This document shows positions 1 through 64,000 of a stretch of 64,000 bases of DNA, piece after piece; within the stretch, counting starts at the first letter, position 1, and each line of letters begins with the position of its first letter. The position numbers and the translations under genes are program-made. Origin of the DNA: Cyanidioschyzon merolae (lineage: Eukaryota); assembly GCA_000091205.1 (NCBI GenBank), contig AP006502.2; one strand, 5' to 3'. The notes beneath the pieces were generated by a model, which saw nothing but the letters and a program-made list of their open reading frames with translations, was not told the DNA's origin and did not search any database.

Positions 1-726
1 GGAATTCGGAGCAGGTATGCTGCGTCTGCGTGTTGCCCTGCTCGCAGGATTATCCGAGTGTATCGCTTCGCGCTGTCGCAGACACTGGGTCTGTATGCCG
101 AGTTTCCAGACTCCTAGAATGATTATGTACTCAGACCCCGTGATGGGTAAACGAAGTCTCGAGACGATGCCCTAAGTGGTATGGCAAAGCCATTTTGTAA
201 CCGTGATGTTCGGCATCAGCGGTATAGGCGCTGATGTAGGTGTTCGTAGCAGATACTCTGCGAACGATAGAACGTACAAACCGGCCAATACATCCGAGAG
301 GAGGTAATGGAACCTGGAGTCATGGTGCAGCAGTATGATGGACGCTTTCCCGAAAGCCATTATCCAATGATCCTGCAATCTAGAATCCTTGGTCAATGGA
401 ATGGTTCTGTCATCACCGTTAAGGATGCGCAGCCGGGGATCCTGGTCGTCGATGTTGCCTTGTTGTCCCGCAAACTTCATTGCCGAAGATCTGGTACTAA
501 AGTATATAATTATGTCCATAAAGGATCCAGGTATCCCACATCGCCAAGGCGCTCTGGGCCGCGATCTCCCCGGCGCCGCCTTGGGCGCAGCAGAGCGCAG
601 CGTCTGACGGACCGGGAGCATTAGCACTGGACGCGAAAGTTTAGGATTAGGATTGACGCCCGCAAGAGTACCTAGATCGTTTTTGTGCGTTGCATCCAAA
701 GGCTAGCTATTCAAAGACTTGCGAGT

Positions 727-3201
727 ATGGGCTTTGTCTCGGGACGTGCGCACAACGGCCGTGCGCTTTCCGGAAGCACGAAGCCAAATGACACAACGTG
801 CTCTTGCTGTAGGGTCAGTGCCCTCTGGCGAGCAGGTCCAGGCCACAGACTTGCGAGGCGCAGTGCTATCGAGCGCGCGCTGCCACGGCCAGGAGTAGCT
901 AGGCCTAGAGCCCGTTCAAAGGGAGCAGCACTTGAGGTGCAACTGCGCACTCCAGGTAGAGCGCCGTCACCCAGCGAGACCTTGGAACCTGACTCGAGTG
1001 TCTCGGAAAGGAACCGAGACGCCGGCGCGCTCCCAGCGCTAGACGAAACACAGCGTCAGGCTGCTTACCGGAAGCTGCGCGATCCTTGGTTCTATCCAAA
1101 AGGTACGCTGATGCGCACTTTCGGCTGGGCTTCTGTTCCGTCCATATGGGAAACACTTGCCGAAGCGTACAGCGAGATCACGGCTCTCATCGACGAGCAT
1201 AATCCATACCGCCAGAAGATAAGCTGGACGTATGCGGAGGTTCACGAGGAAATCCGAGAGTTGGCTGCAGGTCTTCGCCACCACGGCCTAACGAACCTGC
1301 AACCGGGAGACATCGTTGCACTTTTCAGTGAGAATAGCGCACGCTGGCTCATAACCGATCAGGCGCTCATGTGGAATGGTGCGGCGTCGGCAGTGCGCGG
1401 GACTGCTGCACCGCTCGATGAACTCGCCTATATTCTCGAGCACAGTGATGCTTGCGGGCTTGTCGTTGATACGCCCACCGTATTGGAAAAACTCATTCGA
1501 AACGAACAGGCCACTCGCTGCCTGGCGAAACAGGTGCGATTTATCATGGTATTATGGAATAGAAAAGGTGCAATCGCGGAACCTATTCGTTCAGCGGTCG
1601 GGTCGGTTCCAATCTATACCTACGAGGAGGTCACGGAGACCGGGCGAGCGAAAGTGCGAGATGCCCTGAACCGTACGTCGAGATCGCCCGCAGACGCTGA
1701 AATGGAGCGGGCGCTTTGGCGTCCCATCGCAGAACGTGAGATGTTAGCGACGCTGGTGTATACCTCGGGAACGACGGGCCAACCAAAGGGCGCTATGTTG
1801 ACCCATCGCAACCTGCTCCACCAAATCATGGCCAATTCTTTCTCCAGGGCATGGCGACCGCTGCTACCGTCGCAGGACGCATCCGCTGGAGACGTCATGG
1901 TGAATATTCTACCCTGCTGGCACATTTTCGAAAGAATCGGAGAACTTTACGCCCTGAGCCGCGGCGTCTCCATGGTATACAGCAAATTGTTGCACTTCAA
2001 AGAGGATCTCGCACGTCACCGACCCCATCTCCTTGTTGGGGTACCACGTCTTTACGAGAGCATTTATCAGGGAATCAAGTCGCAGCTGATGAAGCAGGGT
2101 CGATTCCGACGTGCACTGATCTTTGGCCTCTTGGGCATCAGCACTCGGTTTGTGCAGTGGCGGCGGATTCGAGACGGGGCCCTTTTTGATCGCCACGTCT
2201 CGACGCTGGAGCGCATATATGCAGGACTTTGGACGTTGCTGCTGTGGCCGTTGCATATGCTCGCAAACCTCATCGCATGGCGTCAACTGCGGCGTATGGC
2301 GCTCGGCGGGCGCGTGCGTACCCTAGTGAGTGGAGGTGGCTCCCTTGCCATGTTTCTGGATGACTTTTTCGAGGCTATCGGCGTGTTGCTAATCGTGGGT
2401 TACGGGCTCACAGAGACGAGTCCGGTTCTAGCCAATCGACTTCGAGAGCACAACATTCGCGGGACGACGGGGCTAGTGGTGCCCGGCACACAAGTCAAAA
2501 TCGTGGATCCTGAAACGCGTCAGACCCTGCCACCGGGTCAGACTGGTATCATCTGTGCCCGGGGAGAGCAGATTTTCCAAGGCTACTACAAGGACCCTGC
2601 GGCTACTGCGCGCGTCATTGACAGTGAAGGATACTTTGATACTGGCGACCTAGGGTTCTTTTCGCAGTACACCGGTGATCTGGTGATTGCCGGCCGACTG
2701 AAAGACGTTATCGTGTTGAACAATGGCGAGAATATCGAGCCGACGCCCATTGAAGACGCGATGCTTGGTTCCGACTATATTGATCAGGTGATGCTCGTGG
2801 GCCAGGACCAACGGGCGCTCGGTGCTTTGATCGTGCCTAACCTGGAAGCACTGGCGGTGGACGGCCTTGTCTCCGCGGAGACACGTGAGCGAATTCAGTC
2901 ACTGCAGCGACAACGTGCTAGCTGCGAACGTGCGGAGGCCGCGGCGCTAGACGCTGCGCTCGCTCGCGAGGCTGCAGCCATGGAGCAGGATCCACGTCTC
3001 AGGGAAGCGCTGCAACGAGAAATCACGAGTCGGGTGGAGGCTCGGAAAAACTACCTTGCGATTGAGCGGGTGTCACGTTTCCGGATTCTATTGACTCCAT
3101 TTACTGTTGACGACGGGACCCTGACGCAAACGCTCAAAGTACGACGCAATGTGGTAGCAGAGCGCTATGCTGAGCTCATTCGTGCCATGTACGAGTCTTG
3201 A
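727..3201 (+). CDS. Long-chain acyl-CoA synthetase (AMP-binding enzyme). The first ~140 aa are Arg/Ala/Pro-rich low complexity, possibly a targeting peptide, so the true start may be further downstream.
   Basis: AMP-binding signature LVYTSGTTGQPKGAML. Other motifs GYGLTETSPV and FDTGDLG...RLKDVIVLNNGENIEPTPIE. The track ORF 685..3201 begins with GTG; the first in-frame ATG is at 727. Confidence 0.8.
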   Translation: MGFVSGRAHNGRALSGSTKPNDTTCSCCRVSALWRAGPGHRLARRSAIERALPRPGVARPRARSKGAALEVQLRTPGRAPSPSETLEPDSSVSERNRDAGALPALDETQRQAAYRKLRDPWFYPKGTLMRTFGWASVPSIWETLAEAYSEITALIDEHNPYRQKISWTYAEVHEEIRELAAGLRHHGLTNLQPGDIVALFSENSARWLITDQALMWNGAASAVRGTAAPLDELAYILEHSDACGLVVDTPTVLEKLIRNEQATRCLAKQVRFIMVLWNRKGAIAEPIRSAVGSVPIYTYEEVTETGRAKVRDALNRTSRSPADAEMERALWRPIAEREMLATLVYTSGTTGQPKGAMLTHRNLLHQIMANSFSRAWRPLLPSQDASAGDVMVNILPCWHIFERIGELYALSRGVSMVYSKLLHFKEDLARHRPHLLVGVPRLYESIYQGIKSQLMKQGRFRRALIFGLLGISTRFVQWRRIRDGALFDRHVSTLERIYAGLWTLLLWPLHMLANLIAWRQLRRMALGGRVRTLVSGGGSLAMFLDDFFEAIGVLLIVGYGLTETSPVLANRLREHNIRGTTGLVVPGTQVKIVDPETRQTLPPGQTGIICARGEQIFQGYYKDPAATARVIDSEGYFDTGDLGFFSQYTGDLVIAGRLKDVIVLNNGENIEPTPIEDAMLGSDYIDQVMLVGQDQRALGALIVPNLEALAVDGLVSAETRERIQSLQRQRASCERAEAAALDAALAREAAAMEQDPRLREALQREITSRVEARKNYLAIERVSRFRILLTPFTVDDGTLTQTLKVRRNVVAERYAELIRAMYES

Positions 3202-3576
3202 GGCGTGCGCGCTGGCGCTTCAACGGAAATGTGCAGTTCTACCGCAACCGTGAGCTGCATGATCCGGTTGCGCTCTTCAGTCAGTCTGCGTGCACGAGCG
3301 CTGCTGTGCTGTTTTGGCGCACAACAGCAACCTCTTCATCGCACCTGGAGAATACTTCGTCGATGAATAGCATCTCCATGCGTGAGCGTTCTATATCAGC
3401 GCTGTAGCATTCACCGCTTTTACTGAGAAATTCGCCGGCACCCGGGCACACAGCAACGCACCGGACCTGTCATATCATGCTCTGCCCCGAGGCGTCGCTC
3501 GTCACACACACACACATCCAGGGTGTTCCTTGTCCAGGCCTCACTTGAATAGGAGAATCAGCAGCGTATTCGCCTC

Positions 3577-4707
3577 TTATGCCAAGGAATTGCGCATGCA
3601 TGCATCGGCCAGCTCCTCGTACATGCCTTTTCGGAGCGGATCGACCATTGGGAGCTCTTCCCCGAGGATACGCGCCGCTTCCTTGTGCTGTCCGAGGTTC
3701 ATGAGGTGCCGAGCTTTGGCCTCTAACGCCCACCTCGCTGTAGGTTCAAGTTCTAGCAAAGCGTCCAGGAGATCGAGTTCCTTCTCCAGATAATGACGAT
3801 GATCGTGAGCTTGATTTTGCGTGTGGGATGCCTGGTCGAGTTGTCGGTGCTGCTGCAGCTGCTCCATGCACCAGTGATAGTAAAACCAAACAGACTGATC
3901 GTTCGGTTCCGTATACATGACCTGATGAAGGGCATCGAGCTCTTCCAGCCAGTCAAAGTCTTGCGGTGCTTCCTTAACCGCTATGCTGCGATAATGATAA
4001 GCCGTGTAATTACAGCTGTTTTGATCCAGGACTGTGCGCGTGATGTGCAGCAGGCGCTTCCCCGCTGCTGCGCCCGCTACAGGTGCACCGCCTTCCCCGC
4101 ACGACGACGATGACGACGACAAATCGAGGCCGATGCCCTTTGTCAGCGTCAGCACTTCGACCAAGTGGCGCCACCCGAGAAAGTTGCGATCATCCAGAGC
4201 GAGCAACTGTTTGCAAAGCGCCTCTTCTCTGGCGAGGTAGACCTGAGCCAGGTCCAGCGGTACTATCCACGGTGGTCGCCACTGACAGTTTCCAAGTCCA
4301 GGTACCGCAGTGGATGTACTGTCGGGTGACAGTGGCAGTACTGCGCGTAAAAGCCACAGCCGGTGCGCCCACGTCGCGTATGACTTGGGGTTCTGCCGCA
4401 GTGCTGCCTCGGTGACGCGAAACTCGGCCTCAACTTGCTCCCGGAGCGCCGGCGGAGGCGATAAACCAGCATTTTCCGACGCTGTAGCAAGTTCCAGACG
4501 GTATCTCTCTACCAAGCAAGCTTTCCGCCGGTTCCACAGCGAGTACTCCTCCGGGTTACGTAAAAGCACGGGTTCCGAGCGCTTGAGAAAGCACTCTCGC
4601 GATAGAGCGTAACGCTGTTGCAAAACTTGCCGAGCCTCAGCACTCCATTGTTCATAACGTTGTGCCTGCTCAATCGTTTGGTTCCAGGTTCGACGGACTC
4701 CGTGCAT
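3577..4707 (-). CDS. Protein prenyltransferase alpha subunit (PPTA-repeat protein, RabGGTase/FTase alpha-like).
   Basis: Five PPTA-type repeats (YSLWNRRKACL, NPKSYATWAHRLWLL, DDRNFLGWRHLVEVL, CNYTAYHYRSIAV, NDQSVWFYYHWCMEQ). The track ORF begins with TTG at 4809; the first ATG (MHGVRRTW...) is at 4707. Confidence 0.65.
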   Translation of the reverse strand: MHGVRRTWNQTIEQAQRYEQWSAEARQVLQQRYALSRECFLKRSEPVLLRNPEEYSLWNRRKACLVERYRLELATASENAGLSPPPALREQVEAEFRVTEAALRQNPKSYATWAHRLWLLRAVLPLSPDSTSTAVPGLGNCQWRPPWIVPLDLAQVYLAREEALCKQLLALDDRNFLGWRHLVEVLTLTKGIGLDLSSSSSSCGEGGAPVAGAAAGKRLLHITRTVLDQNSCNYTAYHYRSIAVKEAPQDFDWLEELDALHQVMYTEPNDQSVWFYYHWCMEQLQQHRQLDQASHTQNQAHDHRHYLEKELDLLDALLELEPTARWALEAKARHLMNLGQHKEAARILGEELPMVDPLRKGMYEELADACMRNSLA

Positions 4708-5299
4708 TGACCCGCACCGTGTAGCCTGGCAAGCGCTGTTTATAAGCCTCGAGCCGCTGCTGCACACCAGCACTGGCGCTCGGCGACTCTGTACGAAGAG
4801 GTCGGTCAACTGTGCAGACGCCCACGAAAAAGATCAATTAAACGCTCATGAAACGTAAACGCGTTTGTGCTATAGACCTAGAATCCTCGACCAGAGTTGC
4901 TGGCCAAAGCACCTGCCCGTTCCTGGGACTTCAAGTCCACTCCGTAGAGCAGGTAGCGCTCAGTTTCGCAGATAGCGGACAGGTACGAACTGGCAGCGGA
5001 CGGCTGCGCGCACCGAACACGCTCGCGTGGCTGGCACCCGCTGAGCAGGTTGTGCTTTCACGACTACGGGAGACTCGGGATAGGGCCCTTTTCTGATAGT
5101 GGTGTGGCTGCTTCTTGGGTAGCTGTGCACTCTTACACAGAAAGAAGATAATTTTTCGCACCACCTGGCGGCTTTACGGCAACAGCACCAAGCTAACCGG
5201 TAGACCGGCCGCCGAGGGAACCCCAGTCAGCGCTGCGCTCTCGCGGCAGAACACAGCTTGGAGAGACCAGTTGCGGTTAGCGCAGCGACCAGGTCGGGA

Positions 5300-7918
5300 A
5301 TGGGCTCAGGCACCAACGAGGCGGGGTCAGGGCTTGATTCCATTCCGCCAGCGCCGGTTTTTTATCCTACGGAGGAAGAGTGGTCTGATCCGTTCAACTA
5401 TGTGCGTCGGATCCAGCGACAGGCGTCTCGCTACGGGATATGCAAGGTCGTTCCACCGGGGAGCTGGAACCCACCAAAGACGGGCTCCCCTGTGGTTCGC
5501 TTCCGAACGAAGCAGCAAAATATTCACCAACTGTTTCGTCGCCGAGGTCTCTATGAGCGTTTTATGACTTTTCTGCGGCAGTTCCATCGCGCACAAGGCG
5601 ACTGGGCGACATGTCGAGCCCAAGTGCCCCGAATAAAGGGCCGGATTGTCGACCTCATGTTGCTGTATCGCGCTGTCATTGGACACGGAGGCTATGAACA
5701 GGTGAATCGTTCCGGGTTATGGCGACGTATTGCCACTGTTGAACTCCGTATGATTTGGACAACGTCGATCAGCGCCAACACCAAGGCCCTCTATCACCGG
5801 TGGCTGTTGCCTCTGGAGCACCACGAGCGAAAACGTCGGGGTATGCGTGCTATGCAACGGGACCCGCTGGAGCTCGAATTCACGAAGTTCGCTTGCGACA
5901 CCGAGTGTGCCCAGTGCCTTGTCGAGCACATACGCGAAAACGATACATTATCTACCGGAAATGGACAGAAAAGTATGGGAAATTCGTATGCTCCAGCTGG
6001 GGCAACCACCGTGTGCACAGAAGCTGGATTTCCGTGCAACGCGGAACCATGCTCTACGGAATCGAAGTTGTGGCGCTGCATGCAGTGTGGGGATTCGTGG
6101 CATCCGAACTGCTACGCTCAGGCGATGTCTGATTATGGTACGTCCGCGACAGCGCCAAGTCGGATGGAAATCAACCCGACAATGTTCGTTTGTCCTCAGT
6201 GTGACGATGACCATCGATTTGGATACACCGAAGGGACGGTTTTTTCTTACAAAGAATACGTTCGCTTCGCACGAGACTTCAAAGCAGCTTGGTTCCGTAT
6301 CGGTAGCTCGGCGTCGATGAATGATTGCAAAACTCAGGGACCGACGGCCGAAGAGATCGAAGGTGAGTACTGGCGCCTTGTGGACACCGCTGAAGAGCGA
6401 TGCGAAGTGCTCTACGGGAGTGAGTTGGACGTGAATATCGTCGGTAGTGGGTTTCCGCGGCTCGGTTCAGTGACAACCGAGAAAATGAATGCGGACCAGC
6501 TTGCGCTCTGGGAGCAGTACGCGATGCACCCGTGGAATCTGAACATGCTACCGCTACTCGGGAGCTCTCTTCTGCGGGTGCTCTCGGCACGTTACTCGGG
6601 TATTACAGACCCATGGCTTTATGCGGGTATGGTGTTCGCAACTTTCTGCTATCACGCAGAGGACTCGGACATGTATTCGATCAATTACATGCACAGTGGA
6701 GAGGGAAAGGTCTGGTACGGATGTCCCGGTGGTGACGGCTGTCGCCAGTTCGAGAACGCCATGCGTGACACAGTTCCCGAACTCTTCGCCGCTATGCCAG
6801 ATCTGCTCTACAACATGATCACCATGGTGAATCCGGCGGTGCTTCGCGAAAAAGGGGCCCCAATGTGCCGAACTGTTCAAAGACCTGGCGAATTCGTCCT
6901 GACCTTTCCCCAAGCGTATCATGGGGGCTTCTCCTTGGGCGTGAACATCGCCGAGGCGGTGAACTTCGCGCTTACCGACTGGCTCCCGTACGGACGCCAA
7001 GCCATGGTACGTTATCGCGAAATGCGGCGTGAAGCACCGTTTGCGCAGGAGGAAATCATCTTCTCGGCACTGGAACGTCGCGACGTCTGGAGCACAATGG
7101 CCCCAGCGGAGCTTGAACGACTCTGTCAAGAGCTGCGCTATCTTATTCAGGAGGAGCTCGCGCTCCGCGAGGCCGCGGGTTGCTTTGGCGGCGTACCGGA
7201 GCGTCTCGCGGATCCGCGCGCCCCGACATACGTGTCGCACCAGGGTGGAAGCGATCGGGACACGTGTCCTTCTTGCCGCCAACCCTTCTTCCTAAGTGCT
7301 GTCCGTTGTGCATGCATGCCGGAACGTCGCACATGCGTGCGACACGCATTTGCCACTTGTGCGTGTCCTGCCGCTGCCAAAACTCTGCTGTATTTATATT
7401 CAGACGCTGAACTGAAGCGTTTGCTGTCTGATCCTTCTCAAGCTGTGTTGCTGGCAGAGCATCGCAAAACCAACGGGGAAACAGGAGCGAACCGAAAGCG
7501 CGTCCATAGTGCGTCACGAGCCGACCTCGACACACGTGAGCGGATCGCGAAACAGGCCGCTGGAGGCAGTCCACCCAAAGCCGTGTCTCTCGCCAACGGA
7601 GTGGATGGTGCGCCCTCTGTCGCGTGCAAGCGAATGCTTGGAAAGTATTCGGGGGAAAACGGGGTGGAATCTTCGATTCGACCAGAGATCAATCAGGCCT
7701 GCAGTGGAAACGACGGAAACCGGGCACTGGAGGCTACGCCCAGTGGCGTGCAATCCGAGTGGTGCACCTCGAACGCAACCAAATGCAGTCGCACGAAGAT
7801 GCATACGGAACTTTTGGCCAAAACGAGCCAGGTGGAGCAACCATGTCTGGTGAAGTTCATACCGGCTGCTGACGGCCAGGCACCGTCAATTCTACTTTTT
7901 CGCGTTCCGTCCGAATGA
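5300..7918 (+). CDS. KDM5/JARID1-type histone H3K4 demethylase with JmjN-ARID-PHD-JmjC-C5HC2 architecture.
   Basis: JmjN (VFYPTEEEWSDPFNYVRRIQ). ARID-like (RFMTFLRQFH...IKGRIVDLMLLYRAVIGHGGYEQV). Cys-rich PHD-like segment. JmjC with Fe-binding context (FCYHAEDSD...GEFVLTFPQAYHGGFSLGVNIAEAVNFA). C5HC2 finger (CPSCRQPFFLSAVRCACMPERRTCVRHAFATCAC). The track start 5258 is TTG; ATG is at 5300. Confidence 0.85.
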   Translation: MGSGTNEAGSGLDSIPPAPVFYPTEEEWSDPFNYVRRIQRQASRYGICKVVPPGSWNPPKTGSPVVRFRTKQQNIHQLFRRRGLYERFMTFLRQFHRAQGDWATCRAQVPRIKGRIVDLMLLYRAVIGHGGYEQVNRSGLWRRIATVELRMIWTTSISANTKALYHRWLLPLEHHERKRRGMRAMQRDPLELEFTKFACDTECAQCLVEHIRENDTLSTGNGQKSMGNSYAPAGATTVCTEAGFPCNAEPCSTESKLWRCMQCGDSWHPNCYAQAMSDYGTSATAPSRMEINPTMFVCPQCDDDHRFGYTEGTVFSYKEYVRFARDFKAAWFRIGSSASMNDCKTQGPTAEEIEGEYWRLVDTAEERCEVLYGSELDVNIVGSGFPRLGSVTTEKMNADQLALWEQYAMHPWNLNMLPLLGSSLLRVLSARYSGITDPWLYAGMVFATFCYHAEDSDMYSINYMHSGEGKVWYGCPGGDGCRQFENAMRDTVPELFAAMPDLLYNMITMVNPAVLREKGAPMCRTVQRPGEFVLTFPQAYHGGFSLGVNIAEAVNFALTDWLPYGRQAMVRYREMRREAPFAQEEIIFSALERRDVWSTMAPAELERLCQELRYLIQEELALREAAGCFGGVPERLADPRAPTYVSHQGGSDRDTCPSCRQPFFLSAVRCACMPERRTCVRHAFATCACPAAAKTLLYLYSDAELKRLLSDPSQAVLLAEHRKTNGETGANRKRVHSASRADLDTRERIAKQAAGGSPPKAVSLANGVDGAPSVACKRMLGKYSGENGVESSIRPEINQACSGNDGNRALEATPSGVQSEWCTSNATKCSRTKMHTELLAKTSQVEQPCLVKFIPAADGQAPSILLFRVPSE

Positions 7919-8446
7919 GCTCCGGAGAAGCGCACGAGCCTAGCGGTCATCCAGCCTATGACGACACCAGTGCTCTGGTGCTAGAGGGAAACCCAGCGAA
8001 TGCGGCAAGTGATTCGCTTGCTGTATTCGAACTATGCTTACAGTGCTTGATGAAAGTTAAAGAATGGTCAATGACGGGCAAGAGGATGATGCGATACGTG
8101 CGCATTCGCAACCTCCGTCTCTCCACGGGAGAGATCGCGCCCACGTGCCTTGTTATTCACGGGAAATGTTGAGGCGCTCTCGGCTCGCGTGCCGATGTTT
8201 CCCTGGTTCTGAACAAAACTGAGCCTGATCCTCTGGGCACTCTAACGCGACTCGGCCGGTCGCGCTCGATAGGAAGCCATTTTGAACATACAGCACGTGC
8301 CGCGTCTCTAAACTGGGACTCGAAGCGCTCTCCACGCTTCGGACAACTGCGCTCGCTCTCTGGACTAGTGGAAGATGAGGTGCAAGTTAGGGACCTGCGG
8401 AAACTGCTTTTAAGGCCAGTGTGTACTGAAATCTCGCTTTTTATCA

Positions 8447-11400
8447 ATGTTTGCAGTTTGCTGGTACTCACTTCCGCGGCCGCCGCTGACAAACGGTCCA
8501 CCCGAGCGCGTACCGGTTTCCGCCTGGCAGAACGCGCGCCTGACGCGCACTCGATCAGGCAGAAGAGTCTGGTTCTCGGTCTCTACCGGCTGCAACGATA
8601 CTCGTTACACGAACCTGTGCGAATGGATGGGTTCAGAAGCGCTCGCTGCTAAGATATATGCAAAGCAGCGAAAGCTCGTGGAAGCTAGATTGAAGTCCGC
8701 GGCTTTCTGCTCTTTTGGACGACAAAATCGGAGCAGTTTTCGCCTCTGGCTACTGCTCCCGACACGCCCGCGCATCAGTTGCGGTAGCGAACGCGTTCGC
8801 GAACTTTGTTTGGTCTCGTCATTCTCCTTTCGACTTTGTTGTTGCTTTATGGCTAGCGTGAGAAGTTCTCATGGTTGCTGTGAACGCTCTCGGAAGGTGC
8901 CTTTGACTTGGGGCACTCCGTGGGCCGGCCGCTTACTGCTCTCGCTTGCTGTGCTTCGCACTGCATCACGCGCACGGCGGTGCGTACGTGGACCGGAGCT
9001 TTCGGTCGTGAGACTCCTTTTATCGACGACAAGCAAGCAGCGTGGGCGAGTTCGCCAGTCAGGTGCCAGGTGGCGATCTACGTCGTGCGGTGGGAGCCAG
9101 TCGGGTTTCTGCTCTCTCGCCGACGTGAAGACTCGACCGAGCCCACCAGCGGTCCGCTGCCTCGCACAAGGTCCTGAAGCGGCGTCGGCTTCAGCTCAGT
9201 GGTCCGTTCCAGCAAACTCGAGGACTGGTCCATGGACGCAAACAACTGGAATCGAGCATGCCAACAAGAACGCTTCACCTGCACACGAAGCGGGAGTCAT
9301 GGCATCGGATGCGCAGGATCAGTGGCTTCCGACGCTCTTTCTGGTGGATGCACTGAGCATCGTGTATCGTTCCTATTACGCATTCCAGAAGAATCCGCTA
9401 TACAGCAGTAGTGGCATCAATACCTCTGCGATTTACGGTTTCATTCAGACGATTTTGCTGCTGCTGCAAAAGTACAATCCGGAAGCGCTGGCCGTCGTCT
9501 TCGACAGCCATACGACAGAGCCAGGGCCGGGGAGTTTTCGGCAGTTACTGTTTCCCAAATACAAGGCCAATCGGGAACGCATGCCGGATGGTGTTCGGGA
9601 TGCGTTGCCTTACGTGAAACGAGCTATCCACCAACTGGGGTTGCAAAGCTTTGAGCTCGAAAGCTTCGAGGCGGACGACGTGATTGGAACGCTGGCCGCA
9701 CTGGCCAATCACAACGGCTATCGAGTCGTTATTGTTTCGAATGATAAGGATTTCAAACAGCTCATCAAAGCGGGATGGGTGCGCCTTCTACGTCCGACAC
9801 GCAGTAGTGGGTCTGGTGGTTTTGACGAAGTCACCGAAGCAGACCTTGCCGCCGAGTGCGGGACATCGATTCGACCACAGCAGTATCCTGATGTGCTGGC
9901 GCTCGCCGGAGATGCAGTTGACAATATCCCCGGTGTGCCTGGAATTGGGATAAAAACTGCGGCACGCCTTATTCGACAATTTTCGAGTATCGAGGACCTT
10001 ATCTGTAACCTGGACGCTATCGAACCGCCGCGCATCCAAGAAAAAATCATCTCCAAAGCGGATGAGTTGCTCAGGAACAAGGTGCTCGCCAAAATCCACC
10101 AGAATGTGCCGCTCGAAAAGCTTCAGTCAGAGCGGAGCCCTTCAGCGGACGCAGGAAATGAGCTGGTGACTGATGCCCCTGCTTATGACGCAATGTGGAT
10201 CGCGAGTTGTCGACGAGGTCCGTGGCAGCTCAATGCGCTGCTCACGCTGCTCCGTGAGCTCGACATGGAGGCGCTTTCCCGACGAATTCAGTATCTGGCG
10301 AGATCCCTGGGGCAGAGCGACCACGAAAAACGAACGAGCGCCTCTGCTCGTGATTCGCTAGAGACTGGCTTTATGGCAGCACCGCGCGAGCGTCTGGACA
10401 GTCCGCTTGCGAACGATGAGGTCATTAACCAGCCGCTTGCATCCGAACAAGAGATACCGCCTGATTCACAGCACAACAACCTTCATGATCACGTGGACGA
10501 TAGGCTGCAGCCTGCAGCAGGGCCCGCTAGGGATGTACCGTTCACGTCAGTCACCGACGATTCTGCTACTGCTGTGCCTGGTAGCGCACAAGAGTCAACG
10601 CGGAGCACGAGCGCCCAGTCTGCTGAACTGAGGCCGAATTCGGCGTCGGTGCCAGCAAACTGGTCAGCGGATGAGCTATCCATGTACCTGGGGGCGCCCC
10701 TGCGGTACCAGATCATGGAAGCAGACGCCCTCTTACATTTCTTGGACGGGAGCGGGACCCACGAGCCCATCGGTCTGTTCATGGCGCATGTGATGCCTGA
10801 AACGCGGCGTCGCCCGCGTCATCGTACGAAGGAAGCGGCAGCAGCGCCTGCAGATGCCGTCAACACTGTTCGCCTGTCACCGAACAGCGCTGACGCGACA
10901 ACAACAACAACAACTACTACTACTACTAATACGCATACGACAGCAGCAACAGCAGCAGTAGCAGAGCACCCGCTAATTCTCATGGGCATCGCCACCGACC
11001 AGGGCAATGCAGCTGGGGCAGTGCTGCCAGCGACCGCGCCCTGGCTAGATACCTGGTTGCGGCAACTGCGGGAGCGTCTCGATCAGGCCCATCAGCGTCA
11101 TGTCGGTTTCGATCTGAAGCACGTTCTTCGGTTCCTACTAGCCCGCGACGATGTCCGCGCCGACGGCGTCTGGATCGATCCAGCGGTCGCGCATGCTCTG
11201 TTGTATCCGGAGGAGGCGTTCGAACGCCCGGAGCTGCTCGCGAAACGATACCTTGGTGACTTGGGCGTTGCGCTCTGGAATCGCTACGTCGAAGCACCGC
11301 TGACTAGTGCATCGACGTCTGAGACAAGAACAGAGGCGTTAGCTCTGGCAGCCGCATTCCAGGCTGACTTGGCGCGCCACATTTTCCACCGCCAGGTCAC

Positions 11401-12802
11401 GCGCTTGGATGCCGTGGGCATGCGAGCGCTTGCTTTCCAGGTTGAATTCCCATTGACTCTAGTTTTGGCGGACATGGAGCGCACTGGTGTCTATGTAGCG
11501 CAGCAGGAGTTGCGCGAACTAGAGGAAAAAATGGAGCGCGAATTGCGGGATATTGAGACGCAGATCTATGCACTTGCAGGAACAACCTTCAACATTCGTT
11601 CTGCGGATCAGCTTGCGCGAGTGCTCTTCGAACAACTCGGTGTTGACGCGCCGCTGAGAACGCCCGGAGGCAAAGCAAGCACGGCGGATCGGGTGCTCGC
11701 TGCCTTGGTGCGACGCTACGGCCAAGAAGGAGAGCGGGGTACTGCGGCGCTTGTTGGTGCGTCACCCCGAGAACATGGTGCTGAGGCATCTGCAATCGAT
11801 GCTTCGAAGGCGTCCCGGGCGGCAAGCATTGCGGCGCTGACCCAGGAATATCGCCAGATTGCAAAGTTGCTGTCGACGTACGTTCGCGGTCTGGTCGGCC
11901 ACATTGACCCGAAGACGCAACGCATTCATGCTACGTTTCATCAGACCGGTGCGATTACGGGACGTCTTTCGAGTTCCGCACCCAATCTGCAGTCGATTCC
12001 GATCCGCAGCACCCGAGGTCGCGCACTGCGGAGCCTTTTTCGGGCGACACCGATCGACACGGTGCATCGTGCAGGCGGTACTGAGCCAGCCGGCAATGTA
12101 CTCATCTCCGCGGATTACGAGCAAATCGAGTTGCGCATTATTGGAGCATTGAGTGGGGATGCGGTGCTTCTACAGGCTTTTCGTGATCAAGTCGATGTGC
12201 ACGCGACGACCGCGCGACATCTGTTCGGTCTGCCGTTTGACGCAAAAGTGAGTGCAGCGCAGCGCACCGCCGCCAAGGCGATCAATTACGGGATTCCCTA
12301 CGGCGTCACTGCTTACGGGCTGGCCCAGAATCTACGAATATCTGTGGCAGAGGCACGAAAGCTCATCAGGGAATACCACGATGCTTTTCCGGGTGTGGCA
12401 CGGTTGAAGCGGGAGCTCCTGGACAAGGCACGGGCCACGGGATATGCATCGACGCTGCTTGGGCGTCGACGCTATCTGCCAGCGTTGCATTCCCGCAACT
12501 ACGCCGAGCGTACTGCAGCCGAGCGCGCTGCCGTGAATATGCCCATTCAAGGAAGCCAGGCGGATATGATCAAAGTCGCGATGGTGCGAATCTGGCAAGC
12601 GCTGCGTTCGCAGCACCTACGAACCCGAATCGTGATCCAGATCCACGATGAACTCGTTTTCGAGGCACCTGAGTCGGAACTCGCCTCCGTGATGCCTCTT
12701 ATTCAAGTGCAGATGGAGCGTGCGCTCATCCTGCCGAACGATGTTCCCGTGAAGGTGCGCATTGGATACGGGGTGTCATGGGCAGCTGCGCACGCCCCCT
12801 AG
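8447..12802 (+). CDS. Family A DNA polymerase of bacterial PolI type, with an N-terminal 5'-3' exonuclease domain (organellar PolA-like). The ~280-aa N-terminal extension and the exact start are uncertain.
   Basis: 5'-3' exonuclease/FEN region (LFLVDALSIVYRSYYAF...FEADDVIGTLAALANHNGYRVVIVSNDKDFKQLI). Polymerase motif B (RRTAAKAINYGIPYGVTAYGL) and motif C (VIQIHDELVFE). ATG at 8447; alternative internal Met near 9299 (MASDAQDQWLPTLFLVD). Confidence 0.85.
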   Translation: MFAVCWYSLPRPPLTNGPPERVPVSAWQNARLTRTRSGRRVWFSVSTGCNDTRYTNLCEWMGSEALAAKIYAKQRKLVEARLKSAAFCSFGRQNRSSFRLWLLLPTRPRISCGSERVRELCLVSSFSFRLCCCFMASVRSSHGCCERSRKVPLTWGTPWAGRLLLSLAVLRTASRARRCVRGPELSVVRLLLSTTSKQRGRVRQSGARWRSTSCGGSQSGFCSLADVKTRPSPPAVRCLAQGPEAASASAQWSVPANSRTGPWTQTTGIEHANKNASPAHEAGVMASDAQDQWLPTLFLVDALSIVYRSYYAFQKNPLYSSSGINTSAIYGFIQTILLLLQKYNPEALAVVFDSHTTEPGPGSFRQLLFPKYKANRERMPDGVRDALPYVKRAIHQLGLQSFELESFEADDVIGTLAALANHNGYRVVIVSNDKDFKQLIKAGWVRLLRPTRSSGSGGFDEVTEADLAAECGTSIRPQQYPDVLALAGDAVDNIPGVPGIGIKTAARLIRQFSSIEDLICNLDAIEPPRIQEKIISKADELLRNKVLAKIHQNVPLEKLQSERSPSADAGNELVTDAPAYDAMWIASCRRGPWQLNALLTLLRELDMEALSRRIQYLARSLGQSDHEKRTSASARDSLETGFMAAPRERLDSPLANDEVINQPLASEQEIPPDSQHNNLHDHVDDRLQPAAGPARDVPFTSVTDDSATAVPGSAQESTRSTSAQSAELRPNSASVPANWSADELSMYLGAPLRYQIMEADALLHFLDGSGTHEPIGLFMAHVMPETRRRPRHRTKEAAAAPADAVNTVRLSPNSADATTTTTTTTTTNTHTTAATAAVAEHPLILMGIATDQGNAAGAVLPATAPWLDTWLRQLRERLDQAHQRHVGFDLKHVLRFLLARDDVRADGVWIDPAVAHALLYPEEAFERPELLAKRYLGDLGVALWNRYVEAPLTSASTSETRTEALALAAAFQADLARHIFHRQVTRLDAVGMRALAFQVEFPLTLVLADMERTGVYVAQQELRELEEKMERELRDIETQIYALAGTTFNIRSADQLARVLFEQLGVDAPLRTPGGKASTADRVLAALVRRYGQEGERGTAALVGASPREHGAEASAIDASKASRAASIAALTQEYRQIAKLLSTYVRGLVGHIDPKTQRIHATFHQTGAITGRLSSSAPNLQSIPIRSTRGRALRSLFRATPIDTVHRAGGTEPAGNVLISADYEQIELRIIGALSGDAVLLQAFRDQVDVHATTARHLFGLPFDAKVSAAQRTAAKAINYGIPYGVTAYGLAQNLRISVAEARKLIREYHDAFPGVARLKRELLDKARATGYASTLLGRRRYLPALHSRNYAERTAAERAAVNMPIQGSQADMIKVAMVRIWQALRSQHLRTRIVIQIHDELVFEAPESELASVMPLIQVQMERALILPNDVPVKVRIGYGVSWAAAHAP
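10891..10925 (+). repeat. (ACA)n/(ACT)n trinucleotide run encoding poly-Thr (TTTTTTTTNTHTT) inside the polymerase linker region.
   Basis: Direct reading of acaacaacaacaacaactactactactactaat. Confidence 0.9.
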
Positions 12803-14427
12803 TACGCTAGGCCGCACGAGCTTCACAGCAAAGTCGCCAACAGGTGCATGATTAGGGTGCACGGAGCTGGTTCACGGGCGCTGCTAGTATCTGAGGGGTT
12901 TCCGGCTTTTTCAAGATGTTTTTGGATGTGCACGCTTGCACGCCAGCGGTCAGTGTGAAATGAATATGGAACATGGAGCGAATCGCTCGGGAGCTGCTTT
13001 TCGATTTCGTGTAAGAGTTTTTCTACATAGATAATCACAAGATTCGAAGTGCAACAGCAATGGATTACGGATGGATGTGCAGGTTTCGGATGCTTCCTCG
13101 GGTTGTGCTCAGTGACTCCTTCGACGCTGCGCCGCTGGCATTCGATACGTCACTGGAATCAAGATGTTTCGCGTTGCCCTCGAATGACGGTTCATAAACT
13201 GATCGGTACGAGCACCCAATTCATACGTAGAGGCAACCGGTCTTCTCCTTTGCTTGCATGTACCATGCCGCAATGAATCACGCGTCAAGGATTTGATGTT
13301 TCTGTTTCCGTTTCAAGACAAGACACGGGCGGAGCAATGCGCGCCTCTTTACTGACGACAGCGTTCGTCGATTTCATCACTTGGCAACTGTTTGAGCGGC
13401 TCAGGTCGAAAGACCACCCAGCTTGTCGCGTGAAGGAATCCGTTCCGATCGAAATACAACTCGTATGCTATGTGTGGACGCCGCGGAAACGGCATTCCTC
13501 AGCCGCGTGGTGGCTTTCACAGCAGATGCTCCCAGAGGCACCGGTCTCTTTTGGATAGAATGCAAACGGATGTTGGATTCGGACTTGAATTTTCGCAACG
13601 ATCCATGGTAGTGGTGCCGAGGTCACTGCTTTGCACGAAGCGAGTGCAGACGTTACCAAGTCGCTCGACTTGTTCTCTAGCCTGGGTATTCCTTGCGGTA
13701 CCTGTTTCAACAAGAACAACATCGCGTTCCACAAATCCTCTATCGAACGCAATAACTCACGTGTGCATGTTCAGCAGACAGCCTAGTCACCGAGAGCATC
13801 GCCCAAAAGATGCTCGTGATCGTACGGTACGACGCGGCTCTCGGAAACGGAGCGCTACATCGAGGACTGCTCTGGTGCCGTCAAGAGCGTGCTCCGAGAG
13901 AGGAAGCGCGCGTTCAGTTGGTACAGGGCAGCATACGGAGCCGGGGTCGTTTTGGACGCATAGCAACATCTGACTGCGGTCGAGTGTCACCGCTGAGCAG
14001 CGCGCATTGCTGCTGTATAGGCTAAAGATCAAAACGGGAAGCGAAATGTAAATGACAACCACCGACTGTTCATGAAATGCGTTTAGACGAACCGGAAGCG
14101 ATTGAGTCGGGGCTTGAACGCTGCTATCAACGTGCTTCTACGGATGACAAGGGAGCTAGAGGGAAAAGAGAGACGACAAGGAGGCAGTCACAGAAAAAGG
14201 TCGCCGAGTCTGCCATTCACGACACTGGGGAGACACTTGAACGTTAGCGTGCATGCCCGAATGACAGGACACGATCCATTCTATTCTGAGATGCGTGTTT
14301 GATCATACCTAGATGCGTCTGTTCACGACAGCATATGAACAGGGATTTCCGAGCCTACGATCACTGGCATGAAACCTGATTCGAGCGACGTCTACCGAAT
14401 GCAGTGCACGGGTACCCGGTGGTCGCT

Positions 14428-16644
14428 TTACGAGTGCAGACTCGGAGCTCCTGCTTCGACGCTTGTTGTTGTCGCTGCTGCGGTGTCAGCGTGATCTGCC
14501 GCCTGTTCTTCCATGAATCGTGTCTGTGTTGTTCGGTCGGTCTGATTCTTTGTCAACTCTCGCAAGAGCATCGTAGCATAGCTCGACGCTGGCAACTGGA
14601 AACAAAGAACACATGATAGGAACCTGGACTCAACAGGTGCGTCATTGACATTCATGATAGACTGAGCATCACGAGCAGGCAGCCCGCTAAGATCAGTGTC
14701 TAGCAATGGCTCCCTGGGCGATTCGTGTCGAACAAAGCGGTATGTTAGGCGTTCAGGGCGAACCAGCACGCGGCGATATGTACCACGCATGGTATACTGC
14801 TTACACAAGGCGGGCGCGTCGGTGCCCATCAGGGAAACTCCGTAGGTCTCCACGAAGCGCCGATATGCTCGCGCTGCCGCCGGGCACGATATTGCCTCGG
14901 TCTGCAGACCAGGCACTGGAACCACCAAATCGAAAATGGTGTAGCGTTGGCTATCAATGTCCGCTTGGGTGACCGGATGGACACTGACTGGAGCGAACCC
15001 CGAGGTCGTCGCGTCAACAGTCGCTTTCGACGCAGTGCCTGCATTGTCCGCATGCGTCAAGCTTGGTGCCGCAGATTCTGGATCAGTTACGGTATCTGTG
15101 GCTGGTGCGGAAGGCGCATCATCATCAACATCACCATCATGATCATGATCATCATCGACAATGGTATCAGCATCGGCGATGGTATGGGCGCTGGGTGCAC
15201 CTGCAGGGACAGGCTCCAGGACCAGGTCACCAGGATGCAGCTCTTTTGCGCCAAACGCCCGAATGCGTTCGCTAGCCATTTCATTCCAGACGTAGCTCTG
15301 AACGGCGTGCAGGTACAAGGTGCGTAAATTTCTCGGCAAACTGTGGAAGATGGCAGGCAAGTCACGTGCTCCGTACTGGCATTCGGCTTGCAACAAGCGT
15401 TTCTCCAGATGCAATCCGCGCTGTACAGCACGCGGTAGCGCTGCAAGTTGAGTCAGCGCTCGTGCCGCGTCTCGCTCTCGTAAATACGCTTCCAAAATGG
15501 GCCGCACGTAACCCACGCGAAGCGACTGCTGCTCATCGCGTGTCTCCACGAGACTTGCTGTGAGGATCAGATCGAGTGCTTCGCGCCATTTGCCTCGCAA
15601 CAACGCCAAACCTATATGATGTGTTGGCACACGTCCGGAGCCAAAGCGTTGTAAACCATAGTAATTGATAAAGCCGTGCTCCCGGAGCGATACGATCGCC
15701 GAGTCGACCTCTTCCAGCGCGTTCGGGGCAAGCGATCGCAACACCAGTCGGAAATAATTCCCCTGGAGTTGACCTAAGCGCAGGGGTTCCTTTGTGCAGC
15801 GGAAACCGCCGACTCGAATTTGCGGGGCTCCCGAGTCCGCGTCGACTTGGCCAAAGGCTCTTTCAACTGCTTTCTCGAGGCGCGCTGGCGTGCATTGCCA
15901 TATGCGCATCTCTTGGGTGGTAACGCCACGCCGATCCTTGGTGCCGGCGTAGGTGAATGCATTTGGCTTCAGGCCCAGCGAACGTGCTAGACGCATGACG
16001 ACTTCGTTCGTGTCCAGGTTCTGTTTGCAGAGGAGGAAGCGCAAGTAGCTGCCGCCGTGACGAGCGCAACGCTCCCGTCGATCGCAAGCGCGGCGTCGTT
16101 TGGCAGCGCGCAATCGTGCAGCCGACTCCTGAATAGAATCCGGGTCCGAACCAAGAAGTGCACGACCATCTTCGTCTGTTGGATAGACCTGGATTTGATT
16201 CGAACTGTTCGTGACAGAAGCAAATCGCGGTGCAAGCACGCGCAGCGCAGTATGACGGGCACGGCGCCGGTCCTTGTCCGGGCAAACCGTGAGGGTCAAG
16301 ATCGTCGCCCCGGCAGTCGCTGGTGCTGATGCTGGATTCCAGTGGTTTTGCACAAACTCTAATATGCGGTCAGTTTCTTCCGCATCAAATACTGCGCCAA
16401 AACACTCACGAAGAGCGTCTAGCGGCAACTCGGCGGTGACGGTGCGCCCCCGAGCGTCACTGTCTGGGAACGCTGAAGCCTGGGGCGCGTGCTCCAGCTC
16501 CTGGCGAAGAGACAGCACCTGACCGCTAGAATCCACTTCATGTACGACAAAGTCACTAAAAAGCGTTTTAATGGTGGCGTGGAAGCCAGTATGGTGTGTC
16601 ACGTACTCTGTGATGCCGAGGGCGTGTTCGCTATGCGCGCCCAT
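14428..16644 (-). CDS. tRNA pseudouridine synthase, Pus7/TruD family.
   Basis: TruD/Pus7 catalytic motif AGTKDRRGVTTQEMRIW. N-terminal FSDFVVHEVD motif. ATG confirmed at 16644 (cat on the + strand). Acidic DDDHDHDGDVDDD insertion. Confidence 0.8.
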   Translation of the reverse strand: MGAHSEHALGITEYVTHHTGFHATIKTLFSDFVVHEVDSSGQVLSLRQELEHAPQASAFPDSDARGRTVTAELPLDALRECFGAVFDAEETDRILEFVQNHWNPASAPATAGATILTLTVCPDKDRRRARHTALRVLAPRFASVTNSSNQIQVYPTDEDGRALLGSDPDSIQESAARLRAAKRRRACDRRERCARHGGSYLRFLLCKQNLDTNEVVMRLARSLGLKPNAFTYAGTKDRRGVTTQEMRIWQCTPARLEKAVERAFGQVDADSGAPQIRVGGFRCTKEPLRLGQLQGNYFRLVLRSLAPNALEEVDSAIVSLREHGFINYYGLQRFGSGRVPTHHIGLALLRGKWREALDLILTASLVETRDEQQSLRVGYVRPILEAYLRERDAARALTQLAALPRAVQRGLHLEKRLLQAECQYGARDLPAIFHSLPRNLRTLYLHAVQSYVWNEMASERIRAFGAKELHPGDLVLEPVPAGAPSAHTIADADTIVDDDHDHDGDVDDDAPSAPATDTVTDPESAAPSLTHADNAGTASKATVDATTSGFAPVSVHPVTQADIDSQRYTIFDLVVPVPGLQTEAISCPAAARAYRRFVETYGVSLMGTDAPALCKQYTMRGTYRRVLVRPERLTYRFVRHESPREPLLDTDLSGLPARDAQSIMNVNDAPVESRFLSCVLCFQLPASSYATMLLRELTKNQTDRTTQTRFMEEQAADHADTAAATTTSVEAGAPSLHS

Positions 16645-17592
16645 CAGAAAAGCTGTGCACGAGCCCTGTCTCTCATAGGAGCACTGCTGCTGTGGAGAAT
16701 CAACCAGTTGATTTCTTTACACGCACAGCAAACGGGTGCCTGTGGTGTACGCAAGTCGCTGTCGCCGTACGTGAGCGGAAATGAAAAGCTGTGCGTCCTG
16801 CAAACGAACCAGTTGCCAAGCACAGCGGGAGAAGCTCCACGGCGGACGTTTGAGGATCATCGCCAGAGCGGCAGGCCTGCGTCATCGCACGCGTCGGAGG
16901 CGCTGCACTGAACAATCAGCAATTTTTTATGAAGGAATATGGAAATCATGGTATATTTGGGATTGTCCGCTTCGATCGCTGGCCTGTGGTGCCGCACGAA
17001 TGTCGCTGCGACGACAACTGCTGCTTGCGGATGCGAAACAGTGAGCACATGGCACCAGTGCAGCGGGATCGAGGGCCATTCCCTCGTTCATACGTTCTGT
17101 AGTCGCGTTAGTCCGTCGATGGAGTTGCAAGTGAACAGTTTAGAGACGTTGGAGCCTCAGGAGCACAGCATACCCCGTACACGGGTTGAGGGAGCCGGCG
17201 CGCTGCCTATTTTATCACGCATCACGAGCAAACTTTGGGAAGCTTTCGGTTGAGAAACTGTTTCCTGAAGCCACGATCAAAGCGCTGGCGATGCGTCTCG
17301 AATGACACACGAAATTCCCGCTTTAACCAAGAAAGAAAACGGGAGCACTTTTTGAAAGCGTCGTGGCTCGCAGCAGAATCGACGCAGGGGGAAGAGCCCT
17401 CGCTGAACAGGTGCAATCCATGGACGAGGGTTACGAGACATTAGGGGCGTCGTTTGCTTCCCCTGCTGCTTTACTTTGCGATAGCGCGGAATCTCGAGCC
17501 GTGCCTGCTCTCGTGAGCGTGGAGGCGCGACGATGCAGTGCTTCCGAGCCAAAATCGGAGTAATAGAGCGTGACCTCATTATGGACCCGTTT

Positions 17593-19191
17593 TCACAAGG
17601 GATTACGAAGAACCTTTTCCAATACGGTGACATTCGGCGCGGCCACAGCACGACGTGCTTTAACGTGCGACAAGGCATCCTCCAGCGTCATGCCGCGGCG
17701 CCACACGAGGTAGGCGACAACTACAGCGGGCGCTCGACCCATTCCTGCGGTACAGTGCACGTAGACGACGCGCTTCGCCTTGAGCGCCGCATCAAGAGCG
17801 CGTACGGCATCCGGAAGCAACTGCATGAGCGCCTCCGCATTAAAATCCGGAATCGGACAACGGATGACTTGCATCTCTAGTGCTGTATATGTCTCCATCA
17901 GCGTCGACCAGGGAATACTGCGGTGTGCAAAGTCCTCATCGGTCTGTAAATTCAAAACAGCCGTAATCCCCGCCTCATGCATCATTTCGACATGCTCTGG
18001 AGTTTGTGGGTAGGGCCCTATGTAAATGTCCGGACATATTTCATCAAATTCTAACGAAGCGACAAAATTTGCATCGAAACATTCGAGGCGCCCGTTCACC
18101 GCTCGTTCTAGTGTTGCATAGCGATTCGGTTCTCGTTCCCAGATCGTTTGCTGGCGGTTATCGTCGACTAGCACATAGCGATAGGCGAATTTGCCCACCG
18201 TGGATGGCACTGAAACCGTCAAGGACCAACGTCGGCCCTTGCCTCCTGTTTCCAAACGCTCCTCAGTAGTTGAGAGGGCCATGGGTACTGGACCCGGTTC
18301 TACCCACCGACCGATTTCCGGAAGATCGCCAGTGACACAGAGATGCTGCTTCTCTTTGGTAGGATAGTATATTGAGAACAGCACACGCGTACGCTCCCAT
18401 TCCACTTCAATCAGGCAGCCGTCCTTCGAGTTTCTCTGGATCACGGCTCTTCGGTTGGGTCCGGTTTCCCAGAGCGCACGCTGCGGATCTCCGCCTATAA
18501 GACGCACGAATTTGAACTCGAAGCTTGTTTCGGGTACAAGGTCTACCTCGCCTTCCCAGCAGTCACGGAACGGTGTATCCACTTGGCATTGATGACGGAG
18601 CCGGAGCGCTTTCGCGGGCTCCCAGTTGCCCAATTTGTCGTGACTACCAGCGGCGACGACAGCATCGCCAAACTCCGTGTGGCAGTAGACGCGGAATAAA
18701 GTCGGAATCGTCGGGGTTACGCTTCGATCATTCTTTGAGATCGTGTCCGCAATGTCTGAAGGAGGCCCAGGTACAGAGATATCCTCGGAAGCACCCCGTG
18801 CGGCTGGTGTTGACTGCGCACCAGACGAATCAGCAGCTGGCTTTGACGGAGGCTCAGGTACAGAGACACCCTCGGATGCAAACCGTGCGGCTGGTGTTGA
18901 CTGCGCACCAGACGAATCGGCAGCTGGCTTTGATGGAGGCCCAGCTACAGAGACTCCCTCGGAAGCACGCCGTGCGGCTGGTGTTGACTGCGCACCAGAC
19001 GAATCAGCAGCTGGCTTTGACGGAGGCTCAGCTACAGAGACTCCCTCGGAAGCACGCCGTGCGGCTGGTGTTGACTGCGCACCAGACGAATCAGCAGCTG
19101 GCGCTCTTGCCATCGACGGCACCCGATGCCGGCTTTCCGAGCCTGCCTGGTCGTTTGTGTTCCGGCGATCCGATGTTCGTATACGCGCCAT
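17593..19191 (-). CDS. Laforin-like glucan phosphatase: N-terminal 26-aa tandem repeats, two CBM20 starch-binding modules and a C-terminal dual-specificity phosphatase domain.
   Basis: DSP active site VHCTAGMGRAPAVVVAYL (CX5R). Two CBM20-like blocks (FRVYCHTEFGDAVVAAGSHDKLGNWEPAKALRL; VLFSIYYPTKEKQHLCVTGDLPEIGRWVEPG...KFAYRYVLVDD). ATG confirmed at 19191. Confidence 0.8.
   Translation of the reverse strand: MARIRTSDRRNTNDQAGSESRHRVPSMARAPAADSSGAQSTPAARRASEGVSVAEPPSKPAADSSGAQSTPAARRASEGVSVAGPPSKPAADSSGAQSTPAARFASEGVSVPEPPSKPAADSSGAQSTPAARGASEDISVPGPPSDIADTISKNDRSVTPTIPTLFRVYCHTEFGDAVVAAGSHDKLGNWEPAKALRLRHQCQVDTPFRDCWEGEVDLVPETSFEFKFVRLIGGDPQRALWETGPNRRAVIQRNSKDGCLIEVEWERTRVLFSIYYPTKEKQHLCVTGDLPEIGRWVEPGPVPMALSTTEERLETGGKGRRWSLTVSVPSTVGKFAYRYVLVDDNRQQTIWEREPNRYATLERAVNGRLECFDANFVASLEFDEICPDIYIGPYPQTPEHVEMMHEAGITAVLNLQTDEDFAHRSIPWSTLMETYTALEMQVIRCPIPDFNAEALMQLLPDAVRALDAALKAKRVVYVHCTAGMGRAPAVVVAYLVWRRGMTLEDALSHVKARRAVAAPNVTVLEKVLRNPL
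18765..19105 (-). repeat. 78-bp tandem repeat, about 4.3 copies, encoding the 26-aa repeat PAADSSGAQSTPAARRASEGVSVAEPPSK in the phosphatase N-terminus.
   Basis: The same 78-nt unit recurs head-to-tail in the nucleotide sequence. The reverse-strand ORF 18743..19321 is an antisense artefact of the repeat. Confidence 0.9.
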
Positions 19192-21378
19192 ATCAGATCA
19201 AAAGTGCAAAAAATCAAAAGCGTTGCGCACAAACCTATATCGGATAGCGATGGTACCGCATGCGCTTGGAAAGATCCGGTGCGCTTGGAGGCATGTAGTG
19301 GGCGGCGTGCGGCTGCAATGAGCGCATCATCATGCAGCGTCGCAGATGCGACGCAGCCTGAACGCCGTGGAGGCCATGCGTTGCGCGCGCTGTCTCATGG
19401 TAGAGGATGGATAAATCGGACCAGTATCCCGCGGGTGCACAAATGCTACCAATCCATTGGGAACAGATTTCCGTTCCTCGACACCCGCTTCCTCGTGCTG
19501 GAATAGCTAGAGCAGCCATTGCCAGCGGAACAGAGGCTGGATCGAAGTTTCCATGACGTTCAGTATGCTGGCTCTATCACAGGCGTCTATTATTGTGTTG
19601 CTGGGATGCGCTCGCGCTGTTGCCCTGCGAGACAGGGCGGCTCCGCGATACCCATATGGGCATCGGCTCCGGGTCTGAGCGCGTTCTGCATGTTTATGGT
19701 GCTTTGCCCGTGCAGGTGGTGGTAAAGTGTCCAAGCACTCGGCAATATGGAGCGGGCGGAACTCGCAGTCGATATACCGTGGAGTGCAGTATTTCCAGAG
19801 CTTTATCGATGCTTAAAGTCAAGGCTCTGCCTCCACAAAACCACGATACCCATAAAGGATGAACGAGACGCATCGTGACCTCCGGTTCATGTCACTTTGT
19901 AGAATCTAGGCCCGACTCAGCAACCCAACGAGTGTCATTCGCAAACAGAAACGTTTCGCGAGATACCCCAGCGTGTGTCCGCTCAGGGGGGTACGCGACG
20001 CATCGCGCCTACGGCAGGCAACGCGCGAGCTGCTCCGTAATGCGAGCGAGCACTGGATCCCTTCTCGCCAAGCGTTCTCCAGTCTATTGGTGCTCAGTGG
20101 ATGCACCATATAGATCAAAAATCGAACAAGCAGATGACCCACTGGAGCGCGTCGACGACGTATTCGTTCTCAACATGCGTCGATCTGCCTGTTGTCATGA
20201 GTTGGATGCATCTCTGGGGTACAATGCACAGCGAAGGATTGTGTCCTTTTGTCAAGACTACAAAATCTGCGACTGCTGCGGCAGCGGCGGTGGCGCATGC
20301 GCCGAATAAAAAACCCCTTGTACAGTGCGGCAACTGGCCCGGTACGCTTTCATGTTCGTCGGAGGGCATGACGAGCACACGCCGTCCTCTGGGCACTGCA
20401 AACAAGACATTCTTGATTGCGAGGTACTGCAATGCTCTGTATCGATATCGCTGATAGAGATCGTCTGCGTTGCATTTTGGGAAACGACCGGAATCAAGCG
20501 TGACGTTCTGATCTAGCTGTCATTCGCGATGGCCTGGTTAGGTCGTAGCTGAAGCAGCACTGGCTTCTGCGCTCACGGTTTCGCTTCAAGTCCAACTGGG
20601 TACGGTCCCAGGCATTCGCGAGGGAGCGATTTTCGCTATTCTGTGGATTCCACTAGAACTGGGACCCGCTCTCGTGGCGGGCGTCACTGTAGATGACATC
20701 GATGACGCAGATCGAGAGCATGACGCTCTTCGACACCGCTCTCAAAAGCAACGCTCCGTTTCCCCGAACCGATCTCGAAGCTACGACCTAGATTCCGATG
20801 CGTTTCGGAAGAGCGACGCCGTACCGTTCTGTGTAGCGCATGCGCTCGTCTCTGCAGTGAACTGTACCAGATCAGACGGTTGTCAAGTGTTCACGCTCTT
20901 GCGACGTAAGGATCGCAACAGAACCACTCATGAATCATGACCTGTCCAAGTAGGTTTACCGCTGTTGTACGGCATAGCCGCAGCGATTCATCAGAAGCGA
21001 CGAATTCGACGACAAGAACCAATGCACGTGTGGATCGTACCGCTCGGTTTTCGACGGCCCCTCGAGCTCCAATATGCAACGACCCGAACTGCCACAGCGA
21101 TTGCACCGCAATGTCCCCGCCAGACACCGTCGCCAAACGCGCTTTTCTGCTTTCTGAATGCGCTGCGCTGAACCGAGAAGCAATCCAAACCCCGGTCTCT
21201 GGGACAGGAGCCTTGCCCGTTCGCCGCACTGGAACGATGCAGTACCGCGCATGCACCAGATATCTCCCTATGAAAGTTAGCGAGTCCGTTCCGAAATGCG
21301 CAGGCCCGCGTACGCTTCCATTCGACGGCTAAAACCCGCAGTTCATCAAGTTCGGGAACGCAAGCATGCAGACACCAT

Positions 21379-22278
21379 TTACGTGGATAGAGAGGTGAGC
21401 GAGTCGAACCAACGGGCGACGCCGAACGCTGCTGCGGCAGCGCAGCCACCGACAGCTGCTGTTTCTATCGCCGACTTCCAACGACTCTGCCCCGTAAACC
21501 CAGCCTTCACCCAGCCAAAAAGGAGCAGCGCTAAAAACGTGAAAAGAATACTCCACATGAGAGCTTCCCGCGCATCGCTAATGAGCAGGTACGGAATCAG
21601 CGGAACAAGGCCCCCGAGCACATATGAGCCGCCTACTGTCAGTGCGCTGCGCCATGGGCGGTTGCGGTCGGGCTCGGAGAGCCCAAGCTCGAACTTCATC
21701 ATAAAGTCTACCCAATCACGCGGATGCTCCCGGAAGTGAGCGAGGACGGACTCGATAGCGCTTTCCGGAACACCAAAGGGGCGGAAAATTTCATAGATTT
21801 CTGCCTCTTCGGCCAAAGGTGTATGCTGAACCTCGCGCTCTTCACGTTCCCGTTCCGATTCAAAGGTTTGCACCTCGGAACGGCCGGCGAGCCAACCACC
21901 AAGACCCATGGAAATACCGCCCGCCACCAGTTCCGATAAAACTGCCAGAACGATGTAGCTTGACTTGGTGAACGCACCAGAGAGACCCGCTGCTAGCGCG
22001 AACGGTACCGTAAGCCCGTCTGCCGCCCCCAAAATCGCATCTTGCACAGCGCCTGACGAGTCACTGTGCTTCTCTTGATGACGTGCATGGTGAGCTTCGA
22101 GAATCAGTTGGCGAGCACGTGAACTATGCAGAACAGGGTGCTGATGACGCACGGAGCCTGTAGCAGCCAGCTGCGCTAACTCCGGAGCCCGCAAACCAGT
22201 CGTCTCACCAACAGCGCTATATGGGGCCGTGTCTGGGTTCCAGCAAGTACCATTTTCCACGTCACGCTGTGACTGCAT
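21379..22278 (-). CDS. VIT-family (CCC1/VIT1-like) vacuolar iron/manganese transporter.
   Basis: HQEKHSDSSGAVQDAILGAADGLTVPFALAAGLSGA and a C-terminal TM helix bundle (SILFTFLALLLFGWVKAGFTG). The track start 22311 is TTG; ATG (MQSQ...) is at 22278. Confidence 0.75.
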   Translation of the reverse strand: MQSQRDVENGTCWNPDTAPYSAVGETTGLRAPELAQLAATGSVRHQHPVLHSSRARQLILEAHHARHQEKHSDSSGAVQDAILGAADGLTVPFALAAGLSGAFTKSSYIVLAVLSELVAGGISMGLGGWLAGRSEVQTFESEREREEREVQHTPLAEEAEIYEIFRPFGVPESAIESVLAHFREHPRDWVDFMMKFELGLSEPDRNRPWRSALTVGGSYVLGGLVPLIPYLLISDAREALMWSILFTFLALLLFGWVKAGFTGQSRWKSAIETAAVGGCAAAAAFGVARWFDSLTSLST

Positions 22279-22479
22279 GCCTGAACAACGTGCACGCCGC
22301 TGAAGAGACAAGTAGCGGCCCTGTAACTAGTACGTTTGCAACGCTGGCTGCCGACGAGAGCGTCGCAACATCGTTCTGCTGTGAATCTTGGGAAGGGTGT
22401 GACGGGATGCGCCTTGCGCTTTGCTCGCCTTTCTTGTTGGTACTGAGCAAAAGGGTATTATCTTCTGGATTCAAGGAAG

Positions 22480-23420
22480 GTCGAGGAAAGATGTGATAAA
22501 TTCATTACGAACTTGCGAAAAACAGCCTTACTTGTACTTGCTGAACATTCTCCGATCAGCAAGTAGATGAGCGAGCCTTCTCGCTGCCCTCATCCTGAAA
22601 GTCATAAAGTAAAACAGAACTTACCAAACCCCTGCCTACGCAAATGCCTTCCCCTCTATGCATTCCACTCCGTATATGTGTTGATAACTAGAACTAAAAA
22701 GCTAAAGGATTTCAAGTTTCCGTACCGATGATACGAACGGTCATGAAGAGAACCGGGTGAATTACGAGATATGCACGCTTCTACGAAAGAATGCCACACA
22801 TTGATCAATACACCATCGAATACGTACAGAAATGCGCAAGTGTATTACAGGAGAGATCGATATCCGTGTCAATCGATACGGTTTTATCATGGGAAAATAC
22901 TAGTCTTGTATACAAGTGTTCAAAGAGGGGCAAATCGCCGTTCGTGAAGAGGATGCTCACGAATATGACGACAACATCATCCCTAGCTGCAGGCCGATTG
23001 CGTGGTGGACTAAAAAACGCTAATCGTTGAAAACCTCAACCTTCGTCGAAGCAGGCTTTGTGGCTTGTACTTTCCGTATGTTTTTGTCCTGCTCGAAAGA
23101 AACCTCGCTTTCCATCACTCAGGAGTAATTAAGGAGCACGCATCTGAGAATTGAGTTGAGCTGCACACGCTGCCAGCCTAAACGCACTGCTTCAATCCAT
23201 TCGAGAGCGTTTTTACCATGACCGAAGGCCACTTCTACGCGCACGTGTCAAGAGACGGATCGCTCGCATCTATGACCCTGTTCTTCGACAAATTGCTCTT
23301 TGAGAAGCCGTTCCCTATCTCCATCAGCCACGAACGGCTGCGTTGATCCTTTGCTCACACAGGGAAGCGAGCATTAAGGCGTGTTCCTGTCCGTTTGAGG
23401 GCTCGCGATCGAGAAAGCGA
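22480..23420. other. AT-rich (about 40-47% GC), ORF-free island inside a 3.4-kb gene desert (22.3-25.8 kb).
   Basis: Manual GC counts of ten consecutive 60-nt lines from 22,501 to 23,100 give 35-50% GC, against roughly 56% in flanking coding DNA. No ORF longer than 80 aa. Confidence 0.5.
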
Positions 23421-25758
23421 TGGAAAGTTACTTAGAGAATCGCAAATACACTCAGAGAGAAGGCGAGTGTCGGTGCGAGCGTGCCCCGATGCATTAAAAT
23501 TCAGCGGGAAAAAACATGGAGTATAACGACCACATCTATGGCTCCTCGTAAAGTAGAGGAGACGGCGAAGAACGGGTAGGGCTTTGTGAGCAGGTACGAA
23601 GCATTTGAACAACTTCGCGAAAAGCTCTTTGTCGTCTGCACCAGCACCTCGATGCGCACCAGTTTTTCTACGTTGCAGAGGGAGCACCCCCGCACTGGCG
23701 GTACAGGTACGTTCGATGGAGAATATGAGCGGCGCCGAAGCAGAGGAGCTGATCGATGCAATTTGGTTCATGAAGTGAACTATGCTTGCTTTGGCCCGAA
23801 TATTCTATGGCACATATGAACTACAAGAGGAAAAGGTATGGATGGTAAAGAAAGACGCCAGGAGGAAGAGAGCTGCGGGACAGGAAGTTCTTCATACGGC
23901 GAGGATTCGTGTCGTCTTCGTTCGTGACCGACGGTGTGGACGTATCCATCGTCATGAACTGCTGCCGAAGGCCATGCTTAAGGACAACCTCAGAGCTGAA
24001 ACGCATTTCTGCTCAGAAGAGCAAGTACGCGGAAGAACCACTAGCAGTGGAGAAGCGTAATCTCACGAATTTGCTTCCGAAGCCCGTGTAACTCGGGCCG
24101 GAACCAGGAGAGCGAGACTCTACACCTGCACTTCCGTGAGATCCGAGGACGAGTGCGAGCGTTGTGTATCAACAGACGACGCTCTGGAGCCACAATTCGC
24201 AGAGCCTCCGAATCCCACATACAGCGGTTACTTCAGCTCACACACCTGCGGTTTCCATCACAGCGGAAGAAACGGGTAAGATAACTGTTCAATGCGCGAG
24301 CCAGTGAAGCAGAATGGAGTCGTACAAGTGCTGACCGTATTGCTGTGAATCGATGGAAGATGGGGATACGATGTCTACGAATGGTTACGGTACTTTGAAG
24401 TCCGTCACCCTTATTCGCAGTTCTTTTGTGAAGAGTGCCCAGAACACGGAGAGCGCGTTATCGAGCGGCATCATGTGCGCTCTCACGTGCAGCGGACGGA
24501 GTATTCGCCAAAGGTATCGCCCAGAGCACGCTCATTACCTTAGCGTAAAGCCCCGAGCGCCTAAGCTGAGAAGAGCATGGAGGAGTACCTTCTTTACTCA
24601 TCACGCATGTGTGCCGAGAGATGAAGCAAGTGTTCACACACCATGGGGCGGCGCCCAGACTAGGCGTCACTGCGGATGGATGGAAACAAGTGGCCATCGT
24701 AAAGGGTCATTGCGGCGGAGGGCGCACCGAGGCTGTATGAAAAGAAGATGCAACTGGCAAGCGAAGCGTAGACTGCAACTTCCGTCCTTGAACGTAGTGC
24801 GTCAACAATAGCTCAAGGTATCGAACTCGAGACTTGAACCCTGCCATCATCATTAACATCCTTCGTCTGCCGATGCCGGCGCTGGGGATGCAGCAGCAAC
24901 CAACATATTCTATCCCGGAGATCACAGGCAGGAAACGGAAGCATTCGCAGAAAGCGCCGGCAAAGGCCTGTGTTGGTGATGATATGGATAGAAAGAACGA
25001 ATGTTCACTGAGCGCGTCCGAGTCTGCTAGGAAGAGCGTTACATTTCACGCTAACATTGATCTAACGAGCCGTGCCGACGGTGCACAAGGCACACAAGCT
25101 GCACGATCAAGCGGTGTACGAGTGCAGCAATGACATTGCCCTGTCTTGCACAGACATCTTGTCACACGCATTCCTTGCATGAAACCTCTGTGAAGCGGCA
25201 TTTTATTTTAGATCTTTTACGCAGTCAAAGCGTTCTGACGGTGACGCTGCCTCAAAAGCGACCACTTGGCAATTCTGCACATCGTCGACCTCGCGCCAGA
25301 GCCAGGCGGTGCTCTAGTCCATTCTAAGCACGCTCTTGTGCGCTAAACATCCTCAGTGACACAAATATGCATCGCTTTCGACAGGTCCGTCGCTGTAGAG
25401 GCAAAGCGGTCATACCGCATTCACCTCAACTGGCATCGGAGGGCGCTGACCCAAATCGAGCCATGATGCCAGCGACTCGGAACTCCAACAATGCGGCACA
25501 TCATCTAGAGTTTGTAAGTTCGTACGCGTGCACAGGTCTGCTGTGCATGATCCGCTTCACTGAGCACATAAGGCTCCACAGGACCGCGCAAGCATAGCGC
25601 CGGCCGGGCCAGCTCCTCCTGCGAGACCAACAAGCTCTGCGCTTCAGTATGGCACACCATCATCGACAGCGAGTCGAGTGCTCTCGAGCTGGAGAGCTTC
25701 CCTTCCTCTTAACCAAGCTGCCATTCTTGTGCAGGCTATCTTCAGCGGCTTGTTGTCT

Positions 25759-26808
25759 TCAGCTCACGCGAATCGAGGTCGGATGTGCTGGTTCTTCCGC
25801 CTTCGCAGTTGTCGTCAGTCCGGCGCTTCGCGACGATCGCTCGCTACCAGCGATCATCTCAGAGCGCCTCACCATGGTGTACGCGAGGGAACCACCCAGC
25901 ACGATGAATATGCTGAGCAAGCCGAGAACCGTAATCGGATTTCGGTAGACGAGCAAGGCCAAGAAAGTCTGAGCGGCTGCTTTTGCCGTACACGAGACAT
26001 TGTGGGTGAGAGGGCTCGTCCATTTGATCTGCGCCGCCGCAGCAAAGCTGATGGCGATGCCCAGCATCCCACCTACACTCATAAGCGTCCAAAATAGAGG
26101 CGTTCTGGTCGTAGGGTTTTGAAAAATTTCCGATACCTCCCCGGTGAGCAGGATAAGCGGAACAAACAGCACAGTCGCATTCAGATTATTATACAGTGTC
26201 AGTTTCCATGGGTTATTATCGACATGCGCCAAGTTCTTTTTCACAAAAATTGAATTCAACGCAACGAAAAACGACGACGCTAGCCCGAACAGAACACCCA
26301 TGAGTGACCAGCGCACTTCCTGGTCGTTGCCGAGCACATACCCGAAAATCACCACGGCGAGGCAGACCATAGCTTCCAGGGACGTACGCTGGCCCAGAAT
26401 CAGAAAGTCAAGCAGCACGTTGAAAACTACCGTCAGTGACCTTGCAACCTGATAAAACGATACCTCGACGTACTTGAGGCATACATTGTTGGTAGCTGTC
26501 ATTGCGACAAATACTGCAGAGAGTGGAAGCATCTTCCATAAAACAGCACGTTGCACCTCGAAGCGAGGAACGCCACCAATACCCAGTACTCCCAGAACAT
26601 AGCACCCAACAACAGTGCAGAGACATTGGTACCAGGTCACGAAGAGTGGTGCGTCAACCCTGGTACCTGGTTGACTCAGCACGGCCTTATTCAGGAAGAC
26701 CATGGCGATGGAGATGATCCAGTACGACGCGACTGCTACCGCGATTCGAGTCGACTTGGTCGCCAAGTTCAACTTGTCATCTCCGTTGAAGATCGTTGCT
26801 TTGTCCAT
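25759..26808 (-). CDS. Nucleotide-sugar transporter (TPT/DMT superfamily, SLC35-like).
   Basis: About 10 predicted TM helices and two EamA-like halves; resembles the SLC35C/E family (KSTRIAVAVASYWIISIAMVFLNKAVL). The track start 26823 is TTG; ATG (MDKATIF...) is at 26808. Confidence 0.65.
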   Translation of the reverse strand: MDKATIFNGDDKLNLATKSTRIAVAVASYWIISIAMVFLNKAVLSQPGTRVDAPLFVTWYQCLCTVVGCYVLGVLGIGGVPRFEVQRAVLWKMLPLSAVFVAMTATNNVCLKYVEVSFYQVARSLTVVFNVLLDFLILGQRTSLEAMVCLAVVIFGYVLGNDQEVRWSLMGVLFGLASSFFVALNSIFVKKNLAHVDNNPWKLTLYNNLNATVLFVPLILLTGEVSEIFQNPTTRTPLFWTLMSVGGMLGIAISFAAAAQIKWTSPLTHNVSCTAKAAAQTFLALLVYRNPITVLGLLSIFIVLGGSLAYTMVRRSEMIAGSERSSRSAGLTTTAKAEEPAHPTSIRVS

Positions 26809-27029
26809 GGAGTTAGAAAGCAACGAAAAACTAGCGTTCTAAGAACCCCGCTACGTTTTGTGAAACGAAGTACTGTGTGTAGCGCTGTGAACGCGCTCGC
26901 CAGCGTCCACGATGGGTGGACACGCGCGCTAGCAGCGGCCGCCGCGGCGATCGTGCTGCTGGTACAGTTGGCACTGGTAATGAAGCCTGACCTTGAAGGC
27001 GGGACTCGAGCGCATCTCAACGTCAATGC

Positions 27030-29505
27030 CAGCTTGGGTAGCGCATCGTAGGGGCATCGAGAGTAGTGTGCTGTCGAAACTGGGGCATTTGCTCTGTACC
27101 AACAGAAAGGTACTGGGAATCAGCGGTTTTCTCGATCGATTTAGCGGATGAAGATGCGTTTCATCGGGAAGGAAAAATGATTCTGCTGGAATAGATGGAA
27201 TACTTTGTCTGGTGTCCAGAGGAAATGTGTCGCTCGATTCCTCCGCTGAAAGAATGGACGACGAGTGCGTACCAGTGACCGAAGGAAAAGTTCCGGATAT
27301 CAAGTTGAAGCTGAAGTCTTTCCTCCGAGAGCGCTATCGCAAACGGATAAAGGCCTTCGTCTCGCGTATAAACTCATCCTGGGCTAGCGACTGGAAAAGG
27401 AAATCAACGCCCTTGCGAACCTCCGCATGCTAGGGATTCTCTCTGGAGACCCTTGACTCGGGTCACACGATCGTTTGTTTCCCTTGCTGCTATCACCGAA
27501 AAGACTTAGGTACAAGAAGGTCAAAGATTGGACGAGCGAAGAGGCCACAAACGCGCTCCCGTTCCCGGATAGGAACTTTTCTTTGCGCTCGCTGAATCGC
27601 CTCTACCGAGCGGAGCACCCGAGACCACGCCAGAGCCATTGGCTCGAGTCTCGTGTCGAGCCCAGGTGAACGCGATTGCCTCCGAGGCGGGCGAACGTAA
27701 GCACAAACCGGAATGCCGAAACATTGAGTGCCACCGAATGGGTATTTCTTTGGAATGACGCAGATGCCCGCAGAGCTTTCCATTTTGAGGGCGACCATAC
27801 AAACGCATCACATCAAGATGAATCTCGGGTGTCGTGCCGCCTGTTACATCCAGCTCATGCATGGAAACGCAACCAAGGGCGTCTCGAGAGAGACAGATAG
27901 AAACAGAGAGAAACACTTTCTCTGTGCCGCCGTCACTCGACCGTTCGAGGGTGTCGACGTTCTCGGCCCGCCAAGTGATATAGAACGGAAAGCGAAGATG
28001 AAACTGGCGGTCGAGATCGCCGAAGACTTGAAGAGACACATTGACTAGGGTTTGTCTCTGACTGAAGCATTGGTGCACGACGCGCTTGGCGCTTCCTCGA
28101 CCGCACAAACCTCTGGAAGAGGGTATAAACGCTTCGAATACTTGGCGAGAGCAGGATACAGAATGCAGAAGAGGCGAGCGCCACCCCAGGACGTTCTGTC
28201 TGCTGCCGACGAAGCGTGGCTTCACAACTTGTTACGTTCGTGTCAGTTACTTGGCCGTCATGGGCACTCTGCGACGCCACGGCGTTCTGAGAATGAAAGA
28301 AGTCGAAAGGAAATCGAGGCGGGAAATAAAGAGGAAGGTTTACCAGCAAAGCCTCCATATCGAAGCTGCCGAAGCAATGAACAGCCCAATAGGTTTCCGT
28401 TTTCTCTCGGATGGATACGATGTCAGTGTGCAACCGAGAGCATAGTCGAATATTTCGAGTCGAATGGGAAACGACGAAAGCCTCCTGTCTCTGAAACGCA
28501 ACCAAAAGCTCGTAGGCGTGGAGCCGGGTTTTCCGGACGCAGTCACCACTGCGGACTCGGGCGCCGGTTCAGAAACGCGTCATTTACACCAGCAGAAGAA
28601 AGGACTTCGAGGCGAGGATCGCGTACAGCGCGAGGAAAACGCTAAAAACAAGAATCAACAGACAGACATACGGACGGACGGACGACGTGACTGCTTGTCT
28701 CCGCATTTGCGAGATAACAGACTCGGAAGCTTCCGAAACTCGTCTGCGGCCGTATTTGAGCATTCTTCCGGAATGACTGCGAGACAGAGCTCGTTCTGGA
28801 TACCAGCGCCTGAGGTGCCATTCGTTCCACGTTCGACCAGAGGGCAATCCATGGATGTTCAGTCTCTTCTGGTACCGAGTGGCGAAGAGTCGGTCATCGA
28901 GCTCGGAGAGCGGGATGAGGGCGCCAAGCGTCCGATATCCCGTCATACGTCCAGTGCATGGGCAGCGATAACAAACAAGTCAACGGGAACGCCTGATGTG
29001 CGTATGGCGGACCTCTATGAATGCCGGACGTCGCTGCCGTGTTGGCGGTGCGCAAGTCGCCTCTCGAACACGAACGGAGCGACGACGTGGGTCATCACGA
29101 AGAATGAGTCGAGAGAAAGGAAAAGAAAGGAACTCGTACATGTCTCGGATTCACAGAGCACTGCACTGCAAGTGTGTCAGATGCGGGAGCAGCGCGGACT
29201 CTCCCAGCAGAGGTACCACATGGAACTGTGGCGACGACAACGCGTGCCACAACATCCTGGGGCTGCTGCAGGTCGGAATGCGAAGCAGTCGACAACCTGC
29301 ACCGTTTCGCCGCGCGATAAAAAATGAACATCCTGTGACTGAGGCAAAAAGCCGTGGCATCCTCGCAGACCAAAGCGTCTTGATGCGAAGTATGGGTTAC
29401 GTTACCTTGGATCTCGTATATAACGAGCATTATATTCTGATAAAGTCACGCGCGAGAAACTGACATGAAACGCCAATCCGACGATTTTTGCGTATGCATG
29501 TATGG
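27030..29505. repeat. IR1-L: left arm of a ~2.47-kb inverted repeat pair.
   Basis: Translated ORFs recur in the opposite orientation at 43,155-45,615, with at most one substitution in the inner half of the arm (28996..29463 vs 43192..43659 differ at one residue in 155 aa; 29095..29430 vs 43225..43560 are identical over 111 aa). The coordinate sum is constant at about 72,655. Boundaries were checked by reverse-complementing the ends. Confidence 0.9.
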
Positions 29506-29635
29506 CGCTTCCTGCCGCATTACGCGGCTGTTTGAAGACGGCAAACAGCACAACGCACAACGGACTCCGAAGACTGGTGTTTGATCAAGACCACTTATTC
29601 GTAGTTATGCGAGAAACGGTCTTTGACTCGAGAAA

Positions 29636-31483
29636 ATGCGCAAAGACGGTGTAGGAGACGCGAGGCAAGAGCACGCTCTGAAACGGCAGCGGTTGCTTGG
29701 TACACGGGCAAGTGAGCGCGAGATCGTCGAAAGTGATGTGCAGTTGGGCAACTCTTGTCTGGGCTTTTACCTCAACCAGATGGACGTCGTCGACGACGGG
29801 CGGAACGGTGCACATGCACCATACGTCGTGAGCCTCGCCGAGTTGTTCCAGGATGGGCGTCTGCTCCGGGGCTGCTCTTCAGGGACGTGCCCGGTGAGCC
29901 GCAGCGGGCCCTCGAGTGACGGTGCTGCTCCGCGGCGAGTCTCGCGGGAGCCGTTTCCGGGCATCACAGACGCACTGCTCGCAAACTTCGTCGCGGACTA
30001 TGACGCGAGCTTCTTCTTCGACCAGTGCCCGTCCCTGTACCAAACGACGGGACAGCTCGTATTGATCACCGGGGATGCACCGTCGCGGATAGCAGCGCTT
30101 CGAGGCTGGGTTCGGGATCACCTGCATGCCCTGGCTGAACGCACGCGAGTCCTAGGCGTATCGGGGCTGTTCAGCGGACGCGCTCCAAGTGCATGCGAAC
30201 AGGGTCCAGACTCGTTAAGTGCCCGCGTCGATGGCGCTGGTGGTGGTGGCGGCGGCGTCCATCACAGCAAGTTTATGATTCTACGCTTGCGAGACGATCG
30301 GGTTCGCCTCGTGATTCATACAAGTAACGACATCGCATACGACTGGTTTTTCAAATGTCAAGGAATATTTGCCGTGGATTTGCCGCTGCGCGGAGCTGGC
30401 AGCGCATCCCCGAACACCGGCTTTTGTGCGGATCTCCAGCAGTATTTGGGTGCGTATATCCGGGCCGGCGAACGGGCCCTGCACGGCGGCGTGACGAGCG
30501 CTCGACGTTTCGGGACGATGGTTGCCCCGGGAGATGCGGCGTCTCTCGTAGACGCTGTGTCGCATTTTCGTCGGCTCATGACGTGTTGCGATTACAGCGC
30601 TGTGGACGGAGTTCGTCTGGTATCATCGGTGCCCGGTTGGCATCGAATCTCGGGGCAGAGCAGAACGAGTCAAACGAGCCGGACCGCATCTCATGCTGTG
30701 TGTGCGTTCGGACATCTACGCTTAGCAAATCTGGTTGCTTCGAGCTTGCGCCATTGTACAGAGGCGGCCCGGCACCCGAATTCGCTCGCTTTCGTGTTGC
30801 AAGGCAGCTCGCTTTCGTCCGTGGATGCTCGTTGTCCAAGAGCCGCCTCGGAGACGCTTGCTCGTTACTGGCTTACATCGGAGCTCTTCCGATCGCTCTG
30901 TGGTGGTGATGGTGGTGGTGGTGGTGTTGGCGAGGAATCGGTGTTCGCGAAGCTTGCTGAGGGATCAGCTCAAGTGTATTTGGTATGGCCGACCAGAACT
31001 CAGGTCCTGACAAGCATCGTCGGCATCGACAGCGGCATGGGTTTGATTGCCCGCGCGCAAGCGTTTCTGGATCCAGAAATCCGTCAGCTACTGACTCGCT
31101 GGAATGCTGACTGGTGTGCGCGAACCAGTGTCATGCCGCACATGAAGACGATCAGTTGCTGGGACACTCGGACTGACCAATGTCTCTACTGCTACCTGGG
31201 CTCAGCGAATGTAACACCCGCTGCCTGGGGAATTACCCAGAAGCAGGGAAGTCTCCTGCGCTGCATGAACTGGGAGCTTGGTGTGCTGTTCACTAGCGGA
31301 TATCTGGCGACTCCCAAACTGTACAGAGAACTGCGACACTATGCAGACAGGTCGAATGAGCGAGAGCTCAACGAGCCGCGTTCTATTATCCTGCTCCCCC
31401 TGCCGTACACCCCAGGTGCTTGCGCCGGCGCTCGGTACCAGGAGCGTCTGGACCAACCCTGGTCCAGTGATGCCATGATCTGA
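29636..31483 (+). CDS. Tyrosyl-DNA phosphodiesterase 1 (Tdp1, PLD superfamily).
   Basis: Two HKN/HKD motifs: HSKFMILRL and HMKTISC...LGSANVTPAAWG (compare the Tdp1 GSANLSKAAWG motif). ATG at 29636. Confidence 0.75.
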   Translation: MRKDGVGDARQEHALKRQRLLGTRASEREIVESDVQLGNSCLGFYLNQMDVVDDGRNGAHAPYVVSLAELFQDGRLLRGCSSGTCPVSRSGPSSDGAAPRRVSREPFPGITDALLANFVADYDASFFFDQCPSLYQTTGQLVLITGDAPSRIAALRGWVRDHLHALAERTRVLGVSGLFSGRAPSACEQGPDSLSARVDGAGGGGGGVHHSKFMILRLRDDRVRLVIHTSNDIAYDWFFKCQGIFAVDLPLRGAGSASPNTGFCADLQQYLGAYIRAGERALHGGVTSARRFGTMVAPGDAASLVDAVSHFRRLMTCCDYSAVDGVRLVSSVPGWHRISGQSRTSQTSRTASHAVCAFGHLRLANLVASSLRHCTEAARHPNSLAFVLQGSSLSSVDARCPRAASETLARYWLTSELFRSLCGGDGGGGGVGEESVFAKLAEGSAQVYLVWPTRTQVLTSIVGIDSGMGLIARAQAFLDPEIRQLLTRWNADWCARTSVMPHMKTISCWDTRTDQCLYCYLGSANVTPAAWGITQKQGSLLRCMNWELGVLFTSGYLATPKLYRELRHYADRSNERELNEPRSIILLPLPYTPGACAGARYQERLDQPWSSDAMI

Positions 31484-32650
31484 TTCGAAATCGCTTGGTG
31501 GTGCTGTTCACGTCGCCAGCTGCGGCTCTGAATGCACCAACGCATATCATGATCTCCAGTGAGACATGTCGCCGCTCGACAAATAGACTCCAGGCGATCA
31601 GGCTTCGCAGTGGTCGATTTACGGCACTGCGCTTCTGTAGAGTGATAAGCGGCAAGTACTTCGTTTTCCAAGCACGTTCTACGTTTGCACGCTCAGACGA
31701 ATGGCCGGAACATCGGTATCATCGGACTGATCATGCATTGCATGCGCGAATGCACCTTGGACGAAACGTTCTACCTCCATGAAGCGACGTGCCGTGCCAG
31801 GATCCAGCGTGGCGAGTCGAAATGACAATGTCGGTGCATCAGCAACGATGACGCAACGCAGCAGCGGACGCGTTTCCGGTCCCGCTACCGGCGATAGTAA
31901 TCTTCCGCTAACGTGCACTCCAGCGCATACCGAAAGATTCCCAGGCTCATATCGCACACACGTGCTCGCTACTCGGATCGCTTCATCATACCTGATGGAT
32001 GCCTGATGGCTTGGGATTCCATTGCGGTTGGCCATGACTCCGTCCGGAGGTGCGTTCGCATCTGCATGGCAGCGAGTTTTCCATGTCTGGTCGTTGCTGA
32101 TACGAAAGCGTAATCGCTCTCGATCCAGTCATGACATTTGGAACGAATCCGCTGCTTATGTGCTGAGGAAATCGCGAAGACTAGTGAATGCGCGTGTGAT
32201 GAGCAATAAACGATACACTGAACGCAGCGATCGGGAACGATGGCGAGGGAGTGACGGCAGCGGAGAATCGATGCAGCCGCGCTAACACAGTAAACAACAT
32301 GACGAGCATCTCTGAAAGCGTACTACGCTCGCTTTACCAAAATTTACACTCTACCGATACCACGCACCACATCAAAGAGCTGCGTTCCACTCAACAGAAC
32401 CTCGTCTCTGCCAATAGAGCCGTCGTGTTCCGCTGCGTACTCGTATGAGACGAGTCACAACAGGAACTTGCGCGGTATCCGAATAGGTCATTGGTTTTTT
32501 TTCATCGCTAGATGCAATCGTTCCGCCCGAACTGCATCCGGATGCGGATATGTATGCCACCATCCCGCTGCTGTGCGATGCAGGCGATGCGATGCACGCG
32601 TCCCTACTCGGAGATCGCTGCCATCCAGCGTCACTGAGGTGTCCGGTTCG

Positions 32651-32678
32651 TGCGTGCGTGCGTGCGTGCGTGCGTGCC
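32651..32678. repeat. (TGCG)7 microsatellite.
   Basis: gtgcgtgcgtgcgtgcgtgcgtgcgtgc read directly. Confidence 0.9.
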
Positions 32679-33416
32679 AGGGTACAGGGTCGGGCGCACG
32701 CATCAGGCCGGTGAGGTTGGACATAGCGCCCATTCCTGGTACGCCTGCAGCGCTGATGCGCGAGTTTCGTTGACGAATGCCCGCGCGTCCATCGTGCTGT
32801 GCGTGTCTTCCGGTGCACCTGAGGCACCACTCAGAGACGCAAGTACCGGGTGCGTCTGAGGTATCTCTTCGTCATGTGCTGGTTGCAGTGGTCGATTTCC
32901 AGAGGCTTGCTCCTTGCGAGTCCATTCGGCCATGATTCCGACCGAGGTGCTGTTTGCTGATGTCCAAGGTCGACGGATTCGTCGCAGTTCCAGTCCGGGG
33001 ACGCTTTGCAGGTGATTGAAGGAGCGGGTTTGTGCCGATTGTATCCTATTCGCTGTGAAAGCGCCAGCTTGCCAGCGATGAAGCGCGGAAGCCCGGCTTG
33101 GCTATCATTCTCGTTTTGTGCAGTTCCAGAAAGAACAACGGTCATGTGAATCCAGTCCAGCACTGGATGCACCGACTTTCATGTGGACAATCGCGTGGGC
33201 GCTTCAGGATCGGCATTCGGATCTGATGATTTCTCGTCGGGCCGCGTGGATGCCAGACATTCCACATGCGCTCGTGCTCGCCATCCCGTGGCCGTCAGGA
33301 AGAGCGCGTCGCCAGTCGCGTCAGCACAGAGCGTGTCTAAACCCGAAAAACATCCAGACGCTCCGCTGATACGCACGATGGAGACCTGCTCGTATAGGGA
33401 GGCTGCGACGCCATCG

Positions 33417-35186
33417 CTAGTGGGGCTTTGCATCGCTCTGGCGTGCCGCTGAGGCCATCACGTCTGAATGTTCCGTCGAGAGGCGCTGCTGCGAAGCGAC
33501 TTGTTGCAGACGCTTCTCAATGAGTTGATTAAACTCCTCTTTGAAGGCGGAAAAGTTCTGCATTGACGTGCGCGCCACCCTGCGACAAAAATCAACGTCC
33601 GATGGTGCAATCACCACTGAGAGGCGCATTCGAGATACATCAATACCGAGGCGGCGCAGATAGAGTAAACGAGGTGCAATACGATCACGCAGCGAGTACG
33701 AGAAAACGGCCGGAAACTCGAGCACCTTCTTCGTATCCATGTTCATGACAGAGCGGAGGAATTTCAGTTTTGGTTGAATGTCTGTGTGGATATCATAAAC
33801 AAGCAGGGGTGGCAACCCACGAACCATCGTGGCGACATCTGCGATTCCCCAGTCGCGCAACAGTGCGACGACTGGCATTGCATTCCGGTCAATGTCCAGG
33901 GCCAGCAGTGCCGGGAACGCGCGGTACGCTTTGTTCAGATCGTCGGTAGTAAGGCCGAGATCGCGCAGGAACTCTGTGACGCGCTCAACTTGTGTGAGCG
34001 ATAAAGTCAGGCAGCGGGGATATGAGCGAACCATGGCCGCGATGCTCTTCGACGAAAGTTGGATACTTGCGTTCAGAAATTCTTCGATCGCTTGCATCTG
34101 TCCAGTGTCCGTTCGCAATATCTCGGGATGCGCGTAAACGATCTGGCGAATATACGGCGCAAAATTCAGTTCAAGGCAGGAACAGAGATGCTGCACAGCG
34201 GCTGCCGCAGTTTCCATTGGAAAATCAGTCAACAGCCAGGGTGCACGCGGAAACAAGCGTCGGAGAATATCGCTTGAAGGCTCAAAGCCGCAGCCCTGCG
34301 GCGGATTCTGGACCAGAAATGTAAGCATGGTCTCGAGCTGCTGGCAGTCGCAAAGACGACGCTGCGCCTGCTCCAAGAGCAGAAGCCGCACTAATTGGGC
34401 AGTGTCAAGACCAAAGCGTCGGAGCTGCCGGAGCTGTTCGCTCTGATTCTCTGGAATAGAGCACCATACTTCGAGGGGAATCATCGGATCCATCAAGAGG
34501 TTCCAGCATTCGGCAGCAGTGATGGAGCTCGCGGAAGATATTTGCTGTACAGCAGCTCCAAGTTGTTTCGCTGTCTCCACCTCGAGGCTCTTCATGTCTC
34601 TTTCGAGCAAAGCTTGCAAGTTCGTCGGTGTACATCCAAAAGCCGCCAAGTATTCTAGCGCGGAAGGCCAAGTTGCCGGAACCGGTTGCAACGCGATTTG
34701 TTCCACGATATCGCGTGCGAGGCCGTAGGCGCATAGGGCTCGAACAAAAGCTTCCGCGGTGCCGTGAGCAAGCTCTGGAGCGTTCGTGTTCCATGAATCT
34801 TCCCCTGATACCTGCGTAAAGATGCGCGACACCTCTGGACTCTCAACTGGAGTTTCCGTGGCCTGATTTTGTGCTTTCTCGTGAGTCTGTGGTTCCTTTG
34901 AAGGTGTTCCTCGCGACCGAGTCTTTAGAGCCACCGCAAAGCGTCCAATGCGCTTGGTCAAATTCTGGAAGAGGTCACGAGCGCGAGATGCTTGATTTTG
35001 GTCACTCTGGGGGCCACCATTGTTCCCGAAATGGCAGCATGTGTCGATGTACACGGATGCGCGGTGTGGTCGTTTGCGACTAACGGGAACAAGCGGCGCA
35101 TAGCAGCTACGAGCGCCTCGGGAACAGTCCCATCGCTGTAGAGGCACCCACAGCACAGTTGACGCAGCTGAGGCTCCTGAAAACAT
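33417..35186 (-). CDS. mTERF-domain protein (organellar transcription termination factor family).
   Basis: Tandem ~30-aa mTERF repeats (FLRDLGLTTDDLNKAYRAFPALLALDIDRNAMPVVALLRDWGI...GLPPLLVYDIHTDIQPKLKFL...EFPAVFSYSLRDRIAPRLLYLRRLGI). ATG confirmed at 35186. Confidence 0.65.
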   Translation of the reverse strand: MFSGASAASTVLWVPLQRWDCSRGARSCYAPLVPVSRKRPHRASVYIDTCCHFGNNGGPQSDQNQASRARDLFQNLTKRIGRFAVALKTRSRGTPSKEPQTHEKAQNQATETPVESPEVSRIFTQVSGEDSWNTNAPELAHGTAEAFVRALCAYGLARDIVEQIALQPVPATWPSALEYLAAFGCTPTNLQALLERDMKSLEVETAKQLGAAVQQISSASSITAAECWNLLMDPMIPLEVWCSIPENQSEQLRQLRRFGLDTAQLVRLLLLEQAQRRLCDCQQLETMLTFLVQNPPQGCGFEPSSDILRRLFPRAPWLLTDFPMETAAAAVQHLCSCLELNFAPYIRQIVYAHPEILRTDTGQMQAIEEFLNASIQLSSKSIAAMVRSYPRCLTLSLTQVERVTEFLRDLGLTTDDLNKAYRAFPALLALDIDRNAMPVVALLRDWGIADVATMVRGLPPLLVYDIHTDIQPKLKFLRSVMNMDTKKVLEFPAVFSYSLRDRIAPRLLYLRRLGIDVSRMRLSVVIAPSDVDFCRRVARTSMQNFSAFKEEFNQLIEKRLQQVASQQRLSTEHSDVMASAARQSDAKPH

Positions 35187-36851
35187 AACTAAGCACCAAC
35201 AACACCACCTTCGAATTGCGCGTGTACAGGTCAGCGTGGGTTAATCGTCTGGCACCCCTCCCCCATAGCGCCCCAGCAGCGAGAAGAAGCTCACCGAGCA
35301 GTTTCCCTTCGGCAGGAGCCCCGCCAAGCGCTGCACAGATCCGCTCGCCTCTGGCACCTCTGACGCCGCAGTCGGTGCCGTCGCCTGCGCACAGATCAGG
35401 CGTGACGCGTCGTCCGATCGGTGCAACGTTGACACCCGGGACGGGTGAACACGACGCCGGTGCACGCGACCTGCTGGAATCTGCAATGACGCTGGGATCG
35501 ATGCCGTCCCCCGGAAACCAAAAGCATCTGTATATCCTGGAGCGTCTAGGCATGCTCATCAATAAAGCATTAATAGTTGTCTTTTCCATGGCGCCGCGGT
35601 TCTTAGCTGGCGACATTCCTCGAACTGCGGCGCGTCGCCACCTGCACATCCCCGTTTTCGGGGAGTTTCTTGTCACATGGATACCTGCTAATCGAAGAGA
35701 TTGCGAACGATTTTGCTTCCAGGGCTAGCGAGAGAGAGTCGAATCTCACCAGAGACCACTCGCTTCGTTGGGGTCTCGAGTAGCCAGGCCACCGTTCTCA
35801 CTGGAAAGCATTTACCGCCAAGAAGAAATGGCAGTCTGGTTCATGGCATATTTCCTAGAATGGGGTCGTTTTGTGTACGGTCTACGTTCCCGTTAATCGT
35901 CTTGTGCATCAGGCTTTGTTTCTCTCTCTTCTTGTTTATCTGTAAAAGAGCAGACACCACCCAGTAACTGGCAACTAGTAAAATAATGTATTTCCCCTAT
36001 ACAGTAAGAAATGAAAGACAGGAAAGTTTTGCGCACGTTCGAAAGTTCAGGTTCAGGACGGAAGATCCCGCGAGCCGTATGATTCTATCGAGCTCGTGCC
36101 TCACGTGATCCACACTGGCGGGTGTTGTGGCGAGACCTGCGCACCTCGTCCGCAAAGCAGTCCTTTTCTGGAACGAGGAGTGCGCTGCCTGCGCCAAAGC
36201 GTCGTCCCGGTCGCTGAGGTCTCCCGACATGTCGTTTCCGGCCGCTGCCGGTTCCAGATCTATGAGAACGTCCGGCTGGATCCCGAATTGACATTGAAAT
36301 CCCAGCCCGTATCGAGTGCACCATACCTCGACCAGACGCCCCAGCGGTATGGGAAAGCCAATCCGTCTCCGTGCTGTATCGGCAACGGCGCGACTAGCGC
36401 TGAACCGGACGCTCCCAGCAGGCTCGGTGTCGGCGAAACGTACTAAATAACCAGCATCTTGTAGAGACTGTACGGGTGGTGGCAGCTGAAAGAATTCGGA
36501 GCTAGGGTACGAAATGATAGACGGTTTCCCACTTGCTGACGTCCATCTCGAAATCGCAGGGACCCCTGGTCCATTTTTTTCACTGACAAACCGTTTACAT
36601 AGGCCAGCGTTCTCCGATTAGGCGCATTTTTCTTTTCTTACTTTTTTCTGTGTTTTTTTTCAGTGCGCGGTGAGGTATCCATCAATCACCTACCTCCGAG
36701 TTACATTACACCCCTGGTCCATGCGAACCTCCTGCCGATCAGAAATCATGCGGACACGTCACCTGGCGGCGCTTCAGTTGAACACGTGTGCGTGTGCGCG
36801 CGAGGCTGCGTTTGACCGCGAGCGGCGGCGCGCGGCCGTAAATCCCGCACG

Positions 36852-38327
36852 ATGCGAACGTTTTTCCCCAGACGTGTTCGTGACTACAAGGCACGTTTCA
36901 AGATGCCAGGTTCGCAGCCCCTGCGCGTGGCTTGCATAGGTGCTGGATACGTAGGAGGACCAACCATGGCAGTCATTGCGGCAAAGACTCCTCCAGAGGC
37001 TGTACAAGTGCGGGTGCTTGACCTCTCAGCGGAGCGCATTGCCGCCTGGAACTCGGAGCGGCTTCCTATTTATGAACCTGGTCTCTCGGAGTTAGTCTTC
37101 GCTGCTCGCGGGCGAAACTTACACTTCTCCACAGCTATTGATGACGGCATCAAGTGGGCCGACATAATATTTGTGGCCGTAAACACACCAACGAAGGAGT
37201 GTGGTATCGGGGCGGGCGCAGCCGCTGACCTCACTTACGTCGAGCTGGCGGCTCGTCAGATTGCTGCTGCGGCCGATACACCCAAAATCGTCGTCGAAAA
37301 AAGCACTGTACCGATACGCACAGCGGAGGCTCTGAGCGCGATCCTCGAAGCGTGTGGCAGGACCTCGTTCGAGATCCTATCGAATCCGGAGTTCTTGGCA
37401 GAAGGCACTGCGGTACGCGATCTCTGTGAGCCTGATCGCGTGCTCATCGGCGGGGACCTGAAAACCGAGCGAGGGCGCCAAGCGCTCGAAGCCCTCGTCG
37501 AGCTCTACGCCTATTGGGTTCCTCGCGAGCGCATTCTCACGACGAATGTGTGGTCGAGCGAGTTGAGCAAACTCGTCGCGAACGCATTTCTGGCCCAGCG
37601 CGTGTCATCGATCAACTCCATTTCGGCGCTGTGTGAACTAAGCGGAGCACAAATCGACGAAGTCGCGCGCGCCGTAGGCCTCGACAGACGCATCGGACCT
37701 CGCTTTCTTCAGTGCAGCGTGGGCTTTGGCGGATCATGTTTCCAAAAAGACATCCTTAATCTTGTTTACCTGTGTGAGTCGTTTGGTCTGAATGTTGTCG
37801 CAGATTACTGGCGTTCGGTGATCGCCATTAACGATTGGCAAAAACAGCGATTCACGGCGCGAATTTTGCATAGCCTCTACAACACGGCCACAAACAAGAA
37901 AATCGCGATTCTCGGCTTTGCGTTCAAGAAGGACACGGCGGACACCCGAGAGAGCGCCGCCATTGATGTCTGCGGCAGTCTACTGCAGGAATGCGCGAAG
38001 CTGAGTATCTACGATCCCCAGGTGCCAGCCGAGCAGATCTGGTCTGATCTCACGCGAAGATGCCGTCGAACGCGCGACGAGCTCGCTGCCTATGTGACGC
38101 TCGCCGCTACTGCCGACGAGGCCGCCGCCGGCAGCCACGCAATTGTGATCCTCACCGAATGGGATGAGTTTCGAACCCTTGATTATTCGAAAATGTACAA
38201 GAGCATGTGCCGACCGGCATTTCTGTTCGACGGCAGGAGCGTCTGCGACCTCAAAGCGCTCTCCGAGATCGGATTTTTATGTTATGCGATTGGAAGCCCG
38301 GATGACTCGCGAATTCAACTTCGTTAG
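36852..38327 (+). CDS. UDP-glucose 6-dehydrogenase.
   Basis: NAD-binding VACIGAGYVGGPTMAVIA, catalytic GFGGSCFQKDILNL and C-terminal GFAFKKDTADTRESAA. ATG at 36852; the second Met at 36903 (MPGSQPLRVACIGAGYVGG) is a likely alternative start. Confidence 0.9.
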   Translation: MRTFFPRRVRDYKARFKMPGSQPLRVACIGAGYVGGPTMAVIAAKTPPEAVQVRVLDLSAERIAAWNSERLPIYEPGLSELVFAARGRNLHFSTAIDDGIKWADIIFVAVNTPTKECGIGAGAAADLTYVELAARQIAAAADTPKIVVEKSTVPIRTAEALSAILEACGRTSFEILSNPEFLAEGTAVRDLCEPDRVLIGGDLKTERGRQALEALVELYAYWVPRERILTTNVWSSELSKLVANAFLAQRVSSINSISALCELSGAQIDEVARAVGLDRRIGPRFLQCSVGFGGSCFQKDILNLVYLCESFGLNVVADYWRSVIAINDWQKQRFTARILHSLYNTATNKKIAILGFAFKKDTADTRESAAIDVCGSLLQECAKLSIYDPQVPAEQIWSDLTRRCRRTRDELAAYVTLAATADEAAAGSHAIVILTEWDEFRTLDYSKMYKSMCRPAFLFDGRSVCDLKALSEIGFLCYAIGSPDDSRIQLR

Positions 38328-38401
38328 CGCGTACGCAGCGACTTGACTGGATCTATGGCGCTGATGCGCTCCCTGTCATGAACCCAGTAAAACCACATTT
38401 G

Positions 38402-39076
38402 TTAGAACGGTGCGATACTGACGCGCATGAGCTCCACGTCGTAAGTTAGCGTTTCATTTGGCGGAACGAGGCAGCCTTGGCCCTCAATGCAGACGCCCCG
38501 CTCTCCGAAGCCTAGTTCACTGGGCACGATTATTCGACGTTTGCCACCAGTTTTCATGGTTTCGATTCCCTTCTCCACGCCCGGCACCATCTGCTTCTTA
38601 CCAAAAATGAATGCCAGCGGCTTTCGCCCTTTTGCAGTTGTGTTATCGAAAATCGTGCCATCCGATAGGTACCCAATGTAGTTGATGACCACGAGGTCGC
38701 CGTCCTTCGGGCTAGCTCCAGTGCCTTCCTTGTAGTCGCGATAGAGCACACCGGATGGATCGCGCACGAACTTTGAGAGGTCCAATTTTTGAGGAGTCGT
38801 AGTGCCTGCCGCTCGTGCGCCTTCCAAGCCCGGAAGCCGGAGCCACGCACTCACGCCAGCCATAAATAAAAGGCGTTCTAGCAACTGACGTCGGGTCAGC
38901 GATAGAGCCAGCGGCAGGGCTGCTCGCAAAGTCGTTCTTCCGTTGCTACCAGCCGACAGGAAGCAACGGCTACGATGCTTTCGCGGCAACTCCTTTCCAG
39001 AACGAGTCCTCTGCAGGTTCCTAGCGTTGAGGGCGACTCCGTGCCCAGGCACAGGTTGCACACCGACGAAAACCAT
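38402..39076 (-). CDS. FKBP-type peptidyl-prolyl cis-trans isomerase with a transit peptide plus twin-arginine (lumenal-type) signal.
   Basis: FKBP core GDLVVINYIGYLSDGTIFDNT...FIFGKKQMVPGVEKGIETMKTGGKRRIIVPSELGFG. RRQLLERLLF followed by a hydrophobic stretch. ATG at 39076. Confidence 0.8.
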   Translation of the reverse strand: MVFVGVQPVPGHGVALNARNLQRTRSGKELPRKHRSRCFLSAGSNGRTTLRAALPLALSLTRRQLLERLLFMAGVSAWLRLPGLEGARAAGTTTPQKLDLSKFVRDPSGVLYRDYKEGTGASPKDGDLVVINYIGYLSDGTIFDNTTAKGRKPLAFIFGKKQMVPGVEKGIETMKTGGKRRIIVPSELGFGERGVCIEGQGCLVPPNETLTYDVELMRVSIAPF

Positions 39077-39289
39077 AGCACTCCGTGTTCCTGCTCGAAA
39101 CGGCTGCAGCAGTTGCAGGACAGTGCGTCTTCAAGGATGCTGCTGGTGCGCACATGCGTCAGCGGCCGATCGCCTACACCCACCAGATGGGACGGTTTGT
39201 TTGTTATCGAATATGTGCCGCTATCTTTCGCTCCTGAATTAGGTTTTGCGTTGAAGGATCGATGCTTTGGACTTGAGCATGATGGAAGG

Positions 39290-40370
39290 GCTCGTGGATT
39301 GATCCGTAGTTTTAGAATTTTCGGTTGTCGTTTTTGCTTGCTCATCTAGACTCTCTTCTGCGGGACGTCGTTCTGACCCCGGCATCGAGATGATTCGCGA
39401 CGCACGCGAACAAGGATTCGTAAACTAAATAACAGGATCACCCGGTTCGGAAGTGCAAGCGTCCATCCTTTTACTGTTTCTTAAGTGAAACGTATTCATA
39501 GCACGCATTCTTCATGTTTTCGATCGTTCTGTTTCAAGGTGACTCATGGGCGCTGCAATGCACGCCAGTGAATTGACGTCGAAAACAGCATCTCACAAGT
39601 TCATGCCAAAACTTGACAACATATATGATGTGGAATCATCTATTCCGTTCGAAAAACAAATCAGCCTCTCCTTGTGGCTAACGATGAAACCGCATACGAC
39701 AGCAGTAGAATTCCGCAGACGGGATTCGCTCCTGAAGGCTGACGTCTCTTTGATTCATACGGAAAAGGAGCCCGGACTCTGACGAACTTCAGTGATCGCA
39801 GCGATCGACTCCACTGGTGCATGCGTCACCGCTTGGCGTGAGGCGAGCGCAGACGGATCGAACATTCTCGGTGTACTCCCCAGTCTCGATTTTCTTTCGG
39901 TCCTTGTTTCATCATAGACAAGATACCATTCCACAAATCCTCGATCGAATGGAGCAGCGTGTGCTTGCGTTTTCAGCAGGCAGATTACTCACTCGGAAAC
40001 CGCCCTAGAGAAGCCCGTGACCATCGAGCGATGCACCTGGCGCGGAATCCGGCGCTGGCATCGAGGGGGACCTTCTGTTCTCGTCAAGGGCATGAACCAG
40101 GCGCCAAACCGAGCGGTCACACGTCACAGGATAGCCCCTGGAGCACGTGAACCGGATACATCTGGGAAGACCTGGCCGCAGTCAACCGTCACAACAGCGA
40201 ATCACGGATCGGGGCTGTATACCAGGAGCATGTGGATTGCATACGAAGCGTAGATCACAACGACGGCATGTGCACGAACCGCACTGAATACAGCTGGGGG
40301 CAGCGAAATCGGGACGTGACTGCTGACACGAACAATCCTCGACTGCTGAAAACGGAGCTCGATGGATACG
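39290..40370. repeat. IR2-L: left arm of a 1.08-kb inverted repeat pair.
   Basis: ORFs 39546..39782, 39959..40150, 40017..40253 and the C-terminal part of 40182..40604 recur inverted at 51,290-52,370 with 1-2 substitutions each. The coordinate sum is constant at 91,658. Boundaries were checked by reverse-complementing the ends. Confidence 0.9.
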
Positions 40371-40838
40371 ATTGAGCGGCTTATTTATAGTCGTAGATAA
40401 GAGAGCGAGGAAGAGAAAGCATTCCCCGATGTTTTTTCTCAAAGACTGGTGTCCATAACTGTGTGAAAAGACCGGAACCTTGCTGTATACGTCCGAGTTG
40501 CGTAGAAGACCCTGTTCCATTTTATTCTGAAATGAGTGTCTCGTCATGATGCGACTCACACATAGAATCGCAATGATGGAAAACGTCCGCCATAGCGACT
40601 GCAAAAATCGCTCGACATGCTCCTAGCGGTGCAACGAGGAGCCATCCGACCAGATGACGTTTGAGCGAACTCGACGCCGGAGATACGCCACCCAACATGC
40701 ACCAGAGTCGACGCCTGCGACCTGCTCAGGACCGCGTTCAGGACATTGGCTCGCGTAGGATACGGTGTGAAGATGCTGGCGTCCGTGGTGTCGGTCAGAG
40801 GCTCCGACTCTCCGCCTTGTACTCAGCGAATAGGTTCC

Positions 40839-41285
40839 TTAAGATTGGTCTCCTGCGCCGCGACGATAGTTCGGAATCGGGGGCGTCTCAGTTGGAATCC
40901 AACGCGGCCGCTTTGGAACACTCAGGTCGGGCTCCTTAGCCAGAACTTGCTGATCGGGCGGTAGCTCTGCAACCGCCGCGTCTCGAGAGCGCGCCAGTCG
41001 CAGCAGGCGTTGCTGTAGCATAACCTCACGACGCAAGCACTGTTTATTGTACGCCCGGGCGAGTTCCGCGCCACGAGCGAGCACTTCCTCGCTCAGCTCG
41101 AGCGTTACTTTTTCGGGTGCTAACGCTGCTGTAAGTACGTCCGGCGGCTCTGCGCGTTTCTCCGTGCGGCCACTCGGTACTCGCTTCGGCGTATCGAGCG
41201 CTGGTCGACTCCCAAAGAACCAACGCTTGCAACCAGGACACAATCGTATCCTGCTCATGAGACCGATCAATTCTCTACTATGCAC
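40839..41285 (-). CDS. Hypothetical protein (148 aa). No recognisable domain.
   Basis: Only an ORF in a gene-sized gap. Weak. Confidence 0.25.
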   Translation of the reverse strand: MHSRELIGLMSRIRLCPGCKRWFFGSRPALDTPKRVPSGRTEKRAEPPDVLTAALAPEKVTLELSEEVLARGAELARAYNKQCLRREVMLQQRLLRLARSRDAAVAELPPDQQVLAKEPDLSVPKRPRWIPTETPPIPNYRRGAGDQS

Positions 41286-41835
41286 AGGAGACTGAAGCCG
41301 CCGCCACCGCCGGGCTACCGGTAACCACTTTTTTGGCGAAAAACCGGTGTCTGGGGCGCTCGTGTGGAACCCAGCGAGTACCGCCTCTCAGCACAAAAAT
41401 GGCGAAGCGCATCATGGTATCGTATCGACGCCGTCCATAGACGCTCGACACCTGCAGTACGAGCCAGTTACTAGAGCTCCCTCGCTTTATTGGAACACCG
41501 CTCTGCTGCCGGGAGCAGGTAGGAGCTCTCGAGAGAGCGCTGTACCCGGCACGCTGATAGCCGATAGTCTTTGCGAGTTACGTTGATCGAGCACTTGCGC
41601 TGCACGGCAACGCCGTTCTGCAACGTGGAGAAGGTAGAGGCTCCCTGGGGCAGCGCTGAGTTTCGGCACGCCATTCTCAGTAGTCTTCGCACTTTTGGAG
41701 ACTGGCGGTTCGGTTTATTTTCCAAGGTTATAAAAAGTCGCAGGGCAGCAGCTTTCCTGTGTCCAAGTTCAAGGGTTTCATGGCTGAGGGCAGTCTCTGC
41801 AAACATTCGGTTCATCGAAACTCACGAGCGACGCC

Positions 41836-42510
41836 ATGAACGGCAGAAAAAGTATTCTTGTCTACGAAAAATCCAGCGCTCCGCTCTTGCGCGTGCTCGG
41901 AGCGGTCGGTGTCTTTCAGGTCGCTGCCTGGGCTGCTTTCGGTGCGGTATCGTGGCGGAATAGCGGCGCGTCGACGAAAGCAACCGCTGCTACTAGTCAA
42001 GACACGGAGGAGGACGCGCCTGGGACGAGAAGCGTCACGGAAAACACGCACAGTCCCTCGAGTCGTTATCAGACATGGTGGCCTGCAGGTGGCCTGCTCG
42101 TTTCGGTTCTTTTCCTGCAGCTGATGAGTTTTTACGCCAAACGGAACGTGAAAAGCATCAGGTTTGTCGGAGACTTTGCGGAAAGAGCTCGTATCGTCAC
42201 TCACTCTCTCTTCCGTTCGGGCCGGGAAGATCAACCAAGTCGGTTGGTGCTGGAGGTTCCGACCTTTCAACTACATGCCAGCGCTACTGGGCGCACTGCT
42301 ACTAAAGAAGACCTCGTGACATTCGGCATTCGCGGATACAACTCGTTTTTCCAGATTGACCGAAAGCGGGGGCAAATCTACGATGCAACTTTGTTGAATG
42401 CGCTGCTTGAGAAAGGCGGTCAAGGCGTGATGCAAGCTGCTGCACAGCGGATGAAAACTTCGACGCCAAAACGGACGCCGTCAGCTCGCGAGCGCGCAGT
42501 CAACAGTTAG
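41836..42510 (+). CDS. Hypothetical membrane protein (224 aa) with two predicted TM helices.
   Basis: ATG ORF with hydrophobic segments (LLRVLGAVGVFQVAAWAAFGAV; WWPAGGLLVSVLFLQLMSFY). No domain recognised. Confidence 0.3.
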   Translation: MNGRKSILVYEKSSAPLLRVLGAVGVFQVAAWAAFGAVSWRNSGASTKATAATSQDTEEDAPGTRSVTENTHSPSSRYQTWWPAGGLLVSVLFLQLMSFYAKRNVKSIRFVGDFAERARIVTHSLFRSGREDQPSRLVLEVPTFQLHASATGRTATKEDLVTFGIRGYNSFFQIDRKRGQIYDATLLNALLEKGGQGVMQAAAQRMKTSTPKRTPSARERAVNS

Positions 42511-43154
42511 GCATGTCCCGGGGGCTCGTCGTTTGACGCATGGCCTGGATGCGCCTCGAAACCAAGATATTCATAGCATCGAAGGCTCCAGGCACGCCCT
42601 CAAATGTCCGACACGCTGTGAAATGTTGCGCTCGTCCTGTTGGGATGATCTCGTGACACCAAGTGCCACGGGGACCAGCGTTCTTTCATGGCATCGCTGC
42701 TGCGTATGGGACGGACCAAAATATCGAGCGTACCGCTCAAGGGTCTGCGCGTCTAGCTCCGCGACTCTTGACAGGAAGCGAGACCTGTACCGGCATGCGG
42801 TTGTGCAGCGCTTCCAGCGGACGGTTCTGCAACGTTCAAGGGTAGTTTCGAAGACCAGGGCTATACTTGAAACAGTTGGTGCTTCGTGTAAGCACTGGGA
42901 TGGTTCGTAGTTTCCAGCGCCGCATGCACCCGCTGTCTCCGGGCGGAGCATGATACCGGTCCGATTTCTGCACATCGTCTGGAACACCTTTGCTGCACTT
43001 TTGGAGACGCTTAATTCATGTTCATTCGAGGAAGAACAATTGGGCATCCTGCCTAAACACCGTTTAGTACGCAAAACTAGCATTCATAGCGAACTCACAC
43101 GGACGCTTGACTCTGGAGTTTCGTGTTTCCCGATTTTCACTAGGCGACTGCACA

Positions 43155-45615
43155 CAGGCATACGCAAAAATCGTCGGATTGGCGTTTCATGTCAGTTTCT
43201 CGCGCGTGACTTTATCAGAATATAATGCTCGTTATATACGAGATCCAAGGTAACGTAACCCATACTTCGCATCAAGACGCTTTGGTCTGCGAGGATGCCA
43301 CGGCTTTTTGCCTCAGTCACAGGATGTTCATTTTTTATCGCGCGGCGAAACGGTGCAGGTTGTCGACTGCCTCGCATTCCGACCTGCAGCAGCCCCAGGA
43401 TGTTGTGGCACGCGTTGTCGTCGCCACAGTTCCATGTGGTACCTCTGCTGGGAGAGTCCGCGCTGCTCCCGCATCTGACACACTTGCAGTGCAGTGCTCT
43501 GTGAATCCGAGACATGTACGAGTTCCTTTCTTTTCCTTTCTCTCGACTCATTCTTCGTGATGACCCACGTCGTCGCTCCGTTCGTGTTCGAGAGGCGACT
43601 TGCGCACCGCCAACACGGCAGCGACGTCCGGCATTCATAGAGGTCCGCCATACGCACATCAGGCGTTCCCGTTGACTTGTTTGTTATCGCTGCCCATGCA
43701 CTGGACGTATGACGGGATATCGGACGCTTGGCGCCCTCATCCCGCTCTCCGAGCTCGATGACCGACTCTTCGCCACTCGGTACCAGAAGAGACTGAACAT
43801 CCATGGATTGCCCTCTGGTCGAACGTGGAACGAATGGCACCTCAGGCGCTGGTATCCAGAACGAGCTCTGTCTCGCAGTCATTCCGGAAGAATGCTCAAA
43901 TACGGCCGCAGACGAGTTTCGGAAGCTTCCGAGTCTGTTATCTCGCAAATGCGGAGACAAGCAGTCACGTCGTCCGTCCGTCCGTATGTCTGTCTGTTGA
44001 TTCTTGTTTTTAGCGTTTTCCTCGCGCTGTACGCGATCCTCGCCTCGAGGTCCTTTCTTCTGCTGGTGTAAATGACGCGTTTCTGAACCGGCGCCCGAGT
44101 CCGCAGTGGTGACTGCGTCCGGAAAAACCCGGCTCCACGCCTACGAGCTTTTGGTTGCGTTTCAGAGACAGGAGGCTTTCGTCGTTTCCCATTCGACTCG
44201 AAATATTCGACTATGCTCTCGGTTGCACACTGACATCGTATCCATCCGAGAGAAAACGGAAACCTATTGGGCTGTTCATTGCTTCGGCAGCTTCGATATG
44301 GAGGCTTTGCTGGTAAACCTTCCTCTTTATTTCCCGCCTCGATTTCCTTTCGACTTCTTTCATTCTCAGAACGCCGTGGCGTCGCAGAGTGCCCATGACG
44401 GCCAAGTAACTGACACGAACGTAACAAGTTGTGAAGCCACGCTTCGTCGGCAGCAGACAGAACGTCCTGGGGTGGCGCTCGCCTCTTCTGCATTCTGTAT
44501 CCTGCTCTCGCCAAGTATTCGAAGCGTTTATACCCTCTTCCAGAGGTTTGCGCCGTCGAGGAAGCGCCAAGCGCGTCGTACACCTATGCTTCAGTCAGAG
44601 ACAAACCCTAGTCAATGGGTCTCTTCAAGTCTTCGGCGATCTCGACCGCCAGTTTCATCTTCGCTTTCCGTTCTATATCACTTGGCGGGCCGAGAACGTC
44701 GACACCCTCGAACGGTCGAGTGACGGCGGCCCAGAGAAAGTGTTTCTCTCTGTTTCTATCTGTCTCTCTCGAGACGCCCTTGGTTGCGTTTCCATGCATG
44801 AGCTGGATGTAACAGGCGGCACGACACCCGAGATTCATCTTGATGTGATGCGTTTGTATGGTCGCCCCTCAAAATGGAAAGCTCTGCGGGCATCTGTGTC
44901 ATTCCAAAGAAATACCCATTCGGTGACACTCAATGTTTCGGCATTCCGGTTTGTGCTTACGTTCGCCCGCCTCGGAGGCATTCGCGTTCACCAGCGCTCG
45001 ACACGAGACTCGAGCCAATGGCTCTGGCGTGGTCTCGGGTGCTCCGCTCGGTAGAGGCGATTCAGCGAGCGCAAAGAAAAGTTCCTATCCGGGAACGGAA
45101 GCGCGTTTGTGGCCTCTTCGCTCGTCCAATCTTTGACCTTCTTGTACCTAAGTCTTTTCTGTGATAGCAGCAAGGGAAACAAACGATCGTGTGACCCGAG
45201 TCAAGGGTCTCCAGAGAGAATCCTTAGCACGCGGAGGTTCGCAAGGGCGTTGATTTCCTTTTCCAGTCGCTAGCCCAGGATGAGTTTATACGCGAGACGA
45301 AGGCCTTTATCCGTTTGCGATAGCGCTCTCGGAGGAAAGACTTCAGCTTCAACTTGATATCCGGAACTTTTCCTTCGGTCACTGGTACGCACTCGTCGTC
45401 CATTCTTTCAGCGGAGGAATCGAGCGACACATTTCCTCTGGACACCAGACAAAGTATTCCATCTATTCCAGCAGAATCATTTTTCCTTCCCGATGAAACG
45501 CATCTTCATCTGCTAAATCGATCGAGAAAACCGCTGATTCCCAGTAACTTTCTATTGGTACAGAGCAAATGCCCCAGTTTCGACAGCACACTACTCTGGA
45601 TGCCCCTACGAGCGG
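43155..45615. repeat. IR1-R: right arm of the ~2.47-kb inverted repeat pair, reverse complement of 27,030-29,505.
   Basis: See IR1-L. The outer part (44.8-45.6 kb) is more diverged, about 5% amino-acid differences in shared ORFs plus frameshifting indels. The inner part is about 99% identical. Confidence 0.9.
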
Positions 45616-45782
45616 CGCGTCGCCTCGATTCGAACACCACCTGTCCCCCGTTCTTTTGTCGTGCAAACCTTGAATAGTTTTCTTCTACGTTTCTAGGATT
45701 CAACCTAGTTAAGTTTTTGTTTCAGGTGCACTTGGAAGCAATGACCTGTGTCGTTTCGTGACCCACAGTGCGGACCTATGCA

Positions 45783-47296
45783 ATGCTTGACCTGGGTTCA
45801 ACCGTTCTCGCGGTTTGCGGTGTAGCGCTAGCCGTCGGCGTCCTTTGCATGATGGGCGCCAACGACGTTGCGAACGTACTGGGAACTGCCTATGGTGCTG
45901 GTGCATTGCATGTACCAGTGTACTCAGGGCCAGCGAGTCTTTGGGCACGAATCAAAGGGGCAGCTCCTCTGATCCTTTTCGCGGGAGTTTTCGAGTTCGC
46001 GGGAGCGCTCTTCGCCGGCGCGAGCGTGACCGAACACGTCAGCTCCCAACTTGTCTCTGGTGGATCGGCTCGTCAGCGAGCTATCGGTGCCCTGGGGTGT
46101 CTGCTGGCGAGTTTTAGCCTTGTGACGGGGAGCACTGTGGCCGCACTGCCTGTATCTGCGTCCCACGCAACCGCTTCCGCGGTTGTTGCCAGCGGGGCGT
46201 ATCAGGTCTGGCGGCAGCGCTTTGCCAGGGTTTTGTCGAGTTCAGCTGCCTCAGGCCAACCGGAAGCGCCCATGTTGGTGCACTGGCCAGCGGTCTGGTC
46301 GATGTTAACCGCCTGGACCATGTCACCGTTTGTAGGCTTTCTTTCCGGCTACGTGCTGTATTTTATTTGCGGAGCTCGCTGTATCTCCGAGGAGGTTCTG
46401 GGACTACCCTTGCTCGCTGGCGCAATCATCGGTACTTTATCCATTTTCGTGTTCACGGCAGGCCCGCCCGATCTTCGTTTCCTCTTGAGGGACTGGATGG
46501 CCCCCATTGCGGCCGCAACGAGTAGTTTGGCGTTTGCAGTTGCTGCAACGGTGTTTCTGGTCAAACGGAGAGCATTACTCGCTCCGTACGTGGACACAGT
46601 GGTGCCTCCAGGCCAGTCCCGAGTACCTCATTCGGGACAGGACGCTTTCTCGAGTGAGTGGCAAGCGGAATCCAGTTCGGAAGAGCCTGCTCATAGTCGA
46701 GCGATAGGCTTGCGGATCTTGATGGTTTTTACGGCAGCAGCGCTGGCGTTTGCGCATGGAGGAAACGGTAAGTATACATCTAGCGATATTGCTTCGAATC
46801 ACTGAACAGCTTACTAACCACGAGGATGCAGTGACGCAATCGCGGTGCTGCGCCTTCACGTCCAGATGTCAGTAACGGCATTGCACCGCTGGTTCACATC
46901 ATCAACTATGCGCGACATGATTCAGGAGATAGAGAAACAGTTGCATCGGGAGCAATCTCGCTTTCGTTATTGGCCCTTGGCGGCGCTTCAATTCTGTGCG
47001 GTCTAACGCTATTTGGTTATCGAGTCATGCAGACAGTAGGGTATGCTATTGCGGAACTGGATTTTGCAACGGGCCTTGCAGCTCAGACGGCGGCGACTCT
47101 CTGCGTATTGGTTGCGACAACGGCTGGTATTCCGGTCAGTACGACACAGATTCTAGTTGCAGCCGTCGCTGGTGCTGCGTATTCGCAGGGCAAACCGATT
47201 CAGTATAGAACGCTAGTTCGAATAGTGCTCGCTTGGCTGCTCACGATACCGCTTTCTGCGTCTATATCGGTGATCGTTCCGTGGTTGTTTCAGTAG
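45783..47296 (+). CDS. PiT-family (PHO4-like) inorganic phosphate transporter. Two exons: join(45783..46767, 46866..47296), 471 aa.
   Basis: N-terminal PiT signature MMGANDVANVLGTAYGAG. After splicing the second signature reads FAHGGN|DVSNGIAPLV. C-terminal GIPVSTTQILVAAVAGAAY. The unspliced frame-0 ORF ends at 46805 and the downstream frame-2 ORF reopens at 46835. The track start 45768 is GTG; ATG is at 45783. Confidence 0.75.
46768..46865 (+). other. Spliceosomal intron (98 nt, phase 1) in the PiT gene.
   Basis: 5' splice site G|GTAAGT at 46768. Branch point TACTAAC at 46812-46818. 3' splice site CAG| at 46863-46865. Splicing restores the conserved GANDV.N..PL motif and the reading frame. 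Confidence 0.7.
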
Positions 47297-49027
47297 CAGG
47301 GCATTTAAACGATAACTTTTTACCGTGGTAGACGGTCGCCTCGTGAGGAATTTTTCGTTTCCCATTGATCCAGACGGAAACGACATGGGTCAAGTACCCA
47401 GAGGGCGCTGCGTATGCACACCTGGAAACGCTGCCCTCTGGATGCTCTGGAAGCTACCGAGCTCCGACGCTGCCTTTTCGCGAGTCAGAGTAGTCTAACT
47501 CGCTTTCCCTCTCCAGGAGCAGTGCGTACTTTAGGGTCAGGCGGGATGATCACACAGACCCGACCTGCAACGGTTCCTTCGAAACAGAATCTGAATGATA
47601 TACCCTTGTTACAGGGCCTCGTGTTTCGCGGAAGCCAATTTGCTCAAGTTACACCAGTTTAGCGCTTCGGCGCCTGATGCCCAAATCCACAGACCCCGCG
47701 AGTACTTCATGGGCATTTATTCGCCATCGGGTGTAGTCTTTCAGCTTGATATTCACATATGAGTTATCGAGAAAGCAGTTTCGACTGATAGCAAGTCTTG
47801 GCAAACGCTGCCAAGCCAAGAAGAGACGAGACGAGAAGAGCATCCCCAGGCACCAAATGCTGTCTGGGCAAGCGTCTCGAAGGTGCGACTGTGAACCGCA
47901 CAGAGGCACCTCGGCGAACGTCCAGTGGCGGCGACAAATGCATTCGCATTAGCTCTGTGAAGGCGGGGCGACATGTAAGCCCGGTCCGCTACCTATGGCT
48001 CCCATACGCCGCTGTGATGTGTGTGCAAGGAGCGACCTAATTCGACCGGCTCGTTGCCTGCTCTCATCAAGCATAGACTCGTTCGCGATAAGAACCGGGC
48101 TCCTAACGAGCTGCACCTAGCTTAGCGTCACCGTGGTCTAGCGCAATGACAGGCGTGCAGACTTTGCCGGGAGCTCACTCGAAGCTGCAGCGTAAAGCAC
48201 TTCGTTTCGAGTCGGAAAGTCGTTGGTTGTGTGCTCGAAATAGGCCGAGAGCGCCAACAGATCCGACCCTGATTTTCAAGATAGAGCAGGTACTGCCTGG
48301 TATTCGTCTATTGCCAAGAATCACTGTCCAGCAAAGGGAGACATAATGCTTCATATACCATTATCTGGGCCCCAAAGAGTGAACCATACCGCCAGTATCG
48401 TGAAGTCGCCAAGTCCTGCACCAATTTTCTACCAGTATTCGTTTTCCCGGGGGCAATGGATAAGGCAAGCGCACGGACGACGCTCATATACTTGCAAGTC
48501 TTTTCTACGACATATTCATAGCGATGCAACTCCGAGACCTCTGAACTGCAGACAGGATCCCCAGTCGAGCGCACTGACCCAAAATGTATCTAATCGCTAT
48601 TGAGCGACGGCTGAATTCCTTGGATGCAGCCTCGCGTTTCAGCGCCTCCTTTATATCACACTCACGAGTGCGTTGCTTCTTTTTCATCCGGTTCTAAGAC
48701 TGACGATTCGAGAGCGATATTCGTATTTCTTTGCACTACTGTCGAAAGATCCAGCGGTAGTCTGCGTGTTGCCAACAGATCTCACCAGAACCGATTCAAG
48801 TAGACCGTGCAGCGTAGGCAACAAACTGCTGGGCGCGGACGCATCACAGTACGAAAGCGTTTGTTTCTGGGATTTCACTTGACGTATAACGTTGCGTACC
48901 AAAAACGACGCAGAATAGTTGTGTCTTTTCCAGGATCCGGAGCGGTGGAAACAGAACGAGCTGTCTCGTCGGCTTCTGATTCAAGGTGTTGGCGAACCTG
49001 ATTGTTCGGAAGGTTTAGTTTACTAGG

Positions 49028-49762
49028 ATGAGCCACCCAGACCCAGGTTTTGTCTCCATGAGTTTCGACTCGGACACGCAGAGAAAGATCGTATCACATC
49101 AGCGCACATGGTCACCATACGTGGATAACGGGGGTACCGTTCTTGCGCTTGCGGGTCGTGACTATGCTATTGTTGCAGCTGACACTCGCTTGTCTGTTGG
49201 CTTCTCCATTCCAAGCCGAAACTTTACAAAAATTGTGCAGCTTACGGATCAGGCGGTGCTCGCAAGTGCAGGCATGGGCGCGGATCGACAATACCTTCAC
49301 AAAATCCTGCGGTCTCGACTCGAAATCTACAGATACCAGCACCAGAAGGAGATGTCTCTGGGCGCAATTGCACAGCTCCTCAGCAATACGCTATACAGCC
49401 GTCGATTTTTTCCGATTTACGCCTTTAATGTATTGGGAGGTATTGACGCGAACACTGGCGAGGGATTCGTCTTCGGATACGATGCAATTGGCTCATTTGA
49501 GAAAGTCAAAGTGGTATGCAGCGGCTCAGGGCAGACATTGGTGCAACCTGTACTGGACCAGCAGCTCGCTGGTCGCCAGAAATACGATGTGCCGGATGAT
49601 CAGCGCATGGCGTCTCTTAGTCTCGCTGAGGCGATCGAGTTGACACGAGACGTGTTCAACTCGGCTGCTGAACGCGACATTCTAACAGGCGATGCACTCG
49701 AACTCTACGCTGTGACTGCCAGCGGTGTTCGGTGCGAACGCTTCGAGCTTCGACGCGATTGA
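49028..49762 (+). CDS. Proteasome beta-type subunit (non-catalytic beta3-like).
   Basis: TWSPYVDNGGTVLALAGRDYAIVAADTRLS...GYDAIGSFEKV. ATG at 49028. Confidence 0.85.
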   Translation: MSHPDPGFVSMSFDSDTQRKIVSHQRTWSPYVDNGGTVLALAGRDYAIVAADTRLSVGFSIPSRNFTKIVQLTDQAVLASAGMGADRQYLHKILRSRLEIYRYQHQKEMSLGAIAQLLSNTLYSRRFFPIYAFNVLGGIDANTGEGFVFGYDAIGSFEKVKVVCSGSGQTLVQPVLDQQLAGRQKYDVPDDQRMASLSLAEAIELTRDVFNSAAERDILTGDALELYAVTASGVRCERFELRRD

Positions 49763-51289
49763 CACGGTACCACTGACGCTGGGTGCTCGCAAACCAGAAT
49801 ACGTGTGTGTAGCTTGCGGTAGCAGAAGCGTAGCTGGTGCATTTGGTGCGTCTCAGGCTTGAGCGCTTCACGAAGATGACATGGAGCGGGCCCTGGATGT
49901 GGCTCTCGTGGTGGTGGCTGTGGGTCTTCATGAGCCGCCGAATCGGCTGCAACGGCTAAGTAGTGCACGCTGCTACTCTGAAAATGAGTATAAAGTTTCT
50001 AATTTTAAATTTTTCACCGAACCATGTCGTCTCCACTGAGTTATTTTCGATGTTGGTGTCACCGTGATTTAGGCCCAGGCGCATCCATGTTTTTTTGGAG
50101 CGGGTCTCTTGAATGCGTCGCACGTTGAGGACGGAGACCGGACGGTGCGAAAGCATAGCGGAACCTGTGGAACCCCGTCGGGCATGCATCACTGCAAAGA
50201 GAGGTCATGCCGCTCGCAAAGTGCCACTGGGAATCAGCTAACGCGGATTCTTAGCACGGTATGTCCCAGTGCTTGGGTCCGCGTATCGTGGTCGAATCAT
50301 GCTCGAAGCTGGGTATCCTTCCGTAAATGATAGCGCGCTCCGCTGAAGCGGTTGTTTTGCTCCTTGAGCAGTATAAGGTCTGTCACTCTACCTTGATTCC
50401 CGTTTATCCTCGAGACTCGCCAGTAACCAGGAAATAGCTTCTCGCTGCTTCACAGACGCTTCTGACTTTCGAGAGCACTAGACCAGTCCGTCCATCGCAA
50501 GTAGAGCGTGAATCGATCAAGCAGTTCGCGGTATGCCGACCCGTCTCATGTACATGATGCGACGCTGAGCGCGCTGCAACCTGGCTCGCCGTACGGAGAT
50601 ACGATGGTATCAGCATTCCCTTTGAAGTACTTATTCTGGACGATTGGTTCCCTTGACTTGCACCCGCTTTCGGACATGTGCTGCTACCGCTTTTCTAGTT
50701 TTGCGTGACTGAAAACCGTGTTCAGCTCCGGATATCGGCGATGTTGGCTGGGTGCGTCGCCACCCGACTGGCTGAATCTATCCAAGTTTCAGCGGATGTT
50801 GTACCTCTTGGCGCACGCACGAATGGCGTATTCGAGTAAACACGTTGCTCGAATACAAAGTCTCCGGGGAGACTTTGGTGTGAGCGCGGCCACCAACAGA
50901 GCAATCCGAGTCGCGAGATGCGAAGCCCTATGGATGCTCCCGTGCATGCCCGCCTATGTTGCGTGCCAGGCCCACGGGACAGGGAGCATCGCGGCGGTAT
51001 GCCAGCAGGGACCCACACGCGACTTGTCGCTGGGACGCGGGTGCGGATTCGTGCAGGTGCACCGTGGCTAGTGGCGCTGAGGAGCGCGGAAATCTTCTTG
51101 AGTAACGGACGATAACGATGATCGCAGCAACGATTTTGGAATGAAATGGAACGGATTGCTCGACATGGATGCATAAATCGAAGTTCAGGCGTCTTCCGAA
51201 GGTCATCAATGCCAGCGTTTGCAGGTGTTAGATCCGACTGAATCCTCTTCATTTCACGTATATCAAGCTTCATATACAGCGGTTTCTTC

Positions 51290-52370
51290 TTTCCATCGAG
51301 CTCCGTTTTCAGCAGTCGAGGATTGTTCGTGTCAGCAGTCACGTCCCGATTTCGCTGCCCCCAGCTGTATTCAGTGCGGTTCGTGCACATGCCGTCGTTG
51401 TGATCTACGCTTCGTATGCCATCCACATGCTCCTGGTATACAGCCCCGATCCGTGATTCGCTGTTGTGACGGTTGACTGCGGCCAGGTCTTCCCAGATGT
51501 ATCCGGTTCACGTGCTCCAGGGGCTATCCTGTGACGTGTGACCGCTCGGTTTGGCGCCTGGTTCATGCCCTTGACGAGAACAGAAGGTCCTCCTCGATGC
51601 CAGCGCCGGATTCCGCGCCAGGTGCATCGCTCGATGATCACGGGCTTCTCTAGGGCGGTTTCCGAGTGAGTAATCTGCCTGCTGATTACGCAAGCACATG
51701 CTGCTCCATTCGATCGAGGATTTGTGGAATGGTATCCTGTCTATGATGAAACAAGGACCGAAAGAAAATCGAGACTGGGGAGTACACCGAGAATGTTCGA
51801 TCCGTCTGCGCTCGCCTCACGCCAAGCGGTGACGCATGCACCAGTGGAGTCGATCGCTGCGATCACTGAAGTTCGTCAGAGTCCGGGCTCCTTTTCCGTA
51901 CGAATCAAAGAGACGTCAGCCTTCAGGAGCGAATCCCGTCTGCGGAATTCTACTGCTGTCGTATGCGGTTTCATCGTTAGCCACAAGGAGAGGCTGATTT
52001 GTTTTTCGAACGGAATAGATGATTCCACATCATATATGTTGTCAAGTTTTGGCATGAACTTGTGAGATGCTGTTTTCGACGTCAATTCACTGGCGTGCAT
52101 TGCAGCGCCCATGAGTCACCTTGAAACAGAACGATCGAAAACATGAAGAATGCGTGCTATGAATACGTTTCACGTAAGAAACAGTAAAAGGATGGACGCT
52201 TGCACTTCCGAACCGGGTGATCCTGTTATTTAGTTTACGAATCCTTGTTCGCGTGCGTCGCGAATCATCTCGATGCCGGGGTCAGAACGACGTCCCGCAG
52301 AAGAGAGTCTAGATGAGCACGCAAAAACGACAACCGAAGATTCTAAAACTACGGATGAATCCGTACGCAC
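51290..52370. repeat. IR2-R: right arm of the 1.08-kb inverted repeat pair, reverse complement of 39,290-40,370.
   Basis: See IR2-L. Confidence 0.9.
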
Positions 52371-52966
52371 AACGTGCTAAACTTTGAATATGAATACTGT
52401 CCATCTGAGCACGTTAGGAAAAACACCAAAAAGCATGTACAAAGCGAACAGTTCTGTGTTCCGTTCTAATCTGACGCAGAAGTAGACGCTCCATCGGAGA
52501 CTATCGGAACGCGCAAGACCACGAAATGCAGCAATTTCGAGCGAGTCTCGAGACCTGCCTTTACTGCATATATGGGGATCATCGAGAGTGTTTTCGAAGA
52601 AATTGACCCAAAGACGCTGCACTAGCGCGATACGTGCATGCCGTGGCAAACCGCTGCCGCCACTGCCAGCGCTGTTGTCGTCGGCGCAGCAAACCTACAG
52701 ATCTGGGCCATGTCGATGCATTCTTACCGAGAATAGCTGCATATTCAATTCACGCCACAAGACGTGCCCGCAAGAATGTGCTTTTCGACATCGTGCGATC
52801 AATGCCTAGTGCCTCTGCGATCCAATAATCCGGGGCACTCCCGAAGCATGCGGCGTCGTTGCCACGGGAGCGGGCGGCACTTTTCAGACGTGTGCTGTTC
52901 AGGTTAGACAAACGATTCATCTATGACTTGTCTGACGTGAAGCTCTCAATGCTTTGACAAGCCTTG

Positions 52967-54403
52967 CTAAGCACCTGCTGACCTACGCGTCTGAAGCGGT
53001 GCCGTTCCGAGCACCTTTTGAAAAGCATCGGGTACGCGCATGCGAGGAGGCGTTCGACCGATCCCTGGGTTCCCCAACTGCCCACATGCCGCCATTTTAT
53101 CATCACCACGACTACGGCGGAGGGTCACCAGAACCCCTCGTTCGTGGAGATACTGGCGAAAAGCTTCCATTTGCGGGAGCGGACTTGGTCGAAACTCTGA
53201 ACCGGCATGTGAGTTGAACGGAATCAGGTTCACTTTGCAGGGAATATGCGCGATCAGTCTGAGTAAGCGCTTCGCGTCGTCGAGGGAGTCATTCACTCCT
53301 CCGAGGAGCACGTATTCAAAGAAAACTTTGTCACCGCGGCGAGCATCGCGGGCGTACTCCTCACGCAATGTCTCCAGAAGCACTTCCAATGGATATTTTC
53401 GATTGATCGGCATGATCCAGTTGCGCACCTCATTCGTTGTGGCATTGAGGCTCACCGCCAGATTCGCTGATGTTTCGCGCAGGTAGCGTCGTATCTCCGG
53501 GACCAGACCCGAAGTGCTCACCGTAACTTTGCGATGAGAGAGACCCATGGCCTTGGGGTCCAACAGGATCTCCAACGCTCTCAGCACGTTATCCAAATTC
53601 TGAAATGGCTCACCCATGCCCATAAAGACAATGTTCGATATTTGCGTGCTCGCCTGCCGCGGTGACTCGTAGCGAGCCTTGGTCAATGTGACCTGATCGA
53701 CGATTTCCGCTGCAGTCAGATTTCTCTGCAGACCCATTTTTCCGGTGAAACAAAACTGACAATTCATCGCGCATCCCAGCTGCGAGGAAATGCACAACGT
53801 GTTCCGACCGGAGGCAGGGATGAGCACAGACTCCACTGCCCCGGGGCTGTCACCGTCGACTTGATAGACGAGTTTGCGTGTTCCGTCCTGTGCTTCGCGG
53901 ACCTCGCGTAGCGAAAGAGCGTGCAGACGGGCACTGCTCGCCAGTGCCTCTCGGAAGAGTTTTCCAAGGTCGGTCATATCATCCACCTGCGAGGCAACTG
54001 GCGGGCGGTAAAGCCACTTGTACAACTGACGGGCACGGTATGGCTTCTCGCCCATGCCACTAACAAAGTTTTCCAGTTCTTTAAGCGTCATGCCGCTCAG
54101 CGTCCAGCAAGTCGCCTGTGACAGAGAGGCGGAGGCCACAGGCTGGAGTTGCTCGTCGCCGGCGTCATTAGGTGGTGAAGCCGGCTCCACCACATAGCGC
54201 TCGGTTGGATTCGCATCGGAGCAGCGCACTAAAATCCTCGTCGAGCGCCCTAGAACAGAGCACGGTTTCTGCGCGCGGCTCCGAAGCATGGCCACAGCTC
54301 TGCTGCGACGCAGGAACGCGTGTCCGAATCCTCCGTTCACAGCGTGCGTTGGGAACATACCCGCGAAGCCTGGACACGACTCCCTGAGCCCAACAGGCGA
54401 CAT
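52967..54403 (-). CDS. Radical SAM rRNA/tRNA adenine-C2 methyltransferase (RlmN/Cfr family) with an N-terminal transit-peptide-like extension.
   Basis: CX3CX2C radical-SAM motif CISSQLGCAMNCQFCFTGKMG. MGMGEPFQN and VNLIPFN motifs. The track start 54418 is GTG; ATG (MSPVGLRE...) is at 54403. Confidence 0.85.
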   Translation of the reverse strand: MSPVGLRESCPGFAGMFPTHAVNGGFGHAFLRRSRAVAMLRSRAQKPCSVLGRSTRILVRCSDANPTERYVVEPASPPNDAGDEQLQPVASASLSQATCWTLSGMTLKELENFVSGMGEKPYRARQLYKWLYRPPVASQVDDMTDLGKLFREALASSARLHALSLREVREAQDGTRKLVYQVDGDSPGAVESVLIPASGRNTLCISSQLGCAMNCQFCFTGKMGLQRNLTAAEIVDQVTLTKARYESPRQASTQISNIVFMGMGEPFQNLDNVLRALEILLDPKAMGLSHRKVTVSTSGLVPEIRRYLRETSANLAVSLNATTNEVRNWIMPINRKYPLEVLLETLREEYARDARRGDKVFFEYVLLGGVNDSLDDAKRLLRLIAHIPCKVNLIPFNSHAGSEFRPSPLPQMEAFRQYLHERGVLVTLRRSRGDDKMAACGQLGNPGIGRTPPRMRVPDAFQKVLGTAPLQTRRSAGA

Positions 54404-54651
54404 GTCGATTTCGGACACCGACCTTGCGGTCTCCGAAACTTGTCGTCGTCCGCCGGTCTAAAACGCTGGAACAAACCAGCGTCGACATGCCGGATATGTC
54501 GTCCGGGTGGACGCGTGGAGCGGCGCGGGCTACGGCCTCGCCATGAACGCTTCGGGAATGAGTGTTGCTCGCTGACGCCTTGGGAACGCTGTATTCCTGT
54601 ACCGCTTGAGCGATATTTCCGAGCTCGAGTGCTACTCGCTTTTCTGGAGGC

Positions 54652-55740
54652 ATGGATGCGCCTCAGGAGAGTCACTTTATTCTGAGGTTGCCTGAGCGTC
54701 TGGCAAAGCGCTTGCGAGACGCGTTGGAGGCGAGCGCATGGGATACTGTCGAGGACGCTACTACCAGCGTCGGCGGGCGACGTACAGTAGCTGCCACCGC
54801 TGTTGATTCGGTCGACCAGGGGTTTTCCAGTGCTGGCAACAGTCTAGCTGCAGATAATACTGGTCAGGCGAGCACGCGGCAGTTGCTGGCGTCGACGAAG
54901 ACCGAACAGTTTTGGTTGGTTTTCTTTCCGGAAAATCGCAATGGCCGTCTAGCTGCGCTTCGTATCGGGAACGAAACGCAGTACGAAGAGCACTTTGGCT
55001 TCATGTTCGATCTTCCGTGCATAGTGGAGTCATGGAAGACTTTAGACGGCCGCACAGTGTACAAGTGCGCGGACGTGCACCAAATCCTTCAGATCTACGA
55101 AGACCCGAAGGATCTGCCGACCGGCACAGAAGAGACCCTTGGGGACGGATTAACGCCCGCTAGTCGTGGCTTCCTTGAACGCCATCGGCCAGAAGAACCC
55201 AAGTATTCGGCGATAGAGGTGGCGCAGCATGAGGAAATCATCAAGTATGCGCTGGACTTTCGAAAACCGTGGAATGGGCCGATGCCAGTCTCAGTGGATG
55301 TTGACGAAGAGGTCGTAGAGGAGGAGATCTGGGTGCCGCTTCCCAAAGAGGAGATGCCAAAGCCGCCAGAAGCATCAGTCATAACCCAAGCAAGTGCTTC
55401 TGTGGCGAATATGGAGAAGCTGCCGAATGAAACACCTCGTGAGGCAGCGCCGGTATCTCTCCCAACGGAAACGGATCAGCTTGCGTCTGAGCTTGAAGAG
55501 GCGCTCCTGCAGGACTCTGAACCCGCGACCACGGAAGAAAGGCCCTCTGCGACGGCCGTTAGTGCCGCACGCCAGGCGGAACAGGCTCGAAAGGATCTTC
55601 TCCGCCGCAATTTAGAGCAGCGGATTGCGGAACTGGAGCGGGAGATCAGTCGTATCGCGAACCCTCTTTTGCGCTCAAGAGTCCAGCGTCGCTTGGAACA
55701 GACGAAAGCGGAGCTAGATCAGCTGAATGCGGCTGATTAA
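54652..55740 (+). CDS. TFIID subunit TAF7.
   Basis: TAF7 N-terminal box HFILRLPERLAKRLRDALE. FDLPCIVESWKTLDGRTVYKCADVHQILQIY (compare human TAF7 VDLPCIIES.KT.D.KTFYKTADICQML). Acidic middle region and C-terminal coiled coil. ATG at 54652. Confidence 0.75.
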   Translation: MDAPQESHFILRLPERLAKRLRDALEASAWDTVEDATTSVGGRRTVAATAVDSVDQGFSSAGNSLAADNTGQASTRQLLASTKTEQFWLVFFPENRNGRLAALRIGNETQYEEHFGFMFDLPCIVESWKTLDGRTVYKCADVHQILQIYEDPKDLPTGTEETLGDGLTPASRGFLERHRPEEPKYSAIEVAQHEEIIKYALDFRKPWNGPMPVSVDVDEEVVEEEIWVPLPKEEMPKPPEASVITQASASVANMEKLPNETPREAAPVSLPTETDQLASELEEALLQDSEPATTEERPSATAVSAARQAEQARKDLLRRNLEQRIAELEREISRIANPLLRSRVQRRLEQTKAELDQLNAAD

Positions 55741-56632
55741 GTTGGTTTATCGCGTCATGTCGATAAGCAAGCCAGGTTGCTGCGCGTCATGCGTCTAACC
55801 GGTGACACCACCGTTAGCCTGGCACGCCGCGTGGATATCGAAGCGGATCTGTTCTGATGTGAGACGCTGGATTATGGGCGTCTCCCGGTGGATGCAATCC
55901 ACCACATGTACGGAATGCAGCGCCTACTTTTGGCGCAAGTTACGCAATGTATGAACGAACATCGATGCACGAGCGCACGAACGAACGAATATTCCGGAAT
56001 ACACAGGCACGAACGCATTTTCATTCTGGATGAAGCAGGTATTCGGTTGCGCATGCGCCCAAGTCACGCGTGATGTACCTGCGATGAATAGCCAGCTCGA
56101 TCAATGTACGAACGACATGCATCCGGATGCACATGCTTTTCATGAAACTACGTCATAGGCATCGTTAACAAGAGACAGCGCTCGCTCAAGAGCAGTATAT
56201 TCACTTTTGAAGCGTACGCTCTCGAATCCACAGGGCGCCGGTGACGACCGCTTGGGCCACCTACCGAGACACCATATCGAGCGCTACTTTCATGTTCAGT
56301 CCGGTCCGACGGTCAGACCACGAACAAGGCGTACTGCGCGTCTTTGCCTCATACCGATTCCACCGTTTCCAAAGAACGGAGCTGGCGATTCTTCGAATGC
56401 TTCTGCACGAGATGATGCACCAGTAATTTTGAACGCCCCAAACACGGCACGGCGATGCACGGTGCAGTTATCTGTTAAGAGGCGCAGTCGCGCATCTGAA
56501 CCAAGGCCAAACTCCACGCTCGACAAATATCGAGTGCAGACTTGAACCACTCCGGCGAAGATCAGGACTCTTCGAGGCCAACGATGGCGCATCGAAGAGA
56601 CCGGCTCCCAGGAGACCCCATGTTGATGCGCT

Positions 56633-57394
56633 TTACGCATCCGTCTTGTACAGGCATCGGAAGCGAATCTCTAATGCTTCCAGTGGGATTGTACTTAAAT
56701 GTGCGGCATTGTGCTCCAGCATCTCTGTGGACTTGCCAGACGCCACAGCTGCGTCGACTTGATCATCTCGAAGAAGGTTGATCGTGGGCAAGGGTGCTCG
56801 TCGTTCGTAATCCAACTGGTCTACCGGGATACAACCGTTCGCTGGGGCACCATGCTTCGCATACATATGCATTGGATGGAAAAAAACCAGCACGAAGGAA
56901 TCACTTAGGCCGCGTGCCTCCCAGCGTCGTTCCAGAAGGAGCGTGCTCGCATAGAAACGCTCAAAGTCTCGGGGATGAAAGTTCGGCAACACGAGCAGTG
57001 TGGTTGCCAACGCTTCCTCTGGTGCATGCTGCAGCACTTGCGCCTCTCGCTCCAGTGCTCGTTCAACTTGTTGGATGGATGTAGCACCATCAACGGCAAT
57101 TCTCACCTGGTTGGCGAGAAAAGGCGCCCGCGCGTACGGGCACAGCTGGAGCGCCAGCACAAAGTCGCGAACCCACCTGCGCGTTAACGCTTCGCAGTGC
57201 GGGACATCCACCGGTAAACTTGACTGAGATTCGATCATAACTTTTGCAGCCCTTTTCGTTGTCGCCAGATTCCATCGACTGCGCGAGTAGCACACGCGTC
57301 TCCCCGTCCTACAACCATTGACCAGCGGCTGTGCGACGTTTATGGCACTGAGAAAACCCAGCCGCTCTCGGGTGTACTCTCCTGACGAGTGCAT
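56633..57394 (-). CDS. Conserved hypothetical protein, DUF1415-like.
   Basis: WVRDFVLALQLCPYARAPF...FVLVFFHPMHMYAKHG...LPTINLLRDDQVDAA resembles the DUF1415 family from memory. ATG at 57394. Confidence 0.45.
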   Translation of the reverse strand: MHSSGEYTRERLGFLSAINVAQPLVNGCRTGRRVCYSRSRWNLATTKRAAKVMIESQSSLPVDVPHCEALTRRWVRDFVLALQLCPYARAPFLANQVRIAVDGATSIQQVERALEREAQVLQHAPEEALATTLLVLPNFHPRDFERFYASTLLLERRWEARGLSDSFVLVFFHPMHMYAKHGAPANGCIPVDQLDYERRAPLPTINLLRDDQVDAAVASGKSTEMLEHNAAHLSTIPLEALEIRFRCLYKTDA

Positions 57395-57646
57395 GCTCTC
57401 CTCAACTATGCGTTTCTTCAGGTGAAACTCGTGCGGCTGTTGAAGAGCCTCACCTCGGGGAACGAAACCGTAACCATGGTAAGGCGAACGACCTTCAGAT
57501 GCACGTGCTCGCTCGCGTTCGGCGAGCTACAGCTGCTGACAGCTGCCCTGGTCACGAAACCCCGGTCTGGCCCGGAGACAAGTCCACTGCCCAAATCTGC
57601 CGTTTTTAAAGCGGATGTTCACCAGCAGAGTCACTCGTGACGGTTG

Positions 57647-58396
57647 ATGTTTGACGCGATTGAGATGGGAAGCCAAACTCCTGCGTCTCAGCCGGCTGCA
57701 AGTCCTGGACTGGCTGCCGTAGCGCAGGGTGCAGAAGCCACCATCTACCGCACGAGGCTCTTCGGTGACCAGGACGTGGCCATTAAACAACGTTTGCCCA
57801 AGCGTTATCGCATACCGGAGCTAGATGAACACCTGAACCGCTCGAGAATCATCGCTGAGGCACGAGCGCTCGCGCGAGCCTGGTCTCTACCGCACGTTCA
57901 CGTACCTGCAGTGTACTTAGTGGATCCACACCGGCTGCGACTGGTTCTAGAGTGGATAGAGGGTTTGAGTCTGCGCGACTGGTTGCGCACGCGTGAATCA
58001 GTTGAAGGAACAACGCATATAGCAGCAGTGTTGGAACAAGTCGGACGCATGGTAGCGGCGATACACGCGGTGGGCCTCATCCACGGTGACCTCACGACTT
58101 CCAACTTCATTGTGCGCGAGTCCGCCGACCGAAACGAAAGCACTGTATTTGTGATTGACTTTGGGTTAGCGCAGCAGTACCCTATACAGAGCGACACCAC
58201 AGTGGAAGCGAAAGCTGTTGACCTGTATGTGCTCGAGCGCGCGCTCGCTTCTGTTCATGTTCAGCAAGCAGCAGCGTACTTTGCGCAGGTTTTGCGAGCG
58301 TATGAATCGGGTTCCTCAATTGAAAATGCGAAGCTCGTGCTACGAAGGCTTGATGTTGTTAGAGCTCGGGGACGCAAGCGAGCAATGATCGGTTAG
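57647..58396 (+). CDS. Bud32/PRPK atypical protein kinase (KEOPS complex subunit).
   Basis: ATIYRTRLFGDQDVAIKQRLPKRYRIPELD...LIHGDLTTSNFIV...VIDFGLA. The track start 57644 is TTG; ATG is at 57647. Confidence 0.85.
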   Translation: MFDAIEMGSQTPASQPAASPGLAAVAQGAEATIYRTRLFGDQDVAIKQRLPKRYRIPELDEHLNRSRIIAEARALARAWSLPHVHVPAVYLVDPHRLRLVLEWIEGLSLRDWLRTRESVEGTTHIAAVLEQVGRMVAAIHAVGLIHGDLTTSNFIVRESADRNESTVFVIDFGLAQQYPIQSDTTVEAKAVDLYVLERALASVHVQQAAAYFAQVLRAYESGSSIENAKLVLRRLDVVRARGRKRAMIG

Positions 58397-58861
58397 GGTC
58401 ACGGGTAGCTCCAGTGCACTACTGACACCTGGAGCGTGCCGCAGCGCCGGAAACTCGCACAGCAGAGAGGTACACTTTGGCACCGAGGTGATCGTTTCCA
58501 GTCTATACGTTGCATGCTTGTTGCTCTTGGTCGAGGGTTTGACATACTTGTGCTTGTGCAGGCTAAAATGTACTTCGCGCCCTGAACTGCGTATGACTCG
58601 AACGCCGGATTTCCTGCGAATAGGACGCATCCTCGAAGATGCAGCGCCACCTGCAAATTGTTTTGGTTTAGAGGGAACATCTACCAACGTACGTACAGGA
58701 AGCGATGTTCGAATGTGAATATGTCCAGCGTTGAGGGAGGGCGCATGCTTTCCTGCATATCGCGTGCTGGAAGGTGCGTTTCAGTTTTTGCCCCGTATCG
58801 ATAACTTATATGGAATGCACCGTAGTACGTCGATATAAATCTACAACAGCAGTGCATATTG

Positions 58862-59030
58862 TTTTGTAGAATCCAAATCCACCATTTAGTAGGTCTGTCG
58901 GGTACGCAGAACCCGCACGTCCGTGTCGACACACCGCAAGAATACCAGCACACGTATTTTTTCAGAATCCGAATCCATCCAAAAGGTCTGTTGCATATGC
59001 AGAACACACCGCTTCACGTCAACAGACCTC
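58862..59030. repeat. Diverged tandem duplication, two units of about 93 bp, in the intergenic region upstream of the 59360 gene.
   Basis: ttttgtagaatccaaatccaccatttagtaggtctgtcgggtacgcagaac... aligns with ttttttcagaatccgaatccatccaaaaggtctgttgcatatgcagaac... in a low-GC spacer. Confidence 0.7.
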
Positions 59031-59359
59031 TACTGTAGCGTAAACGTACCGTCATAGAGTCCCTGTAACTAGAAAAAACGCTTTCTCACAGCGTAGATGA
59101 AGCAGCAAGCACTTGACTGCGAGAGCGGAGCTCGCGTGAACACGATTCTCACTGCTGTTTTCGCAGCCGCCAGATACGAGAAAATGTTTTTTGGTGCTCC
59201 AGCGTATGCGAGCAACTGCAAGGCACACCGGTTAAGGGCGATTCTCATTCGCGACCGCTCTTGCTTGGGGACGACACGTTCGCAGCGCGTTCCACACCTG
59301 ACAAGGTGGCAGCGTGTCGGTAGGAATCACGCCTAACTGAGCGAGTCCGTTACGCAGGC

Positions 59360-60118
59360 ATGGACGCGAGTCAGCGGGTGCCTCTGGACTTTCGCCGAGC
59401 TGTGCGCCGGTCTGACGAGATTGCGCGTGAACCACTTTTTCCTCGCTGTCCCATTGGCTGGGAAAACTTTGTTCCCAGTGGCTGGGTCGTCCCCCTCGGC
59501 CAGTCTCTGGTCTCCGTGAGCGTCCCAGCGGCAAACAAAGCCGAGTCACAGCCGCGCTTCTCTAATACCGGGCGCTTGCCCGACTCCGCAGCCGAAGGGA
59601 CCCCTGTAAGAGGCCCTGTGCCGCCCGGATCTACCGACGCTGAAAATACGCTGTCCGTATGCACGGTTCTTGCGTCGCGTCTGCTGGTTGATTCACTGCC
59701 GATCGTTGTCCTCGATACGGCCGAGCGTGGAGGACGATTCGGCAGGCCGGGCTTTCGCAAACCAAAACCAGCAGAGATCTATCTTGTCGAGTGGATGCGA
59801 CCCTGCACACTAGATGACTTCACCTGCAATGGCCTCGTGAATATCGGCTCTGGGATGCCCGGTATGACCTGGGGTTCTGGTGGCGGCACTGGGTCGCCAC
59901 GGGCTCAAGGCACGGCGTCGCCATCGACAGAGCGAGCAACGAGCCAACGAATGAAATTGACTTGGGTTACGATTTCAGTTCTGGAATGTTTTGGGAATGA
60001 GGCCCTGGAATATTTCCGGAAACGGCAACAAGCCGCGGAGACGGTAGCGGCGTTGCGGAAACCGGACGTCGGCATCATGCCGTCGAAGCGATACACTCGA
60101 TACCGCTCGCTCGACTAG
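59360..60118 (+). CDS. Hypothetical protein (252 aa).
   Basis: ATG ORF in a gene-sized slot. No recognisable domain. Confidence 0.35.
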   Translation: MDASQRVPLDFRRAVRRSDEIAREPLFPRCPIGWENFVPSGWVVPLGQSLVSVSVPAANKAESQPRFSNTGRLPDSAAEGTPVRGPVPPGSTDAENTLSVCTVLASRLLVDSLPIVVLDTAERGGRFGRPGFRKPKPAEIYLVEWMRPCTLDDFTCNGLVNIGSGMPGMTWGSGGGTGSPRAQGTASPSTERATSQRMKLTWVTISVLECFGNEALEYFRKRQQAAETVAALRKPDVGIMPSKRYTRYRSLD

Positions 60119-60451
60119 GCTTTTCGTACGATACAGAGGCCGGTTGCGAGCGTTTCGGATTGGTGCGTCCGCCTTGGAGGCTCCCGCGGTCCAAGTTTTT
60201 CTGGTGTAGCATCAATGGATGAGTGGATGGATGGGTGGTCGGATGGATCTAGAGTCTTTCCGGCCACACGGTTGCAGCAGAAAGCAAGCAGGGCGGCAAT
60301 CGTGTCGTCATCGTGGTGGTCGCTGCTTTTGGTGAAGACCTGTAATAAGGGCGCTTTGGAGAACGCAGGGCATCGCTAAGACAGCGAGCCGATGGTGTTT
60401 ACGTCCGGTCGCCATGCTCTATTTCGATACAAGCGCTCATCTCCGATCACA

Positions 60452-60583
60452 AAGTTCAGGTGAGTGAAGCACATGCAACGTGTGAAGGTTGCCATCGTTG
60501 GATCCATGGTAAAAAAGTCGTTCAAGTTCAGGTTAATGAAGCCCTTGCAACGCGGAACGTTTGCTGTCGTTGGATCCGTAACC
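60452..60583. repeat. Diverged tandem duplication, two units of about 71 bp, in a convergent 3' intergenic region.
   Basis: aagttcaggtgagtgaagcacatgcaacgtgtgaaggttgccatcgttggatcc aligns with aagttcaggttaatgaagcccttgcaacgcggaacgtttgctgtcgttggatcc. Confidence 0.7.
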
Positions 60584-60877
60584 TTGTTCGCATTGGAATA
60601 GCGACATTGTCCTTGTGCGTATATTAGATTGTGGAGAAATCTCGGAAAAGTCACGCTCAAGTCACTCTATGTGCAGCGTGAGAATACAGGAGCTCCAGTT
60701 TTCGGGAATATCGCGGGCATTCACATATTCCGATCAAAGCAGCATCCAGACAGTTAGATCAATATTATTTGTAGACCTAAATATCGAGCCATAAATCGTC
60801 GCGGAATACTCTCGCGGCGCCTGAACAGCACGGGTATGATCGAGTTGTACGATATGCTCTTTTGGGATCAAGCGTTG

Positions 60878-61588
60878 CTAGCGCGGTTCAACGTGATTTT
60901 TTGCGCTGCGCTTTCTCGCTATCTGCTGAGCATCCAGCTCATGATCGCTGCTGGATGCAGTCGCGCTTAGGCACACGTCCACAGACGAAGCGTTTCGCCT
61001 TTTCCGACGACGCCTGAACCACACATTTCTCCGCTGAACGTCTTCGCAGAGCAGAGCAAACCATGCGGGTAGGGTACCCTTATCTACTGCACGGCTCTCT
61101 TCGCTCGTCAGCTTCGCATCAGCGGGTTGCGCGGCGTTGGTCGCCGGCTCGTGCGACAAAACTTTATCGTTTGCGGGCGCGTATCGCAGCGCCTCCGACG
61201 AGACTGCCTGCTCGGGAGCGCTGCAAACCGGAGCGTCTTCGCTTTGCAAAGGACCTTGTGCTGTGCGCGGCGAAGTAACAGACGGCGTCGACGTGCTCTG
61301 TGGTGAATTGCTCCACAAAGACGCAGTAAAGTCCATCTTCTCCGAAAACGCTCCAGGTTTTATGCCAGTCTGACAAGTCAGACAAAGAGCTGTCTCATAT
61401 GCGACTGGCACCTGCTCGCAGCGCTCGCACAACGGCAGCGCTGTCACGGACGAACCCAGCGGCTGCGACGCACTTCGCTGCGCAAATGAATCCCAGCAAC
61501 CATCGCAAATACAAGACTCTTGACAGTATTTGCGAGCAACTGCTTTATTGCAAGTTTCACAGAGTACCTCACAAGTTGCGAGCCGCAT
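60878..61588 (-). CDS. B-box-type zinc-finger protein (two tandem B-box-like Cys motifs).
   Basis: CETCNKAVARKYCQESCICDGCWDSF and CERCEQVPVAYETALCLTCQ resemble the B-box pattern C-x2-C-x7-9-C-x7-C-x2-C. The track start 61651 is GTG; ATG (MRLATCEV...) is at 61588. Confidence 0.45.
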   Translation of the reverse strand: MRLATCEVLCETCNKAVARKYCQESCICDGCWDSFAQRSASQPLGSSVTALPLCERCEQVPVAYETALCLTCQTGIKPGAFSEKMDFTASLWSNSPQSTSTPSVTSPRTAQGPLQSEDAPVCSAPEQAVSSEALRYAPANDKVLSHEPATNAAQPADAKLTSEESRAVDKGTLPAWFALLCEDVQRRNVWFRRRRKRRNASSVDVCLSATASSSDHELDAQQIARKRSAKNHVEPR

Positions 61589-61785
61589 TAAAGCATTCCA
61601 GGCGTCTCTTGAGCGTGTTCGTCTCACAAACGAAAGTTCGCCAGCGCCCACGCACGAAAAAGCCCTCGTGGCAGCGGTGCACTGCAGTGGCGATCGCCGC
61701 GCTCTGGACTAGACATCACCAACTTACGCGCAGACGCCTCGCAGTTTTCTTGGACCGTCCACCCACTACTACTTACAACTTTTTC

Positions 61786-62724
61786 TCATATAGTTCGACT
61801 TGTAGAGGTTGTCCAACTAAGTTCTTTCGTGTCCAATCTGGAGGTCTTTTCTCCACCACCGCACATCTCCGTATTGATTGCGGCATGAAAGCCTCGATTC
61901 ACGAATTCCATCCGTTTCTTGCCATCGTTGGTTGTACTGACCAATGCAAGCGATCCTCGAACTTTCGCCCTCCTTTCCATTAGCTCTTCCGTCAGAGGTC
62001 CGTACTTTTTTATATCCTCAGGGTTCCGCTGACACTTTTCCATCTCGACCCTCTGAAGTGTACAACCCAGCGCGTGGTGTGTATATGATGCTCGAAACTC
62101 ATCTATCGGTATTGTAACGAAACGCCGTGCACACTCCTTGTATACCCTCGTCGTTGGAGCTGGAGTAGTCCTTTTTGGGTCTTCCATCGCCCTGCTCAAT
62201 ACGCTACTACGAGCATCTGACTTTCATCCTCCTATAGGGCGCTCAACTGATTGAAGAAATTCGCGAACGCCCGCTGCTTCCCACAGTACAAATTCAATCG
62301 CAAACGAGCCCACCGGGGCTTTGTATACTCCTCCCACAGCGCATCCCAATGCGCAATGCGAACTTCCATGAATTTCCGAAAAAGCTTCAAAGTCCGCTTC
62401 TCGGCTCGTCACCTCGCTCAAAGCTGCCAGGTGCTCTTTCACTCCTGCGTTCCAAGTCTCAATTTTCTTTCTCGCATTCATCATGCCGGATTCTCGATAG
62501 TATCTCGCTCTCGGGAATCTCAACAGACGCATTTCTCTCTGACGTAAGTTGCCGTTGATACAATCTTCCGCACGCTTTGGTGCTTCAATGGTTATGATAT
62601 TTGTGTTTCCGGGTTCCGCGCGGAAGGTGCCAGATAACGACTTTGTCGTTGGCGCGGACCCCGGAAACACAAATATCATAACCATCGGTGCTCCCAAGCG
62701 CGTGGAAGATGGTGCTGACGGCAA
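61786..62724 (-). pseudogene. Left Fanzor/TnpB-like fragment. The C-terminal RuvC half is split over two frames (62224..62724 and 61786..62199).
   Basis: Frame break between 62224 and 62199. No N-terminal domain; the sequence upstream of 62724 is the partner copy. The apparent N-terminus (VMIFVFPGS) is the antisense reading of the partner's GNTNIITI codons. Confidence 0.45.
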
Positions 62725-63662
62725 CTTACGTCAGAAAGCCATGCGTCTTCTGAGATTATCGAGAGCGAGATACTATCGAGCATCCGCTATAATGAATGCG
62801 AGAAAGAAAATTGAGACTTGGAACGCAGGAGTGAAAGAGCACCTGGCAGCTTTGAGCGAGGTGACGAGCCGAGAAGCGGACTTTGAAGCTTTTTCGGAAA
62901 TTCATGGAAGTTCGCATTGCGCATTGGGATGCGCTGTGGGAGGAGTATACAAAGCCCCGGTGGGCTCGTCTGCGAATGAATCTATACGGTGGGAGGCAGC
63001 GGGCGTTTGCTAATTTTTTCAATCAGTTGAGTGCCTTGAAGGAGGATGAAAGTCAGAGGCGCGTAGTAGCGTATTGAGCAGGGCGCTGGAAGACACAGAA
63101 AGGGCGTTCACCAGCTCCAACGACAAGAACGTACAAAGAGTGTGCACGGCGTTTCGTTACGATACGGGTAGAGGAGTTTCGAGCATCGTATACACACCAA
63201 GAGCTGGGATGTACACTTCAGAGAGTGGAGATGGAAAAGTGCCAGAGCAGCCCTGAGGAAATAGCAAAGTACGGATCGCTGACGGAGGAGCAAATGGAAA
63301 GGAGGGCAAAAGTTCCAGGACTTCTTGCATTAGTGAGTACAACGAGTGACGGCAAGAAGCGGATGGAGTTCGTGAACCGAGACGTTAACCCAGCTATCAA
63401 TATCAGGAAGTGTGCGGTGCTGGAGAAAATACCTCCAGCGTCGACAAGAGAGAACTTTGTTGGACAGCCTCTCAAAGTCGAACTATATGAGAAAAAGTTG
63501 GAAGCAGTAGTGAGTGGCCTGTCCAAAAGACCAGGAGGCGTCTGCACCTCAATTGAAGACTTCTTGTCTAGAGCGGGTTTCTCGCCACTACTGTACCACT
63601 GGCGACGTTCGACTTTCGAACGGCGTTCGATGGAAAGGGTGTTATTGGCCCTAGCTTTTTGA
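62549..63662 (+). pseudogene. Right Fanzor/TnpB-like fragment, split over at least three frames (62549..63013, 63074..63256, 63225..63662). Carries the best-preserved RuvC-III motif RDVNPAINI.
   Basis: Frame breaks and an extra ~190 bp at 63,010-63,225 relative to the left copy. About 75-100% patchy amino-acid identity to the left copy. Confidence 0.45.
62590..62683. repeat. Near-perfect 31-bp inverted repeat (ggttatgatatttgtgtttccgggttccgcgc / its reverse complement with 1 mismatch) separated by a ~30-bp spacer. This is the core of an imperfect ~390-bp-per-arm palindrome.
   Basis: Read directly and reverse-complemented by hand. Confidence 0.85.
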
Positions 63663-64000
63663 GTTTTGATAACGGTGATGAGTCGCTCTGTGTGGTTCGA
63701 GAAGCTGCGTGCTGGCATCGGTACGGTCGCGACGCCGCTGCCGCTGCCAAACACCGCGATTCGACGCAGCCAGAGTTGGAGCCGTCGGTTTGTGGCGCGT
63801 ACGATTGTCGCATTTATAACAGTAGCTGGTTTGGCAACCATAGCTTGGCACTCAAGTTCTTGGCGAGAGGCTGTGTTTCCCACGAAAGTGTTCTCGCAGG
63901 CAAGCACAGAGGCAGCCGCAGCGGCACCCGATACAGCACGAGCGGCACCAGGGTTGCCGCGGACAATGCTCACCAAAGCACCGGGAAAGATCCCTTTCCA

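Follow-up and report, generated by a model that had tools for sequence, protein, structure and literature searches.

The locus and its repeats

Two long arms in opposite orientation enclose a spacer of six genes in the window, by which I mean the whole 64,000-nt stretch of DNA that was analysed (Table 1). The arms were delimited by repeat finding and blastn self-comparison, the right one being the reverse complement of the left, and blastn aligns them over 2,465 bp at 98.9% identity, with three single-base indels (bit score 4405, E = 0). In a global alignment that took in 60 nt of flank at each side, their homology breaks off sharply at either end, and identical stretches reach 678 nt in length. 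The arms differ at 26 points: the outer 1.06 kb (27045-28105) has 20 of these, 28106-29497 only 3. A sequence-only reading had put the pair at 27030-45615 with arms of about 2,475 bp; it was right about the arms, but it set their ends 1-12 nt too wide. Its list of spacer genes (Tdp1, mTERF, UDP-glucose dehydrogenase, FKBP and two called hypothetical) agrees with Pfam, except that one of the hypothetical genes is TMEM70-like.

The host genome is nuclear and of the Cyanidioschyzon merolae type, a red alga, since the CMe-1A repeat (PMC3627910) matches the window at 87-88%. These matches lie outside the arms, at 61672-63625, 8-414 and 35945-36383 (blastn, word size 9); blastn also gives short pieces at 36584-36709 and two matches of 15-18 nt that are at chance level. 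The first of the three is a 1.9-kb palindrome. Neither it nor the transposon relic in the spacer was mentioned in the earlier reading, nor was a second inverted pair, whose 1,071-nt copies are 98.9% identical and interleaved with the arms in the order A B A' B'.

Table 1. Features of the locus in window coordinates, and metagenome contigs that carry the arm junctions
Feature	Position	Strand	Basis or remark
Left flank gene, triose-phosphate/nucleotide-sugar transporter family (TPT)	25759-26808	-	PF03151; transcribed away from left arm
Left arm	27042-29504	+	one full 2.46-kb Fanzor1-type element copy; 5' end outward, 3' end toward spacer
Fanzor1 relic, left arm (TnpB-like, RuvC and zinc-finger TNB)	27746-29316	+	family HMM, tblastn
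Homogenised tract	28106-29497	+	spacer-proximal 1.4 kb, left-arm coordinates
In-frame stop	28443-28445	+	between HMM positions 348 and 359 of relic
RuvC-I motif	28518-28532	+	GVEPG in arm, GVDPG in relatives
Spacer	29505-43150	.	13,646 bp; six genes, TE-N2_CMe-like relic, one copy of second inverted pair
Tdp1	29636-31483	+	Pfam Tyr-DNA_phospho on orthologous metagenome genes
mTERF	33417-35186	-	Pfam mTERF on orthologous metagenome genes
TE-N2_CMe-like transposon relic (CMe-1A match)	35945-36383		inside spacer
UDP-glucose dehydrogenase	36852-38327	+	Pfam UDPG_MGDP_dh on orthologous metagenome genes
FKBP	38402-39076	-	Pfam FKBP_C on orthologous metagenome genes
Second inverted pair, copy B	39296-40366	+	inside spacer; unclassified
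TMEM70-like	41836-42510	+	PF06979
ORF without assigned family, 170 aa	42571-43083	-	
Right arm	43151-45614	-	second copy of 2.46-kb Fanzor1-type element; 3' end likewise toward spacer
Fanzor1 relic, right arm	43339-44865	-	tblastn, family HMM
Right flank gene, PHO4-type phosphate transporter	45768-46805	+	PF01384; transcribed away from right arm
Second inverted pair, copy B'	51292-52362	-	beyond right arm
TPT/arm junction			contigs L015, L021-L030
PHO4/arm junction			contigs L001, L008-L013
Arm/Tdp1 junction			contigs L001-L006, L013-L017
Arm/TMEM70-side junction			contigs L008, L009, L011, L019, L021

Might one arm be no more than an assembly error, be it a misjoin, a collapse or a duplication of the repeat? 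Nothing speaks for this beyond the general risk that repeats carry. All four arm/flank junctions recur in hot-spring metagenome contigs from different samples and different assemblers, each junction in several independent assemblies. Arm-specific variants are common to different strains, and contig L008 is colinear with the window from 53888 to 41000, running through the right arm. The recurrence of the four junctions means that the arms are not a misassembly, and an artefact can be given practically no credence. The inverted pair is a genuine structure, as the earlier reading had supposed.

A decayed Fanzor1 gene in the arms

Each arm carries the relic of a gene for Fanzor1, a eukaryotic protein related to TnpB, the RNA-guided RuvC nuclease of bacteria. 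The arm's own sequence is mute on the matter: no Pfam family is found on its three forward frames or on a stitched translation, and a PDB search with its translation gives no match. A 287-aa ORF of the arm, however, matches four proteins (P0063, P0065, P0067 and P0069; E 3e-6 to 3e-4, phmmer against 1.84 billion proteins) that carry Pfam PF07282, the Cas12f1-like TNB domain. P0067 in turn matches Chlamydomonas Fanzor1 CRe-1 at 5e-17 and, at 2.6e-12, PDB entry 8GKH, the solved Fanzor of Spizellomyces punctatus. Given that the arm translation itself matches neither Pfam nor the PDB, Fanzor membership is therefore a matter of transitive homology, by way of metagenomic relatives.

When Fanzor-type relatives are compared with the window by tblastn, they match at E 1e-13 to 1e-25, only in the arms and in the CMe-1A palindrome, the best match joining residues 312-671 of P0065 to the arm (E 1.9e-25). 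A family HMM made from eight relatives, with the arm sequence left out, matches the stitched translation at 2e-44; for single-frame fragments of the arms the values are 7e-19 and 3e-16. The left-arm relic is colinear with HMM positions 134-628, in pieces (27746-27886, 28080-28433, 28464-29147 and 29077-29316) that fall in three phases (2, 0, 1). Colinear too, between arm and relatives, are the motifs DGYxVS, VGVDPGF, SYSSxxYY, VVGFGDWxGGAxSPISRRTSG, IDExRTSxTCxxC, SRVHKVLHC and GTTWNRDVNASxNIL. The sequence-only reading saw no recognisable domain in any frame, which holds for Pfam on the raw frames but not for homology reached through relatives. Its view that the arms are probably non-coding DNA is refuted by phmmer, tblastn and HMM alike: they are copies of a mobile element with a decayed Fanzor1 gene. 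It had named a mobile element inside the arms as a finding that would change its interpretation, and in spirit that is what lies there, though the gene is broken and Fanzor does not belong among the transposases.

The nuclease gene is dead in both arms and in all strains seen, with frameshifts, an in-frame stop and a glutamate in RuvC-I. The stop separates two fragments of one frame (+3_28062_28442 and +3_28446_29324). GVEPG in place of GVDPG means that the catalytic Asp of RuvC-I is replaced by Glu, and the WNRD motif is disrupted by an insertion (WNCGDD). The arm ORF varies in length between strains (287, 210 and 184 aa) by way of 1-bp and 4-bp indels. The zinc-finger cysteines (CxxC...CxxC) are retained, in conceptual translation, with TSLPCWRC and HCKCVRCG in the arm for TSVTCHGC and LHC...C in the relatives.

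Origin of the pair

A third copy lies at another locus, on contig L031, with unrelated flanks. It is 67-72% identical to the arm and retains GIDPG at RuvC-I. Its homology spans 27070-29502 in arm coordinates and so stops no more than 2 nt short of the arm's 3' (inner) end and 28 nt short of its 5' end, a result for shared termini that is based on one extra copy, in a contig that stops 23 nt past the 5' match. Two near-identical copies and one old one are few for a mobile family.

I propose, with a good measure of confidence, that the arms go back to a Fanzor1 transposon of about 2.46 kb, of which each is a decayed copy, that homologous recombination acts on both, and that all this is ordinary repeat biology. 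Each arm would be a complete Fanzor1-bearing element copy, the two placed oppositely in intergenic regions 13.6 kb apart, where the neighbouring genes point away from the element. The copies probably arose through transposition. The arms have no visible target-site duplication or terminal inverted repeat, and the Fanzor1-type family has no known transposase; transposition is therefore an event that I infer rather than one that is shown.

The lesions of the relic are mostly common to both arms, which would follow if a dead copy was mobilised, if conversion spread the lesions, or if the second copy was made without transposition. On the last of these, the pair would be an inverted segmental duplication of an already dead element, by fold-back or template switching in repair, for example, and no second transposition would be needed. 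That nearly every lesion is shared, that there is no target-site duplication and that just two close copies lie 13.6 kb apart all fit such an event. But a copy made by repair should bring flanking DNA along, while the unit here ends where the independent L031 copy ends (to within 2 nt at 3' and 28 nt at 5'), and gene conversion or a mobilised defective copy accounts for the common lesions equally well. I consider segmental duplication unlikely. A composite transposon is ruled out, as the earlier reading had it: no transposase goes with the arms, their Fanzor1 genes are dead, and the spacer is seen only in one context, with unique flanks.

Exchange between the arms

The arms exchange sequence. 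Over the inner 1,392 nt, the two arms of one lineage differ at 3-5 positions (3 between left and right arms in the window, 3-5 between L015 and L008, L009 or L011), against 12-17 between orthologous arms across lineages, and this is the mark of gene conversion between arms. The arm-specific sites that recur across lineages number about six in the outer part, with two more at the inner end. Being long and about 99% identical, the copies are acted on by ordinary cellular homologous recombination, and gene conversion holds the spacer-proximal 1.4 kb near-identical inside each lineage. That the arms allow homologous recombination, as was claimed from sequence at the outset, is thus confirmed by the concerted evolution of their inner part.

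A different reason for the persistence of the arms would be use by the host: they might serve the four flanking genes as bidirectional promoter or regulatory elements, or give rise to a non-coding RNA. The left arm does stand between divergent TPT and Tdp1, the right between the divergent 170-aa ORF and PHO4, and the arm is found in every strain sampled. However, the arms tolerate indels. They also diverge between lineages (12-17 per 1,392 nt) no less than the unique DNA around them does (about 0.8%), and hence show no trace of purifying selection. Rfam and tRNA models found nothing in the arms, even with E allowed up to 1, contrary to the suggestion that they may carry a non-coding RNA; nor did Rfam yield a guide RNA (omega/fRNA) at the 3' end. 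A role in the host seems very improbable.

Orientation of the spacer

Crossing-over from one arm to the other would turn the 13.6-kb block round. Every gene would still be attached afterwards to its own arm-proximal upstream sequence, so that the inversion would be nearly neutral, and inversions may occur in nature. Does the block then stand in both orientations in populations or clones, flipped by crossing-over in the arms with no dedicated recombinase? Contigs of both phases are found: that of the window, with PHO4/arm/TMEM70 side (L008, L009, L011) and TPT/arm/Tdp1 (L015), and the flipped one, with PHO4/arm/Tdp1 (L001, L013) and TPT/arm/TMEM70 side (L021). L021 passes from left-type to right-type variants at some point in the homogenised tract, where a genuine crossover should fall, and that the arms do pair is evident from gene conversion. 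A 2026 paper reports one inversion among the rearrangements between C. merolae 10D and Yellowstone strain MS1 (PMC13353863), at a position not linked to this locus.

Against this, the k-mer graph of an inverted repeat is identical for both orientations, and with arm-identical stretches as long as those seen here, short-read contigs that cross an arm may have taken an arbitrary exit; most contigs end at the arm. L013 switches variant type within 60 nt of entering the arm, and L001 is mosaic; this resembles graph traversal more than crossover, and the two phases never come from one sample. A repeat of 2.46 kb is too long for short reads to phase. Recurrent flip-flop is therefore unproven despite contigs of both orientations, and I rate its chances as somewhat less than even. 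A purpose-built switch of the 2-micron FLP/FRT type can be set aside, no site-specific recombinase being encoded with the repeats: the spacer and flank genes (Tdp1, mTERF, UGDH, FKBP, TMEM70, TPT, PHO4) have no recombinase domain.

For wild Yellowstone populations of Cyanidioschyzon, diploidy and sex have recently been demonstrated. Possibly, though this conjunction is more doubtful still, the Fanzor-relic arms sustain a real 13.6-kb inversion polymorphism in those populations, together with directional recombination from the element 3' ends (from breaks or fork stalling, for example) that is reflected in the homogenisation of just the spacer-proximal 1.4 kb, independently in two lineages. If so, the locus would be a natural and tractable case of structural variation driven by transposon relics, in one of the most compact of free-living eukaryotic genomes.

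Significance

An enigmatic-looking structure can now be accounted for by two dead copies of a Fanzor1 transposon. It gives direct sequence evidence of ectopic gene conversion between dispersed repeats in a very compact genome. The 13.6-kb block is singled out as one whose orientation matters for new telomere-to-telomere assemblies; short-read assemblies of the locus give either orientation and call for caution. The arms also represent a second Fanzor1 lineage for C. merolae, beside the CMe-1 of the 2013 survey (PMC3627910). This lineage keeps its zinc finger, and its closest intact relatives, about 30% identical, are in the green alga Tetrabaena socialis (PNG99576.1) and in metagenome contigs, some with giant-virus-like genes.

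Comparison with known systems

Bao and Jurka surveyed the Fanzor1 elements of eukaryotes in 2013, and CMe-1A/TE-N2_CMe, which is without terminal inverted repeats, is the only Fanzor1 family they give for C. merolae (PMC3627910). It has host lineage and protein superfamily in common with the arms, and copies in the same window. Yet its consensus has no DNA match in the arms (blastn, word size 9), the CMe-1 protein has no tblastn match there, and the CMe-1 family profile does not match that of the arm family (hhalign probability 0.3%). CMe-1 lacks the CxxC...CxxC zinc finger that the arms retain. On these grounds the arms are rejected as members of CMe-1A and belong to a separate family.

With Fanzor1 at large the arms share a gene of about 630-690 aa (here a relic) whose C-terminal half is RuvC/zinc-finger (TNB), the motifs GVDPG, (D/E)E-x-RTS-x-x-C-x-x-C and W-N-R-D-x-N-A-x-x-N-I in matching order and spacing, and an element of about 2.5-3 kb with short non-coding ends and no terminal inverted repeats. 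They differ in that the gene is dead, through frameshifts, stop and the Asp-to-Glu change in RuvC-I, and in having three copies only.

The sequence-only reading likened the pair to plastid inverted repeats and the yeast 2-micron plasmid. There as here, inverted arms flank a single-copy segment, and recombination between them would yield two isomers. The analogy is unsupported beyond that: the arms have no rRNA or other functional genes and no RNA gene, no FLP-like recombinase goes with them, the locus is on a nuclear chromosome, and no orientation-dependent junction was found. A closer likeness is to the long inverted low-copy repeats that mediate non-allelic homologous recombination, and to the palindromes of sex chromosomes, which show arm-to-arm gene conversion. 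The palindromes are gene-bearing amplicons, whereas the arms here are transposon copies, of which, in both lineages, only the 1.4 kb next to the spacer is homogenised. The low-copy repeats, like the arms, are about 99% identical, have a unique spacer between them and evolve in concert, and inversion is a possible product of their crossing-over.

Reality of the inverted repeat

A repeat scan and a blastn comparison of the window with itself agree on a long inverted pair of 2,465 aligned bases at 98.9% identity. Arm against arm, the blastn bit score is 4405 with three 1-bp indels, and similarity is lost abruptly at both ends when the arms are aligned with 60 nt of flank per side.

Features of the window, with coordinates
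Feature	Position	Strand	Remarks
Left arm	27042-29504	+	
Right arm	43151-45614	-	
Spacer between arms	29505-43150		13,646 bp
Outer part of arm	about 27045-28105		1.06 kb; 20 of 26 arm-vs-arm differences
Inner (homogenised) tract	28106-29497		3 of 26 arm-vs-arm differences
Arm-specific outer sites common across lineages (about six)	27059, 27103, 27676, 27731, indel after 27788, 27925		
Inner states common to both window arms, missing from all metagenome arms	28178, 28780, 29475, ACGG 28670-28673		
Gene relic	27746-29316		HMM positions 134-628
In-frame stop	28443-28445		
tblastn, P0065 aa 174-218	27746-27880		
tblastn, P0065 aa 312-671	28155-29228		
tblastn, P0068 short match	36574-36741		
Homology to third arm-type copy (L031)	27070-29502		
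Match to insert of third copy	36574-36675		88% identical
Second inverted pair	39296-40366 / 51292-52362		1,071 nt; 98.9% identical; no gaps
CMe-1A palindrome	61672-63625		imperfect, 1.9 kb
CMe-1A 5' relic	8-414	-	77% to consensus
CMe-1A 5' relic	35945-36383	-	71% to consensus
Segment colinear with L008	53888-41000		
Segment missing from L014	30419-30873		~455 nt
Laforin-like ORF	17593-19191	-	
87-nt tandem repeat in laforin-like ORF	18757-19102		~4 copies, 91-93% identical

About 30 hot-spring metagenome contigs were retrieved by exact-protein look-ups with the window's genes, from several JGI samples, ENA MEGAHIT assemblies and Logan. Their unique DNA shows about 99.2% identity with that of the window, and this divergence of about 0.8% is similar to the 0.71% published for C. 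merolae 10D and Yellowstone strain MS1 (PMC13353863, 2026). I infer that the window is a nuclear chromosome of C. merolae type and that the contigs come from wild relatives. The window's genes have no introns, and its GC content is about 55%.

The sequence-only reading took the inverted repeat to be genuine, and this is borne out by the self-comparison and by the contigs, several of which cross each of the four junctions. One of them, L008, is colinear with the window across the right arm and a copy of the second repeat, and the arm-specific variants of both arms recur in other strains. Together these three observations exclude misassembly.

Metagenome contigs crossing each arm junction
Junction	Contigs
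TPT flank / arm	L015, L021-L030
PHO4 flank / arm	L001, L008-L013
Arm / Tdp1	L001-L006, L013-L017
Arm / TMEM70 side	L008, L009, L011, L019, L021

Contig L014 (Logan SRR29605750) lacks a segment in the middle of Tdp1, between two stretches that encode runs of glycine, and its Tdp1 product has 460 aa rather than 615; the gap may be an assembler's jump between short repeats and not a real allele. Elsewhere, a tandem repeat encodes a 29-aa unit towards the N-terminus of a laforin-like protein (CBM20 and dual-specificity phosphatase), whose orthologous products in the metagenome contigs have 329-506 aa, which suggests that copy number varies.

A Fanzor1-type gene in the arms

The sequence-only reading saw no recognisable protein domain in the arms and took this to suggest non-coding DNA. 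As regards Pfam the first part stands: no family was found on the three forward frames or on a stitched translation of the arm. Phmmer with the stitched translation against PDB sequences gave chance hits only, a word-indexed search for homologues of the 287-aa arm ORF returned only its own cluster (P0001), an exact look-up of that ORF found no record, and tblastn with the published Fanzor1 proteins CMe-1, CRe-1, CRe-4, CVu-1 and VCa-1 gave no significant match in the arms. By eye, the arm frames contain pieces of motifs like those of TnpB and Fanzor (GVEPG, TSLPCWRC and TTWNCGDDNACHNIL), and an HMM of the C-terminal halves of eight published Fanzor1 proteins aligns these pieces in the correct order, but weakly. 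The left arm reaches a chain score of 19.1 and the right arm one of 16.2; the highest score was 14.9 among 1,500 dinucleotide shuffles and 5.7 among 34 segments taken from elsewhere in the window. Such scores are suggestive, not sufficient by themselves for the identity of the arms.

The result that I take as decisive is an exhaustive HMMER scan in which the 287-aa ORF was compared with a library of 1.84 billion representatives, to the whole of which the E-values refer. It returned the database proteins P0063, P0065, P0067 and P0069 at E 3e-6 to 3e-4, along with P0064, P0068, the ORF's own cluster and some repetitive giants. The first four carry Pfam PF07282 (the Cas12f1-like TNB domain, a zinc finger); P0064 and P0068 do not. 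With these relatives as queries, tblastn matches the arms down to E 1.9e-25, and their only other matches in the window are to a CMe-1A palindrome and a short one by P0068. A family HMM of eight relatives, the arm sequence left out, scores raw single-frame fragments of the arm at 7e-19, 3e-16, 3e-10 and 3e-7 and the stitched translation at 2e-44. Arm and relatives align in colinear order along about 320 residues, roughly 30% of them identical, and the aligned motifs are DGYxVS, VGVDPGFxDxVT, SYSSxxYY, YRxMRF, VVGFGDWxGGAxSPISRRTSG, IDExRTSxTCxxCxxRLxNM, SRVHKVLHC, GxTWNRDVNASxNIL and RPxxFxR. One of the relatives, P0067, in turn matches a Fanzor of known structure, that of Spizellomyces punctatus (8GKH), at 2.6e-12, and the Fanzor1 protein CRe-1 of Chlamydomonas at 5e-17. 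These matches show that the arms carry a gene of Fanzor1 type, the eukaryotic TnpB-like family. The earlier interpretation of the structure thus survives as to a real repeat that recombines and fails as to anonymous non-coding arms, for they hold the relic of a gene.

By every sign in its sequence that gene is dead. The relic runs through three reading phases and an in-frame stop, its RuvC-I aspartate has become glutamate (GVEPG), and its RuvC-III motif bears an insertion (WNCGDD). The longest arm ORF is 287, 210 or 184 aa depending on the strain, differences that arise from 1-bp indels and from slippage by 4 bp within a run of (ACAG)n(ACGG)n, and an intact arm gene is absent from every strain sampled.

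The nearest intact relatives of the relic are about 30% identical to it and carry PF07282. P0071 (688 aa), found on metagenome contigs L032-L035, is among them, and a further relative is Tetrabaena socialis PNG99576.1. The neighbours of P0071 are giant-virus-like (an Rpb1 of RNA polymerase that contains an intein, ankyrin-repeat proteins, a Collar domain), which hints that algae and their large DNA viruses have this Fanzor lineage in common.

The arm as a discrete element

A third arm-type copy, 67-72% identical, lies at positions 24-2520 of metagenome contig L031 (JGI 3300057139, 3,966 nt). Its flanks are unrelated to those of the arms, a 100-nt insert interrupts it, and its RuvC-I still reads GIDPG; it is evidently an old copy of the arm element. 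The 3' ends of the two agree within 2 nt and the 5' ends within 28 nt, with the contig stopping 23 nt further. Since the termini are shared, the duplicated unit is the element itself: a leader of about 260 nt, the gene, and a tail of about 180 nt. Transposition would give a duplication bounded in this way; a random segmental duplication is not expected to end at element termini. A short stretch of the window at 36574-36675 resembles the insert of the third copy.

Could the arms be CMe-1A, the published C. merolae Fanzor1 element? The CMe-1A consensus (Bao and Jurka 2013, PMC3627910), compared with the window by blastn at word size 9, finds no DNA match in the arms. The arms show no profile relation to the family alignment of its protein, CMe-1, and keep a CxxC...CxxC zinc finger that CMe-1 is without. 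That identity is rejected: the arms belong to a distinct family. No target-site duplication or terminal inverted repeat was found at the four arm ends or the four ends of the second pair, and a GCGC common to the right outer and left inner flanks is too short to be meaningful. CMe-1A likewise lacks terminal inverted repeats, and its target-site duplications could not be determined (Bao and Jurka, PMC3627910).

CMe-1A itself is present elsewhere in the window. Two relics of its 5' part correspond to the non-autonomous TE-N2_CMe, one of them within the spacer between mTERF and UGDH, and a short piece at 36574-36741 goes with them. The palindrome, which the self-comparison places near 61700-63575 and the CMe-1 protein matches at 85%, consists of two 5'-truncated 3' halves head to head (consensus positions about 2158-3169), with some 30 nt at the centre. 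Each half shares 87-88% of its nucleotides with the consensus, and identity between the halves is about 85%.

Gene conversion between the arms

The window arms were aligned with contig arms identified by their flanks, L015 as left and L008, L009 and L011 as right.

Nucleotide differences between arms
Comparison	Inner 1,392 nt	Outer 1,060 nt
Window left vs window right	3	20
Metagenome left vs metagenome right	3-5	22 (L015 vs L008)
Orthologous arms, window vs metagenome	12-17	15-19

In the inner tract, paralogues within a lineage are closer than orthologues between lineages, and this comparison of sequences demonstrates concerted evolution, through gene conversion that has occurred since the lineages split, in both of them. 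That the arms serve as a substrate for homologous recombination, as had been proposed, is upheld to this extent. The homogenised tract is the spacer-proximal, 3' part of the element, independently in both lineages. In the outer part, paralogue distances are about the same as orthologue distances, and arm-specific sites are shared across lineages, which argues that this part was mostly spared conversion. Between lineages the arm diverges at least as much as the unique DNA around it, so its sequence shows no sign of being under selective constraint.

Orientation of the spacer

Contigs exist in both phases. Those in the phase of the window join PHO4 through an arm to the TMEM70 side (L008, L009, L011) or TPT to Tdp1 (L015, with 67 nt of flank); those in the flipped phase join PHO4 to Tdp1 (L001, 18.2 kb; L013) or TPT to the TMEM70 side (L021, 13.6 kb). 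A polymorphic or flipping inversion would give just this, and L021, which switches from left-type to right-type within the uninformative inner tract, fits a true crossover. The assembly graph of an inverted repeat is, however, the same for both orientations, and because the arms are identical for as much as 678 nt at a time, a contig built from short reads may take either exit. In L013 the change of type comes within the first 60 nt of the arm, and L001 is a mosaic; these patterns resemble graph traversal or earlier conversion more than a crossover. The variant patterns of the three flipped contigs favor neither real inversion nor assembler choice decisively. An inversion between 10D and MS1 has been reported, at a position that could not be tied to the arm locus (PMC13353863). 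I regard true coexistence of both orientations as possible but rather doubtful, and inversion of the spacer as unproven.

The second inverted pair, which like the palindrome is absent from the sequence-only reading, is interleaved with the arms in the order A B A' B', so that recombination in one pair would make the other direct repeats. It has no protein match to any Fanzor set and no match to Rfam or CMe-1A; a weak hit, NRDVTADTN at 6.5 bits, was rejected as insignificant. All six spacer contigs L001-L006 break 120-184 nt within a copy of it.

Consequences and comparison with known systems

The genes on either side of each arm are transcribed divergently: TPT and Tdp1 at the left arm, the 170-aa ORF and PHO4 at the right. 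If a crossover fell within the arms, every gene would keep its own arm-proximal sequence, and for that reason inversion of the spacer would be close to neutral. No recombinase is among the enclosed or flanking genes. A tRNA scan gave no match, and neither did Rfam, searched at the gathering threshold over the whole window and at E up to 1 over the arm. There is no hint that expression depends on orientation. Because of these three negatives, the likeness to plastid inverted repeats and the 2-micron plasmid drawn by the sequence-only reading shrinks to one of geometry.

The arm pair is useful for annotation of a C. merolae-type genome and offers a clean case from nature of ectopic conversion in a eukaryote that is very compact. 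I read the structure as two dead copies of a Fanzor1 transposon and not as a new kind of system; the fitting likeness is to dispersed repeats between which ectopic gene conversion and, occasionally, inversion take place.

Follow-up and report, generated by a model that had tools for sequence, protein, structure and literature searches.

How two pairs of near-identical inverted repeats came to lie interleaved at a single locus was the question raised by a 64,000-nucleotide stretch of Cyanidioschyzon merolae DNA (hereafter the window). Strain 10D of this alga is in wide use as a model, with a genome described as complete from telomere to telomere and exceptionally simple. The window was identified as nuclear DNA of 10D chromosome 20 from the region of CMT472C-CMT475C; its proteins match BAM83402-BAM83406 of this strain exactly, Pfam searches of its open reading frames (ORFs) returned Tdp1, mTERF, a proteasome subunit and TAFII55, and Rfam and tRNA scans of the whole window gave no matches. 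An initial reading as a bacterium with extensive gene decay and Mycobacterium leprae-like repeats was discarded in view of these Pfam domains and the exact C. merolae matches. Two unrelated dispersed families are probably represented at the locus, by four young copies in all, and recombination between the two copies of one family (IR2) would have inverted the block between them, giving the order A-B-A'-B'.

Whole-window self-comparison recovered the IR2 pair as two arms of 1071 nt, 10925 nt apart and 99% complementary (IR2-L, 39296-40366, plus strand; IR2-R, 51292-52362, minus strand; both also found with nhmmer), matching the reverse-complement pair at approximately 39.3-40.4 and 51.3-52.4 kb described in the first-pass annotation. 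Direct comparison of the arms gave 12 mismatches and 0 indels (98.9% identity), in agreement with the approximately 98-99% identity, without indels until the inner end, estimated earlier. The other pair, detected by self-comparison and protein similarity, comprises two copies, about 99% identical, of a 2.46-kb element (IR1-L, 27046-29504, plus strand; IR1-R, 43151-45611, minus strand), the arms of which align as three collinear pieces of 98-99% identity with two single-base indels between the pieces. Chance cannot be the source of matches so long and so identical. The arm coordinates confirmed the interleaved order IR1-L, IR2-L, IR1-R, IR2-R (A-B-A'-B'), and the view that the two pairs have no sequence in common was upheld, as no similarity was detected between IR1 and IR2 by blastn (word size 7), tblastx or nhmmer.

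IR1-L is flanked by TPT (25759-26808, minus strand) and Tdp1 (29636-31483, plus strand), IR2-L by FKBP (38402-39076, minus strand) and a conserved 139-aa ORF (40839-41258, minus strand), IR1-R by the TMEM70-like gene CMT473C (41836-42510, plus strand) and Pht2/PHO4 (45783-46805, plus strand), and IR2-R by proteasome beta-6 (49028-49762, plus strand) and an RlmN-like gene (52967-54418, minus strand). The unique segment between IR1-L and IR2-L, designated S1 (29505-39295), contains Tdp1, mTERF, UDP-glucose dehydrogenase and FKBP. A 140-aa ORF across the inner end of IR2-L was considered as the ORF conserved in the outgroup and rejected; the conserved one is that at 40839-41258.

The first-pass annotation was correct that recombination within one pair flips one arm of the other. 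Whichever pair flips, its counterpart turns direct; there are only three inversion isomers, besides one deletion-plus-circle product which would remove essential genes. The predicted existence of several structural isomers was supported to the extent that an IR2-bounded inversion occurred and that both IR2 linkages were found in environmental contigs (see below), but the isomer space is smaller than was implied.

Two dispersed repeat families

Two older members of the IR2 family were identified in the window using nhmmer. The first (13071-14163, plus strand; E = 2.4e-70) is full-length, covering IR2 element positions 3-1070 at about 59% identity with the same termini, and is located between an organellar-type DNA polymerase A gene and TruD; the second (24459-24883, plus strand; E = 5.3e-22) is partial and covers positions 648-1064. 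In alignment the IR2 copies have common ends (GGAT... and ...GGAGCTnGAnGGA). With several copies at unrelated sites in the window and the same termini, IR2 is, as judged from these alignments, a member of a dispersed-repeat family. The ORFs of the old copies are unrelated at the protein level, which argues that the family is non-coding; there was no Pfam match for the IR2 ORFs, no Rfam match for the IR2 sequence even in a permissive scan, and no match in a scan of viral contigs. The hallmarks of transposon classes (terminal inverted repeats, target-site duplications, a poly-A tail or a coding gene) were not found in IR2, neither of the first two being present at its boundaries.

IR1, in contrast to the non-coding IR2, contains a Fanzor1/TnpB-like reading frame. 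Its 287-aa ORF matched proteins carrying PF07282 (phmmer, E = 3e-6 to 3e-4), and a tblastn search with P0045 matched the window over 28179-29093 (E = 3e-30). P0045 in turn matches the structure of the Spizellomyces Fanzor (SpuFz1; 8GKH) at 1.5e-12, and profile A2, in which IR1 is included, matches the same structure at 1.5e-21. Neither any ORF inside IR1 nor the joined IR1 translation gave a Pfam match, and the link from IR1 to Fanzor is therefore a transitive one, through P0045. The frame in IR1-L (28062-29327, plus strand) spans the RuvC-I region (GVEPG), the RuvC-II/zinc-ribbon region (YECRTS..C..C) and a degenerate RuvC-III; the motifs of the first two could be aligned, and weaker N-terminal similarity extends back to about 27373. 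The frame is broken in IR1-L by an in-frame stop at 28443-28445, and interruptions (an in-frame stop together with frameshifts) were present in 8/8 IR1 copies examined. In addition, the RuvC D-E-D triad is not intact, with GVEPG in place of GVDPG (D-to-E) and the RuvC-III motif lost. On the basis of these motifs, IR1 is a relic of a Fanzor1/TnpB-like transposable element with no active nuclease gene. More degenerate Fanzor-like fragments were observed at 62.4-62.9 kb in the window, and a profile protein search yielded no named C. merolae Fanzor.

About 150 copies of a Fanzor1 element, CMe-1A, have been described in C. merolae, roughly 80% identical to their consensus and without terminal inverted repeats or target-site duplications (Bao & Jurka 2013, PMC3627910). 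IR1 probably belongs to this family: it is found in the same organism, has a Fanzor1/TnpB-like ORF, falls in the 2.5-3 kb size range and has neither terminal inverted repeats nor target-site duplications at its ends. It differs in that the two IR1 copies share 99% identity, as against about 80% to the consensus for CMe-1A members, and in that its ORF is broken and its catalytic motifs degenerate. CMe-1A is probably also the same family as the 3.2-kb interspersed repeat reported in C. merolae in 253 copies with a WSSV-like (WSV486-like) ORF (Nozaki 2007, PMC1955436), and the present locus would then connect that repeat with the Fanzor family. At positions 28178, 28780 and 29475 the two IR1 arms of 10D carry alleles absent from all environmental copies, and the interior IR1 alleles of environmental contigs are mosaic among flanks; this allele pattern shows that sequence has been exchanged between the IR1 arms.

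Inversion relative to Cyanidiococcus

Comparison with related species, suggested by the first-pass annotation as a means of dating the duplications, was carried out using the homologous loci of Cyanidiococcus yangmingshanensis (L042) and GCA_041825655.1 (L037 and L039), which together represent a single and distant outgroup lineage (50-60% protein identity). In both genomes FKBP adjoins the proteasome gene and RlmN adjoins the 139-aa ORF/TMEM70; the block between the IR2 arms (40367-51291, containing the 139-aa ORF, TMEM70, IR1-R, Pht2 and proteasome beta-6) has the opposite orientation to that in 10D, and S1 is collinear. The breakpoints fall within the two spacers where IR2 sits, which are the only IR2-bearing spacers at the locus, and the inversion neither splits nor fuses any gene. 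There were no inverted repeats at the outgroup loci, where all four repeats are absent, and no similarity to IR1 or IR2 was detected there by blastn, tblastx or nhmmer. By arithmetic, the 10D spacers minus IR1 or IR2 are close to the outgroup spacer lengths, both IR2 spacers of 10D being about 1.07 kb longer. Compared with Cyanidiococcus, all four repeat copies look like insertions into intergenic spacers. The comparison of gene order shows that 10D carries an IR2-bounded 13-kb inversion relative to its sister genus, with a 10.9-kb block between the arms; the polarity follows from taking the lineage with repeats at the breakpoints as the inverted one. Neither the repeats nor the inversion had been described in the literature searched.

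In the history proposed here, two copies each of IR1 and IR2 would have been inserted as young copies into the intergenic spacers of a locus with the order seen in Cyanidiococcus (TPT-Tdp1..FKBP-proteasome-Pht2-TMEM70-139aaORF-RlmN), with IR1 in direct and IR2 in inverted orientation. Ectopic homologous recombination within the IR2 pair, the mechanism which we infer, would then have flipped the 10.9-kb block to the 10D order, turning IR1-R around. As IR1 would have been direct before this event, the A-B-A'-B' layout would be a consequence of the inversion. The earlier proposal of independent inverted duplications as the origin of the two pairs was not supported, as all the arms appear to be dispersed-family copies and IR1 would be inverted only as a by-product of the IR2 inversion. 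The IR1 pair, inverted now, should be able to flip too.

Linkages in environmental contigs

Hot-spring metagenome contigs 99% identical to 10D contain both IR2 linkages; these are short-read assemblies of mixed strains, in which wrong paths through repeats are possible. A metagenome scan returned three contigs. The 10D linkages are repeated in L010 (21.5 kb), which spans U2-IR1-PHO4..proteasome-IR2-RlmN, and in L046 (12.4 kb), which spans U2-IR2-FKBP..Tdp1, so that an assembly artefact is excluded for both IR2 copies; these independent contigs likewise answer the concern, raised in the first-pass annotation, that one copy might belong elsewhere. RlmN is joined through IR2 to the proteasome side in L010, L012-L015 and L045, and to U2, as in the outgroup, in L031 (ENA, MEGAHIT) and L043 (JGI). 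A private RlmN-flank haplotype is common to L031, L043 and L032 (three independent assemblies from different pipelines) and a private U2 haplotype to L031 and L043, and the flank switch falls inside IR2. The reciprocal ancestral junction (FKBP-IR2-proteasome side) was present in no contig examined, about 30 FKBP-bearing contigs ending 120-180 nt into IR2 or crossing to U2. In the FKBP contigs L001 and L002, from the same samples as L031 and L043, an IR2 end lies next to FKBP, so that the uninverted arrangement, too, seems to have both copies of IR2. From these linkages we infer that the two orientations are real strain variants that coexist, and wild populations probably still contain the orientation opposite to that of 10D.

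Sole support for IR1 flips came from L001 and L021. The allele switches of these contigs fall at the very margins of the repeat (in the intervals 27053-27059 and 29102-29489), and L001 and L043, although from the same sample, fit no single linear isomer; L001 and L021, which may be chimeric, were accordingly downgraded as proof.

It is unlikely that the repeats are static and only coincide with the breakpoints, the inversion having taken place in the Cyanidiococcus lineage or by some other mechanism and the alternative linkages being assembler errors. Such an explanation would accommodate the single distant outgroup lineage, the unseen reciprocal junction and the resemblance of L001 and L021 to possible wrong paths, but it does not explain why both breakpoints lie in the only two IR2-holding spacers, nor why RlmN-IR2-U2, with a single private flank haplotype, turns up in three assemblies from different pipelines and reproduces the outgroup adjacency.

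Decidedly unlikely is that the inversion itself made IR2, staggered breaks and fill-in having duplicated local sequence in inverted form at both ends of the block, a model known from Drosophila inversions. The IR2 arms do flank the inverted block exactly and do so without the target-site duplications or terminal inverted repeats of a classical transposon, and the model also permits an interleaved b-e'-b'-e order. However, the window has further, older IR2 copies, one of them full-length and ending at the same termini and one partial, the ancestral-order contigs L031 and L043 already hold IR2 at the RlmN-U2 spacer, L001 and L002 from the same samples have an IR2 end beside FKBP, and both spacers exceed those of the outgroup by about 1.07 kb. 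Furthermore, in the Drosophila model local unique sequence is the source of the pairs, which lie against each other at each breakpoint, whereas here the pairs are 5.7-9.8 kb apart and derive from dispersed families.

Recombination between dispersed IR2 copies remains the preferred explanation, and the resulting structural variation is most likely neutral, with no function implied. There is a slim chance that wild C. merolae keep flipping the locus, IR2 recombination toggling IR1 between direct and inverted and alternately opening the way to a lethal deletion/circle or a second inversion, perhaps stimulated by an active Fanzor elsewhere; if true, the locus would be a tractable model of repeat-driven instability in a minimal eukaryotic genome. 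A programmed invertible switch, with regulated flipping by a dedicated recombinase or by the Fanzor nuclease that alters the expression of neighbouring genes, is very improbable: two orientations seem to exist and IR1 derives from an RNA-guided-nuclease gene family, but the ORFs within and around the repeats gave no match to a recombinase domain, every copy examined has an interrupted Fanzor frame with its RuvC-I changed and RuvC-III lost, the repeats are 1.07-kb and 2.46-kb element copies rather than short recombination sites, and genes remain whole after the inversion. Misplacement of one IR2 or IR1 copy in the 10D reference is scarcely credible, for although an earlier assembly had more than 20 kb misassembled and near-identical repeats at former gaps (Nozaki 2007, PMC1955436), contigs L010, L011, L012-L015, L045 and L046 repeat all 10D junctions except the full span of TPT-IR1-Tdp1, which is covered at both ends separately.

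Relation to known rearrangements

Non-allelic homologous recombination is known to produce inversions where transposable elements or segmental duplications are present as inverted copies, as for yeast Ty elements and human inversion polymorphisms. As in those cases, both breakpoints of the C. merolae locus carry inverted repeats of kilobase length that are 99% identical, two orientations exist, and the arms display mosaic alleles as well as concerted changes. The locus differs in having two interleaved pairs, such that one inversion switches the other pair between direct and inverted, and in its host, a haploid-phase alga whose genome has extremely few repeats; the recombination here is deduced from sequence. 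Repeat-mediated isomerisation is also known from the flip-flop of the plastid inverted repeat, the multipartite mitochondrial genomes of plants and the yeast 2-micron plasmid, where, as would be expected here, inverted repeats give orientation isomers and direct repeats subgenomic circles. Unlike the C. merolae locus, which is single-copy and nuclear and would lose essential genes by deletion-plus-circle formation, these genomes and plasmids are present in many copies and either isomerise continuously or rely on a dedicated recombinase (FLP).

Repeat-mediated inversion as a mechanism is textbook, and the present case is a new example of it: a documented instance of dispersed repeats having rearranged the C. 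merolae genome, indicating that even such a genome has repeat-driven structural variation. The locus is a possible strain marker in hot-spring metagenomes, and gene targeting or synteny work near CMT472C-CMT475C may be strain-dependent.

Geometry and gene content of the two repeat pairs

Whole-window self-comparison recovered the IR2 arms, which the first-pass annotation had placed near 39.3-40.4 and 51.3-52.4 kb, at 39296-40366 and 51292-52362 (1071 nt, 99% complementary); base-by-base comparison of IR2-L with IR2-R gave 12 mismatches and no indels. The IR1 arms were found at 27046-29504 and 43151-45611 as three collinear pieces of 98-99% identity, with 23 base differences and two single-base indels between arms. 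The arms follow the order IR1-L, IR2-L, IR1-R, IR2-R, which bears out the A-B-A'-B' arrangement proposed for the locus, and sequence comparison of IR1 with IR2 found no similarity, in agreement with the earlier claim that the pairs have no sequence in common.

Written with A for IR1 and B for IR2, the locus in 10D reads X0 A S1 B S2 A' S3 B' X1. Here X0 is the left flank with TPT at its end, S1 (29505-39295) extends from Tdp1 to FKBP, S2 or U2 (40367-43150) carries a conserved 139-amino-acid ORF and TMEM70, S3 (45612-51291) carries Pht2 and a proteasome subunit, and X1 is the right flank, with RlmN first. The ORFs around the repeats code for Tdp1, mTERF, UDP-glucose dehydrogenase (UGDH), FKBP, proteasome beta-6, TAFII55, a phosphate transporter of the PHO4 type and a radical-SAM enzyme like RlmN, a gene set that marks the DNA as eukaryotic. 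The flanking proteins are exact matches to Cyanidioschyzon merolae 10D BAM83402-BAM83406, CMT473C among them. No ORF within IR1 or IR2 is present among the annotated 10D proteins.

The 139-amino-acid ORF (40839-41258, minus strand) shares 72-81% identity with ORFs that occupy the syntenic position in Cyanidiococcus and showed a faint resemblance to mitochondrial ribosomal protein L28 (E = 0.02); metagenome gene calls include it and the NCBI proteins of 10D do not, which makes it a probable unannotated gene. Pht2/PHO4 (45783-47300, plus strand) is annotated in 10D as 471 amino acids, while the DNA contains a 340-amino-acid ORF followed by a separate 89-amino-acid PHO4-matching ORF. Cyanidiococcus PHO4 is split in the same way, and the split suggests a conserved frameshift or else an intron, of which there are few.

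Outgroup gene order and the IR2-bounded inversion

Outgroup loci were located via Tdp1 and PHO4 homologues in Cyanidiococcus yangmingshanensis GCA_013995675.1 (contig L042) and in GCA_041825655.1 (contigs L037 and L039), together with a matching metagenome contig (L040). Their gene order is TPT, Tdp1, mTERF, UGDH, FKBP, proteasome, PHO4, TMEM70, a 129-140-amino-acid ORF, RlmN and TAFII55, and in a tblastx map against the window S2+S3 aligned in the orientation opposite to that of X1 and S1. By this gene order and orientation, the step from the ancestral arrangement (X0 A S1 B S3' A S2' B' X1, with direct IR1 copies) to that of 10D is an inversion of 40367-51291, and its breakpoints fall in the two IR2-bearing spacers. 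At the corresponding positions the outgroup loci lack inverted repeats, and they resemble neither IR1 nor IR2.

Spacer lengths, by our own arithmetic from gene coordinates, were consistent with four repeat insertions. Without its repeat, the 10D TPT|Tdp1 spacer (containing IR1-L) is ~350 nt (outgroup 449 nt) and the TMEM70|PHO4 spacer (containing IR1-R) ~810 nt (outgroup ~650 nt); after ancestral rejoining with IR2 removed, FKBP|proteasome is ~1750 nt (outgroup 1390-1640 nt) and RlmN|small ORF ~1080 nt (outgroup 855-1000 nt). Ectopic homologous recombination between IR2 copies, an ordinary mechanism, probably produced the inversion, which in turn created the interleaved inverted layout. The geometry and its predicted consequence, that recombination within one pair reorients the other, therefore stand, and outgroup gene order indicates that an IR2-bounded inversion did occur; the interleaving is present as described, but is itself a product of that inversion and not the primary arrangement. 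No published description of this locus was found in the literature.

IR1 and IR2 as dispersed elements

The close relatives of a 287-amino-acid ORF in IR1 are its own environmental variants only. An exhaustive HMMER search matched it at 25-30% identity over ~200 residues to proteins of 313-688 amino acids in which the Cas12f1-like TNB domain (PF07282) is present. One of these, P0045, matched the solved Spizellomyces punctatus Fanzor1 structure (8GKH) with E = 1.5e-12, and a profile including the IR1 translation did so at 1.5e-21. By tblastn, P0045 residues 320-688 map to 28179-29316, and matches to pieces of its N-terminal part lie farther upstream. RuvC-I, GFGDW-like and RuvC-II/zinc-ribbon motifs could be aligned in IR1; RuvC-I reads GVEPG, not GVDPG, RuvC-III is lost, and all eight readable IR1 copies carry an in-frame stop and/or frameshifts. 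This homology, with the broken frame and degenerate motifs, marks IR1 as a relic of a Fanzor1/TnpB-type element.

A Fanzor-type element of C. merolae, CMe-1A, has been described with ~150 copies of ~3 kb that are ~80% identical to the consensus and lack both terminal inverted repeats and target-site duplications; the same study lists white spot syndrome virus (WSSV) as another carrier of a Fanzor1 (Bao & Jurka 2013, PMC3627910). A 3.2-kb interspersed repeat of 253 copies, with an ORF weakly like WSSV WSV486 (Nozaki et al. 2007, PMC1955436), very probably belongs, we infer, to the same family. Self-comparison also located a near-palindrome at 61750-63526 (arms ~61750-62621 and 62652-63526, 83-91% complementary, 30-nt spacer); in both arms tblastn detected weak similarity (E = 1e-4 to 2e-3) to the RuvC-I region of the Fanzor-like proteins matched by IR1, and the structure resembles a head-to-head pair of degenerate Fanzor-element fragments.

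IR2 has no Pfam or Rfam match and is on that basis non-coding. An older copy lies at 13071-14163 (element positions 3-1070, ~59% identity, nhmmer E = 2.4e-70) and a partial copy at 24459-24883 (nhmmer E = 5.3e-22). The aligned copies have common termini, and IR2 is a discrete unit. The arms are thus best read as inserted copies of dispersed element families, and not as the independent inverted duplications first proposed.

Environmental linkages and exchange between arms

When isomers were enumerated as paths through the repeats, only four outcomes were obtained: the 10D order (iso1); IR1 flipped, with IR2 copies then direct (iso2); IR2 flipped, the ancestral order, with IR1 copies direct (iso3); and a deletion chromosome plus circle, by which S1 and S3 would be removed. 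Hot-spring metagenome contigs, retrieved by exact-protein look-ups and one pattern scan, were 99.2-99.5% identical to the window.

At IR2, the 10D-type linkages RlmN-IR2-S3 (L010, L012-L015, L045) and FKBP-IR2-U2 (L046) were found, as was the outgroup-type RlmN-IR2-U2, in L031 (ENA ERZ27249350, 14.7 kb) and L043 (JGI 3300005861, 14.5 kb). These two share a private RlmN-flank haplotype with L032 (a Logan assembly) and a private U2 haplotype with each other, so the ancestral linkage seems to belong to one lineage present in three independent assemblies, which argues against random chimeras as its source. The reciprocal junction, FKBP-IR2-S3, was not recovered among the contigs retrieved; nearly all FKBP contigs end 120-180 nt inside IR2.

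At IR1, U2-IR1-PHO4 (10D-type) was found in L010 and L011, PHO4-IR1-Tdp1 in L001 and TPT-IR1-U2 in L021, the last two being both junctions expected of iso2. Flipping of IR1 is nevertheless unproven: the allele switches in L001 (between 27053 and 27059, exactly at the start of contig L002) and L021 (between 29102 and 29489) sit right at the border of the repeat, and L001 and L043, both from JGI sample 3300005861, are compatible with no single linear isomer. This pair could reflect only a mixture of isomers, the deletion chromosome with its circle, or an assembler that went astray in IR1. L001 has both ends in IR2, and L043 reads RlmN-IR2-U2-IR1.

At 28178, 28780 and 29475 the two 10D IR1 arms agree with each other, while all environmental copies have a different base; interior IR1 alleles (27046-29504 against environmental copies) are common to different arms, and those of IR1 and IR2 are shuffled across flank combinations. 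These arm-shared bases and shuffled alleles are the hallmark of gene conversion or crossing-over among the copies. Flank-linked IR1 alleles were confined to the outermost 10-60 nt (27052/53/59, 27103; 29498/29502).

Tandem 87-nt repeats (18757-19102) lie inside a laforin-like gene (17593-19191, minus strand; CBM20 and dual-specificity phosphatase); their copy number varies between environmental contigs and is thus a coding-region length polymorphism.

Follow-up and report, generated by a model that had tools for sequence, protein, structure and literature searches.

Two head-to-head, 5'-truncated gene fragments, very probably of the Fanzor1 element CMe-1A, form an intergenic palindrome in Cyanidioschyzon merolae

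Close to one end of a 64,000-nt stretch of DNA (the window, as we call the whole stretch analysed here) lies a palindrome from which nuclease-like motifs can be read on both strands, and the question that it raises is whether such a locus marks a new or working RNA-guided nuclease gene or the remains of a known transposon. Ten long open reading frames of the window are exact matches to annotated proteins of Cyanidioschyzon merolae 10D (BAM83394-BAM83411), among them DNA polymerase I, UDP-glucose dehydrogenase, TAF7 and CMT482C, and the window is therefore taken to be nuclear DNA of this red alga, from chromosome 20 judging by the CMT locus tags. The palindrome occupies the intergenic space between two divergently oriented genes. 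Its left neighbour, on the minus strand at 60878-61588 and outside the element, is CMT646C, a hypothetical Cys-rich protein (exact match to BAM83412.1), and the 3' end of the left arm (61631-61645) lies 43-57 nt upstream of its start codon. To the right, the next host reading frame, as read from the sequence, starts at 63680 on the plus strand and continues beyond the window (63680-64000); a Pfam search with it gave no match.

The inverted repeat was confirmed as four collinear segments over 61681-62621 and 62652-63594, which are 72-91% complementary. From the centre outwards, 62170-62621 pairs with 62652-63103 (452 nt, 91%), 61872-62175 with 63099-63402 (304 nt, 83%), 61750-61870 with 63406-63526 (121 nt, 85%) and 61681-61740 with 63535-63594 (60 nt, 72%), a pairing far beyond chance; aligning the arms takes only about four indel events (9 gapped positions). 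The palindrome is centred on 62636.5, with 30 nt between the arms, which meet at their RuvC-I codons, so that the head-to-head pair of truncated genes reported in the preliminary description is indeed present. The identity of the arms is patchy, as had been stated, but over a wider range than the 75-100% given there: per 100 nt it runs from about 51% (in the outermost 80 nt) to 100%.

The family to which both arms belong was already in print. CMe-1 is the sole Fanzor1 family listed for C. merolae in the paper that defined Fanzor elements (Bao & Jurka 2013, Mobile DNA 4:12; PMC3627910), and the suggestion that such elements had not been described in a genome of this type is thus contradicted by the publication of CMe-1 and CMe-1A in 2013. 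The consensus of CMe-1A is 3169 bp long; the element occurs in about 150 copies, which are some 80% identical to this consensus, and encodes a protein of 734 aa; it is devoid of terminal inverted repeats, its target duplication and classification were left unsettled, and its 5' 635 bp are common to TE-N2_CMe (PMC3627910). When the consensus (Additional file 2 of PMC3627910) was aligned to the window by blastn, the right arm (62619-63625, plus strand) matched consensus nt 2158-3169 with 88.1% identity over 1013 nt, reaching the published 3' terminus, and the left arm (62621-61672, minus strand) matched nt 2191-3142 with 87.4% identity over 953 nt. A three-way alignment of consensus, right arm and left arm showed that the latter runs on to the element end (about nt 3169) at approximately 61631-61645. 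The outer limits of the pair are accordingly about 61631/61645 and 63625; the region originally delimited was the right one, but its limits (61744-63662) were not, and the open reading frame at 63225-63662 overruns the element end by 37 nt. The 30-nt spacer (62622-62651, plus strand) continues the right copy and corresponds to consensus positions of about 2161-2190, so the right copy begins at nt 2158 and the left one at nt 2191. The arms do meet head to head at RuvC-I, as proposed, but their join across the palindrome is not exactly symmetric.

At the protein level the picture was the same. In tblastn searches CMe-1 matched the right copy over residues 417-723 (79-85% amino acid identity) and the decayed left copy over residues 430-730 (about 63-79%); the arms as delimited above correspond to residues of about 417-734 and 430-730, respectively. 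The N-terminal coding part of CMe-1 was found nowhere in the window by tblastn; a weak tblastn match at 27773-28033 (E=0.001) disappeared when full-length CMe-1 was used as the query and was dropped as chance. Neither the 5' 635-bp module nor the full 734-aa reading frame of a complete element is present, and both arms are fragments of the family. We therefore consider it very probable that the locus consists of two 5'-truncated, non-functional copies of CMe-1A placed head to head with their 3' ends outward.

That CMe-1 is a Fanzor-type RuvC gene, as had been supposed from its motifs, was upheld by the consensus identity, by a profile of diverse homologues and by fold comparison, after more direct searches had returned little. 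Searches of Pfam, NCBIfam and PDB with the conceptual proteins of the locus as single sequences were all negative; for the eight longest close homologues no credible Pfam match was obtained; and none of the TnpB models of Pfam and NCBIfam reached threshold for the window copies or their close homologues, PF07282 (Cas12f1-like_TNB) giving sub-threshold matches (E=0.001-0.07) in three distant relatives only. Homologues of the right-copy conceptual protein are nonetheless plentiful in hot-spring metagenomes, where 253 were found at 66-85% identity (some up to 516 aa), and an exhaustive HMMER search with a close-homologue profile retrieved 1490 cluster representatives, many of 600-700 aa. When A1, a shallow profile of 16 sequences (73-81% identical to the first of them), was searched against PDB, it returned no relevant match. 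The AF2 model made from A1 had a pLDDT of 31.8 and was left out of the fold search.

With a profile built from an alignment of 38 diverse homologues (A2), the only significant matches among all PDB sequences were Fanzor1 proteins, those of Parasitella (E=6.8e-21), Spizellomyces (2.3e-12) and Guillardia (2.3e-6). These alignments span a WED-like 'TDGV' segment, RuvC-I (DPG), RuvC-II (DEFRT) and RuvC-III (NRD.NAA.N), and three residues of A2 that are invariant in 38 of 38 homologues, D248, E420 and D489, are the acidic residues of RuvC-I, -II and -III. Paired CxxC motifs were seen neither in CMe-1 itself nor in the consensus of A2, and a canonical zinc ribbon (CxxC...CxxC, between RuvC-II and RuvC-III) is not evident in the family. 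Structure prediction agreed with the profile: the AF2 model of a 516-aa homologue (P0032) on the A2 alignment (pLDDT 78.9, pTM 0.71) had Fanzor1 chains as its top seven Foldseek matches in PDB (E=5.6e-11 to 2e-8, probability 1.00), followed by ISDra2-type TnpB (2.6e-3), then mimivirus Fanzor2 and several types of Cas12. The Fanzor1/TnpB fold was obtained for P0032; of this fold the window copies code for no more than the C-terminal part, which contains RuvC. On this profile and modelled-fold evidence, we place the CMe-1 family among the TnpB/Cas12 RuvC nucleases, in their Fanzor1 branch. The solved Fanzor1 enzymes suggest, by homology, that the intact 734-aa CMe-1 would be an RNA-guided DNA endonuclease whose putative guide would be an omega-RNA transcribed from the 3' end of the element. 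Since the relationship was recovered only through a profile of diverse homologues and fold comparison, the Pfam search for OrfB/TnpB domains that had been recommended, in which no model reached threshold, would on its own lead to a false rejection of the Fanzor identity.

The two copies have decayed to different degrees. Read on the plus strand with one frameshift and one stop, the right arm gives DFVVGADPGNTNII ... VVAY*AGRW ... VEEFRASYTHQELGC ... FVNRDVNPAINIRKC; it contains GADPGNTN at 62651-62674 (RuvC-I), VEEFRAS with its glutamate codon at 63174-63176 (RuvC-II) and NRDVNPAINI with its aspartate codon at 63381-63383 (RuvC-III). All three D/E/D codons are thus kept, and the distance from RuvC-I to RuvC-III is 243 aa, in good agreement with the spacing of about 245 aa first estimated. 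The RuvC motifs had been thought to survive in both copies, but this holds for the right copy only: the left one reads RAEPGNTN at RuvC-I (D to E) and NRGFHAAINT at RuvC-III (D to G), so that two catalytic aspartates are gone. Both copies, as anticipated, lack the REC/WED half, that is N-terminal residues 1-417 or 1-429 (about 57% of the protein). Common to both is a +1 T insertion, seen in a T-run at 62890-62894 in the right copy and in an A-run at 62379-62383 (plus strand) in the left. They also have in common a premature TGA, at 63075-63077 (plus strand) in the right copy, where VVAY*AGRW has a stop in place of a consensus glycine codon (GGA), and at 62196-62198 (minus strand) in the left; the T that makes this stop, at consensus nt 2613, was seen in no more than 3 of the 70 other copies compared. 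Further stops are present in the left copy. Since the N-terminal half is missing, the frameshift and the TGA are shared and the left aspartates are lost, both copies must on their reading frames be regarded as dead, and the locus could not encode a Fanzor1 enzyme.

It is therefore most improbable that the region holds a Fanzor gene that is active or was so until recently, or the first example of a new Fanzor-like family. Such a reading can draw on the three catalytic codons of the right copy, on its 85% amino acid identity to metagenomic homologues and on the long open frames that persist in some family members elsewhere. Against it, the family, its consensus and its protein have been in print since 2013 (PMC3627910), more than half of the protein is missing here, both arms carry a frameshift and an in-frame stop, and no open reading frame at the locus corresponds to a recorded protein. 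The same is true of every reading frame inside the palindrome, none of which is an annotated or predicted protein in the protein collection; this includes the antisense pair at 61399-61983 and 63218-63976, described earlier as shadows of the repeat, which do overlap the outer arms and gave no Pfam match above threshold. The palindrome represents an already known family in a degenerate, non-functional arrangement, an ordinary transposon relic and not a first sighting.

How the two fragments came to face each other is a separate question, on which the divergence of the arms has a direct bearing. The arms differ from each other at 165 of 980 positions (16.8%), mostly by substitutions. In these 980 alignment columns, 777 are identical in the consensus and both arms, 69 are private to the right arm, 83 are private to the left arm, and in 38 the arms are alike and differ from the consensus. 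Those 38 'shared derived' sites were initially considered as a sign of duplication in situ. The argument was dropped after a separate alignment with 70 independent copies taken from metagenome contigs, in which most of the 37 arm-shared states proved to be common family polymorphisms and neither arm was the closest relative of the other. Beyond a patch of 250 nt, 154 of 730 sites (21%) differ between the arms, against 13-15% between arm and consensus. Within this patch lies a run of 178 nt (62792-62969 on the plus strand, with its partner at 62304-62481 on the minus strand) over which the arms are identical, which at 16.8% overall divergence has P ~1e-12. The run includes 15 differences from the consensus, the +1 T among them, and several of the states shared within it are absent or rare in the 70 other copies. 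Because 178 identical nucleotides here carry 15 non-consensus bases, we read the run as a gene-conversion tract: at least one arm-to-arm conversion event (of at least 178 nt) must have followed the divergence of the arms. The arms themselves are, from these comparisons, ancient, about as diverged as independent members of the family. An old duplication with partial gene conversion had been proposed; the conversion is borne out by the 178-nt tract, but the duplication is not established, as beyond that tract either arm resembles its partner no more than it does unrelated copies.

For the near-symmetric junction our slight and tentative preference is for a pair of old head-to-head insertions that later suffered a single central deletion. 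The inner parts would have been removed by a hairpin- or slippage-mediated deletion in a repeat-prone zone: the junction carries a short GCGC-type microhomology and falls within the family's 80-bp tandem-repeat unit (consensus nt 2117-2196), which is present 1-6 times in tandem among other CMe-1A copies. Bearing on any account of the origin, both arms finish at the element's own 3' terminus, the outer flanks are unrelated, and another head-to-head pair, of longer copies that are 85% complementary and separated by a 1.8-kb spacer, was found at a metagenomic locus (L014). Two insertions and a deletion whose endpoints are separated by only about 30 nt of element sequence nonetheless require more events than a single snap-back. 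Nor has an intermediate with longer arms or a single arm been seen among orthologous contigs, which break at the repeat: two independent assemblies (L002 and L003) cross CMT646C and break off at the left arm's outer edge, and all three contigs of the orthologous locus traced through CMT482C end at or before that edge.

Nearly as probable is a one-step fold-back, in which a single 5'-truncated copy or 3'-anchored intermediate folded at the GCGC microhomology and was copied, the spacer being the loop, after which the arms would have diverged over a time as long as the history of the family. One event would then suffice. Breakpoints that abut about 30 nt apart, with a spacer that continues one arm, are the classic signature of fold-back inversion, the junction lies in a slippage-prone, tandemly repeated segment, and outer ends at the element's 3' terminus would be expected if that terminus had bounded the folded molecule. 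A chromosomal version of the event would, however, have duplicated the flank too, and the flanks are unrelated; outside the conversion patch, the TGA is the only private mutation common to the arms; and the CMe-1A transposition intermediate that the alternative version requires is hypothetical. Arms that are nearest relatives of each other, with private mutations in common and a duplicated flank, are thus not what was found, although a fold-back of great age, or one that the element terminus had bounded, would be compatible with this result. A second dimer with this junction was also absent from 84 related loci (620 kb), which gave no junction-spanning BLAST match, and from 374 homologous proteins, none of which carries the antisense-junction peptide.

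It is rather unlikely that the transposition machinery of CMe-1A itself produced the dimer in a single step, through a replication or repair intermediate that was anchored at the 3' terminal hairpin and snapped back inside the 80-bp repeat zone. If this were true, palindromic dimers with their 3' ends outward would be a footprint of transposase-less Fanzor1 copying, and the target or a TAM-like site would be marked by two conserved flanks, T-rich/C on the 5' side and TT(T/C)GTT on the 3' side. We consider it very unlikely that the palindrome is itself mobile, as a non-autonomous foldback-type element derived from CMe-1A with two 3' halves as long inverted terminal repeats. Both of its ends are genuine element 3' termini, the right arm has a 7-8 bp terminal hairpin, and internally deleted CMe-1A relatives do exist (L052 and L054, in which consensus nt 2-636 are joined to 2239-3169); yet the junction was found in no other sampled locus or protein, and arms that have diverged by 21% are too different for a recently mobile unit. 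Some library and long-read methods are known to create short-spacer palindromes as artefacts, and a chimeric fold-back read or collapsed repeat might therefore be suspected here, but this is highly improbable, as an assembly artefact would leave near-identical arms rather than 165 differences in 980 positions, mostly substitutions with about four indel events, and the boundary between the flank and the left arm was recovered in two independent assemblies (Logan SRR35626486 and JGI 3300057245).

An omega-RNA-like region at the 3' end had been suggested in the preliminary description as something to look for. The last 20 nt of the element are predicted to form a 7-8 bp hairpin that exists in two sequence versions, CGTTTTTC-TTTT-GAAAGRCG and CGTTCGA-CTT-TCGAACG, and a third variant, CGTTCTA-CTT-TAGAACG, keeps the pairing. 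For the final 120 nt, compared in 27 copies, RNAalifold supported nothing larger than a 3-bp stem, with covariation essentially absent, and a search of the whole window against Rfam found no family; for these reasons we make no claim of an omega-RNA. The metagenomic copies indicate that the published CMe-1A 3' end may be a few nucleotides short, and their arrangement suggests that the 5' 635-bp TE-N2_CMe module is separable from CMe-1A.

Annotators should mask two CMe-1A (Fanzor1) fragments here and not record the region as a new nuclease or a first red-algal example. More generally, the CMe-1 lineage of Fanzor1 is missed entirely by the curated Pfam TnpB models. Hot-spring metagenomes contain hundreds of CMe-1 copies, some of them long and open, a resource from which the true ends of the element, its target site and a possible omega-RNA could be derived for a family whose transposition mode the 2013 paper (PMC3627910) had not settled.

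Compared with known systems, the locus is closest to CMe-1A as published (PMC3627910): host genome and sequence family are the same and the arms are 87-88% identical to the consensus, but here only the 3' third of the element is present, twice and inverted, and no such dimer appears in that paper. Among proteins of solved structure, SpuFz1 (8GKH), PpFz1 (9CF0) and GtFz1 (9CER) are the best fold matches of the family homologue P0032, although their identity to this homologue is only 12-16% (TM 0.41-0.49) and the window copies are truncated pseudogenes. The bacterial TnpB proteins of IS200/IS605 and IS607 elements (such as ISDra2 TnpB, 8H1J) and Cas12 have the RuvC fold and the D-E-D order in common with the CMe-1 family; unlike bacterial TnpB, the latter escapes the curated TnpB models and resides in a eukaryotic nuclear genome with no accompanying TnpA. 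In its architecture, the locus resembles the degenerate palindromes with arm-to-arm conversion known from sex chromosomes and inverted transposable element pairs, which similarly combine long arms, a short spacer and an identical tract, but here the arms measure about 1 kb, conversion covers some 18-25% of an arm and no gene has been preserved.

The 5' end of the published Fanzor1 transposon CMe-1A (consensus 3169 bp) is also represented in the window apart from the palindrome. We identified two further fragments that match its 5' module, both on the minus strand, one at 8-414 (consensus nt 2-405, 77% identity) and the other at 35945-36383 (consensus nt 198-636, 71% identity). Alignment to the consensus places both within the part of CMe-1A that is common to TE-N2_CMe, an element sharing the first 635 bp, and they are probably copies of TE-N2_CMe. 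About half of the metagenomic copies (loci L006-L084) either start near consensus nt 648-690 and lack the 635-bp module, or carry part of it inverted (for example, L068:1-619 versus 643-3155, and L026:2821-3013 versus 3119-4679). These alignments suggest that TE-N2_CMe does not form the fixed 5' end of the Fanzor unit but is an associated element that can be separated from it.

Other arrangements of the element also occur among the related loci. A second head-to-head pair, made up of longer CMe-1-type copies that are ~85% complementary, spans L014:1-4727; its 5' ends point inward and ~1.8 kb separates the homologous arms. Two other loci (L052:4733-6329 and L054:8159-9755) hold an internally deleted derivative in which consensus nt 2-636 and nt 2239-3169 are separated by a 57-nt gap, a structure that could possibly represent a non-autonomous form of CMe-1A. 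In the window palindrome, the junction lies inside an ~80-bp unit (consensus nt 2117-2196) found directly upstream of the RuvC-I codons. This unit codes for an acidic stretch of ~26 aa (KHEEKKEADPATQEVQENDFVV), which is present in one to six tandem repeats depending on the copy (loci L005-L084; for example, L026:4675-5051 and L017:1071-1372). Separately, a 54-nt direct repeat (window 60452-60505 and 60524-60577; 80% identical, spacing 72 nt) sits between the host genes CMT482C and CMT646C, to the left of the palindrome.

In precomputed Pfam annotation, PF26935 (DUF8286) is weakly assigned to several homologous proteins whose sequences extend into the N-terminal part (P0008, P0011, P0015, P0017 and others; L001:130-1680), and was not returned by a separate Pfam profile search of the eight longest close homologues. 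This domain may simply be a Fanzor1 N-terminal region.

The target site of CMe-1A could not be determined in the 2013 Fanzor paper (Bao & Jurka, 2013; PMC3627910). We compared the flanks of non-redundant copies from L005-L084 and the window (27 for the 3' side, 21 for the 5' side). The six bases that immediately follow the published 3' terminus are T (26/27), T (24/27), T or C, G (20/27), T and T, as exemplified by window 63626-63641, and the 5' end is directly preceded by a T-run whose last base is C. This pattern would be explained either by a published consensus that is several nucleotides short or by an element with a strong T-rich target preference.
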